64,000 nt of DNA from Pyrinomonadaceae bacterium (GTDB lineage: Bacteria; Acidobacteriota; Blastocatellia; Pyrinomonadales; Pyrinomonadaceae), in contig DASZCS010000012.1 of assembly GCA_035942855.1 (NCBI GenBank), positions 33,198 to 97,197 on the forward strand, read 5' to 3'. Under the pieces are notes generated by a model. That model searched no databases, was not told where the DNA came from, and saw nothing but the letters and a program-made list of their open reading frames with translations. This document shows, one piece after another, positions 1 through 64,000 of this stretch (positions within the stretch are counted from its first letter, which is position 1; every line of letters starts with the position of its first letter). The position numbers and the translations under genes are program-made.

Positions 1-1
1 A

Positions 2-1315
2 GGCAATGTGAAGGTCTTTCATCTCGTCCCCGAAGTGGTCAAGTGGCAACTCATCCCCGGCAAGGACATTTACGGTTGGGGCTACAACGGCAGCGTGCCG
101 GGGCCGACCATCGAGATCAATGAAGGCGACCGCGTGCGCATACACGTCACCAACAAACTGCCCGAAGGCACGAGCATGCACTGGCACGGGCTTGAAGTTC
201 CGCCCTCGCAGGACGGCGTGCCATTTCTCAATCAACCTCTGATCGAACCGGGGCAGACTTTCACCTACGAGTTTTCGGTTAATCAAAACGGCACGTTCTT
301 CTACCACTCGCACATGGCGATGCAGGAGATGATGGGCATGATCGGCTTCTTCATCGTCCACCCGAAGAAACCTTACGCGCCGAAAGTTGACAGAGACTTC
401 GGACTCGTTTTGCAGGAGTGGGCGCTTCTGCCGAACAACCCCATCCCGAACACTCTGGCGATGGAGTTCAACTGGCTCACGATCAACGGCCGCTCCGGCC
501 CGCACTCGACCCCGATGCTCGTCCGTCAGGGCGAGCGAGTGCGTATACGCATGATCAACATGGGCATGGATCATCACCCGATGCACATCCACGGCTACCA
601 GTTCTACGTCACGGGCACGGAGGGCGGGCGCATCCCTGAGACGGCCTGGTATCCCGGCAACACCGTGCTCGTCGGCGTGGCGCAGGCCAGAGACATAGAG
701 TTCGACGCCGTCTCTGTGGGCGACTGGATGCTGCACTGTCATCTGCCGCATCACATGATGAACCAGATGGTTTCGATGGTCGGGCCGATGGCGCATGCAG
801 GGATGGGCGCGCAGACTGGAAAGGGCATGGAAGAGGGCATGGGCGTCGTCACGCAGGGGCACGCGCTCTCGGAAGACCTCTCGCCCGGCATGGGTCGCGG
901 CATGGGCATGTCCACGCAGGAACGAAACGTCTCGAACATGGTCGGGCCGCAGGAGGGGCAGCATCAGGGTCACGGTGGCCAACAGCAGCAGTCGCCCGCG
1001 CAGGGCAAGGGTTCGGAAGTTCAGCCCGGGCAGACCGAACGCCTCGGCCAGGTCACCAATCCAGACGACACCGCGCGCCGCAAGCGCGTGCCCGGCTACC
1101 CGCAGGACATGGTCATGTTCATGGACAAAGAAGTGGCGAAGCCTGAGACTTACGGACTGCCGCCCGGCTGGACTGGTTCGTTCATGGGCATGATGACGAT
1201 GGTGAGAGTGCTGCCGCCCGACCTCTACGACGAAATCATGCGCCGCGTCAGGGAAGGCATCGTCGAACCGCCGCAAGGCCAAGCCCCCGGCGGCCATCAG
1301 CACCAGCACGAGTAG
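2..1315 (+). CDS. multicopper oxidase (two cupredoxin domains), N-terminus cut by the window edge, with a ~180-aa Met/Gly/His/Gln-rich C-terminal tail
   Basis: Frame is open back to position 2. Four MCO copper motifs are present: HWHG, YHSHMAM, HPMHIHG, HCHLPHHMMNQM. The tail reads MGAQTGKGMEEGMG..GMGRGMGMS..HQGHGGQQQQ..GGHQHQHE. Confidence 0.85.
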   Translation, partial: GNVKVFHLVPEVVKWQLIPGKDIYGWGYNGSVPGPTIEINEGDRVRIHVTNKLPEGTSMHWHGLEVPPSQDGVPFLNQPLIEPGQTFTYEFSVNQNGTFFYHSHMAMQEMMGMIGFFIVHPKKPYAPKVDRDFGLVLQEWALLPNNPIPNTLAMEFNWLTINGRSGPHSTPMLVRQGERVRIRMINMGMDHHPMHIHGYQFYVTGTEGGRIPETAWYPGNTVLVGVAQARDIEFDAVSVGDWMLHCHLPHHMMNQMVSMVGPMAHAGMGAQTGKGMEEGMGVVTQGHALSEDLSPGMGRGMGMSTQERNVSNMVGPQEGQHQGHGGQQQQSPAQGKGSEVQPGQTERLGQVTNPDDTARRKRVPGYPQDMVMFMDKEVAKPETYGLPPGWTGSFMGMMTMVRVLPPDLYDEIMRRVREGIVEPPQGQAPGGHQHQHE

Positions 1316-1332
1316 ACACGACGCCTAAACCA

Positions 1333-1402
1333 GGAAACCACGAACACACACGAAACGACACGAAGAAGAAGTTCGTGTCGTTTCGTGTGTGTTCGTGGTT
1401 TC
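1333..1402. repeat. perfect 31-bp-stem palindrome (CACGAA family) between convergent genes; probable bidirectional terminator or RNA hairpin
   Basis: GAAACCACGAACACACACGAAACGACACGAA / 7-nt loop / TTCGTGTCGTTTCGTGTGTGTTCGTGGTTTC. CACGAA recurs every 10 nt in the arm. Confidence 0.8.
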
Positions 1403-1411
1403 TAAGTTCTC

Positions 1412-3433
1412 TTAGACGCCCTTCGTCAACAAACGCGTGGCCGTGTCAGCGAGTCTTACCACGCCCTGCGGCTTACGCAAAAAGGCATCGATGCCCGCGC
1501 CGAGAGCCTCGCTTTCGACATCGCTCGCCGACAACATGATGATCGGCATCCGTCGCCGGTGCGGCAACTGCCGCATACGCTGTGCGATCTGTAAACCGTT
1601 TTGGCCGGGCAACTCGTTGTCCAGAATCAGCAGATCGTATCGCGCCTTACTCTCAATCCTCTGCATCGCCTCCGCGCCGTCCGCGCACAACTCCACAGAC
1701 CAACCCAGCCCCTCCAAATTCTCCTTCACCGCATCAGCCACCACCTGATAGTCTTCGACGCAGAGAATACTGACCACCTGCGCCTTCGTGCGCCGCCGTC
1801 CCGCACGGCGACTATCGCGCTTGATGATGCTCTGCCTGCGCGGCTCAGGCGGCGTCCTCAAGTGTGCGAGGTCTTTATGCCTGCCTCCCTCGTCCAGCAT
1901 CGCCGCCAGCGTCGCATGATGATGCAACCCCAACAGCCTCGCCGCGCGCGTCACACTCCCTTCTCCATCTATCAGAGCGCGCCGCACATACCTCGCCTCA
2001 AAGGCTCGCACCTTCTCATTCAAATCAAAGTTCGCCCAAAAATCCGTCAGACTACGCACTCTCCGCTGCGACTGAGACACACGCCGCGCCGAGACGATAC
2101 GCAACGCGCACGCACGCAAACGCTTAATCATCTCCGCGTCCTGCGTCTCCCTCAACAAGTGATGCGCACGCTCATACGCCTCCAACAACTCCTGCTCTCC
2201 GACACGTCCCTCGTGCTCCTCCATCAACGCCAGCAAAGCCTTCCCCGCGTCCTCCAGCGCCCCCGCCTGCTCTGCCACGTCAGCCGCGCGCTTCAGCGCG
2301 TGAAGCGATTCGACGAAGTTGCCCAATCCGGCCAACACGCGGCCTTGCGTAGTGAGAGCTTCCGACAACAAGCCCTGCTCATCACCTTGCGACAATACGC
2401 GCACAGCTTCGCGTATCGTGCTCTGTGCTGCGCGTACTTTACCTTGCGCCAGTAGAACGCGTGCGCGTGTCTCGTCTACCTGAGCGATCCGCCCTCTGTT
2501 CTGAACATCTGCGAATAGACGACGCGCGGCGTTTAGGTGCTCATGCGCTTCTTCATAACGCCCGATGGTATAGAGTAAAAACCCTAAATTGTTCTCGGCG
2601 CTGGCACGGTGGCTGATATGTCCGGCTTGCTCAAAATGGTGTGATGCGGCGATATACTCGATGATCGCGCGGTCTGTGTAGTTCTGTCCGGCTTCGGCTT
2701 TGCCTAATGATGTAAGCGCACAGGCTCGCTCATTATGGAATTTCCCTTTTAGTACATCGTTATTACTATTCTTGAATAACGCGACTGAATCTGTGAGGAT
2801 GCGAAGCGAGTCTGTGTAGCGGCCATTAAATGTTTCCAGTGCTGCAAGCCGCAATAGAATTTTAGCTTGTAATTCCCACTCGCTACTCTCAGCCAACTGC
2901 TTTAGAGCTTCGCTGTACATCACACGGGCTTCATCGTGTGCTCCGGCGCGGCGATAACAAAAACCGAGTTCGTTTTGTGCGATAGCGACTTTAGTTGTCT
3001 CTCCTAATCTCTGAAAGCGCGCTATACTTTCGCTGATTAAGTCTTTGGCCTTTTCTTGCATTCCCTCAATTTGCCCGGTACTACCGAGATGACCAGAGAG
3101 CGAACCGACTCGCAAAAGAACTTCCGCGGCTGTCAATTCGGATAGCCCTTCAAGTTCAGGGTGTGCACCCACGCCCCTCCACAATTCGCCCAGCGCATAA
3201 CGCGCTGACTCATACTGGCCTCTATGCTCTAAATCTGCCGCTATTTGGCATTGAAGCTGCGCGCGCTCGTCCTGGCTCAGCGTGGGGTTTTCTAACTGCT
3301 CACGTAATGTTTCAACTAAAGTCATCTGAGGACTCGCTTTCTTTGCACTTGCTAGAAAATTTTCAGGCAAGCTAAAGTCGCGTCCTTCCAGCAGGATAGG
3401 CCGCAAATTACTACCAGAAGGGTCTGGTTTCAC
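1412..3433 (-). CDS. TPR-repeat regulator with a Fis-type HTH and a C-terminal response-regulator receiver domain
   Basis: GTG start with GAGG 6 nt upstream. C-terminal REC motifs: VSILCVEDY, DLLILDNELPG, MPIIMLSA, FLRKP. HTH segment: VTRAARLLGLHHHATL. The N-terminal ~430 aa are TPR-like helical repeats. Confidence 0.8.
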   Translation of the reverse strand: MKPDPSGSNLRPILLEGRDFSLPENFLASAKKASPQMTLVETLREQLENPTLSQDERAQLQCQIAADLEHRGQYESARYALGELWRGVGAHPELEGLSELTAAEVLLRVGSLSGHLGSTGQIEGMQEKAKDLISESIARFQRLGETTKVAIAQNELGFCYRRAGAHDEARVMYSEALKQLAESSEWELQAKILLRLAALETFNGRYTDSLRILTDSVALFKNSNNDVLKGKFHNERACALTSLGKAEAGQNYTDRAIIEYIAASHHFEQAGHISHRASAENNLGFLLYTIGRYEEAHEHLNAARRLFADVQNRGRIAQVDETRARVLLAQGKVRAAQSTIREAVRVLSQGDEQGLLSEALTTQGRVLAGLGNFVESLHALKRAADVAEQAGALEDAGKALLALMEEHEGRVGEQELLEAYERAHHLLRETQDAEMIKRLRACALRIVSARRVSQSQRRVRSLTDFWANFDLNEKVRAFEARYVRRALIDGEGSVTRAARLLGLHHHATLAAMLDEGGRHKDLAHLRTPPEPRRQSIIKRDSRRAGRRRTKAQVVSILCVEDYQVVADAVKENLEGLGWSVELCADGAEAMQRIESKARYDLLILDNELPGQNGLQIAQRMRQLPHRRRMPIIMLSASDVESEALGAGIDAFLRKPQGVVRLADTATRLLTKGV

Positions 3434-3458
3434 TAATTACCTCGAAGGGAAAGAAAAG

Positions 3459-3674
3459 ATGAAAAGCTGTCGAACCGCAATTGCTACGTTAGCGCTGGTG
3501 TTTATGTTCTCCATGTCCACCTACGCGAGTGAAGGCATAATTCACACGGAAAAGACTCCACCACCGCCGCCGGCAGCAGGCATAATACATACGGAAAAAG
3601 CTGAGCCTACGCCAGAAGTTGCCTTAACGGAGATCGCGCTCGGCCTGCTGCAAACTCTGTTGCCGCTACTCTGA
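3459..3674 (+). CDS. small hypothetical secreted peptide (71 aa) with duplicated GIIHTEK motif
   Basis: ATG start preceded by purine-rich GGGAAAGAAAAG. Signal-peptide-like N-terminus (AIATLALVFMFSMSTYA). Two copies of GIIHTEK flank a PPPPP run, followed by a hydrophobic C-terminus. Codon usage is AT-rich for this genome, so coding status is uncertain. Confidence 0.35.
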   Translation: MKSCRTAIATLALVFMFSMSTYASEGIIHTEKTPPPPPAAGIIHTEKAEPTPEVALTEIALGLLQTLLPLL

Positions 3675-3835
3675 GTTTGCGGAACAACTCAAGCCAGCTG
3701 AATGCTGCCGTGAGGTTCACGGGCGGCGCAGCCTTCGTGTGTCCGGCGGGAATATACAACAATTGCGCGCCGCAGCAAAAAAATTTGAGCGGAAGATGAT
3801 GTGCCGCTCTCGTCGCGACTTGTAAAATATTTAAC

Positions 3836-3863
3836 TTGACATTTATCAATCGAAGATTAGAAT
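3836..3863 (+). promoter_or_regulatory. sigma-70-type promoter candidate (TTGACA-N16-TAGAAT) in an AT-rich spacer
   Basis: TTGACA at 3836-3841 and TAGAAT at 3858-3863, followed by a GC-rich CCGCCC discriminator. The next convincing start codon is 450 nt downstream, at 4316. Confidence 0.45.
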
Positions 3864-4315
3864 CCGCCCTGCATCCATAATTGACAGTACAGTGAAAATT
3901 CAAAAGGGCTTTCGGGCAGCCGTCAGGCTGCCACCTCTCTCGGAAGCTAAGAAGGGGATAGTTGTAAATTCGGGCGACGTGAGTGTAGGTTGCGAGGTAA
4001 TTTCTCGCACGCCTTCGCTTCATCTTGAGTATTTGGTCGCCTTCTGTTAGCTAGGCTAGAGCGCCGCAGCCTCACCGCTTCTCAACGGCGCGTTGATCTG
4101 AAAAGAGAAAAGTAGCTTGCCTCGTGCTTCGGCCTTCGTGTGCCTGGAGGGGGATGCGTGGTCGTCTATCTTCCGCCCGTCGTCCGGTTTTGCCAGGCAA
4201 TACGAAAGCCTCAGGCGCAAGCTCTTTCGTTGCGAAACAACGCGACTGTCGGTCGAATCTTCACTCGAACGCGTCGCACCTGTCAATAAACTTCACCACA
4301 CAGGAGAACACTAAG

Positions 4316-5851
4316 ATGTCTACCTTATCCCTCACAAAACAAATTACCGGCCTCTCTCTCTCTCTGGCGATTCTCATGAATTGCTTCATCACGACAGCTT
4401 ACCCGGCAGTCTCCCGATTTCCGGCAAGGGCTAACTTCCTTGCGGCGGGGGCGACCCTCACACTCGCGCCCGCTAACGACAACTTCGCCGATGCACAGAA
4501 CATCAGCGGCGACACAGGAAGCGTGAGCGTCGATAACACGGACGCGACGGCGGAAACCGGAGAACCGGATCACGCGGGGCACGCCGCCGGTCTCTCCGTC
4601 TGGTATCGCTGGCAGCCGACGACGAGCGGCAACGTCACCTTCGACACACTAGACCCGGCGGGCGTCTACATCGACACGGTCTTGAGCGTCTACACCGGAA
4701 GCAGCGTAAGCGCGCTGACGGAGGTGGCGAGCAACGACGACGCTTCGTCTTACATTTACAGTGCCGTCTCCTTCGAGGCGACGGCCTCCACCGTCTACTA
4801 CATCGCGCTCGACGTACACGACCAGATGGGCTTCCCCGGCGCAATCGTGCTCAACTGGCAACCCGCTAGTTCCTCGCCGTCGTCGCCAACGTCCGCGGCC
4901 GACGGCAAAGTGGCCTTCGGCAGCGTGCGCGGTCTCACCATGCAAATCTTCGTGATGAACGACGACGGCAGCGGGCAAACGCGCCTGACGGATAAAACCC
5001 ACGATGCCTTTGCGCCCGTGTGGTCGCCCGACGGGACGAAGATCGCTTTCGTCGATTACCGCCACGGCGCGGGAGAGGTGTACGTGATGAACGCCGACGG
5101 AAGCAACCAGACGCGCCTCACCAACTCGGACGGTTCGCGTTATCCCTCCTGGTCGCCCGACAGCACGAAGATCGCTCTCACCACATACGACTCCTCGTTT
5201 AACTCCGATGTCTACGTCGTCAATGCGGACGGAACAGGCATGACCAACCTGACGCAAGATCCGACCGAGACTTCCTGGTTGCCCCGTTGGTCGCCGGACG
5301 GGACGAAGATTCTGTTTATCAGCAGCCGCGACGGCCTGCCAAGCATCTATGTGATGGACTCCGACGGGACAGATACGACGCGGCTCACATACTCGCCCGA
5401 CGACGCGCCCGTCTGGTCGCCCGATGGATCGAAGATCGCTTTCGTCAGGTGGGGTGAATCCGGTACGGAAATCTACGTGATGGACGCGGACGGCAGCGAC
5501 CAGACCAACCTGACCAACACGGGCGGCGTCTTGCCCGCTGCCCCTTACCACTTCGAGCCATCGTGGTCGCCCGACGGGACGAGACTCGTCTTCACCACGC
5601 ACGCCGATTACCAGTCGCACATCTACAGAATCGATGTGGACGGCACAGACCTGACGCAACTCACAGACACCACCGACTCTATGGAGCCGCGCTGGTCGCC
5701 CGACGGAACACGCATCGCCTTCATCACCTATCGCAACGACAATCAGGATATTTACCTGATGGACGCAGACGGCGATAACGAAGTCAATCTCACGGCGAAC
5801 GCGAACTACAACGGCTCTTACAGTTGGCAGCCGGTTGCTCTCGCTCCTTGA
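4316..5851 (+). CDS. secreted TolB-like beta-propeller protein with an N-terminal pre-peptidase-C-terminal-like (NDNF..GEP..NDD) domain
   Basis: ATG at 4316 with CAGGAG 10 nt upstream and a signal peptide (LSLSLAILMNCFITTAYPA). About 8 repeats of WSPDG[TS]KIAF..YVM[ND]ADGS..T.LT. The ORF-track start at 4124 adds an Arg-rich, unlikely N-terminus. Confidence 0.8.
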   Translation: MSTLSLTKQITGLSLSLAILMNCFITTAYPAVSRFPARANFLAAGATLTLAPANDNFADAQNISGDTGSVSVDNTDATAETGEPDHAGHAAGLSVWYRWQPTTSGNVTFDTLDPAGVYIDTVLSVYTGSSVSALTEVASNDDASSYIYSAVSFEATASTVYYIALDVHDQMGFPGAIVLNWQPASSSPSSPTSAADGKVAFGSVRGLTMQIFVMNDDGSGQTRLTDKTHDAFAPVWSPDGTKIAFVDYRHGAGEVYVMNADGSNQTRLTNSDGSRYPSWSPDSTKIALTTYDSSFNSDVYVVNADGTGMTNLTQDPTETSWLPRWSPDGTKILFISSRDGLPSIYVMDSDGTDTTRLTYSPDDAPVWSPDGSKIAFVRWGESGTEIYVMDADGSDQTNLTNTGGVLPAAPYHFEPSWSPDGTRLVFTTHADYQSHIYRIDVDGTDLTQLTDTTDSMEPRWSPDGTRIAFITYRNDNQDIYLMDADGDNEVNLTANANYNGSYSWQPVALAP

Positions 5852-5852
5852 G

Positions 5853-5896
5853 CCAAAAGCAAAAAAGGAGGCGTTGACCCTTGAGTCAACGCCTCC
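5853..5896. terminator. intrinsic terminator hairpin between convergent genes
   Basis: 12-bp stem GGAGGCGTTGAC / GTCAACGCCTCC, preceded by AAAAGCAAAAAA. On the minus strand that is a U-tract following the stem, downstream of the DUF4214 gene. Confidence 0.6.
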
Positions 5897-5945
5897 GCAT
5901 GATTTCAGCTTGCGCTGAACAGTCGCAACGCTTCAGAGCAACAGG

Positions 5946-7667
5946 TTAGGGCTGGCCGAAGCGGTTGCGATATTCGAAAGAGTGCAGGAAGCCGAAGATC
6001 AGCATGCGATAGTCGCCGGGCTGTATGTTCTGTGCGCCGTTGGACAGGACGTTGACCCATGCGTCGAAGCCTGCCGGTTCGGGGTCGCGGCGCAGGTAAC
6101 CGAAGTACTGCATGGCGACGAAGCCGCGATAGAAGAAGCGCGTCTGCACTTCCTGACTCTCGATGAAGGCGCGGAGCGTCTGTGCCGCCGTCTTCGTGCC
6201 GTTCGCCATCTCGGAGATGAGTTGCGCGCGGCCCGCGAGCGTGACGCCTGCGGTGCGCTCCAACTTCGTGACGAAAGCTTCAGCGCCGGCTGCGTTCGTG
6301 AGTCCGCCGTAGAGCGCTCTGAACTCTGTGCGCGACATGATCTCGGCGACGAAGGCATCCTTGCTCGCTTCCAGTTCGGCGGCGGTCTGCGGAGTGCCGA
6401 TGCGCGAGAGGTCGGGCATGAACTCCGCGTAGCGCGGCATGCGTCCGAGCGCCGCGTCGTAGAGACGATAGACGAAGAAGCCGCGTCCGCTGAACTCGGG
6501 CGAACGATAGAAGCCCGAAGAGATTTGCACGCGGTCGCATTCGGGATTCGTCGAACCGTAGCCGTTGTTCGGGCACTTGCCGAGCACGCTAAGCCAGGCG
6601 TCGAGACCACCCTGTTCCGGCGCGCGGTTGAGGAAGTCGAGATACTGCTGGCGCACGAAGAAGTTGCCGTCTTCGAGCGGGTTGGCCGCAGGCGCAATCG
6701 CGCCAAAGACACCGGCCACGATGGTCGCGCCCGTCGTGTTGTTGACGACGGCGACAGTCGTGCCGTTCGTGACGACGGGAACGCTGTGGCCGTCGTTCGT
6801 ATTCAATTCGAGTTCGCCGCGGAAGAAGGAGTTGAGGACGATCTGCCCGATGCTAGTGTTGTTGACCAGGACTCTGAAGGTCGTCCCGGCGGGCAGATTC
6901 ACGTCCTGAATTTCGACGTTCAGGCGACGGCCGTCGGGGCGTCGGCGGAAGTCCGCGTGGCCTTGCGGCATCATGCCGCTGATCGAAGCGCCTGTGAGCG
7001 GGATGCGGACGCGCAGTTCGCCATTGGGGTTCGGCGCGGGCACGGGCGTCGGCGTCGCGTTCGGGTTCGGCAGCGACTGCGAGAACGTGCCCGCGATGAC
7101 GGTCGTGCCTGTGCGGTCGGAGACGACGATGCTCGTGCCGTTGACGACGGGCGGCGTCGTCTGTCCGTGGTCGGTTCTCAGTTCGATCTCGCCCTTGAGC
7201 GAGTTGATGACGAGTTCGCCCACCTTCACGTTATCCACGAGCACGTTCAGCACCGTGCCGTTCGGCAGGTTCACGTTCTCGATACGAATGCGCAGGCGGC
7301 GGCTGCCTTCTGCTTCGCGCCGAAACTCGGCTTCGCCCACAGGCGTCGCGCCGTTGAGGCTCGCACCGACCAGCCGGATTCTCATTCTCGCTTCCAGTCC
7401 TTGACCGGGCGAGGGACTCGGCGACGGACTCGCCGTCGGACTGGGCGAAGGCGTGGCCGACGGCGAAGGGCTGGGTGTGGCTGAGGGCGACGGGCTTGGC
7501 GTCGCGCTCGGACTCGGCGAAGGACTTGGCGTCTGCATCGCGCTGGGATTGAACGAATAGGCGTAGGCCGGGGAACTATTCAGGACGAACAGGGTGAGAA
7601 GAAGGATGATCCCAGCCGCCCCCTTACGCATGTTGAATGATTGCATCTTGCCCTTCAGAAAACTCAT
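5946..7667 (-). CDS. secreted DUF4214-domain protein with a Pro/Ser/Thr/Ala linker and an internally duplicated ~105-aa module
   Basis: ATG (MSFLKG) with GAGAGGAAAAAG upstream and a signal peptide (GIILLLTLFVLNSSPAYA). The linker is a (PSPSPSAT)n run. Two similar modules are present (RIRLVGASLNG.. and RIPLTGASISG..). C-terminal DUF4214-like motifs: FVRQQYLDFLNRAPEQGGLDAW and YFGYLRRDPEPAGFDAW. Confidence 0.75.
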   Translation of the reverse strand: MSFLKGKMQSFNMRKGAAGIILLLTLFVLNSSPAYAYSFNPSAMQTPSPSPSPSATPSPSPSATPSPSPSATPSPSPTASPSPSPSPGQGLEARMRIRLVGASLNGATPVGEAEFRREAEGSRRLRIRIENVNLPNGTVLNVLVDNVKVGELVINSLKGEIELRTDHGQTTPPVVNGTSIVVSDRTGTTVIAGTFSQSLPNPNATPTPVPAPNPNGELRVRIPLTGASISGMMPQGHADFRRRPDGRRLNVEIQDVNLPAGTTFRVLVNNTSIGQIVLNSFFRGELELNTNDGHSVPVVTNGTTVAVVNNTTGATIVAGVFGAIAPAANPLEDGNFFVRQQYLDFLNRAPEQGGLDAWLSVLGKCPNNGYGSTNPECDRVQISSGFYRSPEFSGRGFFVYRLYDAALGRMPRYAEFMPDLSRIGTPQTAAELEASKDAFVAEIMSRTEFRALYGGLTNAAGAEAFVTKLERTAGVTLAGRAQLISEMANGTKTAAQTLRAFIESQEVQTRFFYRGFVAMQYFGYLRRDPEPAGFDAWVNVLSNGAQNIQPGDYRMLIFGFLHSFEYRNRFGQP

Positions 7668-8193
7668 CTCTTTTTCCTCTCGACTATAAAAATCGCGCCC
7701 CAAAGAAGTTGCGCCCCTCAAATTCCAAACTCTGCGCGCCGCGCTTTGCCCGAGCGAATCGCACTGAACGCGTGGCTGCGTTCACGGCTCTTTACAACCG
7801 CCATGCCAGTTGGGGAAATACTTGAAAAACGTGAGGTTCGGCCGTAAAGCGTCCCCGCGAGTTGTTTCCGAGACGACGGGCAGACTGTTTCGGGCGATAA
7901 AAAGTGATACTTCCTTCGCACAACTTCGCTTGTAGAACCACTCAAAGCGTTTTCAGCCGCATAAACACTGGATTTTGGGTGAAACTGCGAACGGAGTATG
8001 CGATGCGAAAGAGATATACAGCGGCGAGCAGCGAGTTTGAGGATGGGGAGGCGTGGAAAGAGATTTTTTTGCGGGCGGAGAGCGCGTGTTGAGGGCGCAC
8101 GAGGCGCGTTTTTGCCGGGGTTTTGTGAAATTCTCGAAAGAGGCGTCGCGGAGCGCGGCGTTCGGCAAGGTCGAACGAGACGTTCGCCGCAGT

Positions 8194-8209
8194 TGGCACG
8201 ATGGTTGCA
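8194..8209 (+). promoter_or_regulatory. sigma-54 (RpoN) -24/-12 promoter upstream of the S8 protease
   Basis: TGGCACGATGGTTGCA is an exact match to TGGCACG-N4-TTGCA, with GG-N10-GC spacing. It lies 186 nt upstream of the ATG at 8395 in a 670-nt non-coding spacer. Confidence 0.65.
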
Positions 8210-8394
8210 CTAAAGACAAATGCGTGAGTTGGGCAAAAAGAGGCTTTGAATTCGACTTTTGAGCGAATTCGGCAGCAACGTTTAGCCGCTTGAAAACCTC
8301 AAAGATTGCGCCATCCGTTGCCGCCCGGTGCAGTTTAAATTCCCCTTTTGCTGCCCACACAAAAAGAGTCTTCTGAATCGCCTGTGAGAACGAG

Positions 8395-10488
8395 ATGAAG
8401 AGAATCATTCGCCGCGCGCGCAAAAGTTTCGTCGCCCTGCTCGTCCTGGCCTCTCTGTGCTTCGCCAATCTTGGCGGGCTGGCCGCGCGCGGGCAGTCTC
8501 TACAGGATGGGAAACGCGCCGGTGCGGCTAGAAAATCCGGCGCTGCCGTGTCGGGCAAGACGAAAACTCCCGGCCTGCCACTGACGAAATACAACGCGCG
8601 ACTCGAAAAACTCTCGCCCGACTTGGCCGATCAACTCGTCCGCTCCGTTAATCACAAGACACGCTTCCGCGTCATCTGCCGCTTCAACGCTCCGGCCGGG
8701 AGCGGCGTGCAGGAGGTCTACACGCGGCGCGGCGTGCGCGTCAATTACGCCTTTCAGGATTCGAGCTTCGTGAGCGCGGAGATGACCGCGAGGGACGCGC
8801 TTGATTTGACCCGGTTCGGCGAAATCTCCTACATCACGCCCGACCGCGAAGTGCGCACGCTCGGCCACGTCTCGGCGACGACCGGCGCAGACCTTGTGCG
8901 CGCACAGGCCACGGGTGGACTCGACGGCACGGGCATCGGCATCGCCGTGCTCGATTCGGGCATCAAGCGCAGCCACAAATCTTTCCGCGACGGACGCTCG
9001 ACCGATAGCGACGTGCGCGTCGTGGCTGAGAAGGATTTCTCCAACTACGGCAGCGCCGACGACTATTACGGCCACGGCACGCACGTCGCCTCGCTCGTCG
9101 CGGGCAACGGTCGCGTCGCCAGTGCTGCCTACGTCGGCATCGCGCCGAATGCCAACATCGTCAACCTGCGCGTGCTCGACAATGAAGGGCGCGGCTCCGT
9201 CTCGTCAGTCCTGCTCGCGCTCGATTGGGTGATGGCGAATCGCACGCTCTACAACATACGCGTCGTCAATATGAGCCTCGGCATGCCCGCCGTGGATTCT
9301 TACCGAAACGATCCCATCTGTCTCGCCGTCAGGCGTCTGGTTGACGCAGGGGTTGTCGTGGTGACGGCGGCGGGCAACAACGGCAAGACGGACGACGGGC
9401 AGAAAGTTTACGGGCAGATACACTCGCCCGGCATAGAGCCTTCGGCCATCACCGTGGGCGCGTCGAACACCTTCGGCACGAACGAGCGCACAGACGATGC
9501 TGTTGCCTCCTACAGTTCGCGCGGCCCCACGCGCGGCAGCTACGTGGACGCGGCGGGCGTGCGCCATTTCGACAATCTCGTCAAACCCGAACTCGTTGCC
9601 CCCGGCAACAAACTCGTCGGGGCGCAATCAGAGGGCGAGTGTCCCGCGAGCCAGGATGATTGCGGCGCGAAGAATTTCCTGCTCACGCAAAATCCGCAGA
9701 TGGAAGCGCATGTGAGCACGGACGACAGCCGCGCCATGATGTTTATGAGCGGCACTTCGATGGCTGCCCCGCAGGTGGCCGGTGCGGCCGCGCTGCTCCT
9801 GCAAGTCAATCCGCGTCTCACTCCGAATCTGATCAAGACGATCTTGATGTACACGGCGCAGCCCTTGAACAACTTCAACGCGTTCGAGCAGGGCGCGGGC
9901 GGGCTTAACATCGAAGGCGCAGTCCGCCTCGCCAAACTCGTCCGCCGCGACATCGGAAGCGGCTTGCCGCTCGGCGCGCCCCTGCTCACGGGCGCAGCGC
10001 CCACGCCGCGCACGACAATCGCCGGGCACACTTTCGACTGGGCGCAGGGCGTCGTCCTCAGTCACAGCTTCGCTACGGGACTCGACCTCATCACCGAATA
10101 CCAGCGCGTCTACGACCTCGGTGTGATCATCAGCGATGGTGTGATTATCAGCGACGGCGTCATCATCAGCGACGGCGTCATCATCAGTGACGGCCTGCGA
10201 CGAAATCCAGACTTTCTCAGCGACGGCGTGATCATCAGCGACCACATAAGGACGAGCGGCGGCAGTATGCTCGGCGACGGGACGCCTTACGTCGCCGTCG
10301 GCGTGATCATCAGCGACGGCGTGATCATCAGCGATGGGCTGTTGCGCGACGACGGGGTCATTATCAGCGACGGAGTGATTATCAGCGACGTGCTGTTGAA
10401 GTCTCTGGCGACGCTGGCCGACGGCGACCGCACGCGTTATGCACCCGTCGTTGTCGATACGGGCGCAGACTATCGAGGCTATTTCTGA
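8395..10488 (+). CDS. secreted subtilisin-like serine protease (peptidase S8) with a C-terminal GVIISD hexapeptide-repeat region
   Basis: Signal peptide (FVALLVLASLCFANLGG). Catalytic triad motifs: AVLDSGI (Asp), HGTHVASLVAG (His), GTSMAAPQVAGAAALL (Ser). Nine GVIISD units occur between 10120 and 10389. Confidence 0.9.
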   Translation: MKRIIRRARKSFVALLVLASLCFANLGGLAARGQSLQDGKRAGAARKSGAAVSGKTKTPGLPLTKYNARLEKLSPDLADQLVRSVNHKTRFRVICRFNAPAGSGVQEVYTRRGVRVNYAFQDSSFVSAEMTARDALDLTRFGEISYITPDREVRTLGHVSATTGADLVRAQATGGLDGTGIGIAVLDSGIKRSHKSFRDGRSTDSDVRVVAEKDFSNYGSADDYYGHGTHVASLVAGNGRVASAAYVGIAPNANIVNLRVLDNEGRGSVSSVLLALDWVMANRTLYNIRVVNMSLGMPAVDSYRNDPICLAVRRLVDAGVVVVTAAGNNGKTDDGQKVYGQIHSPGIEPSAITVGASNTFGTNERTDDAVASYSSRGPTRGSYVDAAGVRHFDNLVKPELVAPGNKLVGAQSEGECPASQDDCGAKNFLLTQNPQMEAHVSTDDSRAMMFMSGTSMAAPQVAGAAALLLQVNPRLTPNLIKTILMYTAQPLNNFNAFEQGAGGLNIEGAVRLAKLVRRDIGSGLPLGAPLLTGAAPTPRTTIAGHTFDWAQGVVLSHSFATGLDLITEYQRVYDLGVIISDGVIISDGVIISDGVIISDGLRRNPDFLSDGVIISDHIRTSGGSMLGDGTPYVAVGVIISDGVIISDGLLRDDGVIISDGVIISDVLLKSLATLADGDRTRYAPVVVDTGADYRGYF

Positions 10489-10644
10489 CGGCATGAGCGA
10501 CGCATACGCTGACAGAGTCTGCGCCCCCGGCACTCAGGACGTGCGCCCCCGAGATTCGCGTTGATGCGTTCTGCAAACTTGAAGTTGATGCCCTCGTAAG
10601 TTCCGTTAATATTGAAACTCCGATCCCTCGCCCGACATTCAGCC

Positions 10645-11556
10645 ATGTCTCAAACGCTTAACTCCTCACAGACCGCGCCGCCTCGCACGCACGCGCGCAC
10701 CTCGCGCGGAGGCCACATCTCTTCACCGCAACTGCTCGTTCGCGGCCAGGAGGCGGAGGCTCTGAACTTTCTGGCCGTGCGTCCGGTCGAGAACGTCATC
10801 ATGTCGAGCTTGATCCGCGACCACGGGTTCGAGCGCAGTTTGAACCGCGGCGATTTTTACGCGTGCCGCGATGCGAGCGGCGCGCTCACAGGTATCGCCC
10901 TGCTCGGTCATCACATACTTTTTGCGAGCGGGTGCAACGAGACGATCGAGGCGTTCGCGGCGGGAGCGCGCGAGCGTTGCGATGCACACGTCATACTGGG
11001 CGAGAGGGAAGCGGCCGGGCGTTTCTGGTCTGCTTATGCGCGCGCGGGCGAGTTGCCTCCGCTCGTGCAGCGGGAATTGTTGTTGGAGCAGCGTTGGCCT
11101 GTGGCGGTGCGCGAGTTTGTGCCGGGGTTGCGCGCGGCGACGCTCGCGGATTTGCCTGAGGTCGTGGAGGTGCACGCGCAGTTGGCTTGCGAAGAGAGTT
11201 CCGTTAACCCTCTGGAAGTTGACCCGGAAGGTTTTCGCGCGCGACTGGCGCGTCGCATCGAGGCGGGGCGTGTCTGGGTCTGGATCGAGCGCGGGCGTCT
11301 CGTCTTCAAGACGGACATCATTTCCGACACGCCCGAAGTGATCTATCTCGAAGGCGTTTACGTGAACGCGGACGAGCGCGGTAAGGGCTACGGGCTGCGC
11401 TGCCTGTCGCAACTGAGCCGCGAGTTGTTGAGGCGCGCGCATTCGCTCTGTCTGCTCGTCAACGAAACGAACGAGCGGGCGCAACTTTTCTATCGCCGCG
11501 CCGGTTACAAATTGCACAGCCGCTACGACACGATCTATCTCCCGCCGCGAACGTGA
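10645..11556 (+). CDS. GNAT-family N-acetyltransferase (about 300 aa, with an extra N-terminal domain)
   Basis: The C-terminal acetyl-CoA motif region reads VYVNADERGKGYGLRCLSQL..LLVNETNERAQLFYRRAGYKL. ATG at 10645 is preferred over the ORF-track TTG at 10612. Confidence 0.7.
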   Translation: MSQTLNSSQTAPPRTHARTSRGGHISSPQLLVRGQEAEALNFLAVRPVENVIMSSLIRDHGFERSLNRGDFYACRDASGALTGIALLGHHILFASGCNETIEAFAAGARERCDAHVILGEREAAGRFWSAYARAGELPPLVQRELLLEQRWPVAVREFVPGLRAATLADLPEVVEVHAQLACEESSVNPLEVDPEGFRARLARRIEAGRVWVWIERGRLVFKTDIISDTPEVIYLEGVYVNADERGKGYGLRCLSQLSRELLRRAHSLCLLVNETNERAQLFYRRAGYKLHSRYDTIYLPPRT

Positions 11557-11782
11557 AGCGCGTCTTCGGTCACACCCGGCGCGTGCGCCGGAAGTTGTAG
11601 TTTGTGATTTGAGAACGCAGCCACTATATTTAACCCACATCAACCGGCCGTCATTCTTGAAGGGCGTTTCCCGGCGACGCGTGAGCCGGAAGACGTGCCC
11701 GTGTTGACGGTTGCCCCGACTCGGTTCACCTGCAAAATGTTTCGAGACGTAAAAAAGTATCCGGCAGAGGCCGCCCGAAGCG

Positions 11783-14700
11783 ATGAGTAAGGAGAGAAGA
11801 GAGGCGGAATCCGGCGTCGCCAGCTTGAGCGAGGCGCGCGCACGCGTGCAGGGCGCGCGCGAGTCGCTTGAACGCGAACTGGAAGAGGTGCGCCTGCTGC
11901 TCGATCAAGGACTGACTTCCGAAGTCTTGAAGCGCGCGTCGGCGCTCGTGCGCGCGGCGCGACAGGATGCGACGCTCCTGGCGCGCGCGCGTTGCCTGCT
12001 CTCGGCGGCTTTGGAGATGCAGGGTCGTTACCGCGAATCGCTCGAAGCCGTGCAGATGTACGAGCAAGCGGAGGAACGCGCCAAGTGCGATACAACGTCT
12101 TCGATCTATCTCGGCGTTCAACTCGGACTTGCCTATAACTACACGGGCGATCATCCGAAGGCCATCGCGATCTTGAACGGTGCTTTGCGTGAAGCGACGG
12201 AGCATGGCGGCGGCGCACAGGCCGGTTCGGTCTACGTCGCTTTGGCGCGCGTCTATCGCACCATCAACGAGTACACCATCGCGCGCGACCACGCGCAAAA
12301 GGCGCTCGAACATTTTCGCGGCACGGGCGACTGGCGTGGCCTGGCCGAAGCCTATTTCGCCATCGCTCTGGCCGAGCTTTTCGAAGGCGACTACGAGCCT
12401 GCGCTGAACAATCTAGGGCACGCTTTGAAACTCGTTGGCGACCATCCAGCGCCCTACCTGCTCGGCAAAATCTACACGAACATGGCGGGCGTCTGCTGGT
12501 TTCTCAAACGCCCGCACGACGGCATCAAATATCTAGAGACGGCCATCAGCTACTACGAGCGCACCGAGCACAAGGCCAACGCGGCCGACGGCTACAACAA
12601 CCTCGGCATTCACCTGATCCTCGTCGGCGAATGGGATCGCGCGCAGGAAGCGCTCGAACGCGCTCTCGCGCTCGCTTCCGAAACGGACAAGCGCGGCGAG
12701 CAGACGATGATCCTCGATTCGCTCGGCGAGTTGTTGATGCTCAGGGGCGAACTGGAAGAGGCCGAAAAGTATCTGGAACGCGCCGTCGAACTGTCGCAGG
12801 AACACGGCAACAAGTGGTACGTCGGCCAAGCCCTGCGCACGCTCGGCCGCTGTCATCTGGCGTCGAACGATCTGGATCGAGCACTTGCACACGGCACGCG
12901 CGCGCTCGAATACGCCGAACGCATCGGCGACCGTCAGGCCGTCTGCGATTCGCGCCTGCTCCTCGGCGAGACGTATCTCAGGCGCGGCGACCTCGCCCGT
13001 TGCGAAGAACAACTCAATCCGGTGCTCGCCGAGACAGCCGACACTTCGGCCGACCTCGCCGTCTCAGGCGAAGCGCAACGCCTCCACGGTTTGCTCTCGC
13101 TCGCACGCGGCGACGCGTTGCTGGCCGCGCAACACTTCGGACGCAGCGTCTCGATCTACGAGATGCTCGGCGACCGCTATCGCAGCGCCCGCTCGCGCTA
13201 CGACTTGGGGCGCGCCTATGCCGACGCGCAGCCCGAACGCGCGCACGAATGTCTGACGCGCGCCGCCGAAACTTTTCGTCAACTCGGAGCGCGCCGCGAC
13301 ATCGCACAGGCCGAAGAAGCTCTCAGTGCGCTCGACCGAAGCGCCGTCGTCGAAGACCACTCGCACGCCGCGCAGCAGACGCGTCTGGACAACCTCACGC
13401 ACCTGATCCTGCTCAGACTGACCGAGGCCGTCGCTTCGCGCGAACTACTCCTGCGCGAACTCGCCGCCGTCATCTATCAGGAGACGGGCGCGCGCCGCAT
13501 CTTGATCGCGGAGGCGGACGAAGAAGGGCACGAGCGCACGGTCGTCGCACACGGCTGGACGGAAACGGAGAGCGTGGAACTGTTGGAGAAGTTGCTTCGT
13601 GCGGAAGGCGTGGAAGGGGAGAGACGCGTAGCCGTTGAGGCGGAAGCTGAGATCGTAGAACTACGTCCGCCGCACGCGCCGCACGCGCGGCTGCTCGTCT
13701 CGCCGCCGGGAGCGGCCAAACTTCCGGGCGGCTTTTCGCTCGACCCGCTGCTTGGCATGGTCGAACTCGGTCTGGACGTGTGTGCGTTTCGAGAGAAGGC
13801 GCGTGAAGGTTTCGACGGCGCGGAGCAATCCACGCTCGCCAGCCAGAGCTTCATGCCCGGCTTCATACATTCATCTCCGGCGATGACGCGGCTAGTTGAG
13901 GAAGTCCACAAAATCCGTTCATCGGACGTAACCGTCCTCGTGACGGGCGAGTCCGGCACGGGCAAAGAACTGGTCGCACGCGCCATCCACGCTCTCTCTT
14001 CGCGACGCGCCAAAGTCTTCGTTCCGTTCAACTGCACGGCAGTCCCTAAAGAGTTGTCGGACGCTTACCTGTTCGGCTATCGCAGGGGAGCATTCACGGG
14101 CGCGGTGTCCGACTCGCCGGGCGTGATTCGCTCGGCGGCGGGCGGCACTCTGTTCTTGGACGAGATTGGCGATCTTCCGCTCGACATCCAGCCGAAGCTG
14201 TTGCGCTTTTTGCAGGAGGGAGAGATACAACCACTGGGCGAGCAGCGCCCCGTGAAGGTTGACGTGCGGATCATCGCCGCCACCAACAGCGACCTCGAAG
14301 ATATGGTGCGCGACGGTCGTTTCCGAGAGGATTTGTATTATCGTCTGAACGTCATCCGCCTGCGTGTGCCGCCGCTTCGTGAGCGTCGTTCGGAAATCCC
14401 CACGCTCGTCAATCACTACATCGGCCACTATGCGCGGAAGTTTGGCCGCAGCGACATACGCATCACGCCGGAGACGATTGACCTTCTGATGGTCTGCGAC
14501 TGGCCGGGCAACATCCGACAACTCGTCAACGAAATTCAACGCATCATGGCGCGCGCCGAAGACGGCACGCTGATCACGCCCGAACACCTCTCGCCCGAAC
14601 TCAAACGCACCGCCCCGCCCGTCTCCACCACCAACACGAACCTCGCCGCGTTCGGTGCGCCCGCGCCGCAGTCGTCAGCGCAAGGGGGCGAAAATCTCTC

Positions 14701-14857
14701 ACTCCCGGACGCCGTCGAAGACCTCGAACGCCGCATGATCGCAGACGCCTTGCGCCGCCACAAAGGCAACATCTCGCGCGCCGCACGCGAACTCGGCATC
14801 ACGCGCCGCGGCCTCCAACTCAAACTCGGCCGCTACGCCATGAGCGCCACCTCCTGA
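11783..14857 (+). CDS. sigma-54-dependent transcriptional activator (bEBP) with a ~500-aa N-terminal TPR region
   Basis: AAA+ motifs: Walker A VTGESGTGKE, the sigma-54 contact loop GAFTGA, and Walker B LFLDEIGDL. C-terminal Fis-type HTH: ISRAARELGITRRGLQLKL. The N-terminus is TPR-like repeats. Confidence 0.9.
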   Translation: MSKERREAESGVASLSEARARVQGARESLERELEEVRLLLDQGLTSEVLKRASALVRAARQDATLLARARCLLSAALEMQGRYRESLEAVQMYEQAEERAKCDTTSSIYLGVQLGLAYNYTGDHPKAIAILNGALREATEHGGGAQAGSVYVALARVYRTINEYTIARDHAQKALEHFRGTGDWRGLAEAYFAIALAELFEGDYEPALNNLGHALKLVGDHPAPYLLGKIYTNMAGVCWFLKRPHDGIKYLETAISYYERTEHKANAADGYNNLGIHLILVGEWDRAQEALERALALASETDKRGEQTMILDSLGELLMLRGELEEAEKYLERAVELSQEHGNKWYVGQALRTLGRCHLASNDLDRALAHGTRALEYAERIGDRQAVCDSRLLLGETYLRRGDLARCEEQLNPVLAETADTSADLAVSGEAQRLHGLLSLARGDALLAAQHFGRSVSIYEMLGDRYRSARSRYDLGRAYADAQPERAHECLTRAAETFRQLGARRDIAQAEEALSALDRSAVVEDHSHAAQQTRLDNLTHLILLRLTEAVASRELLLRELAAVIYQETGARRILIAEADEEGHERTVVAHGWTETESVELLEKLLRAEGVEGERRVAVEAEAEIVELRPPHAPHARLLVSPPGAAKLPGGFSLDPLLGMVELGLDVCAFREKAREGFDGAEQSTLASQSFMPGFIHSSPAMTRLVEEVHKIRSSDVTVLVTGESGTGKELVARAIHALSSRRAKVFVPFNCTAVPKELSDAYLFGYRRGAFTGAVSDSPGVIRSAAGGTLFLDEIGDLPLDIQPKLLRFLQEGEIQPLGEQRPVKVDVRIIAATNSDLEDMVRDGRFREDLYYRLNVIRLRVPPLRERRSEIPTLVNHYIGHYARKFGRSDIRITPETIDLLMVCDWPGNIRQLVNEIQRIMARAEDGTLITPEHLSPELKRTAPPVSTTNTNLAAFGAPAPQSSAQGGENLSLPDAVEDLERRMIADALRRHKGNISRAARELGITRRGLQLKLGRYAMSATS

Positions 14858-14969
14858 GTTGAAACCTTTCCCCGATTCATTGCGTTATCAACATTGATCC
14901 GCCTCGCCTTTGTAATTCAACTACAAACGTTTCCCCATCCCTTACTTTGATAATTAAGGAGACCCCAAC

Positions 14970-15170
14970 GTGGAACATCCAGAAAAAGCCAAGACGGAAA
15001 CCTCGCACGACGACACGCCGCAAGGGAGCGAAACACCATTCTTCGCGCGCTTCCTCGAAGGTCAACACGCCGAAGCCAGACCGGCCGGAGCGAATGACGA
15101 AGCCGTTTTCATGACCCTCAAATACCCGTCCGACCGCGACGAGATAGACCGGCCGCTATCTCACGTCTAA
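14970..15170 (+). CDS. mdnA: microviridin-family graspetide precursor peptide (66 aa)
   Basis: GTG start with AAGGAG 8 nt upstream. Leader motif PFFARFL at aa 23-29 (15036-15056). Core TLKYPSDRDE at aa 49-58 (15114-15143) fits the microviridin TxKYPSDx[DE][DE] pattern. It sits directly upstream of two ATP-grasp genes. Confidence 0.85.
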   Translation: MEHPEKAKTETSHDDTPQGSETPFFARFLEGQHAEARPAGANDEAVFMTLKYPSDRDEIDRPLSHV

Positions 15171-15262
15171 CCGACCGGAGCGGCGGGCGCTGGCTCTCGA
15201 TCTTCTGCATTTCAAGAGGCCGGAACGTGCCCGTCGCATCGGACGCCCCGCGTGAGATGTTG

Positions 15263-15382
15263 ATTAAGAGCGTCTAACAAAACTGAGAGTGCAAACACGA
15301 AGCGACGCGAACAGCACGAAGCTTTTGTTCGTGTCATTTCGTGTCGCACGCGTTGTTTCATTGTTTCGTCAGACGCTCTTAA
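15263..15382. repeat. long imperfect palindrome (CACGAA family) between the precursor and ligase genes
   Basis: Perfect outer 12-bp arms TTAAGAGCGTCT (15263-15274) / AGACGCTCTTAA (15371-15382). The inner arms carry three CACGAA/CGCGAA units and three inverted TTCGTG-like units. Confidence 0.7.
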
Positions 15383-15430
15383 CGTCTATCGCGCAACTTC
15401 ACAGAACCTTTCCCGAATCCATATCTTTGT

Positions 15431-16426
15431 ATGCGGGCGAAGCCAGAGCCGGACACAGTTCTGCTGCTCACGCACAGCGGCGATTACTACACGGTGGATC
15501 GCGTCGCCGACGCGCTTCAGCGCCGCGGCGCGAAAACTTTTCGCTTCGACACTGATCGCTTCCCGCGCGAGGTGCGCATCGCCGCGTCTCTCTCCGTTGA
15601 GGGCGCGCTCAGCCACGTCATCGAAGACGGCGCGGCGACGTGCGACGCGACGACGGTGCGCGCGGTCTGGGCGCGCCGGATATGGACGCCGTCATTGGAC
15701 GAAAATCTCGACCCGAAATTTCGGCAGATGTGCCTGCGCGAGAGTGTCGCCGCGCTCGAAGCCTTTCTCGACGGGCTGCACGGAGCGCGCTGGATCAACG
15801 AACGCGGGCGCGAAGAAGAGGCCGGGAACAAACTGCTGCAACTGCGTCTCGCCGCCCGAACGGGCTTGCGCATCCCGCGCACGCTGCTGACAAACGATGC
15901 CGAGCGGGCGCGCGAATTCTTTCGCGCGAACGACGGCGCGCTCGTGGCAAAATTGCTCACGCCCGTCTCCAACGGCATGAACGCGGATTCGGCTTTCGTC
16001 TACACGAACGAAGTCAGCGCACGCGACCTGGAAGACGCGAGCGGACTCCGGCACAGCCCCATGGTGTTTCAGGAGCGCGTGCCGAAATCGCTCGAACTGC
16101 GCGTCGCTTATGTCGCGGGAAAATTCTTCGTCGGCGCGCTCGACGCGAGCGGCAGCATGCGCGGGCGAATCGATTGGCGGCGCGCAACGCCTGAAGAATG
16201 CAGTTGGCGGCGCGACGACATCCCGCCCGAACTCGGGGCGCAACTCACGACATTGATGCGCGAACTGCGACTCGTCTACGGGGCAATAGACATTATCCGC
16301 ACGCCTGAAGGCCAGCACATCTTTCTCGAAGTGAACCCCGGCGGCGAATGGGGCATGCTCGAACGCGACCTCGGACTCCCCATCGCCGACGCAATCGCCG
16401 ACGCGCTCCTCGACCAAAATTTATGA
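15431..16426 (+). CDS. mdnB: ATP-grasp RiPP macrocyclase, MdnB/MvdC-like (the B versus C assignment rests on gene order)
   Basis: N-terminus LLLTHSGDYYTVDRVADALQRRGAKTFRFDTDRFP is paralogous to the next gene. C-terminal ATP-grasp motifs: YGAIDIIRTPEGQHIFLEVNPGGEW. Its stop overlaps the next gene's start (ATGA). Confidence 0.8.
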   Translation: MRAKPEPDTVLLLTHSGDYYTVDRVADALQRRGAKTFRFDTDRFPREVRIAASLSVEGALSHVIEDGAATCDATTVRAVWARRIWTPSLDENLDPKFRQMCLRESVAALEAFLDGLHGARWINERGREEEAGNKLLQLRLAARTGLRIPRTLLTNDAERAREFFRANDGALVAKLLTPVSNGMNADSAFVYTNEVSARDLEDASGLRHSPMVFQERVPKSLELRVAYVAGKFFVGALDASGSMRGRIDWRRATPEECSWRRDDIPPELGAQLTTLMRELRLVYGAIDIIRTPEGQHIFLEVNPGGEWGMLERDLGLPIADAIADALLDQNL

Positions 16427-17412
16427 CCGTCCTCATCATCACTCACAGCCGTGATAACGAGAGCATAAGCCTTGTCGCTGAGGCTATCGAAAGGCGGGGC
16501 GGAAGTTCGTTCTGCTTCGACACGGACAGATTCCCGACAGCGGTTCAACTCGTCGCGCGCTACGGCGAGTTTCCCGAACAACTTTCATTTGCGGACGGCG
16601 GCGCGACGCTCGACCTGCGCGACGTGTCGTCCATCTGGCATCGCCGCCTTGATGTCGGCGGGCGTCTGCCCGACGGGATGGACGCCCAACTCCGTCACGC
16701 CTCGCTCGGCGAATCGCGCGCAACCGTCTTGGGGATGCTGGCGAGCCTCGACGCGTTTCGCATGGACGCCGAGCCTTTGATTCGTCGAGCTGAAAACAAG
16801 CAGTTGCAGATTCGTGTCGCGTGCGAATTGGGACTGGACACGCCGCGCACGCTTACCACCAACGACCCGGCGGCCGTGCGTGCCTTCGCGCGCACCTGCG
16901 AGCAGGGGATGATCGCAAAGATGCTCTCGTCCTTCGCCATCTACGAAGACGGAGCGGAGAAAGTCGTCTTCACCAACCCGGTCACGGCGGAAGACCTGGA
17001 CAACCTCGGCGGGCTGCGGCTCTGCCCGATGACTTTTCAGGAACAAGTCGCGAAGCGTCTGGAACTGCGCGCAACAATCGTCGGCGAGCGCGTGTTCACT
17101 GCCGCGATCGACTCGCAATCGTCAGCACGCGCTACGCACGATTGGCGGCGAGATGGTGAACGGCTGCTACGCGCGTGGCAACCCTACACGCTGCCGCCGG
17201 AGGTGGAAGAAAAATTGCTGCGCCTGATGGACTATTTTCAATTGAACTACGGCGCGGCCGACCTGATCGTGACGCCCGAAGGTCGCCACGTCTTTCTCGA
17301 AGTCAACCCTGCGGGCGAATTCTTCTGGCTCGAACGTCAACCGGGACTGCCCATCTCGGAAGCCATCGCCGATGTACTACTCGGCCGATCAAAGCGCAGG
17401 GAAAAAGGGTAA
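16423..17412 (+). CDS. mdnC: ATP-grasp RiPP macrocyclase, MdnC/MvdD-like
   Basis: ATG at 16423 gives MTVLIITHSRDNESISLVAEAIERRGGSSFCFDTDRFP. Further motifs: CPMTFQEQV and YGAADLIVTPEGRHVFLEVNPAGEFFWLE. The ORF-track start at 16348 only adds an Arg-rich out-of-context extension. Confidence 0.85.
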   Translation: MTVLIITHSRDNESISLVAEAIERRGGSSFCFDTDRFPTAVQLVARYGEFPEQLSFADGGATLDLRDVSSIWHRRLDVGGRLPDGMDAQLRHASLGESRATVLGMLASLDAFRMDAEPLIRRAENKQLQIRVACELGLDTPRTLTTNDPAAVRAFARTCEQGMIAKMLSSFAIYEDGAEKVVFTNPVTAEDLDNLGGLRLCPMTFQEQVAKRLELRATIVGERVFTAAIDSQSSARATHDWRRDGERLLRAWQPYTLPPEVEEKLLRLMDYFQLNYGAADLIVTPEGRHVFLEVNPAGEFFWLERQPGLPISEAIADVLLGRSKRREKG

Positions 17413-17419
17413 AGAAGAA

Positions 17420-17506
17420 GGGGAAAGAGAAAGGGGTAAAGGTAAAAGGTGAAGACAAAAAGGCTCTGGCTTTTCGTCATCCACCTTGCCCCTTACCCTT
17501 TTCCCC
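17420..17506. repeat. imperfect purine-rich palindrome between convergent genes; probable bidirectional terminator
   Basis: GGGGAAAGAGAAAGGGGTAAAGGTAAAAGGTGAAGACAAAAAGG pairs imperfectly with CTTTTCGTCATCCACCTTGCCCCTTACCCTTTTCCCC. The central stem is GACAAAAAG / CTTTTCGTC. Confidence 0.6.
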
Positions 17507-18057
17507 TATCGCGTGTTCTCGGCCAGTATGTTGCAGAAGAGTGCGCCCTGTTCGATGGCGTCGTCGAGGGCTTTGTGCGTGTGCGGCAGGTCGTCGAACC
17601 AATGGCGCGGCATGCTGGATTTGACGACGTGGCGGAAATCTTTTTTGAGGATCGCCATGGCGTAGGATTTGATGTCCAGCCCGATGAAAGAGAAGGGACT
17701 CTCGCCCGCGAACTGGTGTAGATACCACTGCACGAACATGTAATCGAAGACTACGGGGTAGGCGACGAAGATGGGGCGGCCGGGCAGAGCCTTGAGCCAC
17801 GCGACGTATTTCTTCATGGCATCGGCGGGCGTCTGCAAATCCGTGCGGCAAGCCGCCCAGGCCTCCGGCTGCGTCTTCCACCATTGCATCGTCTCCGGGT
17901 GACCGCTCGCGCCCGGCAGCGTTTCGAGATTGGCCGTGAACGTCGAGAGCAGAGTCTTGTCGGCCAGATAAGCGGCAGAGCCGACGCTGAGCATCGAGTG
18001 AGGGCCGGGGATCGGCCCGTCCGTCTCCACGTCGGTGCTCACGTAAATTTCCCTCAT
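17506..18057 (-). CDS. DEDDh-type 3'-5' exonuclease domain protein
   Basis: Exo I motif STDVETDG near the N-terminus and Exo III motif [10 protein letters not shown] near the C-terminus. Size is about 180 aa. Confidence 0.65.
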
Positions 18058-18104
18058 GTGATGTACCCTTAGAAAAAAAGATGAAGTAAGAACGATGGAC
18101 TAAA

Positions 18105-18187
18105 AAACGATGAAGTAGGAACGACGGAAGGATGAACGGAAAGCAATTGTCTTCCGTTCATCCTTCCGTCGTTCCTACTTCATCGTT
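18105..18187. repeat. perfect 36-bp-stem hairpin between two minus-strand genes
   Basis: AAACGATGAAGTAGGAACGACGGAAGGATGAACGGA (18105-18140) pairs with 18152-18187 around an 11-nt loop. A degenerate extra half-arm (AGATGAAGTAAGAACGATGGAC) lies at 18079-18100. Confidence 0.8.
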
Positions 18188-18193
18188 TCCAGT

Positions 18194-19450
18194 TTAGACT
18201 TCCGGCGTCGGCTTCTTCGTGCGCGAGGTGGCGGATTTAGAAGTGCCTTTGCGCGGCGCCGTGGTCTTCGGCGTCTTGGTTGAAGCAGAGCGCGCGGGCT
18301 TAGCGGGAGTAGCGGCGGTCGCTTCGGCATCGTCGCCGGTCGTCGAAGTACCGAGAATGTTGGAGACGGCGTTGGCCGCGTTCTCTACCAGGTCGGTGAC
18401 CCCCGCCGCGATGTCTGCGGCAAGCTCGCGCCCGGATTCCGGGATGATGCTGGAGACGGACTGCGGCGCGGCGGAGGCGGCTGCCGACATGGCCTGCGCC
18501 CCCGCCTCAATAGGGCGCGGGTCGAGCATCGCATCCCAGCGATACCGAACATCCCGTTGCGGCTCGCTCAAACGTTTGAAGACGAGATCGACGACCGCAT
18601 CCGTCACCCAGTTGTGATAGAACTCGCCGACCGAAGCCAGTTCGGCATCGGGCGCGGGGTTCATAAAGTCTATGGCGTAGGGAATGCCGTCTTTGATGGC
18701 GAACTCGACCGTGTTGATGTCGTAGCCGAGCGCGCGGCAGAGCGTACGCACGTCATTGCCGATGCGCTGCGCCAGTTCGGTCGAGAGGTAGTTCGGGTCT
18801 TGGATGTACTGCTCGCCCGACAGGTAAGGCTTGCGCGGGTCGTAGGGCATGATCATCACTTCTTCCTGCCCGATGCAGTAGCAGCGCACGAACTGGTCGA
18901 AGGCGATGAACTCTTGCAGCGTCATGCAGAGCGTGCCCGTCGTGTCGTAGACCTGCCAGAGTTCTTCGATGGTATTGACGCGCGAGACGTTCTTCCAGCC
19001 GCCGCCGTCGAAGGGCTTGATGATGGCGGGCATGCCGACGTAATCAACGATGCCTTGCCAGTCGAGCGGAAATTCGAGGTTGCGGAGGGATTCGCTCGTG
19101 ATGCCTTCGATGTAATCTTTCTGCGGCAGGAGCGCGGTCTTCGGGATGGCGACGCCGAGTTTGATCGCCAGAGAGTAGTTGAAAAATTTATCGTCGGCCG
19201 ACCACCAGAAGGGATTGTTGATGATCTGCGTGCCTTCGAGCGCACAGCGCTTGAGGAAGGCGCGATAGAAGGGAACTTCGTGCGAGATGCGGTCGATGAT
19301 GATGTCGTAGCGGCGTTCCTGGTCGAGACGGACGCCGCCGACCTCGACGTATTCGGCCGTCACCTCGCCCGCGCCGCGCGCGTTAATCCGGTCAATCAAT
19401 GCCTGCGGAAAAGTCTTCTCGCGGCCGACTAAAATACCAACAGTCTTCAC
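18194..19450 (-). CDS. ATP-grasp-fold protein (RimK/glutathione-synthetase-like) with a ~100-aa Ala/Thr/Pro/Lys-rich basic tail
   Basis: Central segment MPAIIKPFDGGGWKNVSRV resembles the ATP-grasp glycine-rich loop. Also EFAIKDGIPYAIDFMNPAPD. The tail reads TKTPKTTAPRKGTSKSATSRTKKPTPEV. The family call is from fold-level motifs only. Confidence 0.5.
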   Translation of the reverse strand: MKTVGILVGREKTFPQALIDRINARGAGEVTAEYVEVGGVRLDQERRYDIIIDRISHEVPFYRAFLKRCALEGTQIINNPFWWSADDKFFNYSLAIKLGVAIPKTALLPQKDYIEGITSESLRNLEFPLDWQGIVDYVGMPAIIKPFDGGGWKNVSRVNTIEELWQVYDTTGTLCMTLQEFIAFDQFVRCYCIGQEEVMIMPYDPRKPYLSGEQYIQDPNYLSTELAQRIGNDVRTLCRALGYDINTVEFAIKDGIPYAIDFMNPAPDAELASVGEFYHNWVTDAVVDLVFKRLSEPQRDVRYRWDAMLDPRPIEAGAQAMSAAASAAPQSVSSIIPESGRELAADIAAGVTDLVENAANAVSNILGTSTTGDDAEATAATPAKPARSASTKTPKTTAPRKGTSKSATSRTKKPTPEV

Positions 19451-19691
19451 TTTTTTAATATCCTTTCGCCAAAATCCGTCCTGAGAGGCGACACGTAAAG
19501 GAGGTGTTAATTCTTCGTTTACCTGTCGTCGATCACGGGCTTATGAAAACCGTGCACTCTACCTTCACGGTCGCCGGTTGTCAATGTGCGGCGGGCATCC
19601 GTCGGGCGGGTTTCCGGCATCAATACTTGTGCTTCGGACACGGCCGCCGGGAGCCGGAAGGGCGCGGACGCCTTACGGCTGGCGGCTTCTA

Positions 19692-19700
19692 TGTTACAAT
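19692..19700 (+). promoter_or_regulatory. extended -10 promoter candidate (TGtTACAAT)
   Basis: TG at 19692-19693 and TACAAT at 19695-19700, about 60 nt upstream of the next gene. The -35 is weak (TTACGG). Confidence 0.35.
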
Positions 19701-19762
19701 TCGCGGCTTGATTTTTCCGTTCTTCACGCCCGACAGGTTTTAAGCTGAAAGTTTTTAAGGAG

Positions 19763-20683
19763 ATGTTACCGGTGTTGCGACGCTTTCATTTAATCGCGCT
19801 GGCGGCCGTGCTCGTCGGCGCGGCCGGCCTCTCGCGCTCGACCTTTGCCCAGACCGCGCAGCCAACCCCTCAAACGCCCCAAACGGCCGTCCCGACCCCG
19901 ACGCCCGAAGTGAAGGTGGACAAGAAAGCCCAACCCATCACGGGCAAGGACGTTAAGAACCCGACGGCCGAGCAGGTTGCCGAGACGGTGATTATTATCT
20001 ACGGCGGCGGGGGCGGGCGCGAGATGCTCAAGCAGATTCGCCGCAACGGCGTGGAGCGCGGGAAGGTGACGCGCACGGCCAGCGACGGGCGCGTCGAAGA
20101 GATCAGTTACGAGCAGCGTTTCGTGCGCGGCGAGACGGCGGGCAAAGACAAAGTGCGCCTCGACCAGAAGATGCCTACCATGGAATACGCGCTCGTCTTC
20201 AACGAGGGGCAGATCTGGGGCGTCATCAACGGCACGGCATTTACGCCGAAGCAGGACGCGACGGCCGAATTCCTCTCGCAGTCGCAGCACGGCATCGACG
20301 CCCTCCTGCGTTACAAAGAGAACGGTTCGACGCTCACCTTCGTCGGCAAAGAGAAGTTGAAGGGGCTAGACCTCTGGGTCATCGACCTGACGGACAAAGA
20401 CAAGACGCGCACGCGCTACTACATCAGCGCGAACCCGGACATACGCAAGACGGCGCGTGTTCTCTGGCTCGAATATGAAGAGACGCCGCCCGACGCCTCT
20501 GCGCCGAGCAAATACCGGCGCACCTTCCACGACTATCGCTATTCGCAGAACACGCTCGTGCCCTATCGCTCGGTGCTCTACAAGGACGACAAGCAGGTGC
20601 AGGAATCGCGCGTGCAGACCGTCACCTACGGCATCAAGATGGACGAGAGTTTCTTCCAGAACCCGGAAGCCGCGGCGAATTAA
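19763..20683 (+). CDS. hypothetical secreted protein
   Basis: Signal peptide (LIALAAVLVGAAGLSRSTFAQ) followed by a Pro/Thr/Gln linker. AAGGAG abuts the ATG at 19763, so the GTG at 19772 may be the real start. No recognisable catalytic motif. Confidence 0.6.
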   Translation: MLPVLRRFHLIALAAVLVGAAGLSRSTFAQTAQPTPQTPQTAVPTPTPEVKVDKKAQPITGKDVKNPTAEQVAETVIIIYGGGGGREMLKQIRRNGVERGKVTRTASDGRVEEISYEQRFVRGETAGKDKVRLDQKMPTMEYALVFNEGQIWGVINGTAFTPKQDATAEFLSQSQHGIDALLRYKENGSTLTFVGKEKLKGLDLWVIDLTDKDKTRTRYYISANPDIRKTARVLWLEYEETPPDASAPSKYRRTFHDYRYSQNTLVPYRSVLYKDDKQVQESRVQTVTYGIKMDESFFQNPEAAAN

Positions 20684-20712
20684 AAGGCCGAGTTTCCAAA
20701 GCCCCGGCAGGG

Positions 20713-20877
20713 GCGACAGTTAATAGCCCCGTGCATGAGCGCGGGGTTAGAAACAGGGAAAACATTATGAAGCCCCGAAGGGGTGATACATTGTAGCTGT
20801 AATGTGTCGCCCCCTCGGGGCTTCATATTTTCGCTTCGCTTGAACCCCGCCGGACGGGCGGGGCTATTAACTGTCGC
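20713..20877. repeat. 165-bp nested (three-tier) palindromic element; MITE-like or structured RNA candidate
   Basis: Outer perfect 19-bp arms GCGACAGTTAATAGCCCCG (20713-20731) / CGGGGCTATTAACTGTCGC (20859-20877). Middle arms GCGGGGTT / AACCCCGC. Inner 26-bp arms ATGAAGCCCCGAAGGGGTGATACATT / AATGTGTCGCCCCCTCGGGGCTTCAT have 3 mismatches. Confidence 0.75.
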
Positions 20878-20934
20878 TGCTCTGCGGCTACTACGCGCCT
20901 CAAAATTGACGCTATAGATTTAGCCCTGCCGCTG

Positions 20935-20955
20935 TGCTAGTATCCCGCCGCCTTC
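20935..20955 (+). promoter_or_regulatory. extended -10 promoter candidate TGcTAGTAT plus conserved CCCGCCGC discriminator, upstream of fbp
   Basis: TGCTAGTATCCCGCCGCCTTC lies about 50 nt upstream of the fbp start. The same 14-mer TAGTATCCCGCCGC recurs at 23050. Confidence 0.4.
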
Positions 20956-21002
20956 GCCCGGACTCCGGTACACTCCGACTCGTTTAAGGAGTTCAAAGCA
21001 TC

Positions 21003-22949
21003 TTGCCCGGCCTTCAACACTTAGAAGATTCGACGCTCCTTCACGCCCTCTCGCAAAGTTACCCGACGGCCGACGCGGCGCTGGCCGAAGCCGCAGCCCT
21101 GCGCGCCGCGCTCTCTCTGCCGAAAGGCGTCGTCCACGTCGTCAGCGACGTGCACGGCGAGTATAAAAAACTTCGTCACATCATCAACAACGCCTCAGGC
21201 AGTCTGCGCGCGCTCGTCTCCAAACTGTTCGACGGCAAACTGGACGAGACCGCCCAGCAGGAACTGCTCGCCGTCCTCTATTACCCGCGCGAGTTGATGG
21301 AGCACCTGCACGACCAACTGTCAGACCGCGAGGCGCGCGGCGAGTGGGTGCGGCAGACGCTCCGGCGGCAGTTCGAGATCGTGCGCGAACTGGCGCGCGG
21401 CGTGCGTCACCGGCAGGTGAGCGCGTTGATGCCCGCCGAGTATGCCGAACTGTTCGAGGAACTGCGCGACGAACCGGCCTCGGGGCGCGACCATGCCTAC
21501 GCGGACGCGATGATCGACGCGCTCGCCGCGCACAACCGGGATTTGCAGGCCGTACGCGCCGCTTCGCGTCTGGTGCGCAATCTGTCCGTGTCGGAGATCA
21601 TCGTGGCGGGCGACCTCGGCGACCGTGGCCCGCGCATCGACAAGGTGATCGATTACCTGTCGGAGCAACCGAACGTCTCTTTCACCTGGGGCAATCACGA
21701 CGTGCTGTGGATGGGCTCGTGTCTGGGACAGGAGGCGTTGATCGCGACCGTGCTGCGCGTCTCACTGCGCTACCGGCGTCTGTCGCAACTCGAAGAGGGC
21801 TACGGGCTGATCATCGCGCCGCTCGAACGTCTCGCACGCACCGTGTACGCGGGCGACCCCTGCGAGCGTTTCAAGACGAAGGGCACGGGCTTGCGCGACG
21901 ACCTGCTCATGGCGCGGATGCAGAAGGCGATCTCCATCATCCAGTTCAAACTCGAAGGGCAGACCATCCGACGCCATCCCGAATGGGACATGGAGCGCCG
22001 CAATCTCCTGCACCGCATCGACAAGGAGGGGCGCACGGTCGAAATCGACGGCCGCGTCCATCCCTTGCTCGACGCGCACCTGCCCACGCTCGACCCCGCA
22101 GACCCATACACGCTCTCGCCGGAGGAACGCGCATGCATGGATCGTCTGCGGCAGTCGTTCGTGTCGAGTTCGCGCCTGTGGCAGCAGATGTCTTACGTGA
22201 CGCGGCGCGGCGCAACGTGGCTCCGGCGCGATCTGGCTTTGATCTTCCACGGCTGCGTGCCCGTGGACGAGCGCGGGGAATTTCTCTCGCTTGAGGTTGA
22301 AGGCCGCGAGTACGCCGGGCGCGAGTTGTTCGACGCGCTCGACCGCGTGGTGCGCCGCGCGATGAACGCGGGCGCGGAGACGGTGGGCGACGAAGCAGAT
22401 TGGCTCTGGTATCTCTGGACGGGTGCGCGCTCGCCCCTGTTCGGCAAAGACCGCATGGCGACTTTCGAGAGCTATTTCGTCGAAGACAAAGAGGCGCGCA
22501 AAGAGCACAAGAATCCTTACTTCAAGTTGATCCACGACGCCGATTTCTGTCGGCGCGTGGCCGCCGATTTCGGCATCCCGGAGGACGCACTGATCGTCAA
22601 CGGCCACGTGCCCGTCAAGGTCGAGAAGGGCGAAGAACCCGTCAAGCAGGGCGGAAACGCCGTGACTATTGACGGCGCGTTTTCCGAAGCCTACGGCGAC
22701 CGGGGCTACACGCTCATCATCGCGCCCGAGCGGGTCGCCCTGGCCGAGCATCATCACTTTGAATCCATCTCGGATGCGATCACGGCCGGGGCGGACATCG
22801 TGCCGAAGGTGACGACCATTCGCGCGCGCACACGCCCGCGCCTCGTCGCGGATACGGAAGAGGGCGACGGGATACGTCGTCGCGTCGGCGCGCTCGAACG
22901 CTTGATCCTCGCCTACGAACGCGGCGAGTTGATGGAAAAGCAGAAGTGA
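21003..22949 (+). CDS. fbp: fructose-1,6-bisphosphatase class III
   Basis: About 648 aa with metallophosphoesterase motifs VVSDVHGEY, GDLGDRGP, WGNHDVLWMG, FHGCVPVDE and VNGHVPVK, collinear with Bacillus-type Fbp as I recall it. TTG start with AAGGAG 11 nt upstream. Confidence 0.85.
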   Translation: MPGLQHLEDSTLLHALSQSYPTADAALAEAAALRAALSLPKGVVHVVSDVHGEYKKLRHIINNASGSLRALVSKLFDGKLDETAQQELLAVLYYPRELMEHLHDQLSDREARGEWVRQTLRRQFEIVRELARGVRHRQVSALMPAEYAELFEELRDEPASGRDHAYADAMIDALAAHNRDLQAVRAASRLVRNLSVSEIIVAGDLGDRGPRIDKVIDYLSEQPNVSFTWGNHDVLWMGSCLGQEALIATVLRVSLRYRRLSQLEEGYGLIIAPLERLARTVYAGDPCERFKTKGTGLRDDLLMARMQKAISIIQFKLEGQTIRRHPEWDMERRNLLHRIDKEGRTVEIDGRVHPLLDAHLPTLDPADPYTLSPEERACMDRLRQSFVSSSRLWQQMSYVTRRGATWLRRDLALIFHGCVPVDERGEFLSLEVEGREYAGRELFDALDRVVRRAMNAGAETVGDEADWLWYLWTGARSPLFGKDRMATFESYFVEDKEARKEHKNPYFKLIHDADFCRRVAADFGIPEDALIVNGHVPVKVEKGEEPVKQGGNAVTIDGAFSEAYGDRGYTLIIAPERVALAEHHHFESISDAITAGADIVPKVTTIRARTRPRLVADTEEGDGIRRRVGALERLILAYERGELMEKQK

Positions 22950-23046
22950 GGGACGCGCAACGGGGCGTTCGCGTCGGCCTTTGAAAAAGTTCGTGAAGGT
23001 TTAACGTGGCGAGTTGAAGAAGGTCATAGACGTTTATTCAAGAACG

Positions 23047-23066
23047 TGTTAGTATCCCGCCGCTTC
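23047..23066 (+). promoter_or_regulatory. extended -10 promoter candidate TGtTAGTAT plus conserved CCCGCCGC discriminator, upstream of tkt
   Basis: TGTTAGTATCCCGCCGCTTC, with TAGACG 17 nt upstream as a possible -35. It implies a leader of about 290 nt before tkt. Confidence 0.35.
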
Positions 23067-23111
23067 ATCGGACGAAACCTAGTCTTAAAAAATCGCGTCC
23101 TGCTCTTTCAT

Positions 23112-23162
23112 CCTGATTCGCACCCTGATTTCGCACCCTGATTTCGGGCTGGATTTTCTGCC
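23112..23162 (+). repeat. tandem 12-13-nt direct repeats in the tkt leader
   Basis: CCTGATTCGCAC / CCTGATTTCGCAC / CCTGATTTCGGGC, followed by a degenerate TGGATTTTCTGCC. Confidence 0.7.
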
Positions 23163-23350
23163 CACACAAGATCCCGCGGTTTCCAAGTTCGATCTCTGAT
23201 AACAATCTTTCGACGACACGCGAAGCGAGTTTTATGAACACGCACGAGTAAACGCCCTTTTCCGCTTACAACTGCTAGAACTTTATGCGTTTGCGCCTCT
23301 TCCCTCGCAAGGACAGACGGTAGATCAAATCTGCAAGGAGTCAGCAACCA

Positions 23351-25462
23351 ATGGAAGCAACGGCCGTCGGCCAAAAGCCCGCGCAACTCGATAACCTCTG
23401 CGTCAACACCATCCGTACACTCTCGATGGACGCCGTGCAGGCGGCCAACTCCGGCCACCCCGGCACGCCTATGGCGATGGCTCCCGTCGCCTACCTGCTC
23501 TGGAACGAAATCATGCGTTTCGATCCGGAAGACCCCATCTGGCCGAACCGCGACCGCTTCGTCCTCTCGATGGGGCACGCCTCGATGCTGCTCTATTCGA
23601 TGCTGCACCTGACGGGCGTGAAAGCCGTCAACGCCAAGTACGAAACGACGGGGAAGCCCTCGGTCGAACTGGACGACATCAAGAACTTTCGTCAACTCGA
23701 CAGCCGTTGTCCCGGTCACCCTGAGTACCGCTGGACTTCCGGCATCGAGACGACCACGGGGCCGCTCGGTCAGGGCATCGCCACGAGCGTCGGCATGGCG
23801 ATCGCCTCGAAGTGGCAGGCGGCCTACTTCAACCGCCCCGGCTTCGAGATGTTCGACTACAACGTCTACGCCCTGTGCGGCGACGGCTGTATCATGGAAG
23901 GCATCTCGCACGAAGCCGCATCCTTAGCCGCCCACCTCAAACTCGACAACCTCTGCTGGATTTACGACAACAACAAGATCACGATTGAGGGCAACACCTC
24001 CTGGGCGTTCTCCGAAGACGTGGCGACGCGCTTCATCGGCTACGGCTGGAACGTCACGCGCGTCGGCGATGCCAACGACCTCGAAACACTGAAGCGCGCC
24101 TTCCAGGTCGCGCGCAAAGAGACCGACCGGCCGACCCTCATCATCGTCGATAGCCATATCGCGTGGGGTGCGCCCAACAAACAGGACACGCACGCAGCGC
24201 ACGGCGAACCGCTCGGCGAAGAAGAGATCAAGTTGACCAAGCGCAACTACGGCTGGCCGGAAGACGAGAAGTTCTTAGTGCCCGACGAAGTGCGCGAGCA
24301 TTTCCGGCAAGGCATCGGCGCGCGCGGCAAACAGGCGCGCGACGAGTGGTTCGCCAAAGTCGAAGCCTATCGCGCAGAGTATCCGGAGTTGGCCGACCAA
24401 CTCGTCCGCATGCAGAAGCGCGAACTGCCCGAAGGTTGGGACAAAGACATCCCCACTTTCCCGGCGGACGCGAAAGGCATGGCCGGGCGCGACGCTTCGG
24501 GCAAAGTCCTGAACGCCATCGCCAAAAACGTCCCGTGGTTCATCGGCGGCTCGGCCGACCTCGCGCCCTCCACAAAGACGCGCCTGACCTTCGAAGGCGC
24601 GGGCGATTTCACGGGCGAAGACGATCAGGAACGGGGGCGCTGGTACGGCGGTCGCAACTTCCACTTCGGCATACGCGAGCACGAGATGTCGGCCATCTTG
24701 AACGGCCTCTCGCTCTCGAAGATTCGCCCCTACGGTTCGGGCTTCATGATCTTCTCAGACTATTCGCGCCCCGCAATCCGTCTGTCTGCGATCATGGAAA
24801 TTCCGACCATCCACATCTTCACGCACGACTCCATCGGCGTCGGCGAAGACGGCCCCACGCACCAACCCATCGAACAACTCGCCAGCATGCGCGCCATCCC
24901 CGGCCTCATCGTGATGCGCCCCGGCGACGCCAACGAGATCGCAGAGGCTTGGCGCGTCGTGATGGGACTCCGCCACGAACCGGCCGTGATGGTCTTGAGC
25001 CGGCAGGCGATGCCGACCCTCGACCGCACGAAATACGCGTCCGTCGAAGGCGTGCGCCGCGGCGCATACGTCCTTGCGGACAACGCGGGCGAGGGCAACC
25101 AGCCCGAAGTCATCCTGATCGGCACGGGCACGGAAGTCGGCCTCGCCGTCGAGGCTTACGAACGACTCGCGGCCGAAGGCGTCAAGGCGCGCGTCGTCAG
25201 TATGCCGTCGTGGGAAATCTTCGAGCATCAGGACGAGGCTTACAAGGAGAGCGTGTTGCCTGCGGCGGTCAAGGCGCGCGTGGCAGTCGAGCAGGCGGGC
25301 ACGTTCGGCTGGCGTCGCTACGCGAGCAGCAACGAAGCCATCATCGGCATGAAGACCTTCGGCGCGAGCGCGCCGCTCAAAGAGTTGACCAAGAAATTCG
25401 GCTTCACCGTGGACAACGTGGTCGAGACGGCGAAACGCGAAATAGAGAAGTTTAGAGGTTAG
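23351..25462 (+). CDS. tkt: transketolase
   Basis: GHPGTPMAMAPVAYLLW, LCGDGCIMEGISHEAASLA and full-length collinearity. AAGGAG lies 9 nt upstream of the ATG. Confidence 0.95.
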   Translation: MEATAVGQKPAQLDNLCVNTIRTLSMDAVQAANSGHPGTPMAMAPVAYLLWNEIMRFDPEDPIWPNRDRFVLSMGHASMLLYSMLHLTGVKAVNAKYETTGKPSVELDDIKNFRQLDSRCPGHPEYRWTSGIETTTGPLGQGIATSVGMAIASKWQAAYFNRPGFEMFDYNVYALCGDGCIMEGISHEAASLAAHLKLDNLCWIYDNNKITIEGNTSWAFSEDVATRFIGYGWNVTRVGDANDLETLKRAFQVARKETDRPTLIIVDSHIAWGAPNKQDTHAAHGEPLGEEEIKLTKRNYGWPEDEKFLVPDEVREHFRQGIGARGKQARDEWFAKVEAYRAEYPELADQLVRMQKRELPEGWDKDIPTFPADAKGMAGRDASGKVLNAIAKNVPWFIGGSADLAPSTKTRLTFEGAGDFTGEDDQERGRWYGGRNFHFGIREHEMSAILNGLSLSKIRPYGSGFMIFSDYSRPAIRLSAIMEIPTIHIFTHDSIGVGEDGPTHQPIEQLASMRAIPGLIVMRPGDANEIAEAWRVVMGLRHEPAVMVLSRQAMPTLDRTKYASVEGVRRGAYVLADNAGEGNQPEVILIGTGTEVGLAVEAYERLAAEGVKARVVSMPSWEIFEHQDEAYKESVLPAAVKARVAVEQAGTFGWRRYASSNEAIIGMKTFGASAPLKELTKKFGFTVDNVVETAKREIEKFRG

Positions 25463-25587
25463 AGGTCAGAGGTTAGAGGTCGGTAAAAAAATATAGGCAA
25501 GAATATGAGTAGCCGGTCGGCGGCCATCGGTCGGAGGTCAGTGTAAGCCAATCTTTACTAACCTCTGACCTCTAACCTCTGACCTCT
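25454..25587. repeat. heptamer-array palindrome, AGAGGTY family (tkt / tal-pgi spacer)
   Basis: Left arm is AGAGGTT AGAGGTC AGAGGTT AGAGGTC. Right arm is ACCTCTG ACCTCTA ACCTCTG ACCTCT. The loop is about 80 nt. The tkt stop codon TAG lies inside the first units. Confidence 0.85.
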
Positions 25588-25604
25588 GCGACGAAGGAGC
25601 AAAC

Positions 25605-28472
25605 ATGAGTAACCCCCTTGTGGAAATTATGAAACTCGGCCAGTCCATCTGGTACGACAACATCCGCCGAGCGATGCTGATCAGCGGCGATTTGACGAAG
25701 AAGATCGAGGAGGACGACCTGCGCGGCGTGACCTCCAACCCGACCATTTTCGAGAAGGCAATCACCGGCTCGAACGACTACGACGAGCAGTTGCGCCAAC
25801 TCGTGCAGGCCGGAAAAGGCGTCTCCGAGATTTATGAAGACCTCGTGGTGGACGACATCGGGCGAGCCGCAGACATCCTCAAGCCGGTCTACGACAAGAC
25901 CGACGGCATCGACGGCTACATCAGTCTCGAAGTCAATCCCGGCCTCGCCTACAAGACGCAGGAGACGATTGACGAGGCCGACCGCCTCTTCAAACGGCTC
26001 GGCCGCAAGAATGTGATGATCAAGATTCCGGCGGCGCAGGAAGGCTTGCCCGCCATCGAGGAATGCATCTATCGCGGCATCAACGTCAACGTCACGATGA
26101 TCTTCTCGATTGAGAATTACGAGCAGGTGGCCGACGCCTTCATACGCGGCCTCGAACGCCGCGACGCCGAAGGCAAGCCTGTGGATCACATCGCCTCAGT
26201 CGCCAGTTTCTTCGTCTCGCGCGTGGATTCGGCCATCGACACAGACCTCGAATACAAAGCGCGCCACGCCTCTTCGCCCGAAGAGAAGGCGCGGCTCGAA
26301 GGCATGTTAGGCAAGGCGGCGATTGCGAACGCGAAACTCGCCTACGCGAAGTACAAAGAGATTTTCCACGGCGAGCGTTTCGCGCCGCTCCGTGCGAAGG
26401 GCGCGCAGGTGCAACGTCAACTGTGGGCTTCGACCGGCACGAAGAATCCGAAATATTCCGACGTGCTTTACGTTGACAACCTGATCGGCCCGGAGACGGT
26501 CAACACCGTCCCGCCCGCCACCTACACGGCCATCCGCGACCACGGCACGCCGAAGCTCACGCTCGAAGAGGGCTTGGACGAAAGCCGTCAACTCTTCGAC
26601 GACCTACGCGGCGTCGGCATCGACATCAAGGCCGTCACCGAGAAGTTGCAGAAGGACGGTTTGAGTTCCTTCGTCACCTCGTTCGACACCTTGGCCGAGT
26701 CAATCGAATCGAAGCGCGACGCGATCCTCTCGGGGATCAACGAGCGTCTGACGGCCAGTTTGGGGAAGTATAGCGACGCGGTCACGGCGGCGATCAAGGA
26801 AGCGGACAAGGGCGACGTGATGCGCCGCATCTGGCGCAAGGACGCGGCGCTCTGGAAGTCGGAAGAGGCGCACCAGAAGATCATCAAGAACGCGCTCGGC
26901 TGGTTGACCGTGCCCGACATGATGATCGGCGTCGAAGACGACCTCGTGCAGTTTGCCGACCGCATTAGGAACGTCCGCGAGTTCAAGCACACGATGGTCT
27001 GCGGCATGGGCGGTTCGTCCCTGTGCCCGGAAGTTTTGCGCCAGACGTTCGGCAAGCAGGAAGGCTATCCCGAACTGCTCGTCCTCGATTCGACCGACCC
27101 CGACGCCTTCTCGGACATCGCCGATCAGATCGACATCACGAAATGCCTCTTCATCATCTCGTCGAAGTCGGGCACGACGACCGAGCCGCTCGTCTTCTAC
27201 AAGTATTGGTACGATCAGGTCGGGAAGCGCAAAGAGAATCCCGGTGAGTGCTTCGTGGCCGTCACCGATCCGGGGACGCTCATGGAGCAGATGGCGACCG
27301 ACGACAAGTTCAAGCGCATCTTCCTGAATCCGGCCGACATCGGCGGGCGCTATTCGGCGCTCTCCTACTTCGGCATGGTTCCGGCCGCGCTGATGGGCCT
27401 GGACGTGAAGAAACTGTTAGACCGCGCCGAACGCGTCGTGCACGCCTGCGCATCGGTCGTCCCGGCGACGGAAAATCCCGGCGCGCGTCTCGGCGCGATC
27501 ATGGGCGAGTGTGCCAATGCCGGACGCGACAAGTTGACCATCAGCACCGATCCACGGATCGCTTCGTTCGGCCTGTGGGTCGAGCAGCTGTTGGCCGAAA
27601 GCACGGGCAAGGACGGCAAAGGCATCGTGCCCGTGGCGGGCGAAACGCTCGGCTCGCCTTCCGTCTACGGCGACGACCGCCTGTTCGTACACATCAGTGT
27701 CGAGAAGATCGACAGCGAGACCGAAGCGAAGTTGAAGGCGCTGGAAGCGGCCGGACACCCGGTCGTTTATCGCACGCTGACAGACCTCTACGACCTCGGC
27801 GAAGAGTTTTTCCTCTGGGAGATCGCGACGGCCTTTGCGGGCTGGCGTCTCGGCATCAACCCGTTCGACCAGCCGAACGTGCAGGAGTCGAAAGACGCCA
27901 CGAAGGAACTTCTGGAAACCTTCTCGCGCGACGGGAAACTCCCCGAACAGGAAGTGCTCGCCACGGACGGCGTCATCACCATCTACGCCGACGAACAGAC
28001 GCGCAAGGAACTGGCGAGTGATTCGGTCGGCGCAGCGATCAAGGCGCACCTGGCGCGCGCCGGGGCTGGCGACTACATCGCCCTGCTCGACTATTTCGAG
28101 GAGACGCCCGAATACGAAAAGGTCATCCAGTCGATTCGCACGCACCTGCGCGACACGACGCGCTGCGCCACGACCACGGGGTACGGGCCGCGCTTCCTCC
28201 ATTCGACCGGACAGTTGCACAAGGGCGGTTCGGCCGCCGGAGTCTTCCTGCAACTGACCGCGCCGGACATCAAGGATTTACCGATTCCGGGGCAGCCTTA
28301 CACTTTCAGCACTTTGAAACAGGCGCAGGCGCTCGGCGATTTCCGCTCGCTCTCGACGCGCGGCCGCCGCGCCATCCGCGTCGATCTCGGCGCGGACGTA
28401 CAAGCCGGACTCAACCGCCTCCAGGAGTTGATCGGCCAAGCCCTTCCACGCTCCGGCGCGACAGGAGCTTAA
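25605..28472 (+). CDS. tal-pgi: bifunctional transaldolase / glucose-6-phosphate isomerase
   Basis: The N-terminal transaldolase part has GVTSNPTIF and the Schiff-base lysine context VMIKIPA. The C-terminal PGI part has FIISSKSGTTTEP and GGRYSALS. Total length is 955 aa. Confidence 0.9.
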   Translation: MSNPLVEIMKLGQSIWYDNIRRAMLISGDLTKKIEEDDLRGVTSNPTIFEKAITGSNDYDEQLRQLVQAGKGVSEIYEDLVVDDIGRAADILKPVYDKTDGIDGYISLEVNPGLAYKTQETIDEADRLFKRLGRKNVMIKIPAAQEGLPAIEECIYRGINVNVTMIFSIENYEQVADAFIRGLERRDAEGKPVDHIASVASFFVSRVDSAIDTDLEYKARHASSPEEKARLEGMLGKAAIANAKLAYAKYKEIFHGERFAPLRAKGAQVQRQLWASTGTKNPKYSDVLYVDNLIGPETVNTVPPATYTAIRDHGTPKLTLEEGLDESRQLFDDLRGVGIDIKAVTEKLQKDGLSSFVTSFDTLAESIESKRDAILSGINERLTASLGKYSDAVTAAIKEADKGDVMRRIWRKDAALWKSEEAHQKIIKNALGWLTVPDMMIGVEDDLVQFADRIRNVREFKHTMVCGMGGSSLCPEVLRQTFGKQEGYPELLVLDSTDPDAFSDIADQIDITKCLFIISSKSGTTTEPLVFYKYWYDQVGKRKENPGECFVAVTDPGTLMEQMATDDKFKRIFLNPADIGGRYSALSYFGMVPAALMGLDVKKLLDRAERVVHACASVVPATENPGARLGAIMGECANAGRDKLTISTDPRIASFGLWVEQLLAESTGKDGKGIVPVAGETLGSPSVYGDDRLFVHISVEKIDSETEAKLKALEAAGHPVVYRTLTDLYDLGEEFFLWEIATAFAGWRLGINPFDQPNVQESKDATKELLETFSRDGKLPEQEVLATDGVITIYADEQTRKELASDSVGAAIKAHLARAGAGDYIALLDYFEETPEYEKVIQSIRTHLRDTTRCATTTGYGPRFLHSTGQLHKGGSAAGVFLQLTAPDIKDLPIPGQPYTFSTLKQAQALGDFRSLSTRGRRAIRVDLGADVQAGLNRLQELIGQALPRSGATGA

Positions 28473-28478
28473 TTGAAA

Positions 28479-28569
28479 GGATGAGGGATGAGGGATGAGG
28501 GATGAACAAGAAAGTAGCTGCTCTCTTGGGTCGTTCTAATTCATCCCTCATCCTTCATCCCTCATCCCC
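28479..28569. repeat. heptamer-array palindrome, GGATGAG family (tal-pgi / gnd spacer)
   Basis: Left arm is (GGATGAG)x3 GGATGAA. Right arm is TTCATCC CTCATCC TTCATCC CTCATCC CC. No U-tract follows. Confidence 0.85.
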
Positions 28570-28590
28570 TTAATTGAGTGAGGAAATTTT

Positions 28591-30042
28591 ATGTCTACAC
28601 CTGAACAGACTACTAAGACGGCGAAGATCGGCATGATCGGCCTGGGCGTGATGGGCGAGAACCTGGCGCGCAACATCGAGCGCAACGGCTATTCCATCGC
28701 CGTCTGGAACCGCGAGCCGGCCAAAGTTGACGAGTTCGTCGAACGTTTGGAAGGCCATCAAGTGATCGGCGCGCACACGCCCGAAGAGTTCGTGAAATCT
28801 CTGGAGCGACCGCGCAAAGCGATCCTGCTCGTCAAAGCGGGACAGCCCGTGGATTGGACGGTCGATCAGATCAAGCCCTTCATGGAAGAAGGCGACATCA
28901 TCATCGACGGCGGCAACTCCTATTTCCAGGACACCGAGCGGCGCGAGAAGGATTTGAAGGCGCAGGGCTTCAACTTCATCGGCTCCGGCGTCTCCGGCGG
29001 CGAGAAGGGCGCTCTGTGGGGGCCTTCGCTGATGCCCGGCGGCGACCGTCAGGCCTACGAGCAGATTCGGCCGATCTGGGAAGCCATCGCCGCGAAAGTT
29101 GACGACGGCCCGTGCGTCACCTACATCGGCCCCGGCGGCGCGGGTCACTTCGTCAAGATGGTGCACAACGGCATCGAGTACGGCGACATGCAACTCATTG
29201 CCGAAGCCTATGACCTGATGCGCACCGTTCTCGGCATGGAAGCGCAAGAGATGGCCGACGTGTTCGACGAATGGAACCGTGGCGATCTCGAATCGTTCCT
29301 CATCGAGATCACCGCGCAGATTTTGCGCGTGAAGGACGAAGAGACCGGCAAGCCTCTGGTTGACCTCGTGCTCGACAAGGCGGGGCAGAAGGGCACCGGC
29401 AAGTGGACTTCCGACATCGCGCTCGACCTCGGCATAGTCACCCCGACGATTGACGCGGCCGTGGACACGCGCAACCTGTCCGCGCGCAAAGAGGAACGCG
29501 TCGAAGCCTCGAAGCAGATCAAAGGGCCGGAGCGCGCTAAGTTTTCGGGCGACCGCAAAGAGATGGTGCAGGCCATCCACGATGCGCTCTACGCCTCGAA
29601 AATCTGCTCCTACGCGCAGGGCATGAATCTCATCCGCGCCGGATCGGACGCCTACAACTGGAACATCGACCTCGGCGAATGTTCGCGCATCTGGAAAGGC
29701 GGCTGCATCATCCGCGCGCAGTTCCTCGACAAGATCAAGCAGGCGTACCAGCGCCGCGCAGACTTGCCGAACCTCCTGCTCGATCCAGATTTCAACGCGT
29801 GGGTCGAACAGGCGCAGCCCAACTGGCGGCGCGCCGTTTCAACCGCCATCCAGACGGGCGTGGCCGTGCCCGGCATGTCCGCCAGCATCGGCTACTTCGA
29901 CACCTATCGCACGGCCAACCTGCCGCTGAATCTGACGCAGGCGCAGCGCGACTTCTTCGGCTCGCACACCTACGAGCGCGTCGATAAACCCGGACAAGAA
30001 CCCGTCCACACCGAGTGGGAAGAGATGCTCAAGAAAGGATGA
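28591..30042 (+). CDS. gnd: 6-phosphogluconate dehydrogenase (decarboxylating)
   Basis: IGMIGLGVMGENLARN, DGGNSYFQDT and GSGVSGGEKGALWGPSLMPGG. Confidence 0.95.
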   Translation: MSTPEQTTKTAKIGMIGLGVMGENLARNIERNGYSIAVWNREPAKVDEFVERLEGHQVIGAHTPEEFVKSLERPRKAILLVKAGQPVDWTVDQIKPFMEEGDIIIDGGNSYFQDTERREKDLKAQGFNFIGSGVSGGEKGALWGPSLMPGGDRQAYEQIRPIWEAIAAKVDDGPCVTYIGPGGAGHFVKMVHNGIEYGDMQLIAEAYDLMRTVLGMEAQEMADVFDEWNRGDLESFLIEITAQILRVKDEETGKPLVDLVLDKAGQKGTGKWTSDIALDLGIVTPTIDAAVDTRNLSARKEERVEASKQIKGPERAKFSGDRKEMVQAIHDALYASKICSYAQGMNLIRAGSDAYNWNIDLGECSRIWKGGCIIRAQFLDKIKQAYQRRADLPNLLLDPDFNAWVEQAQPNWRRAVSTAIQTGVAVPGMSASIGYFDTYRTANLPLNLTQAQRDFFGSHTYERVDKPGQEPVHTEWEEMLKKG

Positions 30043-30138
30043 GGCGGAGGGATGAGGGATGAGGGATGAGGGATGAATAAAAACTGCTCAAGCAGTTGAA
30101 TCATTCCGGTTTATCCCTCATCCCTCATCCCTCATCCC
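30037..30138. repeat. heptamer-array palindrome, GGATGAG family (gnd / zwf spacer)
   Basis: Left arm is GGATGAG GCGGAG (GGATGAG)x3 GGATGAA. Right arm is TTATCC (CTCATCC)x3 C. The gnd stop TGA (30040-30042) is the TGA of the first unit. Confidence 0.85.
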
Positions 30139-30147
30139 TTAACTATC

Positions 30148-31695
30148 ATGTCTGCCATATTACAGGAGAACCCTTTGCGAGCGGGCGTGCGTCTGGAACG
30201 CACCGCAGAGCCGTGCGTGGTCGTGATCTTCGGCGCGACCGGCGATTTGACGAAGCGCAAACTCGTGCCCGCGCTCTATCGTCTCGTGCAGGAACGGCTC
30301 GTGCCCGCCGAGTTTGCCATCGTCGGCGCGGCGCGTTCAGAACTCTCGAGCGAAGAGTTTCGCGCGAACATGAAAGAGGCTGTCGCGCAGTTTTCCGAAG
30401 CCAAGAGCGTCGATGAAGAGGTATGGGAATCCTTCGCGCAAGGGTTGCACTACCAGAAAGTTGACATCGGCACGAGCGAAGACTACACGAAGCTCGGCGA
30501 ACTGCTCGAACGCATCGATGGCGAGCGCGGCACGCAGGGCAACCGCGTCTTTTATCTCTCGACCGCGCCCGCGCTCTACGCCGAGGCCGTCCGCCAACTC
30601 GGCAATGCGGGTCTCGCAAAGCCGGAAGAGGGCAAGGGCTGGGTGCGCGTCATCATCGAGAAGCCCTTTGGGACAGACCTCGCCAGCGCGCAGGCTTTGA
30701 ACCGCGACATACATCAACATCTGGACGAGTCGCAGATTTATCGCATCGACCATTATCTCGGTAAAGAGACGGTACAAAACCTGCTCGTCTTCCGTTTCGC
30801 CAACGGCATCTACGAGCCACTCTGGAATCGGCAGTACATCGACCACATACAGATCACGAACGCCGAGACGGTGGGCGTCGAGGGGCGCGGCGGCTACTAC
30901 GAGAAGGCGGGCGTGGTGCGCGACATGTTGCAGAACCACGTCTTTCAGGTTCTCTCGCTCGTGGCGATGGAACCGCCCGCGAGTCTCAACTCCGAGTCGG
31001 TGCGCGACGAGAAGATCAAGGCCATGACTGCGGTTCGCCCGTTTACGCCCGAACGCATCCGCGCAGAGTGTGTGCGCGGGCAATACGGCGCAGGCTCAAT
31101 TAACGGCAAGGGCGTGCCGGGCTACCGCGAGGAAGAGGGCGTCGCGCCGGATTCGGCCACAGAGACTTACGCCATGCTCACGATGTACTTCGACAACTGG
31201 CGCTGGTCGGGCGTGCCCTTCTACATCCGTTCGGGCAAGCGACTCGCCAAGCGCGTCACGGAGATCGCCATCCAGTTCAAAGACGCGCCGCATCGTCTCT
31301 TCGGCTCGGAGATGATGGAGCAGATGACGCCGAACCAACTGATCATCCGCGTCCAGCCAGACGAAGGCATCACGATGCGCGTCGCGGCCAAAGTGCCGGG
31401 ACAGGTCACGCGCATCCGCGACGTGAACATGGATTTTCGCTACGGCGCGTCCTTCGGCGTCCAACTGGCCGAAGCCTACGAACGTCTTTTGCTCGACTGC
31501 ATCCTCGGCGACCCGACTCTCTACGCGCGCACCGACATGACCGAGCGCGGCTGGGAGATCGTGATGCCCATCCTCGAAGAATGGGCGGCCACGAAAGCCG
31601 AAGCGCCGTTCCCCAACTACGAAGCCGGAACGTGGGGGCCGCAAGCCTCGCACGATCTACTCGAACGCGCCGGACGCCGCTGGCGCAGACCGTAA
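30148..31695 (+). CDS. zwf: glucose-6-phosphate 1-dehydrogenase
   Basis: VIFGATGDLTKRKL, RIDHYLGKE and MLQNHVFQVLSLVAMEPP. Confidence 0.95.
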   Translation: MSAILQENPLRAGVRLERTAEPCVVVIFGATGDLTKRKLVPALYRLVQERLVPAEFAIVGAARSELSSEEFRANMKEAVAQFSEAKSVDEEVWESFAQGLHYQKVDIGTSEDYTKLGELLERIDGERGTQGNRVFYLSTAPALYAEAVRQLGNAGLAKPEEGKGWVRVIIEKPFGTDLASAQALNRDIHQHLDESQIYRIDHYLGKETVQNLLVFRFANGIYEPLWNRQYIDHIQITNAETVGVEGRGGYYEKAGVVRDMLQNHVFQVLSLVAMEPPASLNSESVRDEKIKAMTAVRPFTPERIRAECVRGQYGAGSINGKGVPGYREEEGVAPDSATETYAMLTMYFDNWRWSGVPFYIRSGKRLAKRVTEIAIQFKDAPHRLFGSEMMEQMTPNQLIIRVQPDEGITMRVAAKVPGQVTRIRDVNMDFRYGASFGVQLAEAYERLLLDCILGDPTLYARTDMTERGWEIVMPILEEWAATKAEAPFPNYEAGTWGPQASHDLLERAGRRWRRP

Positions 31696-31699
31696 AAGC

Positions 31700-31790
31700 G
31701 GTGAATGGTAAATGGTAAATGGTGAATAGAAGAAGACACGTTTTATCCATTCGCCGTTTACCATTCACCATTTACCATTCACCATTTACC
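31700..31790. repeat. heptamer-array palindrome, GGTRAAT family (zwf / opcA spacer)
   Basis: Left arm is GGTGAAT GGTAAAT GGTAAAT GGTGAAT. Right arm is TTTACC ATTCACC ATTTACC ATTCACC ATTTACC. Confidence 0.85.
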
Positions 31791-31800
31791 AAGTGATTTT

Positions 31801-32964
31801 ATGAGTGCAGACATTCAACAGAACGCCGCTGCTGGAGCGAAGAACGTGCCGAAGGGGATCGACGTAGGGCGTTTGGAGAAGGAGTTGGCGGCGAGCTGGC
31901 AGAACGCAGGAGGCGCGGAAGAGTCCGGCATCACGCGCGTGTGCGTGTTGAACCTGATCGCCTACGTCGCGCCGGGAGAGGATCGCCAAAAGATAGACGA
32001 ACTGCTCGACGTGGTGACGCAGTATGCGCCCGCGCGCATACTGCTGCTCGTCGCGGATCGCGATTCGGCGGAGGCCAAACTCGACGCTTACGTCTCGACG
32101 CGCTGTCAGGCCGCAAGCCGTGGCGGCGCGAAACAGGTGTGCGGCGAGCAGGTGACGATTGAGGCCGGCGGCGCGGCGCTCGACACGGCCGCCAGCGCCA
32201 TCGAGCCTCTGGTCATGCCGGACGTGCCGGTCTTCCTGTGGTGGAAAGATATTCCGCACGAGGAAGACAAATTGTTCAATCGTCTCGTCGAGCTGTCCGA
32301 CAGGGTCGTCATTGATTCGGCCGTCTTCGACCACCCGCACGAAGACATGAAGCGCTTGGCGCAGATCATCGGAGAGCGGCGACAGTTCATTCTGGCGAGT
32401 GATCTGAACTGGGGTCGGCTCACCTCCTGGCGCAGCTTGATCGCGAGTTTCTGGGACGTGCCCGATTATCGCCCGCACCTCGACGCCATCGACGACGTGC
32501 TCGTCGAATACGATCCGCCCGACGTCTCTTCGACAGAGATCGCGGCGCAGGCTTTGCTCGTTGTTGGTTGGCTGGCGTCTGCTTTGAAGTGGCAGCCGAC
32601 GGGCGAAGCCGTGCGTGAAGGGAACAGCGCGCGCTGGACGTTGCAGGCGGGCGAGCGCCGGATCAAGGTCGAGTTTCGCCCGGCAACTGATCGTGCAGGC
32701 TGCGACGGCTACATCGCCACGCTCACGCTAAAATCGAGCGGGACGAACGCGGAGTTTTACGCGGGCGTGAACGAAGGTTGGACGAAGCTCGAAACCTCTG
32801 CCAAACTCGGCGAGGCGCACACGGTCGGCCGTGTCGTTTCATACGAAGCGAAGTCGGAAGGCGAACGTCTCAGCCGCGAACTGAGCATCCTGTCGCGCGA
32901 CGAAGTTTACGAGCGTGCGCTCGCATCGGTCGGGCAGTTGATCGAAGTCTTGCAGAAAAGCTAG
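31801..32964 (+). CDS. opcA: OpcA-like glucose-6-phosphate dehydrogenase assembly protein
   Basis: It is immediately downstream of zwf, as opcA is in cyanobacteria and actinobacteria, and its size (387 aa) fits. The call rests on context and general resemblance, not on a catalytic motif. Confidence 0.55.
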   Translation: MSADIQQNAAAGAKNVPKGIDVGRLEKELAASWQNAGGAEESGITRVCVLNLIAYVAPGEDRQKIDELLDVVTQYAPARILLLVADRDSAEAKLDAYVSTRCQAASRGGAKQVCGEQVTIEAGGAALDTAASAIEPLVMPDVPVFLWWKDIPHEEDKLFNRLVELSDRVVIDSAVFDHPHEDMKRLAQIIGERRQFILASDLNWGRLTSWRSLIASFWDVPDYRPHLDAIDDVLVEYDPPDVSSTEIAAQALLVVGWLASALKWQPTGEAVREGNSARWTLQAGERRIKVEFRPATDRAGCDGYIATLTLKSSGTNAEFYAGVNEGWTKLETSAKLGEAHTVGRVVSYEAKSEGERLSRELSILSRDEVYERALASVGQLIEVLQKS

Positions 32965-32994
32965 TCGAATCTGAAATACGCAATTTTCAAAGAT

Positions 32995-33972
32995 ATGATA
33001 TTGGCCGGAGACATCGGGGGGACGAAAACGAACGTCGCCCTTTTCGAGAGTGAAGAACTCGGGAAACCGATTGCGCAGCGCAGTTTTCCGAGCGGCAAAT
33101 ACGAGTCGCTCGAATCCATCATCTCGGAGTTCATCGCAGAGCACAAGCCTGAGGTGTCGCACGCCTGCTTCGGCATCGCCGGGCCGGTCAAAGAGGGACA
33201 GGTCAGGACGCCGAACCTCAAGTGGGTCGTCAACGGGCAGACGCTCGCGGAGACTCTCAAGATCGAGCGCGTCGGTTTGATCAACGACCTCGAAGCGACC
33301 GCCTACGGCATCGAGGGCTTGGGCGCGACGCAACTGCACGCGCTGAACGAAGGCAAAGAGGAACAGGGCGCGCACCGCGCTCTGATCGCCGCCGGGACGG
33401 GACTCGGCATGGCCGGGCTGTTCTACGACGGTCGGCACTATCGCCCCATCGCCTCCGAAGGCGGCCACATCGACTACGCGCCGCGCTCAGCCACGGAACA
33501 CGAACTGTTGAATTACATGCGCGAGAAGATCGGCGGGCGCGTCAGCTACGAACGCGTGCTGTCAGGGCCGGGGTTGTTCAACATCTACAGTTTCCTGCGC
33601 GACCAAAAGTACGCGGAAGAACCCGACTGGCTGGCCGAACAGATCAAGGCGGGCGACGGCTCGGCCGCCGTCTCGAAGGCCGGACTCGCGGGCACGGCGG
33701 AACTCGCCGTCAAAGCCCTCGACATGTTCGCGGACATCTACGGCTCGATGGCCGGAAACCTCGCGCTCATCCTGAAAGCGACGGGCGGCCTCTACGTTGG
33801 CGGCGGCATCGCGCCGAAGCTCATTGAGAAGTTGAAGGACGGCACGTTCATGCGCGCCTTCACGGACAAGGGGCGCATGTCCGCCCTCGTCTCGAACATC
33901 CCGGTGCGCGTCATTCTCGACGACAAGACGGCGCTCTACGGCGCTGCACGCTGCGCCGTCGATAACACTTGA
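32995..33972 (+). CDS. glk: glucokinase
   Basis: N-terminal ILAGDIGGTKTN (ATP phosphate-1 motif), GGHIDYAP and YVGGGIAPK. Confidence 0.85.
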   Translation: MILAGDIGGTKTNVALFESEELGKPIAQRSFPSGKYESLESIISEFIAEHKPEVSHACFGIAGPVKEGQVRTPNLKWVVNGQTLAETLKIERVGLINDLEATAYGIEGLGATQLHALNEGKEEQGAHRALIAAGTGLGMAGLFYDGRHYRPIASEGGHIDYAPRSATEHELLNYMREKIGGRVSYERVLSGPGLFNIYSFLRDQKYAEEPDWLAEQIKAGDGSAAVSKAGLAGTAELAVKALDMFADIYGSMAGNLALILKATGGLYVGGGIAPKLIEKLKDGTFMRAFTDKGRMSALVSNIPVRVILDDKTALYGAARCAVDNT

Positions 33973-34032
33973 TGCTCCTTAGGCGACAGGGCGCACCGGA
34001 AAACGTCTGTCTCCGATTCACTTTAACTTTCC

Positions 34033-34809
34033 TTGAAGATTATGCCAGCCGACGAACAGGCGACTCCGAACTTTCAAATCTACGCCAACGCCGAAGAGGT
34101 GGCGCGCGCCGCCGCTCATCGCTTCGCCGAACTCGCACGCGGGAACATCGGGGGCAACGGGCGTTTCAGCGTCGCGCTCGCGGGCGGTTCGACGCCCAAA
34201 CGAATCTACGAACTCCTCGCCACCGAAGACGTCGGCGCGGAAGTTGACTGGTCGAACGTCCACATCTTTTTCGGCGACGAACGCACCGTCCCGCCCGACC
34301 ACAACGACAGCAACTATCGCATGGCGAACGAGGCGCTCTTATCTCGCGTCGGGCTGCCGCCCGAAAACATCCACCGCATGCGCGGCGAGGGCGATGCGGT
34401 TGCCAACGCGCGTCTCTACGAAGACGAACTGCGCGGCTACTTCGGCGACGATGCCGCGTGGCCTGAGTTCGACCTCATGATGCTCGGCATGGGCGACGAC
34501 GGCCACACCGCCTCCCTCTTTCCGGGCACACACGCGCTCGACGTGCATGCGGCGTGGGTCACGGCCAACTGGGTCGAAAAGTTCGACACCTATCGCGTCA
34601 CGCTGACCGCGCCCGCCATCAACCACGCGCGGCAGGTGATGTTCATCGTCACGGGCGCGGGCAAGGCCGAGCGCCTGCTGGAAGTCTTGCACGGCGCGCA
34701 CGAGCCGCACCGTCTGCCTTCACAACTCATACGCCCGCGCACAGGCGCGCTCACATGGTTTCTCGACGAAGCCGCCGCAGCGAAACTCTCAAGAAAGGAC
34801 GAGGGATGA
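34033..34809 (+). CDS. pgl: 6-phosphogluconolactonase
   Basis: ALAGGSTPKRIYE, FFGDERTVPPDHNDSNY and MLGMGDDGHTASLFPG. The ATG at 34042 is an alternative start. The last codons (..KDEG stop) are encoded by the following repeat. Confidence 0.9.
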   Translation: MKIMPADEQATPNFQIYANAEEVARAAAHRFAELARGNIGGNGRFSVALAGGSTPKRIYELLATEDVGAEVDWSNVHIFFGDERTVPPDHNDSNYRMANEALLSRVGLPPENIHRMRGEGDAVANARLYEDELRGYFGDDAAWPEFDLMMLGMGDDGHTASLFPGTHALDVHAAWVTANWVEKFDTYRVTLTAPAINHARQVMFIVTGAGKAERLLEVLHGAHEPHRLPSQLIRPRTGALTWFLDEAAAAKLSRKDEG

Positions 34810-34887
34810 GGGATGAGGGATGAAAGGGAACGAGCAAAGGAAGCAAGTGCTTCTCTTGTTCATCCCTCATCCCTTATCCCTCATCCC
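34796..34887. repeat. heptamer-array palindrome, GGATGAG family (pgl / rpiB spacer)
   Basis: Left arm is GGACGAG GGATGAG GGATGAG GGATGAA. Right arm is TTCATCC CTCATCC CTTATCC CTCATCC C. The left flank CTCAAGAAAGGA is identical to the flank of the 30037 copy. Confidence 0.85.
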
Positions 34888-34895
34888 TAACTTCT

Positions 34896-35366
34896 ATGAC
34901 TCCCAAACGAGTTGCCATCGGCAGCGACCATGCCGGTTATGAAAGCAAGGAGGCGGCGAAGCGCGAGATCGAGGCGCTCGGCGTCGAGGTTGAAGACAAG
35001 GGCACGGACAGTCTCCAGAGCGTCGATTATCCGGACTTCGGCGCGGCCGTGGGGCGCGCAGTGGCGGCGGGCGAAGTGGAGCGCGGCGTAGTCATCTGCG
35101 GCTCAGGCATCGGCATCTCGATTGCGGCCAACAAAGTGCCGGGCGTGCGCGCCGCGCTCTGCTGGAACGAAGAGACCGCGCGGCTTGCGCGCCAGCACAA
35201 CGACGCCAACGTGCTCTGCATCGGCGCGCGCTTCATCGAACCCGAACAGGCCGCGCGCATGATCCGCGCTTTTCTCGAAACCGATTTCGACGGTGGCCGT
35301 CATCAGGAGCGCGTGCAGAAGTTGACCGAGTTGGACGAGGCGCGCACGGCGAGCGCGAAGCAGTAG
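34896..35366 (+). CDS. rpiB: ribose-5-phosphate isomerase B
   Basis: RVAIGSDHAGY and VVICGSGIGISIAANKVPGVRAA. Confidence 0.9.
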   Translation: MTPKRVAIGSDHAGYESKEAAKREIEALGVEVEDKGTDSLQSVDYPDFGAAVGRAVAAGEVERGVVICGSGIGISIAANKVPGVRAALCWNEETARLARQHNDANVLCIGARFIEPEQAARMIRAFLETDFDGGRHQERVQKLTELDEARTASAKQ

Positions 35367-35404
35367 TTGGCTCGCACGTCGTTAGTTGACCTCGCAAGTA
35401 TGAA

Positions 35405-35503
35405 GTTCACGCAAAGGCGCGAAGACGTGAAACGCGAAGGCGCAAAGGAGAATTTGATTTAACTTTGCGTCTTGCTTTTAACCTTTACGCCTTTGCGTGA
35501 AAC
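35405..35503. repeat. nested palindrome, CGCAAAGG family (rpiB / GH63 spacer)
   Basis: TTCACGCAAAGGCG (35406-35419) pairs with CGCCTTTGCGTGAA (35488-35501). An inner pair CGCAAAG / CTTTGCG is also present. It shares 14- and 15-mers with the element at 52685-52777. Confidence 0.75.
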
Positions 35504-35544
35504 TGTTTTAACTAAACTTCTGAAGCCCGAATCTCAAAACTTCC

Positions 35545-38214
<2,670 letters not shown>

Positions 38215-38220
<6 letters not shown>

Positions 38221-38247
38221 AAGAGAAGTGAAAGAGAAGTGAAAGAG
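38215..38247 (+). repeat. tandem 11-mer (AAGTGAAAGAG)x3 at the end of the GH63 gene
   Basis: Three perfect units. The GH63 stop TGA (38218-38220) is in unit 1. I saw no inverted partner. Confidence 0.85.
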
Positions 38248-38381
38248 ATTTAGCCTGTCAGAACGTTGAAGGCTTCGCCGCCCCCGGAAAAAATCGCTTG
38301 ATACGTTTGCCCGCGGCTTCGCGCGTTAATTAGTGAAGCCGGAAATTTCCGCCGCTCAAAGCGAAAGAAGGGCAAACTAAA

Positions 38382-39146
38382 ATGGCGTCTCTCAAGATAA
38401 TCCCCGCCGATGTTCCGCGCATCGCGATTCCCAAAACGCTCTCCTACCTGCTCGCCTTTCTGCTGCTTGAATTCACCTGCATGCAGGCTCACGAGTTAAT
38501 TCATCATTTGACGGGGCGACTGGTTTGCGGCGCGTGGGGGACAATGACGTTCAACCTGTTCTATCTCGCCCCCGAATGCTTTGAGACGAAAAAGATCGCT
38601 CTGCTTTCGACTTTCGCCGGGCCTGCGCTCAGTTATTTCCTGATGTGGGCGGGGATGCTGCTGGTCTTGAAAAACAGGGGCGGGCTGTTCGGTCTTTCTT
38701 TGATCTTCGCCAACCTGCCCTTCGCGCGTTTTATCAGCGTGGTGATGGCGCGCGGTGATGAGATGTTGATCGGGCGACGGCTCATCGGAGAGGGCGCTTA
38801 TCCGCTCGTCTTGGGCGCGGTGGTGCTGATTCTTTTGCCGCCTTTGCTTGTGGCGCAGAAAGCGATTGCCAACAAACGTCGCTGGTCGATTTTCCTGAGC
38901 TTTCTGCTCTTAACGCTCGCCTACGACGCGCTCACTAAGCGCGTGCTGCTCGCGCCGCTGATTGATCGTTGGGAACTGTTCGCGTCGAATGTTTTCGGCA
39001 TCCCACTCTTCATCGTCTGCGTCGATGTTGCTGTGTTGCTCGCCCTCGCCTGTTTCAGCCCTGATCTCTACGAGCGGAAAAAACTCGGCAGGCCGGCAAG
39101 CAACGGACGAGTGCTGGATAAATCGGTCGTGATGCAGAATTCATAA
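38382..39146 (+). CDS. hypothetical polytopic membrane protein with an HExxH motif
   Basis: About 6 hydrophobic segments. HELIHH sits right after the first TM segment, giving a zincin-like signature. No further support. Confidence 0.5.
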   Translation: MASLKIIPADVPRIAIPKTLSYLLAFLLLEFTCMQAHELIHHLTGRLVCGAWGTMTFNLFYLAPECFETKKIALLSTFAGPALSYFLMWAGMLLVLKNRGGLFGLSLIFANLPFARFISVVMARGDEMLIGRRLIGEGAYPLVLGAVVLILLPPLLVAQKAIANKRRWSIFLSFLLLTLAYDALTKRVLLAPLIDRWELFASNVFGIPLFIVCVDVAVLLALACFSPDLYERKKLGRPASNGRVLDKSVVMQNS

Positions 39147-39186
39147 CGAAGCCGGTCTGCGTAGATGGCAGACGCAATCTTCCCAC

Positions 39187-39214
39187 GGGTGCGGCCGCTT
39201 CAACGGCCGCACCC
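39187..39214. terminator. GC-rich hairpin between convergent genes
   Basis: GGGTGCGGCCG / CTTCAA loop / CGGCCGCACCC. The T-run on the plus side is only weak (ATCTT). Confidence 0.4.
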
Positions 39215-39267
39215 ATCTTAAGTTCTTAAGCTAATTCGGAATTTCCCGCGAGGGCGCAGGCGGCGGC

Positions 39268-41367
39268 TTAAACGGTCGCCTGCGTTTCGGCTGCGCCAGC
39301 GGCGACGGGCGTGGGCTTGCGCGTGTTCTTCTTGACAGTGAAGACCACCGTGCTCTGATTCTTGCCTTTGACCTTCACGTCGCCGAGCGGCTGTGTGTCA
39401 TAGTCGATGCCGAGAAGGGCTGCGGTCGAGTCGCTAATCAGGATCGGCACGCCCTTCTCTTTGGTCGTCGATTCGAGCCGCGCCGAGAGATTGACGGTGT
39501 CGCCGATGATGGTGTATTCGAGACGGCCTTCCGCGCCCACCACGCCGCACGTCGCCTCGCCCGTGTGGACGCCGACGCCGATGGCAATCTGCGGGCGATC
39601 CTTAGTCTTCCACTCTTCGTTAATCCGCTCGACCTCGGCCAGCATCTCCAACCCGCACGCGACCGCTGCGCGCGCCTCCAACTTCTCCCCGCGATTGATC
39701 GGCGCACCGAAGACGATCATCAAGCCGTCGCCGATGAACTTATTGATGTGGCCGCCGTAGGAGGTGACGATGCGATGCATGCGGCTGAAATATTCGTTCA
39801 ACCATTCGACGACCACTGTCGAGTCAACCGACTCGGAGAGCGTCGTGAAGCCGCGTATGTCGGTGAAGATGAGTGTGACGATGCGGCGCTCGCCTGCGAT
39901 GGAGAGGTCTGCGCGCTGCTGCCAGAGCGTGTCGGCCACTTCGGGCGAGACGCACTTGGAGAAGATGTCCATGATGGCCGCGCGTTCCGCTTCGGTCGCG
40001 TCGCGCACGGCGCGCTCGTGTGCGTAGCGCAAGAGGAACCCCGTCGGCGCGAGCATGCCGAGGATACCGAGTTCCGCGCTCGCCAGAGGCAGGATCATCC
40101 CGTGCGTGTTGAACGCCCACGAAGCGATGGCGAGCGTCGCTGCGGCCACGATCACCGTCGCCAAAAAGCCCCACATCGCGCGCAGCCAGAAGACGGCCAG
40201 CGCCACCAGCACGAGCGGCAGCAGGAGCATCACCAACTGTTGACGATAGGTCGGGCGCACGAGGTATCTGCCATTCAGGATGGTGGCGAGAATGTTGGCG
40301 TGGATTTCGATGCCCGGCATCAACTTCGGCAGCGTCGGCAAGTTCTTGTCGAACATCAGCAAGAGCGGGCGCGCCAGAGGTTTTGGCAAATAGTAAGGCG
40401 TGGTGAAGAGATCGGGCGCATCGTTGTTGGTCGCGCCGATGAGGACGATGCGGTCGCGGAAGAGTTCGTCCGAAAGTTTCGGGCGGCCTTCGCAGTTCAG
40501 GTTCGGCGAAGAGGTTTGGCGAAACTCCTCGCACAAAATGTCTCTGGCCGAGACGCGCGTGAAGGCGGGCGAGCGTCCGCGAAAGTCGATCTGTAAATTG
40601 AGATCGTTGCGCAGGGGCAGCGTGCGCTCGCCCAAAATCACTTTGTTTTGGCCGGGCGGCGCTTCGAGGACTTGCTCCGTGAAGCCGCGCGCGATCTGCG
40701 TGGCGAAACTGAACTGCTCGTCGAACGTGCCGTCGTCTTTGCGCACGATGCGCGACAGTTGACCGATGCGCACGAAGCGGTCGCTTTCATGCGGCAGGTC
40801 AACGAAGCCGACGAGGTAGGCGTTGTCGGCGAACATCGGCAACGGTTGGATGGAAGACGAACCGCCCGCTTCGAGTTTCTGCGCGAGCACGACGTTGCCT
40901 GCGTTTGCGAGCGATTCGACCATCTTCTGATCGGCCGCCTTGTCTTCGGCCGTGATGCCGCCCTCTTCGCTCAGATAAAGGTCGAGGCCGATGGTGTTTG
41001 CGCCGCCCTCGGTGGCGCGGTCGATCAAGCGCGCGTACCAACTGCGCGGCCACTTTTGCAGTCGCACGTTCGACTCTTTGATCGAATCCTCGTCAACCTC
41101 GATGATCGTGATCGGCTCGTTCAGTCCGCGCTGTCGCAGTTCCGGCTGGCGCACGTCGCGCATCTGGAACAGCACGTCGAGCGCAGAGTCTTCCAAGCCT
41201 GTCATGTAGCCGTAGGGACGCGTCGCATAAGTTCCGGCGCGGTCTTCGATGGGCTTGAGCGCAAGGGCGAGCACACCCCAGATGACGAGCGTTAAAAGAA
41301 TGGTCAGCACCCAGTACCAACGGCGCAAGAGGTAGGGCGCAAAAGAGAATTTTTTGAGAATCGACAT
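39268..41367 (-). CDS. CHASE2-sensor class III adenylate/guanylate cyclase
   Basis: An N-terminal TM segment, a ~330-aa extracytoplasmic region and 3 further TM segments match the CHASE2 architecture. C-terminal cyclase motifs: VTLIFTDIRGFTTLSE and KFIGDGLMIVFGAP. Confidence 0.85.
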   Translation of the reverse strand: MSILKKFSFAPYLLRRWYWVLTILLTLVIWGVLALALKPIEDRAGTYATRPYGYMTGLEDSALDVLFQMRDVRQPELRQRGLNEPITIIEVDEDSIKESNVRLQKWPRSWYARLIDRATEGGANTIGLDLYLSEEGGITAEDKAADQKMVESLANAGNVVLAQKLEAGGSSSIQPLPMFADNAYLVGFVDLPHESDRFVRIGQLSRIVRKDDGTFDEQFSFATQIARGFTEQVLEAPPGQNKVILGERTLPLRNDLNLQIDFRGRSPAFTRVSARDILCEEFRQTSSPNLNCEGRPKLSDELFRDRIVLIGATNNDAPDLFTTPYYLPKPLARPLLLMFDKNLPTLPKLMPGIEIHANILATILNGRYLVRPTYRQQLVMLLLPLVLVALAVFWLRAMWGFLATVIVAAATLAIASWAFNTHGMILPLASAELGILGMLAPTGFLLRYAHERAVRDATEAERAAIMDIFSKCVSPEVADTLWQQRADLSIAGERRIVTLIFTDIRGFTTLSESVDSTVVVEWLNEYFSRMHRIVTSYGGHINKFIGDGLMIVFGAPINRGEKLEARAAVACGLEMLAEVERINEEWKTKDRPQIAIGVGVHTGEATCGVVGAEGRLEYTIIGDTVNLSARLESTTKEKGVPILISDSTAALLGIDYDTQPLGDVKVKGKNQSTVVFTVKKNTRKPTPVAAGAAETQATV

Positions 41368-41546
41368 GGGGGTCTTAATGGCGGCAGCTATCGCGGGTCG
41401 GGGATCAGTTTAAGGGTTGACAAACACACGACCGAGCGCGTGCGATTGTAACCTCAGCCCTCTGGGCGGTCAATCTTCTTCTGAACGTCGCGCGAGCGGC
41501 CTCGGAACCTGCGCGACAGCATTTCGCAAATACATCCTCGCTAATC

Positions 41547-41575
41547 TTGACTAAAAAGTAAGGTATCCGTATAAT
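41547..41575 (+). promoter_or_regulatory. near-consensus sigma-70 promoter of the suf operon
   Basis: TTGACT (41547-41552), a 17-nt spacer, then TATAAT (41570-41575), about 43 nt upstream of the Rrf2 ATG. Confidence 0.65.
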
Positions 41576-41617
41576 CTCTTGCGTATCCTGATAATTGCTG
41601 ATGTTGGAGCGATTTAC

Positions 41618-42097
41618 ATGAAAGTCTCCGCACAGGAAGAATATGGCTTACGATGCCTGTTGCAACTCGCGCCGCTCGGCGAGGGCGAATATTTGACGCT
41701 GACGCAGATCGCCGAGCGCGAGGGCATTTCGACGGCCAACGCGGGCAAGTTGCTCTGGATTTTGAATAAAGCCGGCCTGGTGTCTTCGATTCGCGGCACG
41801 AAAGGCGGGTATCGGCTGGCGCGTCCCGCCTCCGAGATTCACCTGGACGAAATCATCAAGGTGCTCGACGAAGACGTGCTGGCGAGCCATTGCAACAGCT
41901 ACACGGGCATCCTCGATGCCTGCGTGCACACGGGCAACTGCGGCATCCGCCCCGTTATCGTCGGCCTGCATGACGTGGTGCGACGTGCGATGGCAAGCAT
42001 CACACTGGCGCAGCTTTTGGGTACGGAGTCGAACGTCGAGACGACGCTCTACAAGATCAATTCGCTGTCGCGCGAGACGACGCACAAGGGCGCTTGA
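41618..42097 (+). CDS. Rrf2-family transcriptional regulator (IscR/SufR-like)
   Basis: MKVSAQEEYGLRCLLQLA..LTLTQIAEREGIS..LNKAGLVSSIRGTKGGYRLARP, and a Cys cluster CNSYTGILDACVHTGNC suited to an Fe-S ligand set. GGAG lies 8 nt upstream of the ATG at 41618. Confidence 0.85.
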   Translation: MKVSAQEEYGLRCLLQLAPLGEGEYLTLTQIAEREGISTANAGKLLWILNKAGLVSSIRGTKGGYRLARPASEIHLDEIIKVLDEDVLASHCNSYTGILDACVHTGNCGIRPVIVGLHDVVRRAMASITLAQLLGTESNVETTLYKINSLSRETTHKGA

Positions 42098-42163
42098 GAG
42101 GTTTCGTGCGAAGCGCGGCCGGGACTATAAAGTTCAAGTCAAAGGGTAGAAGAAGAGACGAAG

Positions 42164-43600
42164 ATGAGTTCAATCGAATTACTGACCAACAAAGAATATA
42201 AGTACGGGTTTGTGACCGACATCGAGTCGGACATGATCCCGCGCGGGCTGAACGAAGAGACGATCCGTTTGATCTCCGCGAAGAAGAACGAGCCGGAGTT
42301 CATGCTCGAATTTCGTCTGAAAGCCTATCGCAACTGGCTGAAGATGGAAGAGCCTGTGCACTGGCCGAACATCACCTATCCGAAGGTGGATTATCAGGAC
42401 ATCATCTATTACAGCGCGCCCAAGCAGAAGGCCACGAAGGCGAGCATGGACGAGGTTGACCCCGAGTTGATTCGCACGTTTGAGAAACTCGGCATCCCGC
42501 TCTCCGAGCAGAAGCAACTGGCGGGTGTCGCCGTCGATGCCGTCTTCGATTCCGTCTCCGTGGCGACGACCTACAAAGAGAAGCTCAAGAAGCACGGCGT
42601 CATCTTCTGCTCGTTTTCGGAAGCGGTGCAGGAGTACCCGGAACTCATCAAGAAGTATCTCGGCACGGTTGTGCCTTCGAACGACAACTACTTCGCGGCC
42701 TTGAACAGCGCGGTCTTCACAGACGGGTCGTTCGTCTTCATCCCGCGAGGCGTGCGCTGCCCCATGGAGTTGTCCACCTATTTCCGCATCAACAACTCGG
42801 AATCAGGCCAGTTCGAACGCACGCTGATCGTCGCCGAAGAAAATTCGCACGTCTCTTACCTCGAAGGCTGCACCGCGCCGCGTTTCGACAAGAATCAACT
42901 GCACGCGGCCGTGGTCGAACTCATCGCTCTGGACGACGCAGAGATCAAATATTCGACCGTGCAGAACTGGTACGCGGGCGACGAAGAGGGCGTGGGCGGC
43001 ATTTACAATTTCGTCACCAAGCGCGGCGCGTGTCGCGGGCGCAATTCGAAAATCTCCTGGACGCAGGTTGAGACGGGTTCGGCCATCACCTGGAAATATC
43101 CTTCCTGCATCCTGCAGGGCGACAATTCCATCGGCGAGTTTTATTCCGTCGCGCTCACGAACCACGCGCAGCAGGCCGACACGGGTACGAAGATGATCCA
43201 CATCGGGCGCAACACGCGCTCGAACATCGTCTCGAAAGGTATCTCTGCCGGAAAGTCGAACAACAGCTATCGCGGTCTCGTGAAAGTGCTGGCCGGGGCT
43301 GAGGGCGCGCGCAATTACACGCAATGCGATTCGCTACTCGTCGGCGACAAGTGCGGCGCGAACACGTTTCCATATATCGAAGTGTCGAACAACACGGCGA
43401 AGGTCGAGCACGAGGCGACCACCTCGCGTATCAGCGAGGAGCAGTTGTTCTACCTGCGCCAGCGCGGCATCTCGCAGGAAGATGCCGTCTCGCTCATCAT
43501 CAACGGTTTCTGCAAAGACGTTTTCCGCGAACTGCCGATGGAGTTCGCCGTCGAAGCGCAACGACTGCTCGGCCTGAAACTTGAGGGCAGCGTTGGATAA
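42164..43600 (+). CDS. sufB: Fe-S cluster assembly scaffold SufB
   Basis: 478 aa with a typical SufB sequence ([31 protein letters not shown]) and suf operon context. Confidence 0.95.
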
Positions 43601-43603
43601 AGC

Positions 43604-43687
43604 AGAGGTTAGAAGTCAGAGGTTAGAGGTCAGTTAAAAACCACGAACTGATTTTTACTAGCCTCTGATCTCTAATCTCTGACCTCT
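43604..43687. repeat. heptamer-array palindrome, AGAGGTY family (sufB / sufC spacer), degenerate
   Basis: Left arm is AGAGGTT AGAAGTC AGAGGTT AGAGGTC AG. Right arm is CTAGCCTCT GATCTCT AATCTCT GACCTCT. Several arm differences are G-U compatible on the plus-strand RNA. Confidence 0.75.
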
Positions 43688-43707
43688 ATATTTACGGAGT
43701 AAATATT

Positions 43708-44487
<780 letters not shown>

Positions 44488-44558
44488 GGCGTGCAGACGT
44501 TCGAGTGTAAAGCCGCGCGCGAATTGACAGGTCGAGTTTCGAGAAAGTTTTCAAGAGG

Positions 44559-45902
44559 ATGATGGTGGCACAAGCGACGAAAGAGAAGAGTTCTTACCGC
44601 GCCGCGTTCGACGCCTTGCAGGTGGAAGACGCGCCGATGCTTCCCGCGTGGGTGCTACGCCTGCGCGAGACCGCGCTGGAGCGTTTCGAGCAGGTGGGTT
44701 TTCCGACTACGGACGTTGAGGATTGGAAGTACACGAACGTCGCCCCGATTGCGAAAGGCGATTTCACGCCGTTCGCGTCCGCCGCAGACGGCGAGTTGAA
44801 CGCGGAACAGTTGTCGGCTTTCCTGGCCGAAGAGGCGGCGAGTCGTCTGGTCTTCGTCGACGGGATTTATCGGGCGGAGTTTTCCGCGCAAGGGAACTTG
44901 CCTGCGGGCGTCGTCGTCGCGGATTTTGCGACTGCGTTCGGGGGCGAGCACGAGACGTTGCTGCGCACCTATCTCGCGCGCCCGGACAAGACCGAAATGG
45001 ACGGCTTCAACGCGCTCAACGCCGCGTTCCTGCGCAGCGGCGCGCTCGTCTACCTGCCCAAAGGCGCGCAGGTGACGGAGCCGATACAACTGCTGTTTCT
45101 CTCGACAGAGACCACGCAACCGGCGGCCGTCTTCCCGCGCGTGCTCGTCGTGGCCGAACGCGAGAGCGCGGCGACCATCATCGAGAGCTACGCGGCAGTC
45201 GCCGACCAGTCGCGCTCGCTGACGAACGCCGTGGTCGAAGTCTTCGTCGGCGAGAACGCGCGCCTGACGCATTACAAAGTGCAGCGCGAAAGCGATGCGG
45301 CGTTCCACATCGCCTCGACCGATGCGGAACTCGAACGCAGCGGCGTCTATGATCTGACGACCATCACGCTCGGCGCGCAGTTGTCGCGCCACGGCATCAA
45401 TGTGCGGCTCGCGCATGAAGGCGCGGAGTGTTGGGTTGATGGACTCTACCTCGTCGGCACGGGACAGCACGCCGACACGCATTCCCTCATCGACCACATC
45501 AGTCCGCACTGCACCAGTCATCAACTTTACAAAGGCATCCTCGACGGCAAATCGCGCGCCGTCTTCAACGGCAAGGTCTTTGTCCGGCGCGACGCGCAAC
45601 AGACGGACGCGCAGCAGTCGAACAAGAATTTGTTGCTGTCAAATGAGGCGCGCGTCGATACCAAGCCGCAACTGGAAATCTTCGCCGACGATGTGAAATG
45701 TTCGCACGGCGCAACCGTCGGCCAACTGGAAGAGGAAGAACTGTTCTACCTCGTCAGTCGCGGCCTGCACGCAGACCTCGCGCGCAATTTGTTGACCTAC
45801 GGCTTTGCCGAAGAGCTGGTCGAGAAGATCAAGATCGAGTCGATCAAGCGACAGTTGGACGAAGCGATCCTGAATCGTCTGCACGCGCGGCTCGAAGCGT
45901 AG
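44559..45902 (+). CDS. sufD: Fe-S cluster assembly protein SufD
   Basis: 447 aa between sufC and sufS. The C-terminal region (CSHGATVGQLEEEELFYL) is SufB/SufD-family. Confidence 0.9.
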   Translation: MMVAQATKEKSSYRAAFDALQVEDAPMLPAWVLRLRETALERFEQVGFPTTDVEDWKYTNVAPIAKGDFTPFASAADGELNAEQLSAFLAEEAASRLVFVDGIYRAEFSAQGNLPAGVVVADFATAFGGEHETLLRTYLARPDKTEMDGFNALNAAFLRSGALVYLPKGAQVTEPIQLLFLSTETTQPAAVFPRVLVVAERESAATIIESYAAVADQSRSLTNAVVEVFVGENARLTHYKVQRESDAAFHIASTDAELERSGVYDLTTITLGAQLSRHGINVRLAHEGAECWVDGLYLVGTGQHADTHSLIDHISPHCTSHQLYKGILDGKSRAVFNGKVFVRRDAQQTDAQQSNKNLLLSNEARVDTKPQLEIFADDVKCSHGATVGQLEEEELFYLVSRGLHADLARNLLTYGFAEELVEKIKIESIKRQLDEAILNRLHARLEA

Positions 45903-45905
45903 AAC

Positions 45906-47201
45906 TTGAAACTGAACGTTATGATTGCGACTGAGAAAGCTATGGCGGCTGAGAGACAAGCGGGTGTGAACGAGAGCGCGGCCGTATGGGACGTGGCGCG
46001 CGTGCGTGCGGATTTTCCTGTGTTGGGGCAGACGGTGAACGGGAAGCCGCTCGTCTATCTGGACAACGCGGCCTCTTCGCAAGTGCCGCAGATGGTGATC
46101 GAGCGCGGCAGTCGATACCTGCGCGAGGAACATTCCAACATCCACAGGGGCGTGCATTACCTGAGCCAGCGCGCGACGACCGCTTATGAGGGCGCGCGCG
46201 AGAAGGTGCGTCGCTTCATCAACGCGCGCGAATCGCGCGAGTGCATCTTCGTGCGCGGCTGCACCGAGGGGATCAATCTCGTCATGCACGGCTACGGGCG
46301 CAAGTTCGTCTCTGCGGGCGACGAGATCATCGTGTCGGCGATGGAGCATCACGCGAACATCGTCCCCTGGCAGATGCTCTGCGAAGAGAAGGGCGCGACG
46401 CTTCGCGTCATCCCGATGAACGACGCGGGCGAACTGTTGTTGGACGAGTACGAGGCGCTTTTGAACGAGCGGACGAAACTCGTCTGCGTGATGCACGTCT
46501 CGAACGCGCTCGGCACGATCAACCCGGTCAAAGAGATCATCGCGCGCGCGCACAAGCAGGGCGTGCCCGTCCTTGTCGATGGAGCGCAGGGCGCACCGCA
46601 CCTTACCATCGACGTGCAGGATTTGGACGCGGATTTCTACATCATCTCCGGCCACAAGATGTTTGCGCCCACGGGCAGCGGCGTCGTCTACGGCAAGGCC
46701 GAACTGTTGGAGCGGATGAACCCCTTTCTCGGCGGCGGCGACATGATCCGCACCGTCACGTTTGAGAAGACGACCTATGCGGGCTTGCCGAACAAATTCG
46801 AGGCGGGCACTCCGGCCATCGCCTCGCAGATCGGACTCGGCGCGGCGATCGACTATCTGAACTCGCTCGACCGCAACAGCGCGCACGCTTACGAACAGGA
46901 GTTGCTCGCCTATGCGACCGAGAAGTTGTCGCAGATTGAAGGCGTCCGCATCGTCGGTACGGCGCGCGAGAAGGTGGGCGCGCTCTCGTTCGTCATCGAA
47001 GACGTGCACCCGCACGACGTGGGCACGATTCTGGATCAGGAAGGCATCGCTATCCGCGCCGGTCATCACTGCGCGCAGCCCGTGATGAAACGTCTCGGCG
47101 TCCCGGCCACGGCGCGCGCCTCCTTCTCCTTCTACAACACGAAGGAAGAGATCGACACGCTGGCAAACGCGGTGCAGAAAGTGATCGAGGTCTTTAGCTG
47201 A
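45906..47201 (+). CDS. sufS: cysteine desulfurase SufS
   Basis: VRADFPVL..YLDNAASSQ, PLP lysine context ISGHKMFAPTGSGV and catalytic Cys context RAGHHCAQP. The ATG at 45921 is an alternative start. Confidence 0.93.
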   Translation: MKLNVMIATEKAMAAERQAGVNESAAVWDVARVRADFPVLGQTVNGKPLVYLDNAASSQVPQMVIERGSRYLREEHSNIHRGVHYLSQRATTAYEGAREKVRRFINARESRECIFVRGCTEGINLVMHGYGRKFVSAGDEIIVSAMEHHANIVPWQMLCEEKGATLRVIPMNDAGELLLDEYEALLNERTKLVCVMHVSNALGTINPVKEIIARAHKQGVPVLVDGAQGAPHLTIDVQDLDADFYIISGHKMFAPTGSGVVYGKAELLERMNPFLGGGDMIRTVTFEKTTYAGLPNKFEAGTPAIASQIGLGAAIDYLNSLDRNSAHAYEQELLAYATEKLSQIEGVRIVGTAREKVGALSFVIEDVHPHDVGTILDQEGIAIRAGHHCAQPVMKRLGVPATARASFSFYNTKEEIDTLANAVQKVIEVFS

Positions 47202-47205
47202 AAAC

Positions 47206-47306
47206 GGTGAATGGTAAATGGTAAATGGTGAATGGAAAAAAACTGATTAGCTTCATTCACGATTTCCTGTCTTCAACCATTTACCATTGACCATTTACTA
47301 TTTACC
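47206..47306. repeat. heptamer-array palindrome, GGTRAAT family (sufS / sufU spacer)
   Basis: Left arm is GGTGAAT GGTAAAT GGTAAAT GGTGAAT GG. Right arm is CC ATTTACC ATTGACC ATTTACT ATTTACC. Confidence 0.85.
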
Positions 47307-47313
47307 AATTGTC

Positions 47314-47802
47314 ATGTCAGAACTGAGCGAGTTATATCAACAGGTCATCCTCGACCATAACAAGAAGCCGCGCAACTTTCGCAAGTTGGAGACGGCGAAT
47401 CGTCATGCCGAGGGGTTCAACCCGCTCTGCGGCGACCAACTCACGGTCTACATGCAGATGGAAGACGAGCGCATCACGGACGTGAGTTTCGAAGGTTCGG
47501 GTTGCGCCATCTCGAAAGCATCGGCGAGTATGATGACGCAGAGCGTGAAGGGGAAGACGCGCGAGGAAGTTGAAAAACTCTTTGACGAATTTCACCGGAT
47601 GGTGACGGGCGAACTAGACGAAGAAGCGACCGAGAACGAGCTCGGCCGTCTGAAAATCTTCGCGGGCGTGCGCGAGTTTCCAGCGCGCGTCAAATGCGCG
47701 AGTTTGTCTTGGCACACGCTCCACGCCGCGCTCGCAGGGGAAGAGGCGGCGACGACGGAGAACCTCGGGCCGGACATCACCACGGAACAGGTCTCCGGTT
47801 GA
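47314..47802 (+). CDS. sufU: SufU-type (IscU-like) sulfur-transfer protein
   Basis: MSELSELYQQVILDHNKKPRNF, NPLCGD, GSGCAIS and VKCASLSW. The ATG at 47314 is preferred over the ORF-track start, which would lie inside the repeat. Confidence 0.88.
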   Translation: MSELSELYQQVILDHNKKPRNFRKLETANRHAEGFNPLCGDQLTVYMQMEDERITDVSFEGSGCAISKASASMMTQSVKGKTREEVEKLFDEFHRMVTGELDEEATENELGRLKIFAGVREFPARVKCASLSWHTLHAALAGEEAATTENLGPDITTEQVSG

Positions 47803-47829
47803 GCGAGTTAATCACCATCACGAATTTGA

Positions 47830-47862
47830 GAAGACGGCCGGCATGGCCGTCTTTTTCTTTTT
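47830..47862 (+). terminator. canonical Rho-independent terminator at the end of the suf operon
   Basis: 9-bp stem AAGACGGCC / GGCCGTCTT, 5-nt loop, then TTTTTCTTTTT. Confidence 0.8.
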
Positions 47863-47928
47863 GCGCGTCGCTGTTGGCAAAGGCGCGTGAATCCGTCCAT
47901 AATGTGGCAACAACGAAGGAGTCCCCGT

Positions 47929-49044
47929 GTGAAGATCGCTTCAATCGAACTGCGAGAGATTCGCCTGCCGCTCATACATTTTTTCGAAACCAGTTTCGGC
48001 CGCACGACCGAGCGCCGAATTTTGCTCGTGCGTGTCGTGGACACTGAAGGCACGGAAGGCTGGGGCGAATGCACGGCGGGCGAAGGGCCTTTTTACAGCG
48101 AAGAGTGGACTGAGAGCGCCTGGACGGTGATCAAAAATTACCTCGCGCCGATGTGTGTGGGGCGCGAAGTGGAGAGCGCGCGTGAAGCGTCGGCGCTTAT
48201 GCGCGCGGTGCGCGGCAATCGAATGGCGAAGGCCGCGATTGAGACGGCGTGCTGGGACATCGAAGCACGCCGCGCGAATGTGCCGCTCTGGCAGTTGCTA
48301 GGCGGCGTGCACGAAGAGATCGCGTGCGGCGTCTCCATCGGCATACAGGACACGCCCGAAGCTCTGCTCGACAAGATCGAACGCGAACTCACCGCCGGAT
48401 ACCAGCGCATCAAGATCAAGATCAAACCGGGTTGGGACGCAGGCATCGTCCAATGCGTGCGCGCGCAGTTTCCGGACATACAGTTGATGGTTGACGCCAA
48501 CTCGGCTTACACGCTCGCAGACGTTTCGCTGTTCCGGCAGTTGGACGAGTACAACCTGATGATGGCCGAGCAGCCTCTGGCTTACGACGACATGTTCGAC
48601 CACGCGCGCTTGCAGCGAGAGATCAAGACGCCCGTGTGTCTGGACGAATCCATTCGTTCGAGCGAAGATGCGCGGAAGGCCATCGAGTTGGGCGCGTGCC
48701 GCATCGTCAACGTGAAGTTGGGACGCGTCGGCGGGCACGGCGAGGCGCAGGCGGTGGAGCGTGTGTGCCGCGAGCGAGGTGTGCCCGTGTGGTGCGGCGG
48801 CATGTTGGAATCCGGCATCGGGCGCGCGCACAACATCGCCATGGCGACGCTCGCGGGCTTCACTTTGCCCGGCGACGTTTCGGCCAGCGCGCGTTATTGG
48901 GAAGAGGAGATCATCGAGCCGCCCGTCACCGTCACGTCACGCGGCACTATCACTGCACCAGACGCGCCCGGACTCGGTTTCGAGATCAGACGCAAACGTA
49001 TCGACTCGCTGACGGTGAGAAAAGAAAGCTACACGGCCGATTGA
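47929..49044 (+). CDS. enolase-superfamily o-succinylbenzoate synthase / N-succinylamino-acid racemase family enzyme
   Basis: GTG with AAGGAG 7 nt upstream. KxK motif RIKIKIKPG, metal ligands in VDANSAY / MAEQP / CLDES, and the second catalytic Lys in [10 protein letters not shown]. It closely resembles the Amycolatopsis NAAAR as I recall that sequence. Confidence 0.85.
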
Positions 49045-49067
49045 GCTTAAGAGCGGAAGATTGACGA

Positions 49068-50246
49068 GTGCATATGCCTTTAGAGTTGAAACAGAGTGAG
49101 GCGAGGGCGCTGGCGGACTATTTCGCGGCGCGCGAAGGCGAATTGTTGTCGTTCATACGCGCGCTGGTGGAGACGGAATCTCCGTCGGGCGACAGGGAAG
49201 GCAACGGGGCGGTCGTCTCTCTGCTCGCAGATGCCGCGCACAGTCTCGGAGTCGAGACGGAAGTGACGCTTGAGTCCGATGCGACGTACGGCTCGCACCT
49301 GCTCTTGCGCGCGTTCCGTGCGACGAACGGCGACGCGCCGACAACGCTGATTCTGGGACACACGGACACTGTGCACCCGCGCGGCTCTATCCAAACGCGG
49401 CCGTGGCGCGAAGAGGGCGGGCGCATCTACGGCCCCGGCATTTTCGACATGAAGGCCAACTGCGCGCTCGCGCTCGAAGCGTTGCGCGCCTGTGCGACGC
49501 TCAACCTGCGCCCTGCAAGTCCCGTCTCCGTCCTCTTGACGTGCGACGAAGAGGTTGGGAGCCATAGTGGACGCGCTCTGATTGAAGCTGAATCGCGCCG
49601 CGCGGCGCGCGTGCTCGTCTTCGAACCTTCCGCGCCGGGCGGCCGTGCCAAGACTGCGCGCAAAGGCACGAGCAGCTATACGCTCCGCGCCGAAGGCATC
49701 GCCGCACACGCCGGGCTTGACCCGGAGAAGGGTGCGAGTGCCGTGCTGGAGATCGCGCGACAGATAGAGCATGTGCATAAACTCAACGACCTGTCGCGCG
49801 GCCTGACCGTGAATGCGGGCGTCGTCGCGGGCGGGACGCGTTCAAACGTCGTTGCCTCGGAAGCGCATGCGGAAGTTGACGTGCGTTTCAGCACGATGGG
49901 CGATGCGCTCAGGATGGACGAGACGTTTTTGAATCTGCGTCCCTTCGACGAACGCGTCAAACTCTCGGTCGAGGGCGGCATCAATCGCCCGCCGCTCGAA
50001 AGAACCGGCGCGGTCGTGGCGCTCTACGAGCAGGCGCGGCGTATCGCTTCCGTGTTGAATTTCGAGTTGGGCGAGGCGAGCGTCGGCGGCGCGTCGGACG
50101 GAAACTTCGCGGCGGCCGTCGGCGCGACCGTCCTCGACGGTTTAGGCATCGCGGGCGACGGCGCGCACGCCGCACACGAACACATCATCAGGGAAGACAT
50201 CGCACGGCGCGGCGCGCTTCTGGCCGCTCTGCTCGTCACGCTCTGA
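49068..50246 (+). CDS. M20-family metallo-amidohydrolase (aminoacylase/carboxypeptidase-like)
   Basis: LILGHTDTVHP, GPGIFDMKAN and LTCDEEVGS. Confidence 0.8.
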   Translation: MHMPLELKQSEARALADYFAAREGELLSFIRALVETESPSGDREGNGAVVSLLADAAHSLGVETEVTLESDATYGSHLLLRAFRATNGDAPTTLILGHTDTVHPRGSIQTRPWREEGGRIYGPGIFDMKANCALALEALRACATLNLRPASPVSVLLTCDEEVGSHSGRALIEAESRRAARVLVFEPSAPGGRAKTARKGTSSYTLRAEGIAAHAGLDPEKGASAVLEIARQIEHVHKLNDLSRGLTVNAGVVAGGTRSNVVASEAHAEVDVRFSTMGDALRMDETFLNLRPFDERVKLSVEGGINRPPLERTGAVVALYEQARRIASVLNFELGEASVGGASDGNFAAAVGATVLDGLGIAGDGAHAAHEHIIREDIARRGALLAALLVTL

Positions 50247-50291
50247 GCGCGCCAGCGGACGATTTGCAGCCGATTTTCGAAGCGCAAGTTT

Positions 50292-50756
50292 ATGCGAATC
50301 CTTGAGGCCGCATCGCGCGAAGAGTTGGAAGGGGCGCGCGAACTGTTCGCGGAATACGCCTCGTCGCTCGGCGTCGATCTCGGCTTTCAGAATTTCGCAG
50401 AAGAGGTCGGTCATCTGCCCGGCGATTACACGCCGCCCGGCGGGTGTCTGCTGTTGGCCGCGGACGATACGGAGTTGGCGGGCTGCGCGGCGTTGCGGAA
50501 GTTCGCGGCAGGCGTGGGCGAGATGAAGCGTCTTTACGTGAGGCCGCAGTTTCGCGGGCGACGCGTAGGGCGCATGCTGGCCGAAGCAATCGTCGAGCGT
50601 GCGCGCACCATCGGTTACGAACGCGTGTGGCTCGACACTTTGCCGACGATGCAGGAAGCCATCGCGCTCTACGCCTCGCTCGGTTTCGCTCCGGTCGCGC
50701 CTTATCGTTACAACCCCGTCGCAGGCACGCTGTTCATGGAGTTGAAGCTGAAATGA
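50292..50756 (+). CDS. GNAT-family N-acyltransferase
   Basis: 154 aa with motif [16 protein letters not shown] and FYASLGF-like [11 protein letters not shown]. Confidence 0.8.
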
Positions 50757-50819
50757 ATGTCGCACGCCGCCGGAGAAGTTGAATTGACTTTCGCACACCA
50801 AAGGAGAGGATCAAGATTC

Positions 50820-52574
50820 ATGCCCCGCTTGCGCATCGCGGTCTTATTTCTACTCGCCATCCTGTTCACCTGCACGCCTCTGTCCGAACTGCGTCCCATA
50901 GCGACGCGCTCGTCTGTCGCCGTCGCGGCCTCGCGCGACCCTGTACGAGCGCCGCGCGGGATGGTCGCTTCGACGAATAAACTGGCGTCCGAAGTCGGCG
51001 TCGATATTTTGAAGCGCGGCGGGAACGCGGTGGACGCGGCCATCGCCGTGGCCTTCGCGCTCGCAGTGACTTACCCTGCGGCGGGAAACCTCGGCGGCGG
51101 CGGCTTCATGATGATCCGTCTGCGCGACGGGCGCACGACCGCCATCGATTACCGCGAGATGGCTCCGCAGGCGGCGACGCGCGACATCTATCTGGACAAG
51201 CAGGGCAATCTGATCAAGGGCGAAGGCTCTTCAACCATCGGCTATCGCGCGGCGGGCGTGCCGGGCACGGTGGCGGGGATGGAGATGGCGCTCAGGAAAT
51301 ACGGTTCGGGGCGTCTGACCTGGGCGCAGTTGGCCGAGCCTGCGCGGCGTCTCGCGGCCGAAGGTTTCACGGTCAGCCACCAATTTGCGCGAGGTTTGCG
51401 TGCGAGCGACGACCTGCTCGGCCGCTACGCCGACAGCAAGCGCATCTTCCTAAACAACGGTCGCTACTTCAAAGAAGGCGACACGATACGCCAGCCGGAA
51501 CTCGCCGCCACCTTCGCGCGTTTGCAGCGCGGCGGGGCGCGCGAGTTTTACGAAGGCGAGACGGCGCGGCTCATCGCCGAAGACATGCGACGCAACAAAG
51601 GCTTGATGACGCTCGACGACCTGCGCGGCTACGTGGCGAAAGAGCGCACGCCCATCCGCACGACCTATCGCGGCCATGAAGTGATCTCGATGCCGCCGCC
51701 ATCTTCGGGCGGCGCGGTGCTCATCGAGATGTTGAATATCTTGGAAGGCTACGACCTGCGGAGCATGAACTGGGCTTCGTCGGAAAAATATCATCTCGTA
51801 ACGGAGGCCATGCGGCGTGCTTTCGCAGACCGCGCCGAATACATGGGCGACGCGGATTTCGTCAACGTTCCCGTCGCCGGTCTGATCGATAAGAAGTATG
51901 CCGAGCGCCAACGCGCGAGCATCAACATGGAACGCGCTTCGACGAGCGCGGAGGTACGCGCCGGTCGTCCCGCCGGTTATGAGTCGGAGGAGACGACGCA
52001 CTTCACAGTGGTTGACGCGCAAGGGAACGCCGTCTCCAACACTTACACTTTGAACCTCGGTTTCGGCTCGGGCGTGACGGCGAAAGGGACGGGCGTTCTG
52101 CTCAATAACGAGATGGACGACTTCGCCGCGAAGCCGGGCACGCCGAACGCCTTCGGGTTGATTCAAGGCGAGCGCAACGCCGTCGCGCCGCGCAAGCGCC
52201 CGCTCTCGGCCATGACGCCGACCTTCGTGCTGCGCAAAGACGGCACGCTCTGGTTCACCATCGGCACGCCCGGTGGCCCCACCATCATCAACACGGTGTT
52301 GCAAGCGATCATCAACATCGTAGACCACGACATGGACATCCAGCAGGCCATAGACGCGCCGCGCATACATCATCAATGGCTGCCGGACGAAATCGTCCAT
52401 GAGCCTTACGGCCTGTCGGCCGACACGCAACGCGCGCTCGCCTCGCGCGGGCACAAACTGGCCGCACGCCCGCGCTACATGGGCGATGCACACGGCATCA
52501 TGATCGAGGAGAAGACCGGCATGCGTCTCGGCGCAAGCGACTCGCGGAACGAGGGCGCGGCCGTCGGATACTGA
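50820..52574 (+). CDS. ggt: gamma-glutamyltranspeptidase
   Basis: ATG at 50820 with AAGGAGAGGA upstream and a signal peptide (RIAVLFLLAILFTCTP). Autoprocessing Thr context ETTHFTVVD, plus GTPGGPTIINTVLQ. Confidence 0.9.
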   Translation: MPRLRIAVLFLLAILFTCTPLSELRPIATRSSVAVAASRDPVRAPRGMVASTNKLASEVGVDILKRGGNAVDAAIAVAFALAVTYPAAGNLGGGGFMMIRLRDGRTTAIDYREMAPQAATRDIYLDKQGNLIKGEGSSTIGYRAAGVPGTVAGMEMALRKYGSGRLTWAQLAEPARRLAAEGFTVSHQFARGLRASDDLLGRYADSKRIFLNNGRYFKEGDTIRQPELAATFARLQRGGAREFYEGETARLIAEDMRRNKGLMTLDDLRGYVAKERTPIRTTYRGHEVISMPPPSSGGAVLIEMLNILEGYDLRSMNWASSEKYHLVTEAMRRAFADRAEYMGDADFVNVPVAGLIDKKYAERQRASINMERASTSAEVRAGRPAGYESEETTHFTVVDAQGNAVSNTYTLNLGFGSGVTAKGTGVLLNNEMDDFAAKPGTPNAFGLIQGERNAVAPRKRPLSAMTPTFVLRKDGTLWFTIGTPGGPTIINTVLQAIINIVDHDMDIQQAIDAPRIHHQWLPDEIVHEPYGLSADTQRALASRGHKLAARPRYMGDAHGIMIEEKTGMRLGASDSRNEGAAVGY

Positions 52575-52684
52575 GGAAGTGACGTGTGACAAGTGACGAG
52601 TTGAAGACAAGCGGCGACTGATGTGCGACAGCGTGCGGCGAGTTGTGAATCGGAAACAAAGTCGTGCGTGAATCGTAAACTGAA

Positions 52685-52777
52685 AGTCTCTTCTTTGCGT
52701 CCTCCGTCTTTGCTTTGCGCCTTTGCGTGAAATTTATCGTTGCTAAAGAAGAGTCTCTTGCAAAGGCGCGAAGGAAG
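52685..52777. repeat. palindromic element, CGCAAAGG family (ggt / pepP spacer)
   Basis: GCGCCTTTGC (52718-52727) pairs with GCAAAGGCGC (52760-52769). It shares CGCCTTTGCGTGAAA and GCAAAGGCGCGAAG with the element at 35405-35503, but in swapped order. Confidence 0.7.
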
Positions 52778-52789
52778 AATGAGTGGTAA

Positions 52790-54511
52790 ATGTTGAACTT
52801 AGCTTTGGCTGAAATGAGGTTTTGGGGCATGTGTAAAAGGCGTGTGGGGGTTGGGTTGTTGGCGTCGTTGTTGGTGGCGTGTGTGGTAGGCGGGGGTGCG
52901 AGGCCGGTCAGTTCGCAGAGCAGCGTGGCGGTTGCGCCTTCTACGCCGACCGCGATCCGTGTGACGCCGCCTGCCCCCGTCTTTGAGGCGCAGGCGCGGC
53001 TGGCCGAACTTGCAGCGCGGCGTGCGCGCGTGGCGAAAGAGATCGGGCAGCAGTCCATGCTGGTGCTCTTTAGCGGCGAGCCGCGCGTCTATACGAACGA
53101 CGTCGATTACGAATTCCGGCAGGAGAACAACCTCTATTACCTGACCGGGCTGGCACAAACGCGCGCCACGCTCGTCCTCATCCCCGGCCACACGACGACG
53201 CCGGAGATTCTGTTCATCCCGCGCCGCAACCCTGCGGCCGAGACGTGGACGGGGCACATGTACAGCCCCGAAGAGGCGCGCTCTCTCTCAGGCATCGGCG
53301 AGATTTGGGAGGCCAGAGAGTTCGAGCCGTTCATGAACGCGATCCGCGCGCGCCGTGCGTACCGGCCGAAAGACGAGTCCGTGTTGATGTCGAGCATCCG
53401 GACGCCTGCGCCCACCCCGACCCCCGCGGCGACGCCGCCCACCAGCGCGGCACAGATCACCAGCCTGCCTGCGCCGCAGAACGCGGGAGGCTTCGAGAGT
53501 TTGTTCGGCGCGATGGCGCAAAAAAACGCGTCGCTTTATTTGTTGATTCCGGGCGGCGAGGGCGAGAGCCGCGAGTTTCGACAGGAGCAGACGTTTGCGT
53601 CGCGCTGGGCGCAGTCTTCGACGGGGCTGACGGTGCGCGATGCATGGCCGATCTTTACAGAGATGCGCCTGCGCAAGTCGCCTTCGGAGTTGCAACTCTT
53701 GCAGCACGCCATAGACATCACGATTGAGGCTCTGGGTCGCGCGATGGCCGTCGCGGGGCGTTCAAAGTGGGAATACGAAGTCGAAGCGGAAGTTGACTAC
53801 ACCTTCAAACGAAGGCACGCCGACAACTGGGGCTATCCTTCAATCGTCGGCTGCGGGCCGAACGCGACGACGCTGCACTACGTCGAATCCGAAGGGCCAG
53901 TCAACGCAAACGATCTGCTGCTGATGGACGTGGGCGCTGAATACGGCCATTACACGGCCGACGTGACGCGGACGTTTCCGGTGGGCGGGAAGTTCACTCC
54001 GGCGCAGGCGGACATTTACAACGCCGTGCTGGCGGCGCAAGAGGCTTCGATGGCAGCGGCGCGACCGGGCAACACGTTTGCGGACGTAAATCGCGCTTCT
54101 GTCGAAGTCATCAAGGACGCGCTTCTTCGTCTCGGACTGATCACGGATCGCAACTCATTCCAACACGCGCGCTGGTTCATGCACGGCACTTCGCACTGGC
54201 TCGGCATGAACGTGCACGACGTGGGCGCGATGAACACGCGTTTCGAGCCGGGCATGGTCTTCACCATCGAACCCGGCATCTACATACGCCCCGACGCGCT
54301 CGACACGCTGCCGAAGACGGAGGAGAACCGGAAATTCATAGAGGCCGTGCGCCCGGCTTTCGAGAAGTACAAGGGCATCGGCGTCCGCATCGAAGACGAC
54401 GTGGTCATCACCGCCGACGGCCACCGCAACATGTCCGCCGCGCTCCCGCGCACGCTCGCCGACGTGGAGAACTTCATGTCGCGCGCCGTGCGCGAGTTGC
54501 GCTCGAACTGA
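52790..54511 (+). CDS. pepP: secreted Xaa-Pro aminopeptidase (M24B)
   Basis: MDVGAEYGHYTADVTRTFP, HGTSHWLGMNVHD, EPGIY and GVRIEDDVV. It has an N-terminal signal/anchor and an internal Pro/Thr/Ala-rich insert. The start may be the Met at 52829. Confidence 0.85.
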   Translation: MLNLALAEMRFWGMCKRRVGVGLLASLLVACVVGGGARPVSSQSSVAVAPSTPTAIRVTPPAPVFEAQARLAELAARRARVAKEIGQQSMLVLFSGEPRVYTNDVDYEFRQENNLYYLTGLAQTRATLVLIPGHTTTPEILFIPRRNPAAETWTGHMYSPEEARSLSGIGEIWEAREFEPFMNAIRARRAYRPKDESVLMSSIRTPAPTPTPAATPPTSAAQITSLPAPQNAGGFESLFGAMAQKNASLYLLIPGGEGESREFRQEQTFASRWAQSSTGLTVRDAWPIFTEMRLRKSPSELQLLQHAIDITIEALGRAMAVAGRSKWEYEVEAEVDYTFKRRHADNWGYPSIVGCGPNATTLHYVESEGPVNANDLLLMDVGAEYGHYTADVTRTFPVGGKFTPAQADIYNAVLAAQEASMAAARPGNTFADVNRASVEVIKDALLRLGLITDRNSFQHARWFMHGTSHWLGMNVHDVGAMNTRFEPGMVFTIEPGIYIRPDALDTLPKTEENRKFIEAVRPAFEKYKGIGVRIEDDVVITADGHRNMSAALPRTLADVENFMSRAVRELRSN

Positions 54512-54544
54512 AGAGCGGGATTCAAGCGGCGCGGTTTTCAGCGG

Positions 54545-55660
54545 CTATGAGACAGGCTGTTGCGCTTCCTTCTGTGCCAATTGACCCATCTTCCGCTGTG
54601 CAAAGACAGTGACTAAAATCAAACTCAAACCGAGCAGGGCGAGGGCGAAGGGAAACAGGAAAGAGTCTTTGAAAACTTCATAAGCCAGATGGCCGAGATA
54701 GACATGGACGCCGAGCACGCCGAAGACGAGGAAAACGGCGCGGCGCGTTTTGACCGCGAGGACGATCAGACCGATGTTGATGAGCGCGTAAACGGCGCGT
54801 CCCAGTTCCGAATCGCTGTCGATCATTGTGAGGCCGCCCCAGAAAGCAAGCGTCCCGAAGAGATAACACCAGAAAGCGTAATCTTCGGTTTGCGCTTCGC
54901 CGCTTCTCCGGCGCATTTGTTCAAGCCCGTAGCCGACCGCCAGTGTGATCAAACCGACGACGATGCTCGTCCACGCGCGGCCTTGGGTGTTCCAGGAATC
55001 CCGTCCGACAAACCATTCGGCCACATCCATAGAAAAGAACCAGAAGGAGAAAGCCAGCGGCGCGGTTAAGAAACCGAAGTGCACAAAGCGCAATGCCAGC
55101 AGCGCGGCGGCCATCGTCGCCAGTTCCATCACGATCCACGAACCTTTGATCAAGGGATAGTAATTTTCATACGCACCCGGATGATCGCCCGGCCAGAGGC
55201 CGAGCATCGCCTCAATCGTATAAACCAAGAGCGGCGTCAGTGAGACGGCTACGGTGATGAGCAACCCGCCGCCCACCGGATAGCCTCTCGCACGCAAAAA
55301 CCTGCCCACTCCAATCGCGATCAACATGTAGACGACGACGGTAGCTAAGATACCCGCGTTGCCGAGCGCTTCCCACTTGCTGCCGAGAAACCACGCGCAG
55401 GCCGAGATCATCAGTAACGCACCGAAGTAGTAAGCTACCGTGACGGCGTTAAAGCCCTTGCTCTGTTCAGGCGCGGACGTGGAGGGTTCGGGCGCGGAGG
55501 GACAGTTGAAACGATGCACGGATGCCCACTCGATTAACCGTTCGGCATCGCCCACGGAGATGATGCCTTCCGCACCTGCCCGCCGGATGTCGGCGTGGGT
55601 GAGTAACTGTTCGCTGTCTGAGTGCGAGACGGGTGAAGTTGGCATCGTCTCTCCCTTCAA
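54545..55660 (-). CDS. hypothetical polytopic membrane protein (DUF2157-like architecture)
   Basis: A soluble N-terminal ~60 aa (GIISVGDAERLIEWA) is followed by about 9 hydrophobic segments. No catalytic motif seen. Confidence 0.55.
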   Translation of the reverse strand: MKGETMPTSPVSHSDSEQLLTHADIRRAGAEGIISVGDAERLIEWASVHRFNCPSAPEPSTSAPEQSKGFNAVTVAYYFGALLMISACAWFLGSKWEALGNAGILATVVVYMLIAIGVGRFLRARGYPVGGGLLITVAVSLTPLLVYTIEAMLGLWPGDHPGAYENYYPLIKGSWIVMELATMAAALLALRFVHFGFLTAPLAFSFWFFSMDVAEWFVGRDSWNTQGRAWTSIVVGLITLAVGYGLEQMRRRSGEAQTEDYAFWCYLFGTLAFWGGLTMIDSDSELGRAVYALINIGLIVLAVKTRRAVFLVFGVLGVHVYLGHLAYEVFKDSFLFPFALALLGLSLILVTVFAQRKMGQLAQKEAQQPVS

Positions 55661-55696
55661 GCCGTGAATACAGGTTTTTCGGACAGCGGCGACGGG

Positions 55697-57916
55697 CTAT
55701 TCGTAGCTGAGCGCGTCCACAGCATCCTGGCGTGCGGCGCGGAGGGCTGGGTAGAGCGCGCCGATGCTGCCGCCGACGACGCCGATGAGGAGCGAAATCA
55801 AAACCCAGCGCGGTTCGATCTCGACGCTCAGGCTGCTGACCCGCATCAAGGCGAAGCGCGCCGCAAACGTCAGCACCAATCCCAACAAGACGCCGAGCAC
55901 GCTCACCAAAAGCGCCTCCTGCTCGATCACCCAGGCGATGGTTGTGTTTGACATGCCGAGCGATTTCAAGATGCCGATCTGGCGCGTGCGTTCAGTCACC
56001 GTCGTGTACATCGCAAGCAGGATGACGAGCATGCTGATGGCTGCGGCGATAGCGACCACGACGCTGATGAAGACGTTCAGGGCGGGCACGCCCGTCGCGT
56101 AGAGTTCCGGCAGGTCGCGCGTGAAGATGATCTGGTCTTCGGGAAACGCTTGATGAATGCGTTCGGCCAGCGCGTCCTGCTCGGCCGGATTCGCGGCAGC
56201 GACGAGGATGCTCGTGCAACTCGCTTCGCTTCCCACCTCTTCCTGCATCGTCTTGAGCGGAATCTTGATGCGCGCGCCGCCGGGCGGTTCGTAGATGCCG
56301 ACGATGCGGAAGGGGCGACCGTAAAGTTCGAGCGTGTCGCCGACGCGCGCCTTGCGTTGTTCGATCCAGATAGGATCGACGATTGCCACATCGCCGCTGT
56401 CGGGAAGCGTCTGGCCTTCGACCATGCGCGTGCCCGCGAGTTGGGCGTAAGAGTTAAACTCGATGCCGTCGACGAGGCGGACGCCGAAGCCCGTGTCGCT
56501 GCTGGCCGTCGTCTGGCCGAGAGGGACGGCGGCGCGCACGCCCTCGATGCGCGCAATCTCAGCGGCGTGTGAGACGGGCATGGCAAAGGGTTGCGAACCG
56601 CTCAAGCCTACAGTGCCCGAAGCGCGCAGCATGATCTCCGCGCCGACGCCCGCTTCGCGCCGCCCGCGTTCGCGCAAAACTCCGTGCGCCAATCCGACCG
56701 TGAAGACGATGAGCAAGACGCCGACGGCGATTCCCGCGATGCTCACCAGCGTGCGCGCCGGGCGGTGTGCGATGTTTGAGAGAACGAGATTGTCCATAGC
56801 TTTTTGTAAACGCGGATGGCGCTCGATCAGGCGTCTGGTCGCTTCGGGAACTGTGCCGGTGGCGAGCATGGCGAGGCCGATGGCCGTCCAGAAGATCATC
56901 CCGGCCTTGCGCACGAGCGCGAGCGTCACGCCGGTCGCGGCGGCAAATCCGAGCGTGCGCAGGATGACTTCTGTGCCGCCCTCGTAGACGCCGATGGTCG
57001 CGGGCACGAAGCCGAAGACGAAATTGATCACCTTGGTCAGAGATTCGATCACGTAAGGCGCGTCGAAGCCGGGGCGGAAGCCGAGCATCCGCAGGGTGAC
57101 GTAGACTTCAGAGACGCTCGATACGTGCGCCAGAAGATCGAAGGCGACGATCAGGAAGAAAGAGCCGCGACGGTCTTGGTAAAAATCGTGGATGTTGGAT
57201 TCGAGTTCAGAGATGTGTGCTCGGCGGCGTGCGAGTGCGCGCGGCTCGAAACCGCGCGCGGCCAGTCGTTCGATGAACCACGTCAGAGGCATCACGCGGC
57301 GTGAGGCGGCAAAGCCCACGAGGAGCAGAGTCAGCATCGCCGACGTTGCGATCAGCAGCAGCGTGTAGTGCGCGGCGTCCGGCAAGTCGTAGGAAGCGAG
57401 CATGACGCACGCGCCGCTCAGGATAAAGAGCGCGACCGAGAGGTTGTAGAGCAGGTTGTCGACCACGAGCGCCTGCACGCCCATCGCGAGCGGAACGCGT
57501 TTGCGCAGGAGCGCGGCCTTCGTCGCCTCGCCGAGCAGCGGCCCCGTAAAGGTGAGAAAAGAGATCGCTTCGCCGCTCAGGCGCGTGGTGAACGCTTGCC
57601 AGAGATTGAAACGACGATGACCGGGCGGGACGGCCAGATACATCGGCACGGCGCGAAAGAAATGGCGCGTGCCGCTGATGCCGAGCAGGACGAAGAAGCC
57701 CAGACCGATGCGCGCCAGCGTGTCGAAGATTGATTGCACGCCGACGCGGTTGACGACGTAGACGAGCAGCGCCAGCCCGAACGCGAAAGCGATGAGTTGC
57801 ATCCAGACGACGCGGCGACTGCCTTTGCGCGTCGCACGTTCGGCGCGGGATGCGTCGGCCGCTTCGTCCTTCCCGACCGTCGCGTCTGTTCTGACTTTCT
57901 CTTCGACCGAGATCAA
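55697..57916 (-). CDS. fusion protein: N-terminal flippase-like/LPG-synthase-TM (UPF0104-like) domain plus a C-terminal MacB/FtsX-type ABC permease
   Basis: The C-terminal half has TM1, a ~210-aa extracytoplasmic domain and then the FtsX motif TERTRQIGILKSLGMS with 3 TM segments. The N-terminal ~350 aa has about 8 TM segments with UPF0104-like character. The TTG start overlaps the upstream stop (TTGA). Confidence 0.65.
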   Translation of the reverse strand: MISVEEKVRTDATVGKDEAADASRAERATRKGSRRVVWMQLIAFAFGLALLVYVVNRVGVQSIFDTLARIGLGFFVLLGISGTRHFFRAVPMYLAVPPGHRRFNLWQAFTTRLSGEAISFLTFTGPLLGEATKAALLRKRVPLAMGVQALVVDNLLYNLSVALFILSGACVMLASYDLPDAAHYTLLLIATSAMLTLLLVGFAASRRVMPLTWFIERLAARGFEPRALARRRAHISELESNIHDFYQDRRGSFFLIVAFDLLAHVSSVSEVYVTLRMLGFRPGFDAPYVIESLTKVINFVFGFVPATIGVYEGGTEVILRTLGFAAATGVTLALVRKAGMIFWTAIGLAMLATGTVPEATRRLIERHPRLQKAMDNLVLSNIAHRPARTLVSIAGIAVGVLLIVFTVGLAHGVLRERGRREAGVGAEIMLRASGTVGLSGSQPFAMPVSHAAEIARIEGVRAAVPLGQTTASSDTGFGVRLVDGIEFNSYAQLAGTRMVEGQTLPDSGDVAIVDPIWIEQRKARVGDTLELYGRPFRIVGIYEPPGGARIKIPLKTMQEEVGSEASCTSILVAAANPAEQDALAERIHQAFPEDQIIFTRDLPELYATGVPALNVFISVVVAIAAAISMLVILLAMYTTVTERTRQIGILKSLGMSNTTIAWVIEQEALLVSVLGVLLGLVLTFAARFALMRVSSLSVEIEPRWVLISLLIGVVGGSIGALYPALRAARQDAVDALSYE

Positions 57917-60522
57917 GGCGCGACCTCCGCTTTGTTTCTCGCGCCCGCGGTGGCGGTCGCGGGATGCGTCGGGGGGGTGCGTTTGGGATCGAAAAGTTCG
58001 TTGATGATGCGTCCGGGGTAGGGGCGCGGGCTGCGTTCGTCCAGACGCGCGGGTGAGATGTGCGCGGGACGCGGCAGTTGGTTTGTGAGGGCTAAGATTG
58101 TCGGCACGAAGCTCAAACTATCATACGGCTCGCTGATGACCAATCCGCGAGGAATGCGCGTCGATGCGCCGCCCGCGAGCATGAGGGTCGAATGCGTGGA
58201 GACGCGGAAGAAAGAGCCGTGGTTGCCGCCGGGGTTGAAGCCGCGCACGTCGAAGTTCCAATGACTGTTGGCGAGGACGAGCATGTCCGTTTCGACGAGC
58301 AGGCGTTGGCGACGGCGCAGGCGGCGAATGAGTTGTTCGTCAACGGAGAGGCCGGGCACGTCCGGCTCGATGGCCGGGGTCATGTGCCGTCCGAAATGCT
58401 CTTGCAGACCGATGATGCCGTTCGAGTAGGTCGTCAGGTGCAGCGCGCGCAGCCATTCGAGGTCTGTGTGCCAATCGTTCAACCAGTCTTCGCGCCGCAC
58501 GCCCGCGGGGAGAGAGAGTTTCGGGTCTTCCCACATCTTGAGCGGGAGTTCGGCACGCCACGCGGCGCGTTCGTATTGGATCGTGCCGTCGGGCTGCCCG
58601 CGCAGATTGGCGACGGGAACATAACGCAGGCGCAGTTCGCCGCTGCGTTCGTGTCGCGCGAGCACGAGCGCCTGATTGTCTTCGCCGCGATAGAGCCAGA
58701 CGGCTTCGTCGGCGCGAAACTCTTTGCCGTAAGTATCGGGCAAGGCTTCTGCCGGGACGCGCGCAGCGATGAAATCGACGGGACGACTCTCGACGCCGCT
58801 CTGCACGTTGTTGCGCACGCGCACGTCGCGCAGGAGCGCGAAGTAGTTGACGCGCGCGAAACTTCGCGCCATGTCGAGCGAGCCGTCCGTGCCGAGCGCA
58901 AGACCTGTGGGCGCAAGGCCGACGACGTAGTTCTGCAACTCGCCGACGCTGTTCTGTTCACCCATCGCACCTTTGGCGATGTAGTCAGGGATGTTGATGC
59001 GCGCAGGGTCGAACCGTTCGCGGCGGAGCGAGAGCAGGTTTGCGAGCGTGCGCAGGTATTCGGTGTATTTGCGTTCGTCCGTCTCCCACGAATCGGCGCG
59101 CGCTTTGGCACGAAGCGCCTCTTTGTCGCGCCCCGCATCCGAGTCGGCCTGCGTCCATTTCTTCGGCTGCGCGGCGAAGGCGGCGCGTTCTCGTCCGACG
59201 AGACGACGAAGCGCGCCGAGTTCTTCCACCATGTTCGCATGCAACGTTTGCCAGTCGGCGCGCCTGCGTTCGAGGACGGCGAAGAAGGCGTCTGTGGCAG
59301 CGCGTTTGTGTGCGGGCGAGAGACGCTTACCGCGCAATTCTTCGAGCAGGATGTGCAGGACGTTGAGGTCGCTGTGGCGCAGGTGGATCGAGGCGCGTTC
59401 GTTGCCGTCGAAATCAACGAGCGCCGTGGGGTAGGCCGTGCTCTGACCTTTGAGATAGTAAGAATCCTCGGTCGTCGTGGTGATCAAAGGCACGAGCGGG
59501 TAGACGCTTTTCAGGGCGTAGTCGCTCAGAAGCCTGCGCTTCGTGATGACGTGATGACCGCCGCCCGTGCGGCTCCCCAGCAGTTTGACGAGATTGTAGC
59601 CCTGACTATAGATGCGCTCGTCGGAGTTTGTGCCGTGGTCTGAGACGACGACGAGAGCTGTGTCGGCCGCCTGGGGCGTGGCTTCGATGGTCGTCCAGAT
59701 GCGGCCGATGATGCGGTCTAGTTCCCGCAAGACGACGAGTTGCGTCTCGCGCTCGCGGTTGTGATGCGCGGCGTGGTCAAACTCGGTCGTGTAGAAATCG
59801 AGATAGCGTATGCGCGGGTCTTTCAACTTCTCCAGCACCTCGCGCTCCAACTGATCCATGACGATGTTGCGCCCCTCGAATTCCACCAGCCACTCGTCGA
59901 ACAACTCGCGCGGCGTGCGCTTGAGGAAACGGTTTTTCAAACCGCGTTCGAGCGTCGTCCAACGCGTGCCGCGCTGGTAGAGTTGAAAGCTGATGTGGCG
60001 TTCGTCATAAGGGTAGGAATCGACGAGCAGGGGGATGCCGAGTTCGTCCAACAGTTCTGTGCCGGGCATATCGACGCGCACCTTGCCGGCCGTGCCGAGC
60101 CAGAAGGGGATGAAGTTGAGATAGTCGTAAGAGTGAAGTGTGAGACGGTCAAACTCGACGTTGCCCTTGATCTGCAAGTGCTGTCCCGTGTCGATGAGCG
60201 ACCAGGAGGGGCCGGAGAGGCTGACGCCGCGCGCGTAAAAATTTGCCACGCGCGTGCCGCGCTCGTAGAAGATGTGCTCGAACCAGGGCAGCAGACTTTT
60301 GCCCGTGCGCGGGTCGCGTTCATGCACGAAGCGATCAATCACGTCCTGCGACAGACCATCGATTTTGACGACGACGAGGCGACGCGCCTCTGCAAAAGAA
60401 TTCGACGGCGCGGCCACGAGCAGGCACGCGCACGTGACGAAGGCGAGCGCGTAGCGGCGCGTTATCGCGCGCAAGGATGGTGCGTTCGGTGCAGTCGCTT
60501 TTGCGTGTCGCTCGTTCGCCAT
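57913..60522 (-). CDS. alkaline-phosphatase-superfamily protein (type I phosphodiesterase/nucleotide pyrophosphatase-like), 869 aa
   Basis: Signal/anchor (FVTCACLLVAAPSNSFA). Metal-site motifs: VVVKIDGLSQD, LVVVSDHGTN and NPGGNHGSF. Confidence 0.65.
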   Translation of the reverse strand: MANERHAKATAPNAPSLRAITRRYALAFVTCACLLVAAPSNSFAEARRLVVVKIDGLSQDVIDRFVHERDPRTGKSLLPWFEHIFYERGTRVANFYARGVSLSGPSWSLIDTGQHLQIKGNVEFDRLTLHSYDYLNFIPFWLGTAGKVRVDMPGTELLDELGIPLLVDSYPYDERHISFQLYQRGTRWTTLERGLKNRFLKRTPRELFDEWLVEFEGRNIVMDQLEREVLEKLKDPRIRYLDFYTTEFDHAAHHNRERETQLVVLRELDRIIGRIWTTIEATPQAADTALVVVSDHGTNSDERIYSQGYNLVKLLGSRTGGGHHVITKRRLLSDYALKSVYPLVPLITTTTEDSYYLKGQSTAYPTALVDFDGNERASIHLRHSDLNVLHILLEELRGKRLSPAHKRAATDAFFAVLERRRADWQTLHANMVEELGALRRLVGRERAAFAAQPKKWTQADSDAGRDKEALRAKARADSWETDERKYTEYLRTLANLLSLRRERFDPARINIPDYIAKGAMGEQNSVGELQNYVVGLAPTGLALGTDGSLDMARSFARVNYFALLRDVRVRNNVQSGVESRPVDFIAARVPAEALPDTYGKEFRADEAVWLYRGEDNQALVLARHERSGELRLRYVPVANLRGQPDGTIQYERAAWRAELPLKMWEDPKLSLPAGVRREDWLNDWHTDLEWLRALHLTTYSNGIIGLQEHFGRHMTPAIEPDVPGLSVDEQLIRRLRRRQRLLVETDMLVLANSHWNFDVRGFNPGGNHGSFFRVSTHSTLMLAGGASTRIPRGLVISEPYDSLSFVPTILALTNQLPRPAHISPARLDERSPRPYPGRIINELFDPKRTPPTHPATATAGARNKAEVAP

Positions 60523-60529
60523 CGCGCGC

Positions 60530-62671
60530 TTACTGTCCCTCCGTCGCGGAGATGGTGGCGATGATGCGCGCGTCGCCTTGCGAGATGCGCTGCGATTCGC
60601 GCGCGGCGCGGCGCAGGTATTCGGCGCTCAAAGCGCGCCAGCGTGCATCGGCGGCCGCGTCGCGGTAGATGCGCACGAGCGTCGTCTTGGCCGTCTCGTT
60701 GTTGATGCGATAGAGACTTGAGAGACAGAGGCGCTGCGTCTCTTCGTCCTTCGTGTGGGCGAAGATGCGGCCGACAGCGGCGGCGGTCTTCCCGTCGGCG
60801 CGCGCTCCGTGTTCGTTGACGAAGGCGAGCGAGCGGCGCACGTCTGCGATGTTCCACTGCACTTCGACGGCCGCGCTCGAAGCGGCGACTTCACGCAAAA
60901 ATTGGCGATGATGCGCGAGACGACGCGCGATGTCGAGCGTGGCGAACTGTTCGTTCGTCGCTTTGTCTTCGCGGTGCTTGTAGAGTCCGAAGGTGGCGAC
61001 GCCCGCGACGCGTAACAGAGCTTGTTCCGTGCGCGTGTGAACGAGCGGCACGAGTTCGGCGCGGCGGTCGCGTTCGAGTTGGTCGGGGAGCCCGCCGGCG
61101 GGGCGTCGCGCATGTTCGAGAAGCGCCGCGTATTGCTCGCGCGCGAGACGCGACTCGGCTTCCGTGTCGTTTTCAAGCGGGTTCAAAGACACGCTTTCGA
61201 GTTTGCGCGAGACTTCTTCGCGCAGTTCCGGATCGAGCGAGGCGTCGAGCGCGAGCAGCAGTTTGAGTTGCGAGTAGGCACGCACGCGCGAGGGCTGATT
61301 GATGTCCGCGCCGCGTCGGTCTGCAACGAAATCGTAGACGGCGCGGCCGAGGAAGAAGGGCAGATCGAGATGCGTGAGACTCGCCGTCGTGCGCGCCACG
61401 TCCTGTAAGACGCGACGCGACATCTCGCGCCGCTTCGGATTCGAGTTGTCGCGAAAGTCTACGAGCAGGATCGGAATCTTCGGATGATCGAGTCCGTAGA
61501 GCGCGAGCGGGATGAGTTCCACCGCGCGTGCGCCGGACGTATCGGGCGCGACGCGGCGATTGTCTGCGTCGTAGTATCGCGTCTCGGTGTAGCCGCGCCA
61601 GTTGCGCAGGCGTTTATCGCCGTATGGGTTCGAGAGATTCAAGAACCTGTCGCCGTAGGAACGTTTCGAGTCAACATCTGCGCGTGCGATCCAGACGAGG
61701 GCGTGTGTGGTGTTACGGCCGGGAAGTTCGAGCGGTTCGAAGTAGAGACCTTCCGCTTCGGCGCGCTGGCGCAGGAGTTCCCAGTTGTGGCCGCGCGTGT
61801 CGAGCCATTGCGAGTTCTGCTTGTCGTAGACGCGCCCGAGATAGAGGTCGTCGATGAGGCCGCCGAAAGTTTTCTGCGTGAGCATCAAGCGCGCCTGTAT
61901 CTCTTTCGCCTCCTGCTCGGTGAAGACCGACTCCGCGCCGGACTCCGCTTGATAGAGCGCGAGGACGGCGAGTGCGCGTATGACGTGCGCCTTGCGATAG
62001 TCGTCCGCGTTGCGTCGATAGGCGTGCGTGGTGGTCTTGACGGTCAGGCTGTAAGGATTGAGCACGAGTGTTTGCAGCGCGTTCCAGAAGACGCGATGCC
62101 AGACTTCGCGCTTCGTGCCCGCGAGATCGAGCAGGTGCGGCGGCGCATCGCGCCCCGCGCGTTTTTTGTTGGAGACGCGCGTGTAGAGAAACGGCACGGC
62201 CGAGGCGGCGCGCTGGCCGATGGTCGGGCGCGTGTAGGTGTGCATCCAGACGTAGCGCAGGCGGTCGTTCTCAGGCGTATGGTCGCCGAGCGTGTCGCGC
62301 AGTATGGAGACGAGCGGCACGTCCGGGTTTGCGTCGCGCGCGAGTCCGTCGAGGCTGCCGAAGACGGTCAACAGTTCCGCGCCGTTTGCCACCGCCACGC
62401 GTTCGAGACGAAAGCCGGGCATCGCAGTCTGCTGCGGCGACTGTGAGGCGGTTTGTTGTGTTGGTGCGGCGTCGGCGTGCGGAGCGGCGACGGGCGTATC
62501 TTGCGCGACGGCGACGAAGCCGCGCTGGCAGGGCAGTTGTAGAAGCAGGAGCGCGAAAATGAGACTAACTATCGAGCGCGCTCTCCCGTTCGAGATCACA
62601 TCGTTCATGCGTTCGTGCGACACCTGCCGCGAGTTCACAAAACCGCTCCTGTTGGAGCGCCACGACTGCAC
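60530..62671 (-). CDS. hypothetical exported protein, no recognisable domain
   Basis: Long ORF with consistent coding character in an operon position 7 nt upstream of the next gene. A signal/anchor (IVSLIFALLLLQLPC) follows the alternative Met at 62608. Confidence 0.6.
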   Translation of the reverse strand: MQSWRSNRSGFVNSRQVSHERMNDVISNGRARSIVSLIFALLLLQLPCQRGFVAVAQDTPVAAPHADAAPTQQTASQSPQQTAMPGFRLERVAVANGAELLTVFGSLDGLARDANPDVPLVSILRDTLGDHTPENDRLRYVWMHTYTRPTIGQRAASAVPFLYTRVSNKKRAGRDAPPHLLDLAGTKREVWHRVFWNALQTLVLNPYSLTVKTTTHAYRRNADDYRKAHVIRALAVLALYQAESGAESVFTEQEAKEIQARLMLTQKTFGGLIDDLYLGRVYDKQNSQWLDTRGHNWELLRQRAEAEGLYFEPLELPGRNTTHALVWIARADVDSKRSYGDRFLNLSNPYGDKRLRNWRGYTETRYYDADNRRVAPDTSGARAVELIPLALYGLDHPKIPILLVDFRDNSNPKRREMSRRVLQDVARTTASLTHLDLPFFLGRAVYDFVADRRGADINQPSRVRAYSQLKLLLALDASLDPELREEVSRKLESVSLNPLENDTEAESRLAREQYAALLEHARRPAGGLPDQLERDRRAELVPLVHTRTEQALLRVAGVATFGLYKHREDKATNEQFATLDIARRLAHHRQFLREVAASSAAVEVQWNIADVRRSLAFVNEHGARADGKTAAAVGRIFAHTKDEETQRLCLSSLYRINNETAKTTLVRIYRDAAADARWRALSAEYLRRAARESQRISQGDARIIATISATEGQ

Positions 62672-62750
62672 TTAAACGTCCGGCCAGCGACCGGCGCGCA
62701 GTCTCTCGCTTTCGTCCGTCGAGTCGAAGGCGAGTTTCGCATAATCGAAT

Positions 62751-62766
62751 GGCAACCCGTGTGCCG
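62751..62766 (-). promoter_or_regulatory. sigma-54-like -24/-12 element upstream of the 713-aa gene
   Basis: The minus strand reads CGGCACACGGGTTGCC, i.e. GGCAC-N6-TTGC with correct GG-N10-GC spacing, about 85 nt upstream of the start at 62671. It is less perfect than the 8194 site. Confidence 0.4.
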
Positions 62767-62901
62767 CTTTAGGGAGAGAAACTATTTGCACGCCAACTTT
62801 ATAATTGACGCTGCGGCATCTCCAAATGTTTACAAACAGCTTGACGATTTGCTCTCCGATGCGCCCGGAAGGACGCTCCGTTGCAATCTATTTTTTCAAG
62901 G

Positions 62902-64000
62902 TCAGCGCCCGATAATTTCGTAAACGGCGCTCTGCGTGCGTTCGTCGAGTTGATAAATGCGCACGGAGGGCACGCCCGCGAGCGAGAGTTCGGCGACCGG
63001 TAGACTCTCCGCATTGAGTTTCGAGACGATCTGATCGTTGCTGAAATAACGCCGCCCGCGCGCGTTGATGACGATGTCGCCCACAGTCAGATCGCGCAAG
63101 GCCGCACGGTCTGAAAGCGAGATGGAGATGAGATCGCGTCTGCCCGCGCGTATGGCGTAATGCGTGAAGAGTTCTGGCGTCTCGCTGGCGACGCGCGCGC
63201 CGGGGCGTGCAAGCGCGGCGATATGCTCGGCCGTCTCGCGCATGCTCGCATCGTAAAATTCGTCGTGTGGAAAATAGGTTCCCGCGCGCGCGTGCCCGCC
63301 GCCGAGCGCGTTCGTGTAGAGACGATAATGCGGCGCGGCGTTCACCGATGCCAGCACGGAAGAACTGATGCAGAGCACGGCCACCGCGGCGTGTACAAAG
63401 TTGCGCGGTTCTCTCGCGCTTGTTGTAGCGGCGCGTTGTCGTAACTTTCCGGCGAGCCAAACACCCGCGGCGTTGATGCTGATGGCCGCGACGACGAGCA
63501 CGATGGGCAGCGCGAACGTGAAATAGCGCGTGAACTTGCCGCCGAGCAGAGGGAAGGGGAAGAACCAGAAGAATATCCAGAAGAAGACGAAGTAGCGGCC
63601 GTCTCCGAGTCGCTTGGAGAGCAACATGGGCAGTCCGATGATGAATGCTGCGACCACCGTGAGCGGCAGTTTGAAGGCGATGAAGGCGTAGTAGAAATAC
63701 CAGGGCGAGCCTTTGAGCCAGAGCGTCATCTGGTTGCGATAGAGTTGCCCCATGAACTCGTAGGCGTCGTGGCCGATGCGCCGCTCGCCCGCGAAGACGC
63801 GCATCTCGTGCCAGGTGCCGGGCAAGAGGATCGTCGGGTTGCAGACGAGGAAGGCCGCGCCCATGACGACGAAAAAGAGAATCCACTTGCGCTTGCCGAG
63901 ACGCCAGCGCGTCTCAGGGATGCCTTGAAAGATGTAATAGTAGGCCGCGCTGATAGCGATCAGGTGCGGCATGTATTTCGAGGCCATCATCGCGCCGAAA
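62902..64000 (-). CDS. GT39/ArnT-like membrane glycosyltransferase, 5' end outside the window
   Basis: The frame stays open to the window edge. It is polytopic, with aromatic-rich TM segments (WYFYYAFIAFKLPL, FVFFWIFFWFFPFPLLGGKFTRY) typical of PMT_2/ArnT-type enzymes, plus a soluble C-terminal ~150 aa. Confidence 0.45.
   Translation of the reverse strand, partial: FGAMMASKYMPHLIAISAAYYYIFQGIPETRWRLGKRKWILFFVVMGAAFLVCNPTILLPGTWHEMRVFAGERRIGHDAYEFMGQLYRNQMTLWLKGSPWYFYYAFIAFKLPLTVVAAFIIGLPMLLSKRLGDGRYFVFFWIFFWFFPFPLLGGKFTRYFTFALPIVLVVAAISINAAGVWLAGKLRQRAATTSAREPRNFVHAAVAVLCISSSVLASVNAAPHYRLYTNALGGGHARAGTYFPHDEFYDASMRETAEHIAALARPGARVASETPELFTHYAIRAGRRDLISISLSDRAALRDLTVGDIVINARGRRYFSNDQIVSKLNAESLPVAELSLAGVPSVRIYQLDERTQSAVYEIIGR

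What the first reader, a model, noticed from the sequence alone, without database searches (positions are those of the whole stretch)
14970..17412. Microviridin-type graspetide (omega-ester/omega-amide RiPP) cluster in a sigma-54-containing, apparently non-cyanobacterial genome
Seen in the sequence: a 66-aa ORF (GTG, AAGGAG 8 nt upstream) reads MEHPEKAKTETSHDDTPQGSETPFFARFLEGQHAEARPAGANDEAVFMTLKYPSDRDEIDRPLSHV. PFFARFL is the conserved leader helix of microviridin precursors (MdnA/MvdE), the element recognised by the ATP-grasp ligases. TLKYPSDRDE fits the core pattern TxKYPSDx[DE][DE]. Two paralogous ~330-aa ATP-grasp genes follow, with an ATGA start/stop overlap, in the canonical mdnA-mdnB-mdnC order. 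Mapping the known tricyclic topology predicts esters Thr49-Asp55 and Ser54-Asp57 and an amide Lys51-Glu58. The family is known, mainly from cyanobacteria, with marinostatin-like relatives elsewhere. This member is uncharacterised and sits in a different context. The genome encodes a sigma-54 system, which cyanobacteria lack. There is no adjacent MdnD acetyltransferase or MdnE transporter, and a TPR-bEBP lies directly upstream. A precursor this short is easily missed by gene callers.
Basis: partly seen in the sequence, partly recalled or inferred. Interest (0 to 1): 0.88.

Follow-up and report, generated by a model that had tools for sequence, protein, structure and literature searches.

The report
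Microviridin-type protease-inhibitor peptide gene cluster
This is a real but ordinary three-gene cluster for a microviridin-type cage peptide (a serine-protease inhibitor) in a soil acidobacterium, and the public GenBank record already names all three genes this way.

Summary
It comprises a 66-aa GTG ORF (14970-15170) with AAGGAG 8 nt upstream, then two paralogous ATP-grasp genes (15431-16426 and 16423-17412) joined by an ATGA overlap.

All three pass curated family models:
- The precursor matches NF033738 and PF12559.
- Gene 2 matches the MvdC/MdnB equivalog.
- Gene 3 matches the MvdD/MdnC equivalog.

RimK-type models score far below cut-off. The genome is a Pyrinomonadaceae (Acidobacteriota) MAG. 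The precursor is conserved next to orthologous ligases, with an invariant PFFARFLEGQ leader and TLKYPSDRDE core under clear purifying selection.

The find is not new. The identical proteins are already in NCBI (HEV2799135-37) under exactly these names, and an antiSMASH "microviridin" region in a Pyrinomonadaceae MAG is already tabulated in a published supplement. Related clusters occur in at least six phyla.

The upstream TPR-bEBP is probably not the cluster's regulator. The only sigma-54 promoter lies upstream of a secreted S8 subtilase-GNAT module, which occurs widely without any mdn genes. mdnA has its own conserved upstream block. A conserved hairpin sits between mdnA and the ligase genes.

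Verdict: an uncharacterised member of a known family, of low interest.

The parts
14880..14969 (+). Conserved block upstream of mdnA (contains TTGATC at 14894-14899; TTGACC in orthologues) plus the ribosome-binding site AAGGAG at 14956-14961. This is the probable promoter region of mdnA; the promoter itself is not mapped.
   Evidence: Alignment of ten loci. The ~90-nt block stays next to mdnA in L001 and L005, where about 340 bp are inserted after the bEBP gene. The RBS and start position are conserved. The simple sigma-70 scan found no consensus promoter here, and no sigma-54 promoter was found.
14970..15170 (+). mdnA-type precursor peptide, 66 aa, GTG start. The leader recognition helix PFFARFL is residues 23-29 (nt 15036-15056). 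The core TLKYPSDRDE is residues 49-58 (nt 15114-15143). An 8-residue variable C-terminal tail follows (IDRPLSHV).
   Evidence: NF033738 41.7 bits (cut-off 26) and PF12559 34.5 bits (cut-off 21). Leader and core are invariant in all 120 best homologues. Substitutions in the core are synonymous only. The identical protein is HEV2799135.1, already named as a microviridin/marinostatin family inhibitor.
15264..15382 (+). Long hairpin in the 260-nt mdnA-mvdC spacer. Outer arms are 15264-15283 and 15363-15382; inner arms are 15295-15313 and 15326-15344. It is probably an RNA element that sets the precursor:enzyme expression ratio (inferred).
   Evidence: MFE -58.7 kcal/mol, z = -5.4; whole spacer z = -5.5. 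A 14-19-bp perfect hairpin sits at the same place in orthologues, with compensatory changes in L002. It occurs once per locus and is not a dispersed repeat. No Rfam family matches.
15431..16426 (+). mdnB/mvdC-type ATP-grasp ligase, 331 aa. It is predicted to form the Lys51-Glu58 omega-amide (lactam). No Shine-Dalgarno motif is seen upstream.
   Evidence: TIGR04185 MvdC equivalog 435.2 bits (cut-off 425); PF21068 1.3e-35. The best PDB match is 5IG8 (MdnB), E = 2.8e-102 over residues 4-327. In NCBI it is HEV2799136.1, named MvdC family maturase.
16423..17412 (+). mdnC/mvdD-type ATP-grasp ligase, 329 aa, translationally coupled to the previous gene by ATGA. It is predicted to form the two omega-esters Thr49-Asp55 and Ser54-Asp57.
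   Evidence: TIGR04184 MvdD equivalog 479.2 bits (cut-off 475). The best PDB match is 5IG9 (MdnC), E = 1.7e-111 over residues 1-322. In NCBI it is HEV2799137.1, named MvdD family maturase.
17417..17510 (.). Long imperfect hairpin between the convergent mvdD (+) and exonuclease (-) genes. It is the probable end of the mdnABC transcription unit.
   Evidence: MFE -37.8 kcal/mol, z = -2.2, which is only modestly better than shuffles. It was picked up on both strands by microRNA-precursor models, far below their gathering scores, which marks it as a generic palindrome.

Best explanation
This is a minimal, self-contained, class-I-like microviridin (group 1 graspetide) biosynthetic cluster, mdnA-mdnB-mdnC, in a Pyrinomonadaceae (Acidobacteriota) genome.

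**Shown here**
- The three genes are full-length members of the precursor, MvdC and MvdD families.
- The leader (PFFARFLEGQ) and core (TLKYPSDRDE) are under strong purifying selection.

**Inferred from the characterised Microcystis and Planktothrix systems**
- The 66-aa precursor is made in excess. It has a strong RBS, and a conserved hairpin precedes the ligase genes, which lack a Shine-Dalgarno motif.
- The leader helix PFFARFL docks on the ATP-grasp ligases.
- The MvdD-type enzyme uses ATP to form the two lactones Thr49-Asp55 and Ser54-Asp57.
- The MvdC-type enzyme then forms the lactam Lys51-Glu58.
- A protease encoded elsewhere removes the leader. There is no double-glycine motif, and the window holds no C39-ABC transporter or M1 peptidase. 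The conserved LEGQ resembles the LEEQ cleavage motif of class I precursors.
- The product is a tricyclic cage peptide that acts as a substrate-like serine-protease inhibitor. Leu50 would occupy the S1 pocket, which predicts elastase- or subtilisin-type targets.
- Expression most likely comes from the cluster's own promoter in the conserved block upstream of mdnA, not from the neighbouring sigma-54 system.
For: - **Family models.** Scores lie above the curated cut-offs for all three genes.
- **Solved structures.** The best matches are MdnB and MdnC.
- **Conserved precursor.** It lies upstream of orthologous ligases in L001-L009, L059 and L060, with the RBS at the same distance.
- **Leader and core.** All 120 best homologues carry the leader motif and a [TS]LKYPSDRDE core.
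- **Selection.** 9 of 10 core codons vary only synonymously.
- **Independent occurrence.** mdn clusters occur without the bEBP or S8 genes in more distant Blastocatellia. The S8-GNAT module occurs without mdn genes.
- **Regulation.** No sigma-54 promoter with 2 or fewer mismatches lies upstream of mdnA. The conserved upstream block stays with mdnA when 340 bp are inserted after the bEBP gene.
- **Spacer hairpin.** It is conserved in the mdnA-mvdC spacer.
- **Literature.** The PFFARFL helix is needed by both ligases. Position 5, between Thr and Lys, sits in S1, and Leu at that position gives elastase and subtilisin inhibition (PMC7823629). Class definitions and the LEEQ/NosP processing are described in PMC13039773.
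- **Public annotation.** The NCBI records give the same assignment.
Against: - No chemistry was observed. Ring topology, leader cleavage site, the fate of the 8-residue C-terminal tail and the target protease are all inferred by homology.
- The equivalog scores are only just above cut-off (435.2 vs 425; 479.2 vs 475).
- No leader peptidase, acetyltransferase of the MdnD type or exporter was found in the 64-kb window. Maturation and export are therefore unexplained.
- The promoter is not mapped, and the simple sigma-70 scan found none upstream of mdnA.
- The hairpin could act at the DNA level, or be a terminator remnant, rather than a stoichiometry device.
Confidence: 0.9

Rival explanations
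1. The cluster is under sigma-54 control. The TPR-bEBP directly upstream activates mdnABC, giving a regulatory context unknown for microviridins.
For: The bEBP gene ends 112 nt before mdnA on the same strand, with no terminator-like site between them. The adjacency holds in all close relatives. Read-through from the sigma-54 promoter at 8194-8209 is not excluded.
Against: - No -24/-12 element with 2 or fewer mismatches lies anywhere between 14858 and 15430.
- The single perfect sigma-54 promoter in the window is upstream of the S8 subtilase. It is conserved there in L059 and L060.
- More distant acidobacterial mdn clusters have no bEBP upstream.
- The synteny in close relatives extends equally to housekeeping genes (FBPase, transketolase), so it says little about function.
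- In L001 and L005 about 340 bp separate the bEBP gene from the conserved mdnA upstream block.
Confidence: 0.12
2. The peptide is the dedicated partner of the co-located secreted S8 subtilase (8395-10488). It would act as an endogenous inhibitor or antidote, co-inherited with its protease.
For: - The S8 gene lies 4.5 kb upstream on the same strand.
- Leu at P1 is associated with subtilisin inhibition in microviridin variants (PMC7823629).
- The core is invariant across the clade, including the positions that vary in cyanobacteria. This suggests one fixed target.
Against: - The S8-GNAT pair occurs on at least seven contigs with 7 kb or more of downstream sequence and no mdn genes.
- mdn clusters with the same core occur without any S8 gene in the available flanks. 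These reach only ~4.5 kb upstream of mdnA in most loci and 10 kb in L061.
- The subtilase has a signal peptide. The peptide has no export signal, and no transporter is encoded nearby.
- The two units have different upstream control regions.
Confidence: 0.07
3. The product is only bicyclic and marinostatin-like, with two esters. The MvdC-type enzyme would be inactive or would act elsewhere.
For: The core ends in D-E, with Asp at the third acidic position as in marinostatin (YPSDSDE; own knowledge). Bicyclic microviridins are known and active (PMC7823629).
Against: Lys51 is invariant. A full-length MvdC equivalog is present, translationally coupled to its partner and 75-81% conserved in relatives. 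Marinostatin-type clusters characteristically lack this enzyme (PMC7823629).
Confidence: 0.08
4. The two enzymes are ordinary RimK/GshB-type ATP-grasp ligases and the small ORF is fortuitous.
For: There is a weak RimK Pfam hit on gene 2 (24.9 bits).
Against: RimK family scores are 42 and 34.9 bits against a cut-off of 143.4. The MvdC and MvdD models score 435 and 479. The MvdD pre-ATP-grasp domain PF21068 matches at about 1e-36 in both. The small ORF is conserved, selected and HMM-positive.
Confidence: 0.01

Closest known systems
Microviridin clusters of Microcystis (mdnA-E) and Planktothrix (mvdA-F); class I microviridins
   Same: - Single-core precursor with a PFFARFL leader helix and a TxKYPSDx(D/E)(D/E) core.
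- Gene order is precursor, amide ligase (MdnB/MvdC), then ester ligase (MdnC/MvdD).
- The ligases match the solved MdnB and MdnC structures over their full length (E = 1e-102 and 1e-111).
- No double-glycine motif.
- A LEGQ motif after the leader helix resembles the LEEQ processing motif.
   Different: - The host is an acidobacterium (Pyrinomonadaceae).
- There is no MdnD-type acetyltransferase and no MdnE-type ABC transporter in the cluster.
- The third acidic residue is Asp (D57), where microviridins typically have Glu.
- An 8-residue variable C-terminal tail replaces the usual one or two aromatic residues.
- The whole 10-residue core is invariant across the clade, rather than variable at the x positions.
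Marinostatin (Alteromonas) and related bicyclic members of PF12559/NF033738
   Same: Same precursor family, same leader motif, a YPSDxDE-type core ending, and a non-cyanobacterial host.
   Different: Marinostatin has Arg in place of the ring-forming Lys and lacks the amide ligase, so it has two rings only. Here Lys51 and a full MvdC equivalog are present.
Class II and III microviridin-like clusters (AMdnA of Anabaena, chryseoviridin/CdnC, chitinoviridins, FR901451, myxomiditides)
   Same: ATP-grasp ligases of the same superfamily; 7MGV (CdnC) and 7M4S (AMdnB) are the next-best PDB matches. Close relatives of this very clade include two-core precursors (L008 and 63 of the 120 best homologues).
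   Different: Those systems have multiple cores or longer cores, double-glycine motifs, C39-ABC/HlyD export genes, or extra ligases. The window's cluster has one core, no GG motif and no export genes. Multi-core acidobacterial relatives (L012, L014, L016) do carry an ABC transporter (the L012 member annotated).

Membership tests
Microviridin/marinostatin precursor family (NF033738; Pfam PF12559 Inhibitor_I10) | Precursor scores above the curated cut-off of the family models | tested here: met
   NF033738 41.7 bits (cut-off 26); PF12559 34.5 bits (cut-off 21)
Microviridin/marinostatin precursor family (NF033738; Pfam PF12559 Inhibitor_I10) | Leader contains the PFFARFL recognition helix | tested here: met
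   Residues 23-29 read PFFARFL. The motif is invariant in 57 of 57 single-core homologues and present in all 120 best hits.
Microviridin/marinostatin precursor family (NF033738; Pfam PF12559 Inhibitor_I10) | Core motif TxKYPSDx(D/E)(D/E) with Thr, Ser, Lys and three acidic ring-forming residues | tested here: met
   T49-L-K51-Y-P-S54-D55-R-D57-E58. All six residues are invariant in homologues.
Tricyclic microviridin biosynthetic cluster (mdnABC / mvdCDE) | Adjacent MvdD/MdnC-type ester-forming ATP-grasp ligase | tested here: met
   TIGR04184 479.2 bits (cut-off 475), full length; 5IG9 E = 1.7e-111
Tricyclic microviridin biosynthetic cluster (mdnABC / mvdCDE) | Adjacent MvdC/MdnB-type amide-forming ATP-grasp ligase | tested here: met
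   TIGR04185 435.2 bits (cut-off 425), full length; 5IG8 E = 2.8e-102
Tricyclic microviridin biosynthetic cluster (mdnABC / mvdCDE) | Two omega-esters and one omega-amide are actually installed (-54 Da), and the product inhibits serine proteases | not testable with these tools
   This requires co-expression, mass spectrometry and enzyme assays.
Tricyclic microviridin biosynthetic cluster (mdnABC / mvdCDE) | Accessory MdnD-type GNAT N-acetyltransferase in the cluster (frequent, not obligatory) | tested here: not met
   The only nearby GNAT (10612-11556) is separated from mdnA by the 3-kb bEBP gene. It forms a conserved pair with the S8 subtilase on contigs without mdn genes. It has no homologue within the flanks of the other mdn loci. 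It was not compared directly with an MdnD sequence.
Tricyclic microviridin biosynthetic cluster (mdnABC / mvdCDE) | Accessory MdnE-type ABC transporter (with or without a C39 domain) | tested here: not met
   Pfam scan of all large ORFs of the window found only a SufC-like ATPase (43708-44487) and a distant MacB/FtsX-type protein (55697-57916).
Class I microviridin precursors (classification of Ahmed et al. 2017 as summarised in PMC13039773) | A leader fused to a single core, with no double-glycine processing motif | tested here: met
   There is one core and no GG in the 66 residues.
Marinostatin-type bicyclic subgroup | No ring-forming Lys and no amide ligase | tested here: not met
   Lys51 and an MvdC equivalog are present.
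   TIGR00768 scores 42 and 34.9 bits against a cut-off of 143.4.
Sigma-54-dependent transcription unit | A -24/-12 promoter (TGGCAC-N5-TTGCW) upstream of the first gene | tested here: not met
   No match with 2 or fewer mismatches lies between 14858 and 15430. The only exact match in the window is at 8194-8209, upstream of the S8 gene.

The most novel reading that the evidence does not exclude
In Pyrinomonadaceae this microviridin may not be an arms-race defence metabolite. It may instead be a fixed-sequence physiological protease regulator. The whole core TLKYPSDRDE, including the positions that vary in cyanobacteria, is invariant across more than 100 soil sequences.

In this clade the cluster lies next to a sigma-54/TPR-bEBP-controlled secreted subtilase. 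The peptide could be that protease's cognate inhibitor or antidote, and the two could be switched on together.
Probability: 0.07. Interest if true: 0.55.

Novelty: new member of a known kind. Interest (0 to 1): 0.2.

Why it matters
No microviridin from Acidobacteriota appears to have been isolated. The library searches for graspetides or microviridins together with Acidobacteria returned only catalogue-level mentions. The predicted tricyclic peptide with core TLKYPSDRDE would therefore be a new congener, from an abundant and hard-to-culture soil family. Its three-gene cluster is small enough for direct heterologous expression.

The strict invariance of the core across the clade hints at a single conserved protease target, which is a modest ecological question.

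Beyond that, the finding adds nothing conceptually. The family, its enzymology, its presence outside cyanobacteria and the annotation of these very genes are all already public.

Tried and rejected
1. **Sigma-54 promoter upstream of mdnA or mvdC.** None was found with up to 2 mismatches. A TGGC...TGCA in the spacer has the wrong spacing (read directly).
2. **GNAT 10612-11556 as an MdnD equivalent.** Rejected, because it travels with the S8 subtilase on contigs that lack mdn genes. It has only generic RimI-like hits.
3. **Leader peptidase or exporter in the window.** No M1 peptidase, C39-ABC or HlyD gene was found.
4. **Rfam search of 7500-18500.** It gave only sub-threshold microRNA-precursor hits on both strands of two palindromes (17418-17508 and 18105-18189). 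Nothing matched the mdnA-mvdC spacer.
5. **Direct repeat AACCTTTCCCCGATTCAT (14863) / AACCTTTCCCGAATCCAT (15405) as a shared operator.** It is not conserved in the orthologous spacers.
6. **Spacer hairpin as a canonical intrinsic terminator.** The U-tract after the stem is not conserved. The two terminator-like sites flagged inside it are no more than shuffles give.
7. **Sigma-70 promoter upstream of mdnA.** The conserved TTGAC(C) has no consensus -10 at 16-18 nt, so the promoter is left unmapped.
8. **PADLOC scan of the neighbours.** Only generic domain hits were found.
9. **Other precursor copies in the window.** A motif scan of all six frames found only the one.
Full report
**Observation**

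The ORF list and the raw sequence confirm the finding as written.
- A 66-aa ORF runs from 14970 to 15170 on the + strand. It starts with GTG and is preceded by AAGGAG (14956-14961) with an 8-nt spacer.
- Its translation is MEHPEKAKTETSHDDTPQGSETPFFARFLEGQHAEARPAGANDEAVFMTLKYPSDRDEIDRPLSHV.
- After a 260-nt spacer come two ATP-grasp genes, 15431-16426 (331 aa) and 16423-17412 (329 aa). Their stop and start overlap in ATGA.
- The two proteins are 42% identical.
- The longest ORF of the second gene begins at 16348. The alignment to the solved MdnC structure starts at the Met of 16423, MTVLI....

**What the three genes are**

- The small protein passes both curated precursor models. NCBIfam NF033738 [quoted passage not shown] scores 41.7 bits against a cut-off of 26. 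Pfam PF12559 scores 34.5 against 21.
- Gene 2 passes the MvdC equivalog TIGR04185 (435.2 bits, cut-off 425). Gene 3 passes the MvdD equivalog TIGR04184 (479.2 bits, cut-off 475). Each scores far lower on the other's model.
- Both score far below cut-off on RimK (42 and 34.9 bits against 143.4).
- Against solved structures, gene 2 matches MdnB best (5IG8, E = 2.8e-102). Gene 3 matches MdnC best (5IG9, E = 1.7e-111). Both alignments are full length.
- The order is therefore precursor, amide ligase, ester ligase, which is the canonical mdnA-mdnB-mdnC.

**Host and relatives**

- A scan of one genome per species with the MvdD-type protein returned 58 loci.
- The nine closest (75-83% identity) are all Pyrinomonadaceae MAGs (Acidobacteriota, Blastocatellia).
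- Other Blastocatellia and Acidobacteriota follow at 63-67%.
- Cyanobacteria lie at 62-64%, Planctomycetota at 55-59%, Myxococcota at 42-58% and Bacteroidota at 46-53%. "Candidatus Eisenbacteria" is also represented.
- A rough neighbour-joining tree places a broad acidobacterial group (one Nostoc sequence nests within it) next to the main cyanobacterial group, and the other phyla are only partly coherent (no support values).
- The window is 60.9% G+C. It carries bEBP genes and a perfect -24/-12 promoter, so the non-cyanobacterial origin is confirmed.

**Conservation of the precursor**

- A six-frame motif scan found a precursor-like ORF next to the ligases in almost every locus.
- In L001-L007 and L009 the ORF starts at the same position with ATG, behind TAAGGAG at the same distance. 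This supports the GTG start in the window.
- A database search with the peptide found 560 homologues at E of 1e-3 or better.
- All 120 best hits carry a PFFxx[FYL]L leader and a core that reads TLKYPSDRDE (171 copies) or SLKYPSDRDE (12 copies). Of these, 57 have one core and 63 have two.
- In the single-core set, residues 23-30 (PFFARFLE) and 49-58 are invariant and the flanking 21, 22, 31 and 32 (E, T, G, Q) nearly so, whereas the N-terminus, the linker and the C-terminal tail vary.
- At the DNA level, 9 of the 10 core codons vary at the third position among 20 copies, with no amino-acid change apart from one T to S. This is a translated ORF under strong purifying selection.

**Already public**

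- The identical three proteins are in NCBI with consecutive accessions on a 293,447-nt Pyrinomonadaceae contig.
  - HEV2799135.1 is named [quoted passage not shown].
  - HEV2799136.1 is named "MvdC family ATP-grasp ribosomal peptide maturase".
  - HEV2799137.1 is named "MvdD family ATP-grasp ribosomal peptide maturase".
- Many relatives carry the same name. The precursor was therefore not missed by the gene caller.
- A published survey of Atacama soil MAGs lists an antiSMASH "microviridin" region in a Pyrinomonadaceae MAG in its supplementary table (PMC11520301).
- Reviews already state that microviridin clusters occur in Bacteroidetes and Proteobacteria (PMC7823629).
- Recent work adds Myxococcota (PMC12848669).
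- I found no paper that characterises an acidobacterial microviridin.

**Context: what does and does not belong to the cluster**

Upstream, on the same strand, the window carries the following:
- a perfect sigma-54 promoter, TGGCACGATGGTTGCA, at 8194-8209 (the only exact match in the window; 0.07 expected by chance);
- a secreted S8 subtilase at 8395-10488, with a signal peptide and C-terminal GVIISD repeats;
- a 314-aa protein with a C-terminal GNAT domain at 10612-11556;
- the 1024-aa TPR-bEBP at 11783-14857.

The promoter is conserved upstream of the S8 gene in L059 and L060. The arrangement from the GNAT gene to FBPase (S8 too wherever the flank reaches it) is seen throughout the close clade. 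That synteny extends just as well into housekeeping genes such as FBPase and transketolase. It therefore reflects relatedness rather than function.

Three observations separate the modules.
- A metagenome scan with the GNAT protein found the S8-GNAT pair on about 30 contigs at 31-82% identity. Several have 7 kb or more of downstream sequence, yet no TPR-bEBP lies directly downstream and no mdn genes are present (L067, L074, L076, L077, L079, L085, L093). The GNAT therefore belongs with the subtilase and is not an MdnD.
- More distant acidobacterial mdn clusters (L010, L012-L016, L019, L021, L023, L045, L061) have no bEBP upstream.
- No sigma-54 promoter with up to 2 mismatches lies between the bEBP stop codon and the ligase genes.

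A roughly 90-nt block upstream of mdnA (14880-14969, containing TTGATC/TTGACC) is conserved. It stays attached to mdnA in L001 and L005, where about 340 bp are inserted after the bEBP gene.

The most economical reading is that the bEBP serves the S8-GNAT promoter and that mdnABC has its own promoter. That promoter is not mapped. Read-through is not excluded.

No M1 peptidase, C39-ABC transporter or HlyD gene is present in the 64 kb. Multi-core relatives such as L012, L014 and L016 do carry a shared ~740-aa ABC-type transporter (Pfam ABC_tran in the L012 member). A HlyD-type gene was found only in L015, L018, L025 and L030.

**Expression anatomy**

- mdnA has a strong Shine-Dalgarno sequence. 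mvdC has none in the 20 nt before its ATG, and mvdD is translationally coupled to mvdC.
- The 260-nt spacer folds far better than shuffled sequence (z = -5.5). The fold is dominated by a long hairpin at 15264-15382 (z = -5.4).
- At the same place the orthologues have a perfect hairpin of 14 bp or more, GTTAAGGACATCCCG-N4-CGGGATGTCCTTAAC. L002 has a fully compensated 19-bp variant. L009 has the same stem around a different 6-nt loop, and L005 a one-base variant of it.
- The element occurs once per locus, and no Rfam family matches it.
- The U-tract after it is not conserved, so it is not a canonical intrinsic terminator.
- I infer that it is an RNA element that stabilises the precursor message or attenuates read-through, giving an excess of precursor over enzyme, as is common in RiPP operons (own knowledge). 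This is untested.
- A long imperfect palindrome at 17417-17510 between the convergent mvdD and exonuclease genes probably ends the unit (z = -2.2).

**Mechanism (by homology)**

- The PFFARFL helix of the leader is required by both ligases (PMC7823629).
- By analogy with MdnC and MdnB, the MvdD-type enzyme would first form the lactones Thr49-Asp55 and Ser54-Asp57. The MvdC-type enzyme would then form the lactam Lys51-Glu58.
- The precursor has a single core and no double-glycine motif, so it is class-I-like (definitions in PMC13039773).
- The conserved LEGQ after the helix resembles the LEEQ motif after which the M1-type protease NosP cleaves class I precursors. A comparable enzyme would have to be encoded elsewhere in the genome.
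- The residue between Thr and Lys occupies the S1 pocket, and Leu there favours elastase and subtilisin inhibition. Leu50 therefore predicts such targets.

**Differences from characterised microviridins**

- Asp rather than Glu at the second ester acceptor, as in marinostatin.
- A variable 8-residue C-terminal tail.
- No acetyltransferase or transporter in the cluster.
- Invariance of the whole core across the clade.

**Verdict**

However, the object is a routine, already-annotated member of a well-studied RiPP family that is widespread outside cyanobacteria. The sigma-54/TPR-bEBP context is most likely coincidental neighbourhood.

The residual interest has three parts:
- the product would be an uncharacterised congener from an under-explored phylum;
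- the invariant core suggests a fixed target;
- there is a low-probability possibility of a functional link to the neighbouring sigma-54-controlled subtilase.

Noticed in passing
window 8194-8209 (+), 8395-10488 (+), 10612-11556 (+): A perfect sigma-54 promoter, TGGCACGATGGTTGCA, is the only exact match in the window (0.07 expected). It lies about 186 nt upstream of a secreted S8 subtilase, which is followed by a 314-aa GNAT-domain protein. The promoter is conserved in L059 and L060. The S8-GNAT gene pair recurs on about 30 soil metagenome contigs at 31-82% identity, so it is a conserved two-gene module of unknown purpose.
   Followed up: partly
window 10119-10390 (+): The C-terminus of the S8 subtilase is built from tandem 18-nt units that encode repeated GVIISD hexapeptides, about 15 copies in two blocks. 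No family was assigned to this repeat.
   Followed up: no
window 18194-19450 (-): A 418-aa protein has only a weak RimK-like ATP-grasp signal (34 bits against a cut-off of 143) and a low-complexity Ala/Thr/Lys-rich tail. It is 83-88% conserved in all close relatives and has no Pfam family. It is a third ATP-grasp-like gene two genes downstream of the cluster, on the opposite strand.
   Followed up: no
window 17506-18057 (-): A 183-aa DEDDh-type exonuclease-like protein (Rv2179c-like, just below the Pfam cut-off) matches a PADLOC "Effector exonuclease" model at 3.8e-32. It is convergent with mvdD and about 90% conserved in relatives.
   Followed up: no
window 18105-18189: A strong palindrome lies between the exonuclease and the ATP-grasp-like gene. 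Several microRNA-precursor models pick it up on both strands, all far below their gathering scores. It is probably a terminator-type hairpin.
   Followed up: no
L001 about 4150-4500 and L005 about 395-730: An insertion of about 340 bp lies between the bEBP stop codon and the conserved mdnA upstream block. The sequence is alignable between these two loci and absent from the other eight. Its nature was not examined; it could be a mobile element remnant or a small RNA.
   Followed up: no
L008 1057-1284; L061 10001-10306 and 10649-10858; 63 of the 120 best homologues: Within the same acidobacterial clade the number of cores per precursor switches between one and two, and some loci have two precursor genes. 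All retain the same TLKYPSDRDE core.
   Followed up: partly
window 14863-14880 and 15405-15422 (+): A direct repeat, AACCTTTCCCCGATTCAT / AACCTTTCCCGAATCCAT, lies just after the bEBP stop codon and just before the mvdC start. It is not conserved in the orthologous spacers, so it is probably chance.
   Followed up: partly
window 21003-35366 (+): A long same-strand run of carbohydrate genes: Firmicute-type FBPase, transketolase, a 955-aa transaldolase-PGI fusion, 6-phosphogluconate dehydrogenase, G6PDH with its OpcA assembly protein, glucokinase, 6-phosphogluconolactonase and RpiB.
   Followed up: no
window 1412-3433 (-): A second TPR-rich regulator, 673 aa, with TPR repeats plus a C-terminal receiver domain. 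TPR-containing signalling proteins seem common in this genome.
   Followed up: no

Follow-up and report, generated by a model that had tools for sequence, protein, structure and literature searches.

A microviridin-type precursor gene followed by two ATP-grasp ligase genes

The window, a stretch of 64,000 nucleotides from a Pyrinomonadaceae-type acidobacterial genome, contains a cassette of three genes, encoding a precursor peptide, an MdnB/MvdC-type ligase and an MdnC/MvdD-type ligase, in the order known from mdnABC. The following features were recognised:

14956..14961, forward strand: Shine-Dalgarno sequence AAGGAG, 8 nt upstream of the precursor GTG
14970..15170, forward strand: precursor gene, mdnA/mvdE-type, microviridin/marinostatin family (PF12559 and NF033738 matches)
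15036..15056, forward strand: leader motif PFFARFL, residues 23-29 (from the sequence; role from PMC7823629, PMC8939145)
15093..15113, forward strand: pre-core motif NDEAVFM, residues 42-48 (N-D-E-A-x-[FI]-[MQ] in the clade), candidate recognition or cleavage region
15114..15143, forward strand: core TLKYPSDRDE, T49-E58, fitting the published motif, with links predicted by homology
15144..15170, forward strand: tail (follower) IDRPLSHV, I59-V66, and TAA stop; variable in relatives
15171..15430, forward strand: spacer of 260 nt that separates the precursor gene from the first ligase gene and contains a long, strong hairpin
15431..16426, forward strand: MdnB/MvdC-type ATP-grasp ligase, predicted to be lactam-forming (TIGR04185, 5IG8)
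16423..17412, forward strand: MdnC/MvdD-type ATP-grasp ligase, predicted to close the two lactones (TIGR04184, 5IG9)

The precursor ORF starts with GTG, encodes 66 amino acids and reads MEHPEKAKTETSHDDTPQGSETPFFARFLEGQHAEARPAGANDEAVFMTLKYPSDRDEIDRPLSHV. Its start position agrees with that of its relatives (MKQQEK.../MKDQEK...), the codon of Thr49 begins at base 15114 and the TAA stop occupies bases 15168-15170. Re-translation reproduced exactly the coordinates and residue numbers of a first-pass annotation of this DNA (Arg56, Asp57, Asp60 and the tail IDRPLSHV), including the eight residues that it had placed after the core. The leader motif PFFARFL is exact in the precursor and invariant or near-invariant among the relatives, and this helix is part of the leader bound by the ATP-grasp ligases (PMC7823629, PMC8939145).

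Searches with family models gave 34.5 bits for Pfam PF12559 (curated cut-off 21) and 41.7 bits for NCBIfam NF033738, the microviridin/marinostatin family (curated cut-off 26), and the precursor is the sole match to this family in the 5.6-Mb genome. A collection of 5.8 billion proteins yielded 683 homologues at E <= 0.01, many of them, in Pyrinomonadaceae or Acidobacteriota MAGs, already carrying the family name given by NCBI. Since the family cut-offs are passed, two ligase genes follow and 683 homologues exist, the ORF is not a chance frame. Judged from its sequence, it is a bona fide group-1 graspetide (microviridin/marinostatin) gene in a Pyrinomonadaceae-type acidobacterial genome.

The product of the first ligase gene scored 435.2 bits against the MvdC equivalog model TIGR04185 (cut-off 425). 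Its best solved relative was 5IG8 (2.8e-102), presumably MdnB, the lactam-forming enzyme, whereas 5IG9 gave only 2.5e-53. The second ligase gene, whose start overlaps the stop of the preceding one in ATGA, reached 478.8 bits against the MvdD equivalog model TIGR04184 (cut-off 475), with the match beginning at residue 28 of a longer ORF. Here the best solved relative was 5IG9 (1.7e-111), which is MdnC, the lactone-forming enzyme (PMC7823629). The trio of precursor and two ligases is present in the loci of 12 relatives, and in the window it is not flanked by an ABC transporter, a C39 peptidase or any other tailoring gene. In a genome of another genus (G127; L026, G127:C6, 8527-9457) the mvdC orthologue was matched as two adjacent tblastn pieces, which suggests a frameshift and hence a pseudogene or an assembly error.

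The spacer between precursor and first ligase gene has a folding energy of -105.4 kcal/mol (z = -5.3 against 200 shuffles) and two weak terminator-like sites at 15314-15352. Its hairpin may set or tune the ratio of precursor to enzyme transcripts. Downstream of the cassette, between the convergent mvdD and an exonuclease-like gene, a GA-rich stretch (GGGTAAAGG...) is followed by its TC-rich complement (CCCTTACCC) at 17413-17505; this pair is probably a bidirectional terminator, and related sequence persists where the cassette is missing in two congeners. Some other Pyrinomonadaceae loci (L054, L061, L104; for example G015:C33 and G001:C4) encode a second, much longer precursor of about 155-177 amino acids upstream of the short one, in which an insert rich in Lys and Ala separates the leader from the first of two cores and the C-terminal tail is basic (...LKKKK).

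Genomic surroundings and loss of the cassette in congeners

Three further genes lie upstream of the cassette:

8395-10488: S8 subtilase
10612-11556: GNAT, 314 amino acids
11783-14857: TPR/sigma-54 activator (EBP)

This upstream block and the cassette are syntenic in the other genus represented by G127 and in the congener G047, and the trio occupies other contexts in other genera. Two congeners, G094 and G129, have no match to the precursor family; in both, the S8-GNAT-EBP block is directly followed by the exonuclease-like gene, a gene for an ATP-grasp-like protein of 418 amino acids and a gene for a protein of 306 amino acids. At the cassette site G129 (L038) has a clean gap of 136 nt. The corresponding gap in G094 (L037, G094:C48, 11026-11313) reads ...LEQRPGLSISEATADVLLERTKRRGKG*, a remnant of the 27 terminal codons of MvdD in which 20 of 27 residues are identical to residues 303-329 of the window's MvdD (nt 17329-17412). 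This relic indicates that the site ancestrally carried the cassette, which a deletion of about 2.4 kb (window 14930-17329) then removed.

The S8 protease, the GNAT and the sigma-54 activator were considered as dedicated parts of the cluster, in the roles of protease target, N-acetyltransferase and regulator respectively, and rejected, because the block is intact in G094 and G129 where the cassette is missing; they are therefore backbone genes, and a looser regulatory or functional link to the cassette is possible. The S8 subtilase, whose C-terminal region has many GVIISD hexapeptide repeats, is conserved at 62-82% identity in relatives, whether or not they carry the microviridin cassette.

Distribution of the core TLKYPSDRDE

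The motif that defines microviridin precursors is TxKxPSDx(D/E)(D/E) (PMC12848669), and residues T49-L-K-Y-P-S-D-R-D-E58 match it. The first-pass annotation had pointed out, correctly, that Asp57 stands where classical cyanobacterial cores have the Glu that accepts the Ser ester and Arg56 where those cores have Trp, and it had called the core non-canonical on this basis. Since DRDE fits the published motif, this oddity holds only in comparison with classical cyanobacterial microviridins.

The best 120 of the 683 relatives come mostly from Pyrinomonadaceae MAGs and have 183 cores, every one of which reads [TS]LKYPSDRDE (171 with T and 12 with S), so that the link-forming residues (T/S, K, S, D, D, E) are invariant throughout. 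When 1.84 billion cluster representatives were scanned without a profile, 86 relatives with 216 cores were returned, a sample biased towards the query, in which the cores ended in DE (153), ED (50), DD (9) or EE (4) and position 8 was most often R (62), followed by S (28), N (28), D (20) and G (20), with W in 2. In a species-level genome collection 73 DRDE cores were found, in MAGs of Pyrinomonadaceae, of Blastocatellia and of further Acidobacteriota; Sorangium sp. So ce726, a myxobacterium in culture, has a DRDE core too (TLKYPSDRDEYVTLKYPSDGDEDLAVK). Within the Pyrinomonadaceae the precursor occurs in 17 of 151 genomes and 11 of 60 genera, always with Asp at core position 9, position 8 being R, L, S, N, G, K, F, D, W or V.

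Such endings were already on record. The supplement of Makarova 2022 (PMC8939145) contains PSDSDE 35 times, PSDGDE 39 times, PSDNDE 9 times and PSDRDE once, together with PSDWEE (9) and PSDWED (16). It includes TLKYPSDRDE in the Hyalangium minutum precursor KFE66376 (...TLKYPSDGDEHYTLKYPSDRDEYCY) and a tailed precursor, ...FATMRYPSDSDEDGFNFPV, with the core FATMRYPSDSDE. DRDE-type cores with tails are thus catalogued and, with 183 of 183 cores of this type in the relatives above, cannot be regarded as an exception. Based on these sequence counts, D-x-D-E is a dominant or major ending of microviridin-family cores outside cyanobacteria. The exact string YPSDRDE gave no main-text match and one supplement match in the literature searched, where no chemically characterised or isolated product with a DRDE core was found either. 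When acidobacterial microviridins were sought in the literature, a lichen atlas was found to assign its microviridin clusters to Nostoc only.

The region preceding the core and the C-terminal tail

The residues NDEAVFM in front of the core had been described as giving no obvious leader-cleavage signal. However, in the clade they belong to a longer conserved motif, A-A-N-D-E-A-x-[FI]-[MQ], and in 57 single-core relatives the individual positions were conserved as N (45), D (55), E (49), A (55), F/I (53) and M/Q (48). A leader recognition signal therefore probably exists before the core. Second cores in relatives are preceded by AP(T)xA(G/A)PSR[MR]. The precursor has no double-glycine (GG) motif, as is usual for class I precursors, and the cassette has no C39 peptidase, the genome's only C39 domain being on another contig; processing of the leader by a GG/C39 system was rejected on these grounds. 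The first leader peptidase known for class I precursors is an unlinked M1 protease, reported in 2026 (PMC13039773).

The tail behaves differently from the core. In the window's own clade, recognised by the pre-core motif NDEA, mean pairwise identity was 1.0 for the core, 0.68 for the spacer between leader and core, 0.55 for the N-terminus and 0.35 for the tail, which is the least conserved segment. Among the best 120 of the 683 relatives, tails following the last core are 2-19 residues long; the precursors of some relatives terminate at ...DRDEID or ...DRDEWD. In 63 of the same 120 relatives two cores are joined by a linker of about 21 amino acids, and some relatives' precursors have three cores; the two cores and their linker imply that cleavage behind a core has to take place in this lineage.

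The start of the tail is more constant than the rest. In the 183 cores of the best 120 relatives, the first residue after the core (+1) is I in 61% and D or W in others, with I, W and V together accounting for 75%; the second (+2) is D in 76%, and an acidic residue is found at +1 or +2 in 174 of the 183. This last figure hints at a function of the tail start that our preferred model leaves unexplained. The hydrophobic residue at +1 parallels the terminal aromatic residue of classical microviridins, by which analogy Ile59, and perhaps Asp60 too, may be part of the mature peptide.

A second Pyrinomonadaceae clade (species-level loci L052-L092) has single-core DRDE precursors with a tail of 13-16 residues, IDQR[LIF][ED]Y.SGNN. 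In that clade the tail is conserved to the same degree as the leader, in contrast to the far more variable tail of the window's own clade, and tails are therefore not always free to drift.

Comparison with known systems

Classical class I microviridins (B/J/K; MdnA-MdnB-MdnC, MvdE-MvdC-MvdD) share with the window's cassette the PFFARFL leader, a single core of the form T-x-K-Y-P-S-D-x-acid-acid, two paralogous ATP-grasp ligases and the gene order, and like it they lack a GG motif and an in-cluster protease. However, their cores end in D-W-E-E/D instead of D-R-D-E, with Glu rather than Asp taking the Ser ester, and they finish with a single aromatic residue where the window's precursor has an eight-residue follower, so that the classical ending ...KYPSDWE(E/D)[YW] is absent from it. 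The mdnA-E clusters also encode a dedicated GNAT (MdnD/MvdB) and an ABC transporter (MdnE/MvdA), neither of which is in the window's cassette, and their host is a cyanobacterium rather than an acidobacterium.

The core FATMRYPSDSDE, which we take to be the sequence of marinostatin from marine proteobacteria, has the same D-x-D-E ending as the window's core; its Ser ester reportedly goes to Asp (Ser8-Asp11), and the precursor with this core also has a C-terminal tail (...DSDEDGFNFPV). In contrast to the window, with its Lys51 and MdnB-type ligase, marinostatin has Arg in place of Lys, no lactam and a single ligase, and it is associated with the absence of MdnB (PMC7823629).

The myxomiditides resemble the window's precursor in the cage motif TxKxPSDx(D/E)(D/E) at their C-terminus, their Ser-Asp lactone matches the one predicted here, and their follower is dispensable, but they carry two further KxxE lactams towards the N-terminus and use four ligases (PMC12848669), whereas the cassette has two ligases and its precursor no KxxE. 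The identical 10-mer TLKYPSDRDE occurs in class II multi-core or myxobacterial precursors (Hyalangium minutum KFE66376; Sorangium sp. So ce726). Class II precursors have several cores, as do many Pyrinomonadaceae relatives with their two or three, whereas the window's precursor has one; their GG separators and C39 transporter are lacking in the multi-core relatives. The single-core precursor of the window thus does not display the traits of classes II and III (several cores or a long N-extended core, GG, C39 transporter).

Proposed product and alternative explanations

We consider it likely that the minimal cassette makes a tricyclic cage with the links Thr49-Asp55, Ser54-Asp57 and Lys51-Glu58, with Leu50 at P1 and with the variable tail outside the cage. 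This topology is inferred from the invariance of all six linking residues in the relatives. The PFFARFL leader helix would dock on the ligases, the MdnC/MvdD-type enzyme would close the Thr49-Asp55 lactone first and the Ser54-Asp57 lactone second, and the MdnB/MvdC-type enzyme would then form the Lys51-Glu58 lactam on the bicyclic intermediate, the same order of ring closure, lactones before lactam, as described in a review (PMC7823629). Unlinked proteases would finally cleave off the leader and, probably, the greater part of the tail; IDRPLSHV might be cut back, perhaps to Ile59 or Ile59-Asp60, or else persist as a tolerated appendage. With Asp57 as acceptor of the Ser ester, the ring would be one methylene smaller than the classical one, and on this predicted link we agree with the first-pass annotation. 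The smaller Ser-to-Asp lactone is not new, because it has been shown in the myxomiditides, in which NMR and MS/MS placed a Ser14-Asp17 lactone, a lactone of Thr9 and a lactam of Lys11, and modification does not require the follower CYIW (PMC12848669).

Specificity is set by P1, the residue that stands between the Thr of the ester and the Lys of the amide; Leu and Val variants inhibit elastase and subtilisin (PMC7823629), and myxomiditide A inhibits elastase but not trypsin (PMC12848669). With Leu50 at P1, the product of the cassette should, by analogy, be an inhibitor of serine proteases of the elastase, chymotrypsin or subtilisin type rather than of the trypsin type.

It is conceivable, though on the whole doubtful, that the canonical tricyclic cage is formed and that the mature peptide retains the whole tail or a minimum of Ile59-Asp60, which would aid binding or specificity and define a tailed subtype. 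The preferences at +1 and +2 and the conserved tail of the second Pyrinomonadaceae clade agree with this, but beyond +2 the residues of the window's own clade are highly variable (identity 0.35, lengths 2-8), precursors ending at ...DRDEID or ...DRDEWD exist, and the tail of the precursor with the core FATMRYPSDSDE is said to be absent from natural marinostatin, which reportedly has 12 residues. Classical microviridins, for their part, do retain one hydrophobic residue past the last acidic one (...EE[YW]; Makarova 2022 supplement, PMC8939145). The first-pass annotation had gone further and suggested Asp60 as an additional or alternative acceptor, for instance with Lys51-Asp60 replacing Lys51-Glu58 or with a fourth ring, which would give a topology unlike that of microviridins. 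Although acidic residues are frequent at +1 or +2 and ligases of this group show some plasticity (PMC12848669), we regard such a link as extremely unlikely: the three nucleophiles (T49, K51, S54) are already matched by three invariant acceptors (D55, D57, E58), which leaves none to spare within the core, and Ser64 is the only other downstream hydroxyl or amine, with S, T or K present in the tails of just 56 of 120 relatives. Moreover, Asp is missing at +2 from 24% of the cores, and DRDE cores where the next core starts two residues further on (DRDEYVT, DRDEVVT, DRDEAQT) do not have it.

A bicyclic, marinostatin-like product with two esters and no lactam would be in keeping with the shared D-x-D-E ending. 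However, Lys51 is invariant here where marinostatin has Arg, the cassette has an intact MdnB/MvdC-type ligase that passes its equivalog cut-off, and marinostatin-type products are tied to the absence of MdnB (PMC7823629), which makes a bicyclic product very unlikely. The cassette is evidently dispensable, as two congeners lack it and one of them keeps only the 3' remnant of mvdD, and the mvdC orthologue of G127 looks split; yet the three ORFs of the window are intact, with a ribosome-binding site and translational coupling through ATGA, and the core is invariant across many species, so that we attach hardly any probability to a decaying, non-functional relic. The tricyclic cage with Leu at P1 remains our preferred product.

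Significance

The D-x-D-E ending, the Ser-Asp lactone and the follower peptide were known already, and what is new is one more representative of the family. The relevance of the locus lies chiefly in natural-product cataloguing, and the understanding of the family is unchanged by it. What the comparison documents is that D-x-D-E with a follower, and not the textbook DWEE, is the prevalent form of the microviridin family outside cyanobacteria, and that one exact 10-mer, TLKYPSDRDE, is fixed across many species of soil Acidobacteriota. It seems improbable to us that the DRDE peptides of the Pyrinomonadaceae form a distinct tailed microviridin subtype, directed at one protease target and with the follower partly or wholly kept. 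If they did, their charge and shape would be unlike those of the characterised microviridins, and the invariance of the 10-mer, which extends to the non-linking residues Leu, Tyr and Arg, together with the semi-conserved I/W-D pair would represent an adaptation to that target. The first chemical characterisation of a product from this clade would fill a gap and probably provide an elastase- or subtilisin-directed inhibitor scaffold.

Follow-up and report, generated by a model that had tools for sequence, protein, structure and literature searches.

Seven hairpin-forming inverted heptamer arrays of 85-140 nt lie between genes of the PPP and suf operons in the window, by which we mean the whole 64-kb stretch of DNA that was analysed. 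These elements are probably dispersed, non-coding palindromic repeats without target-site duplication (TSD), with arms of about four heptamers, that are co-transcribed as intercistronic hairpins. We also favour placing them in the same class as the convergent GGGAATC arrays of Xanthomonas, with other units and in an Acidobacteriota-like host, probably a member of the Pyrinomonadaceae or a relative. Two design rules emerge: on either strand the G-rich arm is the 5' one, and the arms contain about four units. Comparison with related sequences suggests that the elements arrived at the very 3' ends of genes and in short spacers between cistrons, either inserting or replacing what was there, and left no TSD. 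They turn over rapidly and are able to nest within each other.

Anatomy and folding of the seven elements

The units form three families, GGATGAG, GGTRAAT, and AGAGGTY. TRF and arm alignment bore out the array anatomy, the three families, and the positions given in the initial annotation (Table 1). Each 5' arm consists of 3.7-5.4 tandem heptamers (TRF, period 7) and is separated by 15-81 nt from a 3' arm of the complementary heptamers, with an arm complementarity of 84-100%. The expected number of about four units per arm holds generally and fails for the 3' arm of E4 (31742-31791), which has approximately 6.4 units compared with 4 in its 5' arm. The G-rich arm comes first in all seven elements. 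GGATGAG is the sole window unit with G3 tracts, which are missing from GGTRAAT and AGAGGTY.

Calculated RNA free energies ranged from -40.9 to -69.4 kcal/mol (z -7.2 to -11.2), and none of 200 shuffles was as stable as the native element. The long helices anticipated in the initial annotation were predicted, with main helices of 26-33 bp rather than the 20-28 bp first estimated; they frequently extend into the 'loop'. Searching the 64 kb on both strands against Rfam at the gathering threshold returned no matches.

Table 1. Inverted heptamer arrays in the window, with predicted folding free energy (dG, kcal/mol)
Element	Unit family	Coordinates	Strand	Spacer	dG	z
E1	AGAGGTY	25453..25588	.	tkt-tal/pgi	-64.9	-7.2
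E2	GGATGAG	28468..28578	.	tal/pgi-gnd	-68.9	-11.2
E3	GGATGAG (ATTCAA..TTGAAT-type core subfamily)	30037..30140	.	gnd-zwf	-69.4	-10.1
E4	GGTRAAT	31700..31791	.	zwf-opcA	-40.9	-8.1
E5	GGATGAG	34797..34888	.	pgl-rpiB	-64.6	-10.7
E6	AGAGGTY	43603..43688	.	sufB-sufC	-42.5	-7.8
E7	GGTRAAT	47206..47306	.	sufS-sufU	-41.3	-7.9

Position within the PPP and suf operons

The operon genes were confirmed as tkt, tal/pgi, gnd, zwf, opcA, glk, pgl, and rpiB, and as Rrf2 and sufBCDSU; the elements do lie between co-directional genes of these two sets, as first described. All period-7 arrays of the window are confined to the two operons, where they occupy 7 of 12 junctions; none of the 19 remaining co-directional junctions has one (Fisher p = 3e-4).

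The stems start 0-7 nt past the upstream stop codon, or the stop lies inside the 5' array, and they end 7-20 nt before the next start. At E1, the tkt stop (TAG, 25460-25462) is inside the 5' array, and the 3' arm is followed by an AAGGAG Shine-Dalgarno (SD) sequence and an ATG at 25605. The gnd stop (TGA, 30040-30042) falls within the first unit of E3 and the pgl stop (TGA, 34807-34809) within the second unit of E5; zwf (ATG 30148) and rpiB (ATG 34896) begin 8 and 7 nt past the respective stems, both without an SD. For E2, the tal/pgi stop is at 28470-28472 and the gnd ATG at 28591. The zwf stop (31693-31695) is followed by AAGC before E4, and the opcA ATG (31801) has no clear SD. E6 has the sufB stop at 43598-43600 and the sufC GTG, with a GGAG SD, at 43708. 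E7 has the sufS stop at 47199-47201 and the probable sufU ATG at 47315, 8 nt past the stem and without an SD.

None of the seven window elements is followed by a U-tract, in agreement with the initial annotation, and none passes a terminator scan as a whole element. The canonical terminator noted at the end of the suf operon is real and lies 3' of sufU at 47828-47856, where a 13-bp stem is followed by TTTTTCTTTTT. No promoter-like sites were found inside the elements. Lying inside the PPP and suf operons with neither a promoter nor a U-tract, the window copies are therefore presumably co-transcribed.

Spread and design rules among relatives

The elements are not restricted to the window. Among the matches listed, a genome scan gave more than 117 genomic loci with inverted GGGATGA arrays, mostly in Pyrinomonadaceae MAGs (101 in Acidobacteriota MAGs) and also in seven other phyla; other hosts among these matches include Gemmataceae, Chloroflexia, Saprospiraceae, and Chthonomonadaceae. 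Three additional inverted GGGATGA loci lie on viral contigs. Within 1.3 Mb of related DNA, 290 of 332 period-7 arrays (87%) are matched by an inverted one; 184 elements were defined in this way, with approximately 43 different units.

The median number of units per arm is about 4 (4.0-4.1) in all families of these 184 elements, with or without G-tracts, and G3 tracts are missing from 39 of the 43 families. Of 80 unselected elements, 78 begin with the G-rich arm; the GGGATGA elements comprise 128 G-first and 0 C-first cases. By gene context, the wider set comprises 92 co-directional (69%), 25 convergent (19%), 12 divergent (9%), and 5 intragenic elements, with a median stop-to-array distance of 3.5 nt. 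A T-tract lies 3' of only 15 of the 92 co-directional elements.

Most loops differ between copies, and some sequence is shared. The inner stem of E1, CAGTAAAAA/TTTTTACTA, is also present in E6, L109, and L136, and the loop AGAAGAA..TTTTCTCT is common to the CGTRAAT and GGTRAAT families. E3 is 87% identical, loop included, to an element at L078, from a Pyrinomonadaceae MAG. The subfamily of E3 is marked by a variant unit, GGGCGGA, by an inner stem that is A-rich/T-rich, and by the core ATTCAA..TTGAAT. Flank homology links only two or three pairs among the 19 copies compared, E3 included, so at least 15 loci of the subfamily are unrelated. E3 and E5 have the left end TCAAGAAAGGAYGAGG in common, which alters the C-terminus of Gnd (KKG versus EKQ) and extends Pgl by the tail SRKDEG; this tail is missing in relatives with a 13-21-nt spacer. 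One CGTGAAT element is nested within an AGTGATG element (L110, 4621-4771).

Turnover at orthologous junctions

The comparison of orthologous operons called for in the initial annotation revealed presence/absence polymorphism among relatives at every PPP junction. The gnd|zwf spacers of L123 and L125, which are 96% identical over 12 kb, hold unrelated elements with break points at the stop codon and the stem end; in L126 and L127, gnd and zwf overlap (GTGA) and the spacer is absent. Different palindromes occupy the tal|gnd spacer in L121 and L139, which are 99% identical. In the spacer orthologous to that of E2, L119 has GGATGAG arrays that have decayed and enclose another loop, L120 has GGATGAA, and L124 and L128 have 30-45 nt without the element. 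At the E4 junction, both arms in L119 are built of CGTRAAT; AGTGRYG is found in L120 and CAGTTTT in L128, and L148 and L155 have none. A difference in unit number that points to slippage is also seen, one arm in L132 having 5 units more than in L151. GTAG-tagged REP-like palindromes, separate from the heptamer arrays, occupy the corresponding spacer in relatives L121, L122, and L138.

Of 181 elements, 8 lie between direct repeats of at least 5 nt, where the shuffled control predicts 6.8, giving no sign of TSD. At the surveyed loci, we found no mobilising enzyme, autonomous partner, or composite element, and no array pair enclosing a gene; no clean empty/filled pair between near-identical strains was seen, only replacements. 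As none of these and no TSD was found there, mobility is drawn solely from comparative patterns. Among the four roles proposed at the outset, these favour that of a non-autonomous mobile element.

Relation to known repeats

The design had been regarded as undescribed, which proved wrong: Rehm et al. (2015, PLoS One, PMC4692102) reported 70-75 convergent GGGAATC array pairs per genome in Xanthomonas campestris and X. axonopodis; four units per array are most frequent, and 89-93% of the arrays are intergenic, near the stop of the upstream ORF. Both systems consist of tandem heptamers, about four units each, in convergent arrays with facing G-rich strands and the potential to form a stem-loop or cruciform. 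Both mostly lie between genes, nearer to the stop of the upstream ORF than to the start that follows, and in both length and sequence vary among close relatives at one junction. Gene contexts are alike (Xanthomonas, approximately 65-70% co-directional, 16% convergent, and 8% divergent; here, 69%, 19%, and 9%). The window units are GGATGAG, GGTRAAT, and AGAGGTY rather than GGGAATC/GGGANTN, whose G3 tracts could form a G-quadruplex, and about 43 families coexist in the wider set, most of them unable to form G-quadruplexes. The arrays here also lie closer to the stop (median 3.5 nt versus a mean of 28 nt) and are more often paired (87% versus approximately 75%); common non-heptamer cores, nesting, and wholesale replacement are in evidence, and the host phylum is different. 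The present units were not found in the searchable literature or Rfam.

The STRR repeats (GGGGA(T/C)T) of heterocystous cyanobacteria and the TAACTGA repeats of Beggiatoaceae, cyanobacteria, and Bacteroidetes are likewise dispersed, mostly intergenic tandem heptamers whose distribution across phyla is patchy (PMC4692102; MacGregor 2015, PMC4679880). They differ in being mainly single direct arrays, with only 'a few paired repeats' in Nostoc (PMC4692102; PMC4679880) and one inverted set of 170 for TAACTGA in a Beggiatoaceae genome (MacGregor 2015, PMC4679880). TAACTGA arrays lie just upstream of start codons, whereas the elements here lie at stop codons. Identity with cyanobacterial STRR was rejected, as 87% of arrays here are inverted pairs and the relatives are Acidobacteriota MAGs.

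Like REP, BIME, and REPIN sequences, the elements are dispersed, non-coding, hairpin-forming, located in 3' UTRs or between cistrons, and without TSD; doublets of the former make long hairpins, and REP/BIME hairpins stabilise upstream mRNA. Dispersed extragenic copies without target duplication are found here as well, at least 15 copies of one subfamily having non-homologous flanks. However, each REP arm is a single, non-repeated sequence of 20-40 nt with a GTAG/CGTC head, whereas the arms here are tandem heptamers and have no common head of that kind. Bacterial MITEs resemble the elements in size (85-140 nt), inverted ends, non-coding content, high copy number, and rewriting of gene ends. They differ in that no TSD and no related autonomous IS were found here and most loops are unconserved, although cores are common within some subfamilies. 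The RNase III sites of T7 early mRNA, the malE-malF REP, and the puf operon stabilisers are single, conserved, and experimentally mapped; in them, as here, cistrons on the same mRNA are separated by an extended helix that does not act as a terminator. The elements here are repetitive, polymorphic, and known from sequence. In RNA, they would most plausibly work like these intercistronic helices.

Alternative explanations

The malE-malF REP/BIME and the T7 early RNase III sites are precedents for adaptive intercistronic hairpins. It is possible, though not what we expect, that the elements are adaptive RNA elements, which set relative cistron levels by stabilising the 3' end of the upstream cistron, by being processed by RNase III, or both. 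The 26-33-bp helices beginning 0-7 nt past the stop and the absence of U-tracts are compatible with this, as is the joint change of both arms (GGTRAAT versus CGTRAAT, GGATGAG versus GGATGAA). The same PPP junctions hold sequence-different long hairpins in several lineages, whereas opcA|glk almost never does; this could mean selection for a hairpin and thus function rather than tolerance. The clustering of all seven window copies in two operons also favours an adaptive role and counts against dispersed repeats; the mostly unconserved loops, unusual for transposed copies, likewise count against dispersed repeats. However, there is no sign of the sense-strand RNA as a target of selection: mean folds are equal (-49.3 sense versus -49.7 kcal/mol antisense) and G.U-tolerated changes show no sense-strand excess (161 versus 162 G.U pairs). 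Moreover, the element or the entire spacer is missing in close relatives at each junction, and elements also occupy convergent, divergent, and intragenic positions.

Local growth of each element from a small hairpin, in which polymerase slippage makes the heptamers and quasi-palindrome template-switch correction then copies one arm onto the other without transfer between loci, is unlikely. It would account for the one-arm polymorphism in unit number between 98%-identical strains, an L125 array with two copies of a 14-mer containing the gnd end, the unrelated loops and co-varying arms, the missing TSD, and the strand symmetry. It is contradicted by variant units, inner stems, cores, and outer ends that recur unchanged at 15 or more non-homologous loci of different genomes, by wholesale replacement between 96-99% identical strains, by nested elements, and by the same unit in distant phyla.

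We give little credence to G-quadruplex or i-motif elements in DNA or RNA, proposed for the Xanthomonas and Nostoc heptamers, in which four units supply four G-tracts. Although (GGGATGA)4 matches the G3N4 motif and the mode of four units agrees with Rehm et al. (PMC4692102), the 39 of 43 families without G3, GGTRAAT and AGAGGTY among them, also have about four units per arm, and the complementary arm 15-80 nt away would compete as a hairpin of -40 to -70 kcal/mol.

Translational coupling, in which the stem joins stop and start for reinitiation or a ribosome at the stop melts the stem base and frees the start region, seems similarly improbable. The spacing fits (median stop-to-stem 3.5 nt and stem-to-start 8 nt; 46 of 67 starts no more than 12 nt past the stem; 51 of all 67 being ATG), SD-like motifs are rarer than at control junctions (10% versus 31%), zwf, rpiB, and sufU having none and opcA no clear one, and element-free relatives show a GTGA stop/start overlap at gnd|zwf. 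However, the ordinary spacer of these genomes is itself about 7.5 nt long, which obliges any tolerated insertion to abut both codons, and a 3' arm that contains no G makes a low SD count inevitable. Some elements, moreover, lie between convergent genes (25) or far from a start, and where a long residual spacer exists the element stays at the stop, not the start.

It is very improbable that the elements are U-tract-less terminators or attenuators, or conditional ones that a single-strand protein binding the heptamers, for instance a cold-shock protein, would melt. Outer flanks often read AAAAGC...GCTTTT, as in bidirectional terminators, T-tracts occur on 30% of convergent sides and at 7 of 18 co-directional elements with a distant start, and the G/T-rich 7-nt periodicity resembles CspB binding of one protein per heptamer (PMC4679880), but the operons holding the window copies have to be transcribed across them (sufBCDSU, zwf-opcA), T-tracts are confined to 8 of the 74 junctions with a close start, canonical terminators such as 47828-47856 have far shorter stems and loops, and an intrinsic terminator (short G+C-rich stem, 3-8-nt loop, U-tract) was rejected with 0 of 7 U-tracts in the window.

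Proposed origin and consequences of the elements

As dispersed repeats, the elements may be copied by a hairpin- or ssDNA-directed route, as in REP/REPIN, or by recombination or template switching between copies, and slippage may later tune unit number. Their mRNA would contain helices of 26-33 bp running from a few nt past the upstream stop to 7-20 nt before the next start. RNase III acts on near-perfect dsRNA of at least about 20 bp, a length that the predicted helices exceed. They would be expected to act as a barrier to 3'-5' exonucleases and as RNase III substrates, segmenting the polycistronic mRNA in the manner of REP/BIME hairpins and the intercistronic sites of phage T7. Processing by RNase III/E, stabilisation of 3' ends, and insulation of translation, all suggested initially, are plausible consequences of such a helix. 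These RNA effects would be tolerated side-effects and not the reason for the elements' existence, with copies persisting only where harmless. We conjecture that the G-first polarity may spare exposure of a C-rich, G-poor Rho-loading stretch.

The inverted-heptamer-array class itself was already known from Xanthomonas; the elements here are a further member, with other units, approximately 43 families, and another host phylum.

Heptamer-array hairpins in the PPP and suf operons

The seven inverted arrays that the initial annotation had placed in the spacers of two gene strings were all recovered by repeat finders and by direct reading. NCBIfam confirmed both strings, assigning tkt, tal/pgi, gnd, zwf, opcA, glk, pgl and rpiB to the PPP operon and an Rrf2 regulator followed by sufBCDSU to the suf operon. 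All seven elements (E1 to E7) follow one plan, with about four tandem heptamers in the 5' arm, 15-81 nt between the arms, and the complementary heptamers in the 3' arm. The period-7 arrays of the window all lie inside these two operons, occupying 7 of their 12 junctions versus 0 of the 19 other co-directional junctions (p = 3e-4).

Positions of the heptamer-array elements (from repeat finders and direct reading) and of other repeats and signals in the window
Feature	Position	Context	Description
E1	about 25452	tkt to tal/pgi	AGAGGTY
E2	28479	tal/pgi to gnd	GGATGAG
E3	30037	gnd to zwf	GGATGAG
E4	31700	zwf to opcA	GGTRAAT
E5	34797	pgl to rpiB	GGATGAG
E6	about 43603	sufB to sufC	AGAGGTY
E7	47206	sufS to sufU	GGTRAAT
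Terminator	47828-47856	after sufU	13-bp stem, 3-nt loop, then TTTTTCTTTTT
Promoter match	41547-41575	just upstream of the Rrf2-family gene heading suf	TTGACT-17-TATAAT (11/12), strong sigma-70-like
Second promoter match	41473-41445, opposite strand	near the Rrf2-family gene	
Perfect palindrome	1334-1402	between convergent genes	31 bp, 7-nt loop, A/C-rich arm first, non-heptameric
Long palindrome	17398-17507	one side of gene 17506-18057 (-)	purine-rich arm first
Long palindrome	18076-18188	other side of gene 17506-18057 (-)	purine-rich arm first
Nested palindromes	20703-20877	319-nt spacer, co-directional genes	G+C-rich; outer pair 19 bp perfect, inner arms 27 nt
Inverted pair	35406-35501	intergenic, after rpiB	GCAAAG/CTTTGC family (TTTGCGCCTTTGCGTGAA)
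Inverted pair	52710-52776	intergenic, before 52790	GCAAAG/CTTTGC family
Unpaired array	38215-38248	end of gene 35545-38220, at or just past the stop	AAGTGAAAGAG x3
Unpaired array	52578-52610	behind gene 50757-52574, at or just past the stop	AAGTGAC-like heptamer run

The upstream stop codon falls within the first units of the 5' arm for tkt (TAG), gnd (TGA) and pgl (TGA), and 3-6 nt ahead of the arm for tal/pgi, zwf, sufB and sufS, often as TAA or TGA followed by AAAGC. Downstream, the gap between the 3' arm and the next start is 7-9 nt where there is no Shine-Dalgarno sequence (zwf, opcA, rpiB, sufU) and 16-22 nt where one is present (tal/pgi, gnd, sufC). Owing to these distances, the seven elements fill their spacers exactly.

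Each element was predicted to fold into one long RNA hairpin, with free energies of -40.9 to -69.4 kcal/mol and z-scores of -7.2 to -11.2; none of 200 dinucleotide shuffles was as stable. The hairpins described initially were thus borne out, whereas their stem length of 20-28 bp was not: the main helices measure 26-33 bp and usually run on into the "loop". As had also been reported, no U-tract lies behind any of the seven, on which ground terminator function was rejected for the window copies, and the suf operon ends with a canonical terminator. Promoter-like sites were absent from all seven elements, and Rfam gave no match at the gathering threshold anywhere in the window. Two promoter matches were found near the Rrf2-family gene.

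Occurrence outside the window

When 185,579 species genomes were searched for GGGATGAGGGATGA-N20-50-TCATCCCTCATCCC, at least 117 inverted loci of the GGATGAG-type unit GGGATGA were recovered, so the elements are not restricted to the window. Among the matches listed, 101 were in Acidobacteriota MAGs, mainly Pyrinomonadaceae, and 16 were non-acidobacterial (Gemmataceae/Gemmata, Planctomycetaceae, Chloroflexia/Oscillochloris, Thermomicrobiales, Saprospiraceae/Bacteroidetes, Armatimonadetes/Chthonomonadaceae, Gemmatimonadaceae and two proteobacterial bins), several of the latter on contigs of 0.1-1.1 Mb. Viral contigs contained three further copies with the G-rich arm 5' (G-first) and none with the opposite arm order (C-first). 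Carriers among complete genomes include OY970256.1, OY969111.1 and OY969475.1. Exact look-ups placed the window OpcA only on a 3-kb Logan read-assembly contig identical to the window and found no record of SufC, and none of the named loci is a close ortholog. The closest metagenome operon encodes a Gnd 92% identical to that of the window, and E3 matches an element in a Pyrinomonadaceae MAG with 87% identity that extends through the loop. The window was accordingly taken to come from a probable Pyrinomonadaceae-like acidobacterium.

Design rules in related DNA

Rules were derived from 1.3 Mb of related DNA, comprising the window and 165 loci, with a unit-agnostic period-7 detector. An inverted partner was found within 200 nt for 290 of 332 period-7 arrays (87%), and the paired arrays form 184 elements with about 43 different units, such as CAGTTTT, CAGTGGT, AAGTGAT, CGTAAAT, GATTTTG, GTTTCAG and AGTCTGG. 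Among the 80 elements not selected by search pattern, 78 have more G than C in the 5' arm, and GGGATGA pairs comprise 128 G-first and 0 C-first copies. Because a palindromic element shows the same polarity on both strands, this bias does not stem from a difference between sense and antisense. Among the few C-first exceptions is an element with CATTGGA units in locus L132. Arms have a median of about four units, in the GGGATGA family and in the others alike.

Three properties of the units were considered as general explanations. Selection for stop codons in all three frames was rejected, since 21 of 43 units contain a stop compared with 24.6 +/- 2.9 after shuffling. Mimicry of Shine-Dalgarno or anti-Shine-Dalgarno sequences would fit the GAGG, GAGGT and GGTGA in the window units, but was also rejected, as most of the approximately 43 families are not Shine-Dalgarno-like, including CAGTTTT, GTTTCAG and CGTAAAT. 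G-quadruplex formation was ruled out for 39 of the 43 families, which lack a G3 tract; as these families nevertheless carry about four units per arm, a quadruplex account of "four units" cannot be general.

The elements lie between co-directional (92), convergent (25) or divergent (12) genes, and 5 are intragenic. Between co-directional genes, the array follows the stop at a median distance of 3.5 nt (IQR -5 to +6), and a median of 8-9 nt separates the 3' arm from the next start. Since spacers of the ordinary kind between co-directional genes of the related DNA have a median of 7.5 nt, removal of an element would leave a normal spacer. The arms adjoin both stops of convergent genes (medians 1 and 0 nt), and elements between divergent genes are far from either start. 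A T-tract follows 15 of the 92 co-directional elements, 8 of the 74 with a start within 25 nt, and 15 of 50 convergent sides.

Other palindromes and arrays occur in the window. The polarity of the perfect palindrome at 1334-1402 is opposite to that of the heptamer elements. The two palindromes flanking the gene at 17506-18057 have TRF periods of 13-14 and 27-29 nt, and one has arms of up to 42 nt that are 95% complementary; both may be related to the heptamer design as degenerate forms. The nested palindromes at 20703-20877 had no Rfam match. The GCAAAG/CTTTGC pairs belong to a separate family that recurs in relatives upstream of gnd (L134, L136, L137 and L144).

Evidence for dispersal, insertion and replacement

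Several parts are common to copies at different sites. Many GGGATGA elements have a common variant second unit (AGGGATGAGGGCGGAGGGATGA...), and this subfamily also has an A-rich/T-rich inner stem (ATAAGAAA...TTTCTTAT) and, at the apex, the hairpin ATTCAA...TTGAAT. Among 19 copies compared from different MAGs, including E3, the flanks were homologous in only two or three pairs. The loop AGAAGAA...TTTTCTCT is common to CGTRAAT and GGTRAAT elements across genomes, and AGAGGTY elements have CAGTAAAAA...TTTTTACTA in common. The left end TCAAGAAAGGAYGAGG is common to E3 and E5. Through it, the window Gnd (30027-30042) ends in KKG where relatives have EKQ, and the window Pgl (34789-34809) gains a 6-residue tail, SRKDEG, where relatives stop at ...AAKL with spacers of 13-21 nt. 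Judged from these sequences, the Pgl tail and the Gnd terminus are repeat-derived protein ends.

Each PPP junction is filled in some relatives and empty in others. Two loci (L126, ~3940; L127, ~1386) have no gnd-zwf spacer and no element; there the stop of gnd and the start of zwf overlap in GTGA, as is classic for translationally coupled genes. Elements are also exchanged between close relatives. Over 12 kb, the metagenome contigs L123 and L125 share 96% identity, yet an AGATGCT palindrome occupies the gnd-zwf spacer of one contig and a CAGGAGT palindrome that of the other; the match breaks off exactly at the stop codon and the stem end. Between L121/L122 and L139, which are 99% identical, the tal-gnd spacer holds a GTAG-tagged REP-like palindrome versus a heptamer-like one of 160 nt with the pyrimidine-rich arm first (L139, 9825-9992). 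Such GTAG-tagged REP/REPIN-like palindromes (..GCGGTAGCGGGCGG..) lie upstream of gnd in L121 (9885-9992), L122 and L138.

In L110 (4621-4771), a CGTGAAT palindrome is nested at the centre of an AGTGATG palindrome, which suggests insertion into hairpin apices. Two 98% identical loci differ by five extra CATTGGA units in one arm only (L132, 10370-10410; L151, 2170-2186), and one array contains a duplicated 14-mer that includes the end of gnd; the array sequences indicate that slippage also acts on them.

Three results count against classical transposition. Flanking direct repeats, as expected of a target-site duplication (TSD), were no commoner than in a shuffled control; no pair of arrays enclosing a gene was found among the related loci; and the loops are mostly unrelated between copies. 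An isolated case is E2, which has the 9-nt CTTAATTGA on either side.

Strand symmetry and predicted effect on mRNA

If the sense RNA were under selection, changes giving G.U should outnumber those giving A.C. For the 92 co-directional elements, sense and antisense strands had mean free energies of -49.3 and -49.7 kcal/mol (Wilcoxon p = 0.52) and 161 and 162 G.U pairs. The strands being indistinguishable, selection on the sense strand through G.U asymmetry was rejected. Together with presence/absence polymorphism, this symmetry speaks against the sense RNA being under strong purifying selection, unless the copies arose recently or DNA-level homogenisation keeps them alike. A Shine-Dalgarno sequence follows 10% of elements compared with 31% of controls, largely because the 3' arm is G-free.

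Each element runs co-linearly within its operon and lacks a terminator tail, and folding predicts very stable helices immediately behind the stop codons. Near-perfect RNA duplexes of at least 20 bp are substrates of RNase III, and 3' hairpins block decay of the PNPase and RNase II type. Given helices of 26-33 bp, the polycistronic mRNA would be expected to be segmented at the elements, with unequal stability of its cistrons, as with REP/BIME or T7 early sites. We rate the effect on mRNA as a probable consequence, rather than the cause, of element presence. The polarity rule may arise because survival is confined to copies whose 5' arm presents Rho with no C-rich, G-poor stretch; alternatively, it may be an imprint of the copying mechanism.

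Relation to known repeats

That bacteria carry heptamer repeats has been known since 1990, and that such repeats are over-represented, since 2007; we know of no established function or origin for them. Literature searches with the unit strings returned no relevant paper, and those on Acidobacteria/Pyrinomonadaceae repeats nothing specific. The elements described here lack the defining features that were examined for three known classes, namely the GTAG/CGTC head of REPs, the TSD of MITEs and, for the window copies, the U-tract of intrinsic terminators, and membership in each was rejected.

The closest counterpart is in Xanthomonas, where GGGAATC arrays, most often of four units, form 70-75 convergent pairs per genome, are 89-93% intergenic and lie nearer the upstream ORF; the pairs vary between Xcc and Xac, no function was found, and Nostoc has only a few pairs (Rehm et al. 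2015, PMC4692102). Design and context split resemble those found here. Direct TAACTGA arrays upstream of start codons are inverted in only one of 170 cases (MacGregor 2015, PMC4679880). The initial annotation had not recognised the design as a described family. The feature is real and was correctly described, but it is not unique to the window, and the inverted heptamer design is known, though barely studied. What is new here are the units, the host phylum, dozens of coexisting families, non-G4 families, shared cores, nesting and replacement.

We consider it probable that the elements are TSD-less, dispersed palindromic heptamer-array repeats that are co-transcribed as long intercistronic hairpins. 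A broader proposal, which we regard as rather unlikely, unites heptamer-array palindromes across phyla in a single superfamily of mobile or self-copying elements that lack a TSD. Their machinery would be directed at gene 3' ends and hairpin apices and would set the 7-nt period, the number of four units per arm and the strict G-first polarity. The superfamily would have hosts in Acidobacteriota, Planctomycetota, Chloroflexota, Bacteroidota, Armatimonadota and Xanthomonas, and the polarity resembles two G-strand arrays synthesised 5'->3' toward each other. If this were true, the Xanthomonas GGGAATC pairs and the window elements would share a mechanism, not a G-quadruplex function.

Significance

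The dispersed repeats favoured here show that the inverted heptamer form is also common far from Xanthomonas, and they follow simple rules for which the G-quadruplex idea has no explanation: G-first polarity, about four units per arm, and arrays adjoining stops. They behave as insertions that rewrite gene ends and swap between near-identical strains. Polarity, nesting, shared cores and the absent TSD offer handles on mechanism, and the design rules make the nature of bacterial heptamer repeats more testable. For annotation, C-terminal tails and stops in these genomes can be repeat-derived, and 100-nt "spacers" inside operons are repeats, not regulatory regions. Should the helices prove to be RNase III targets or exonuclease barriers, they would influence the stoichiometry of central pathways, the PPP and Fe-S cluster assembly among them, in abundant, little-studied soil bacteria.
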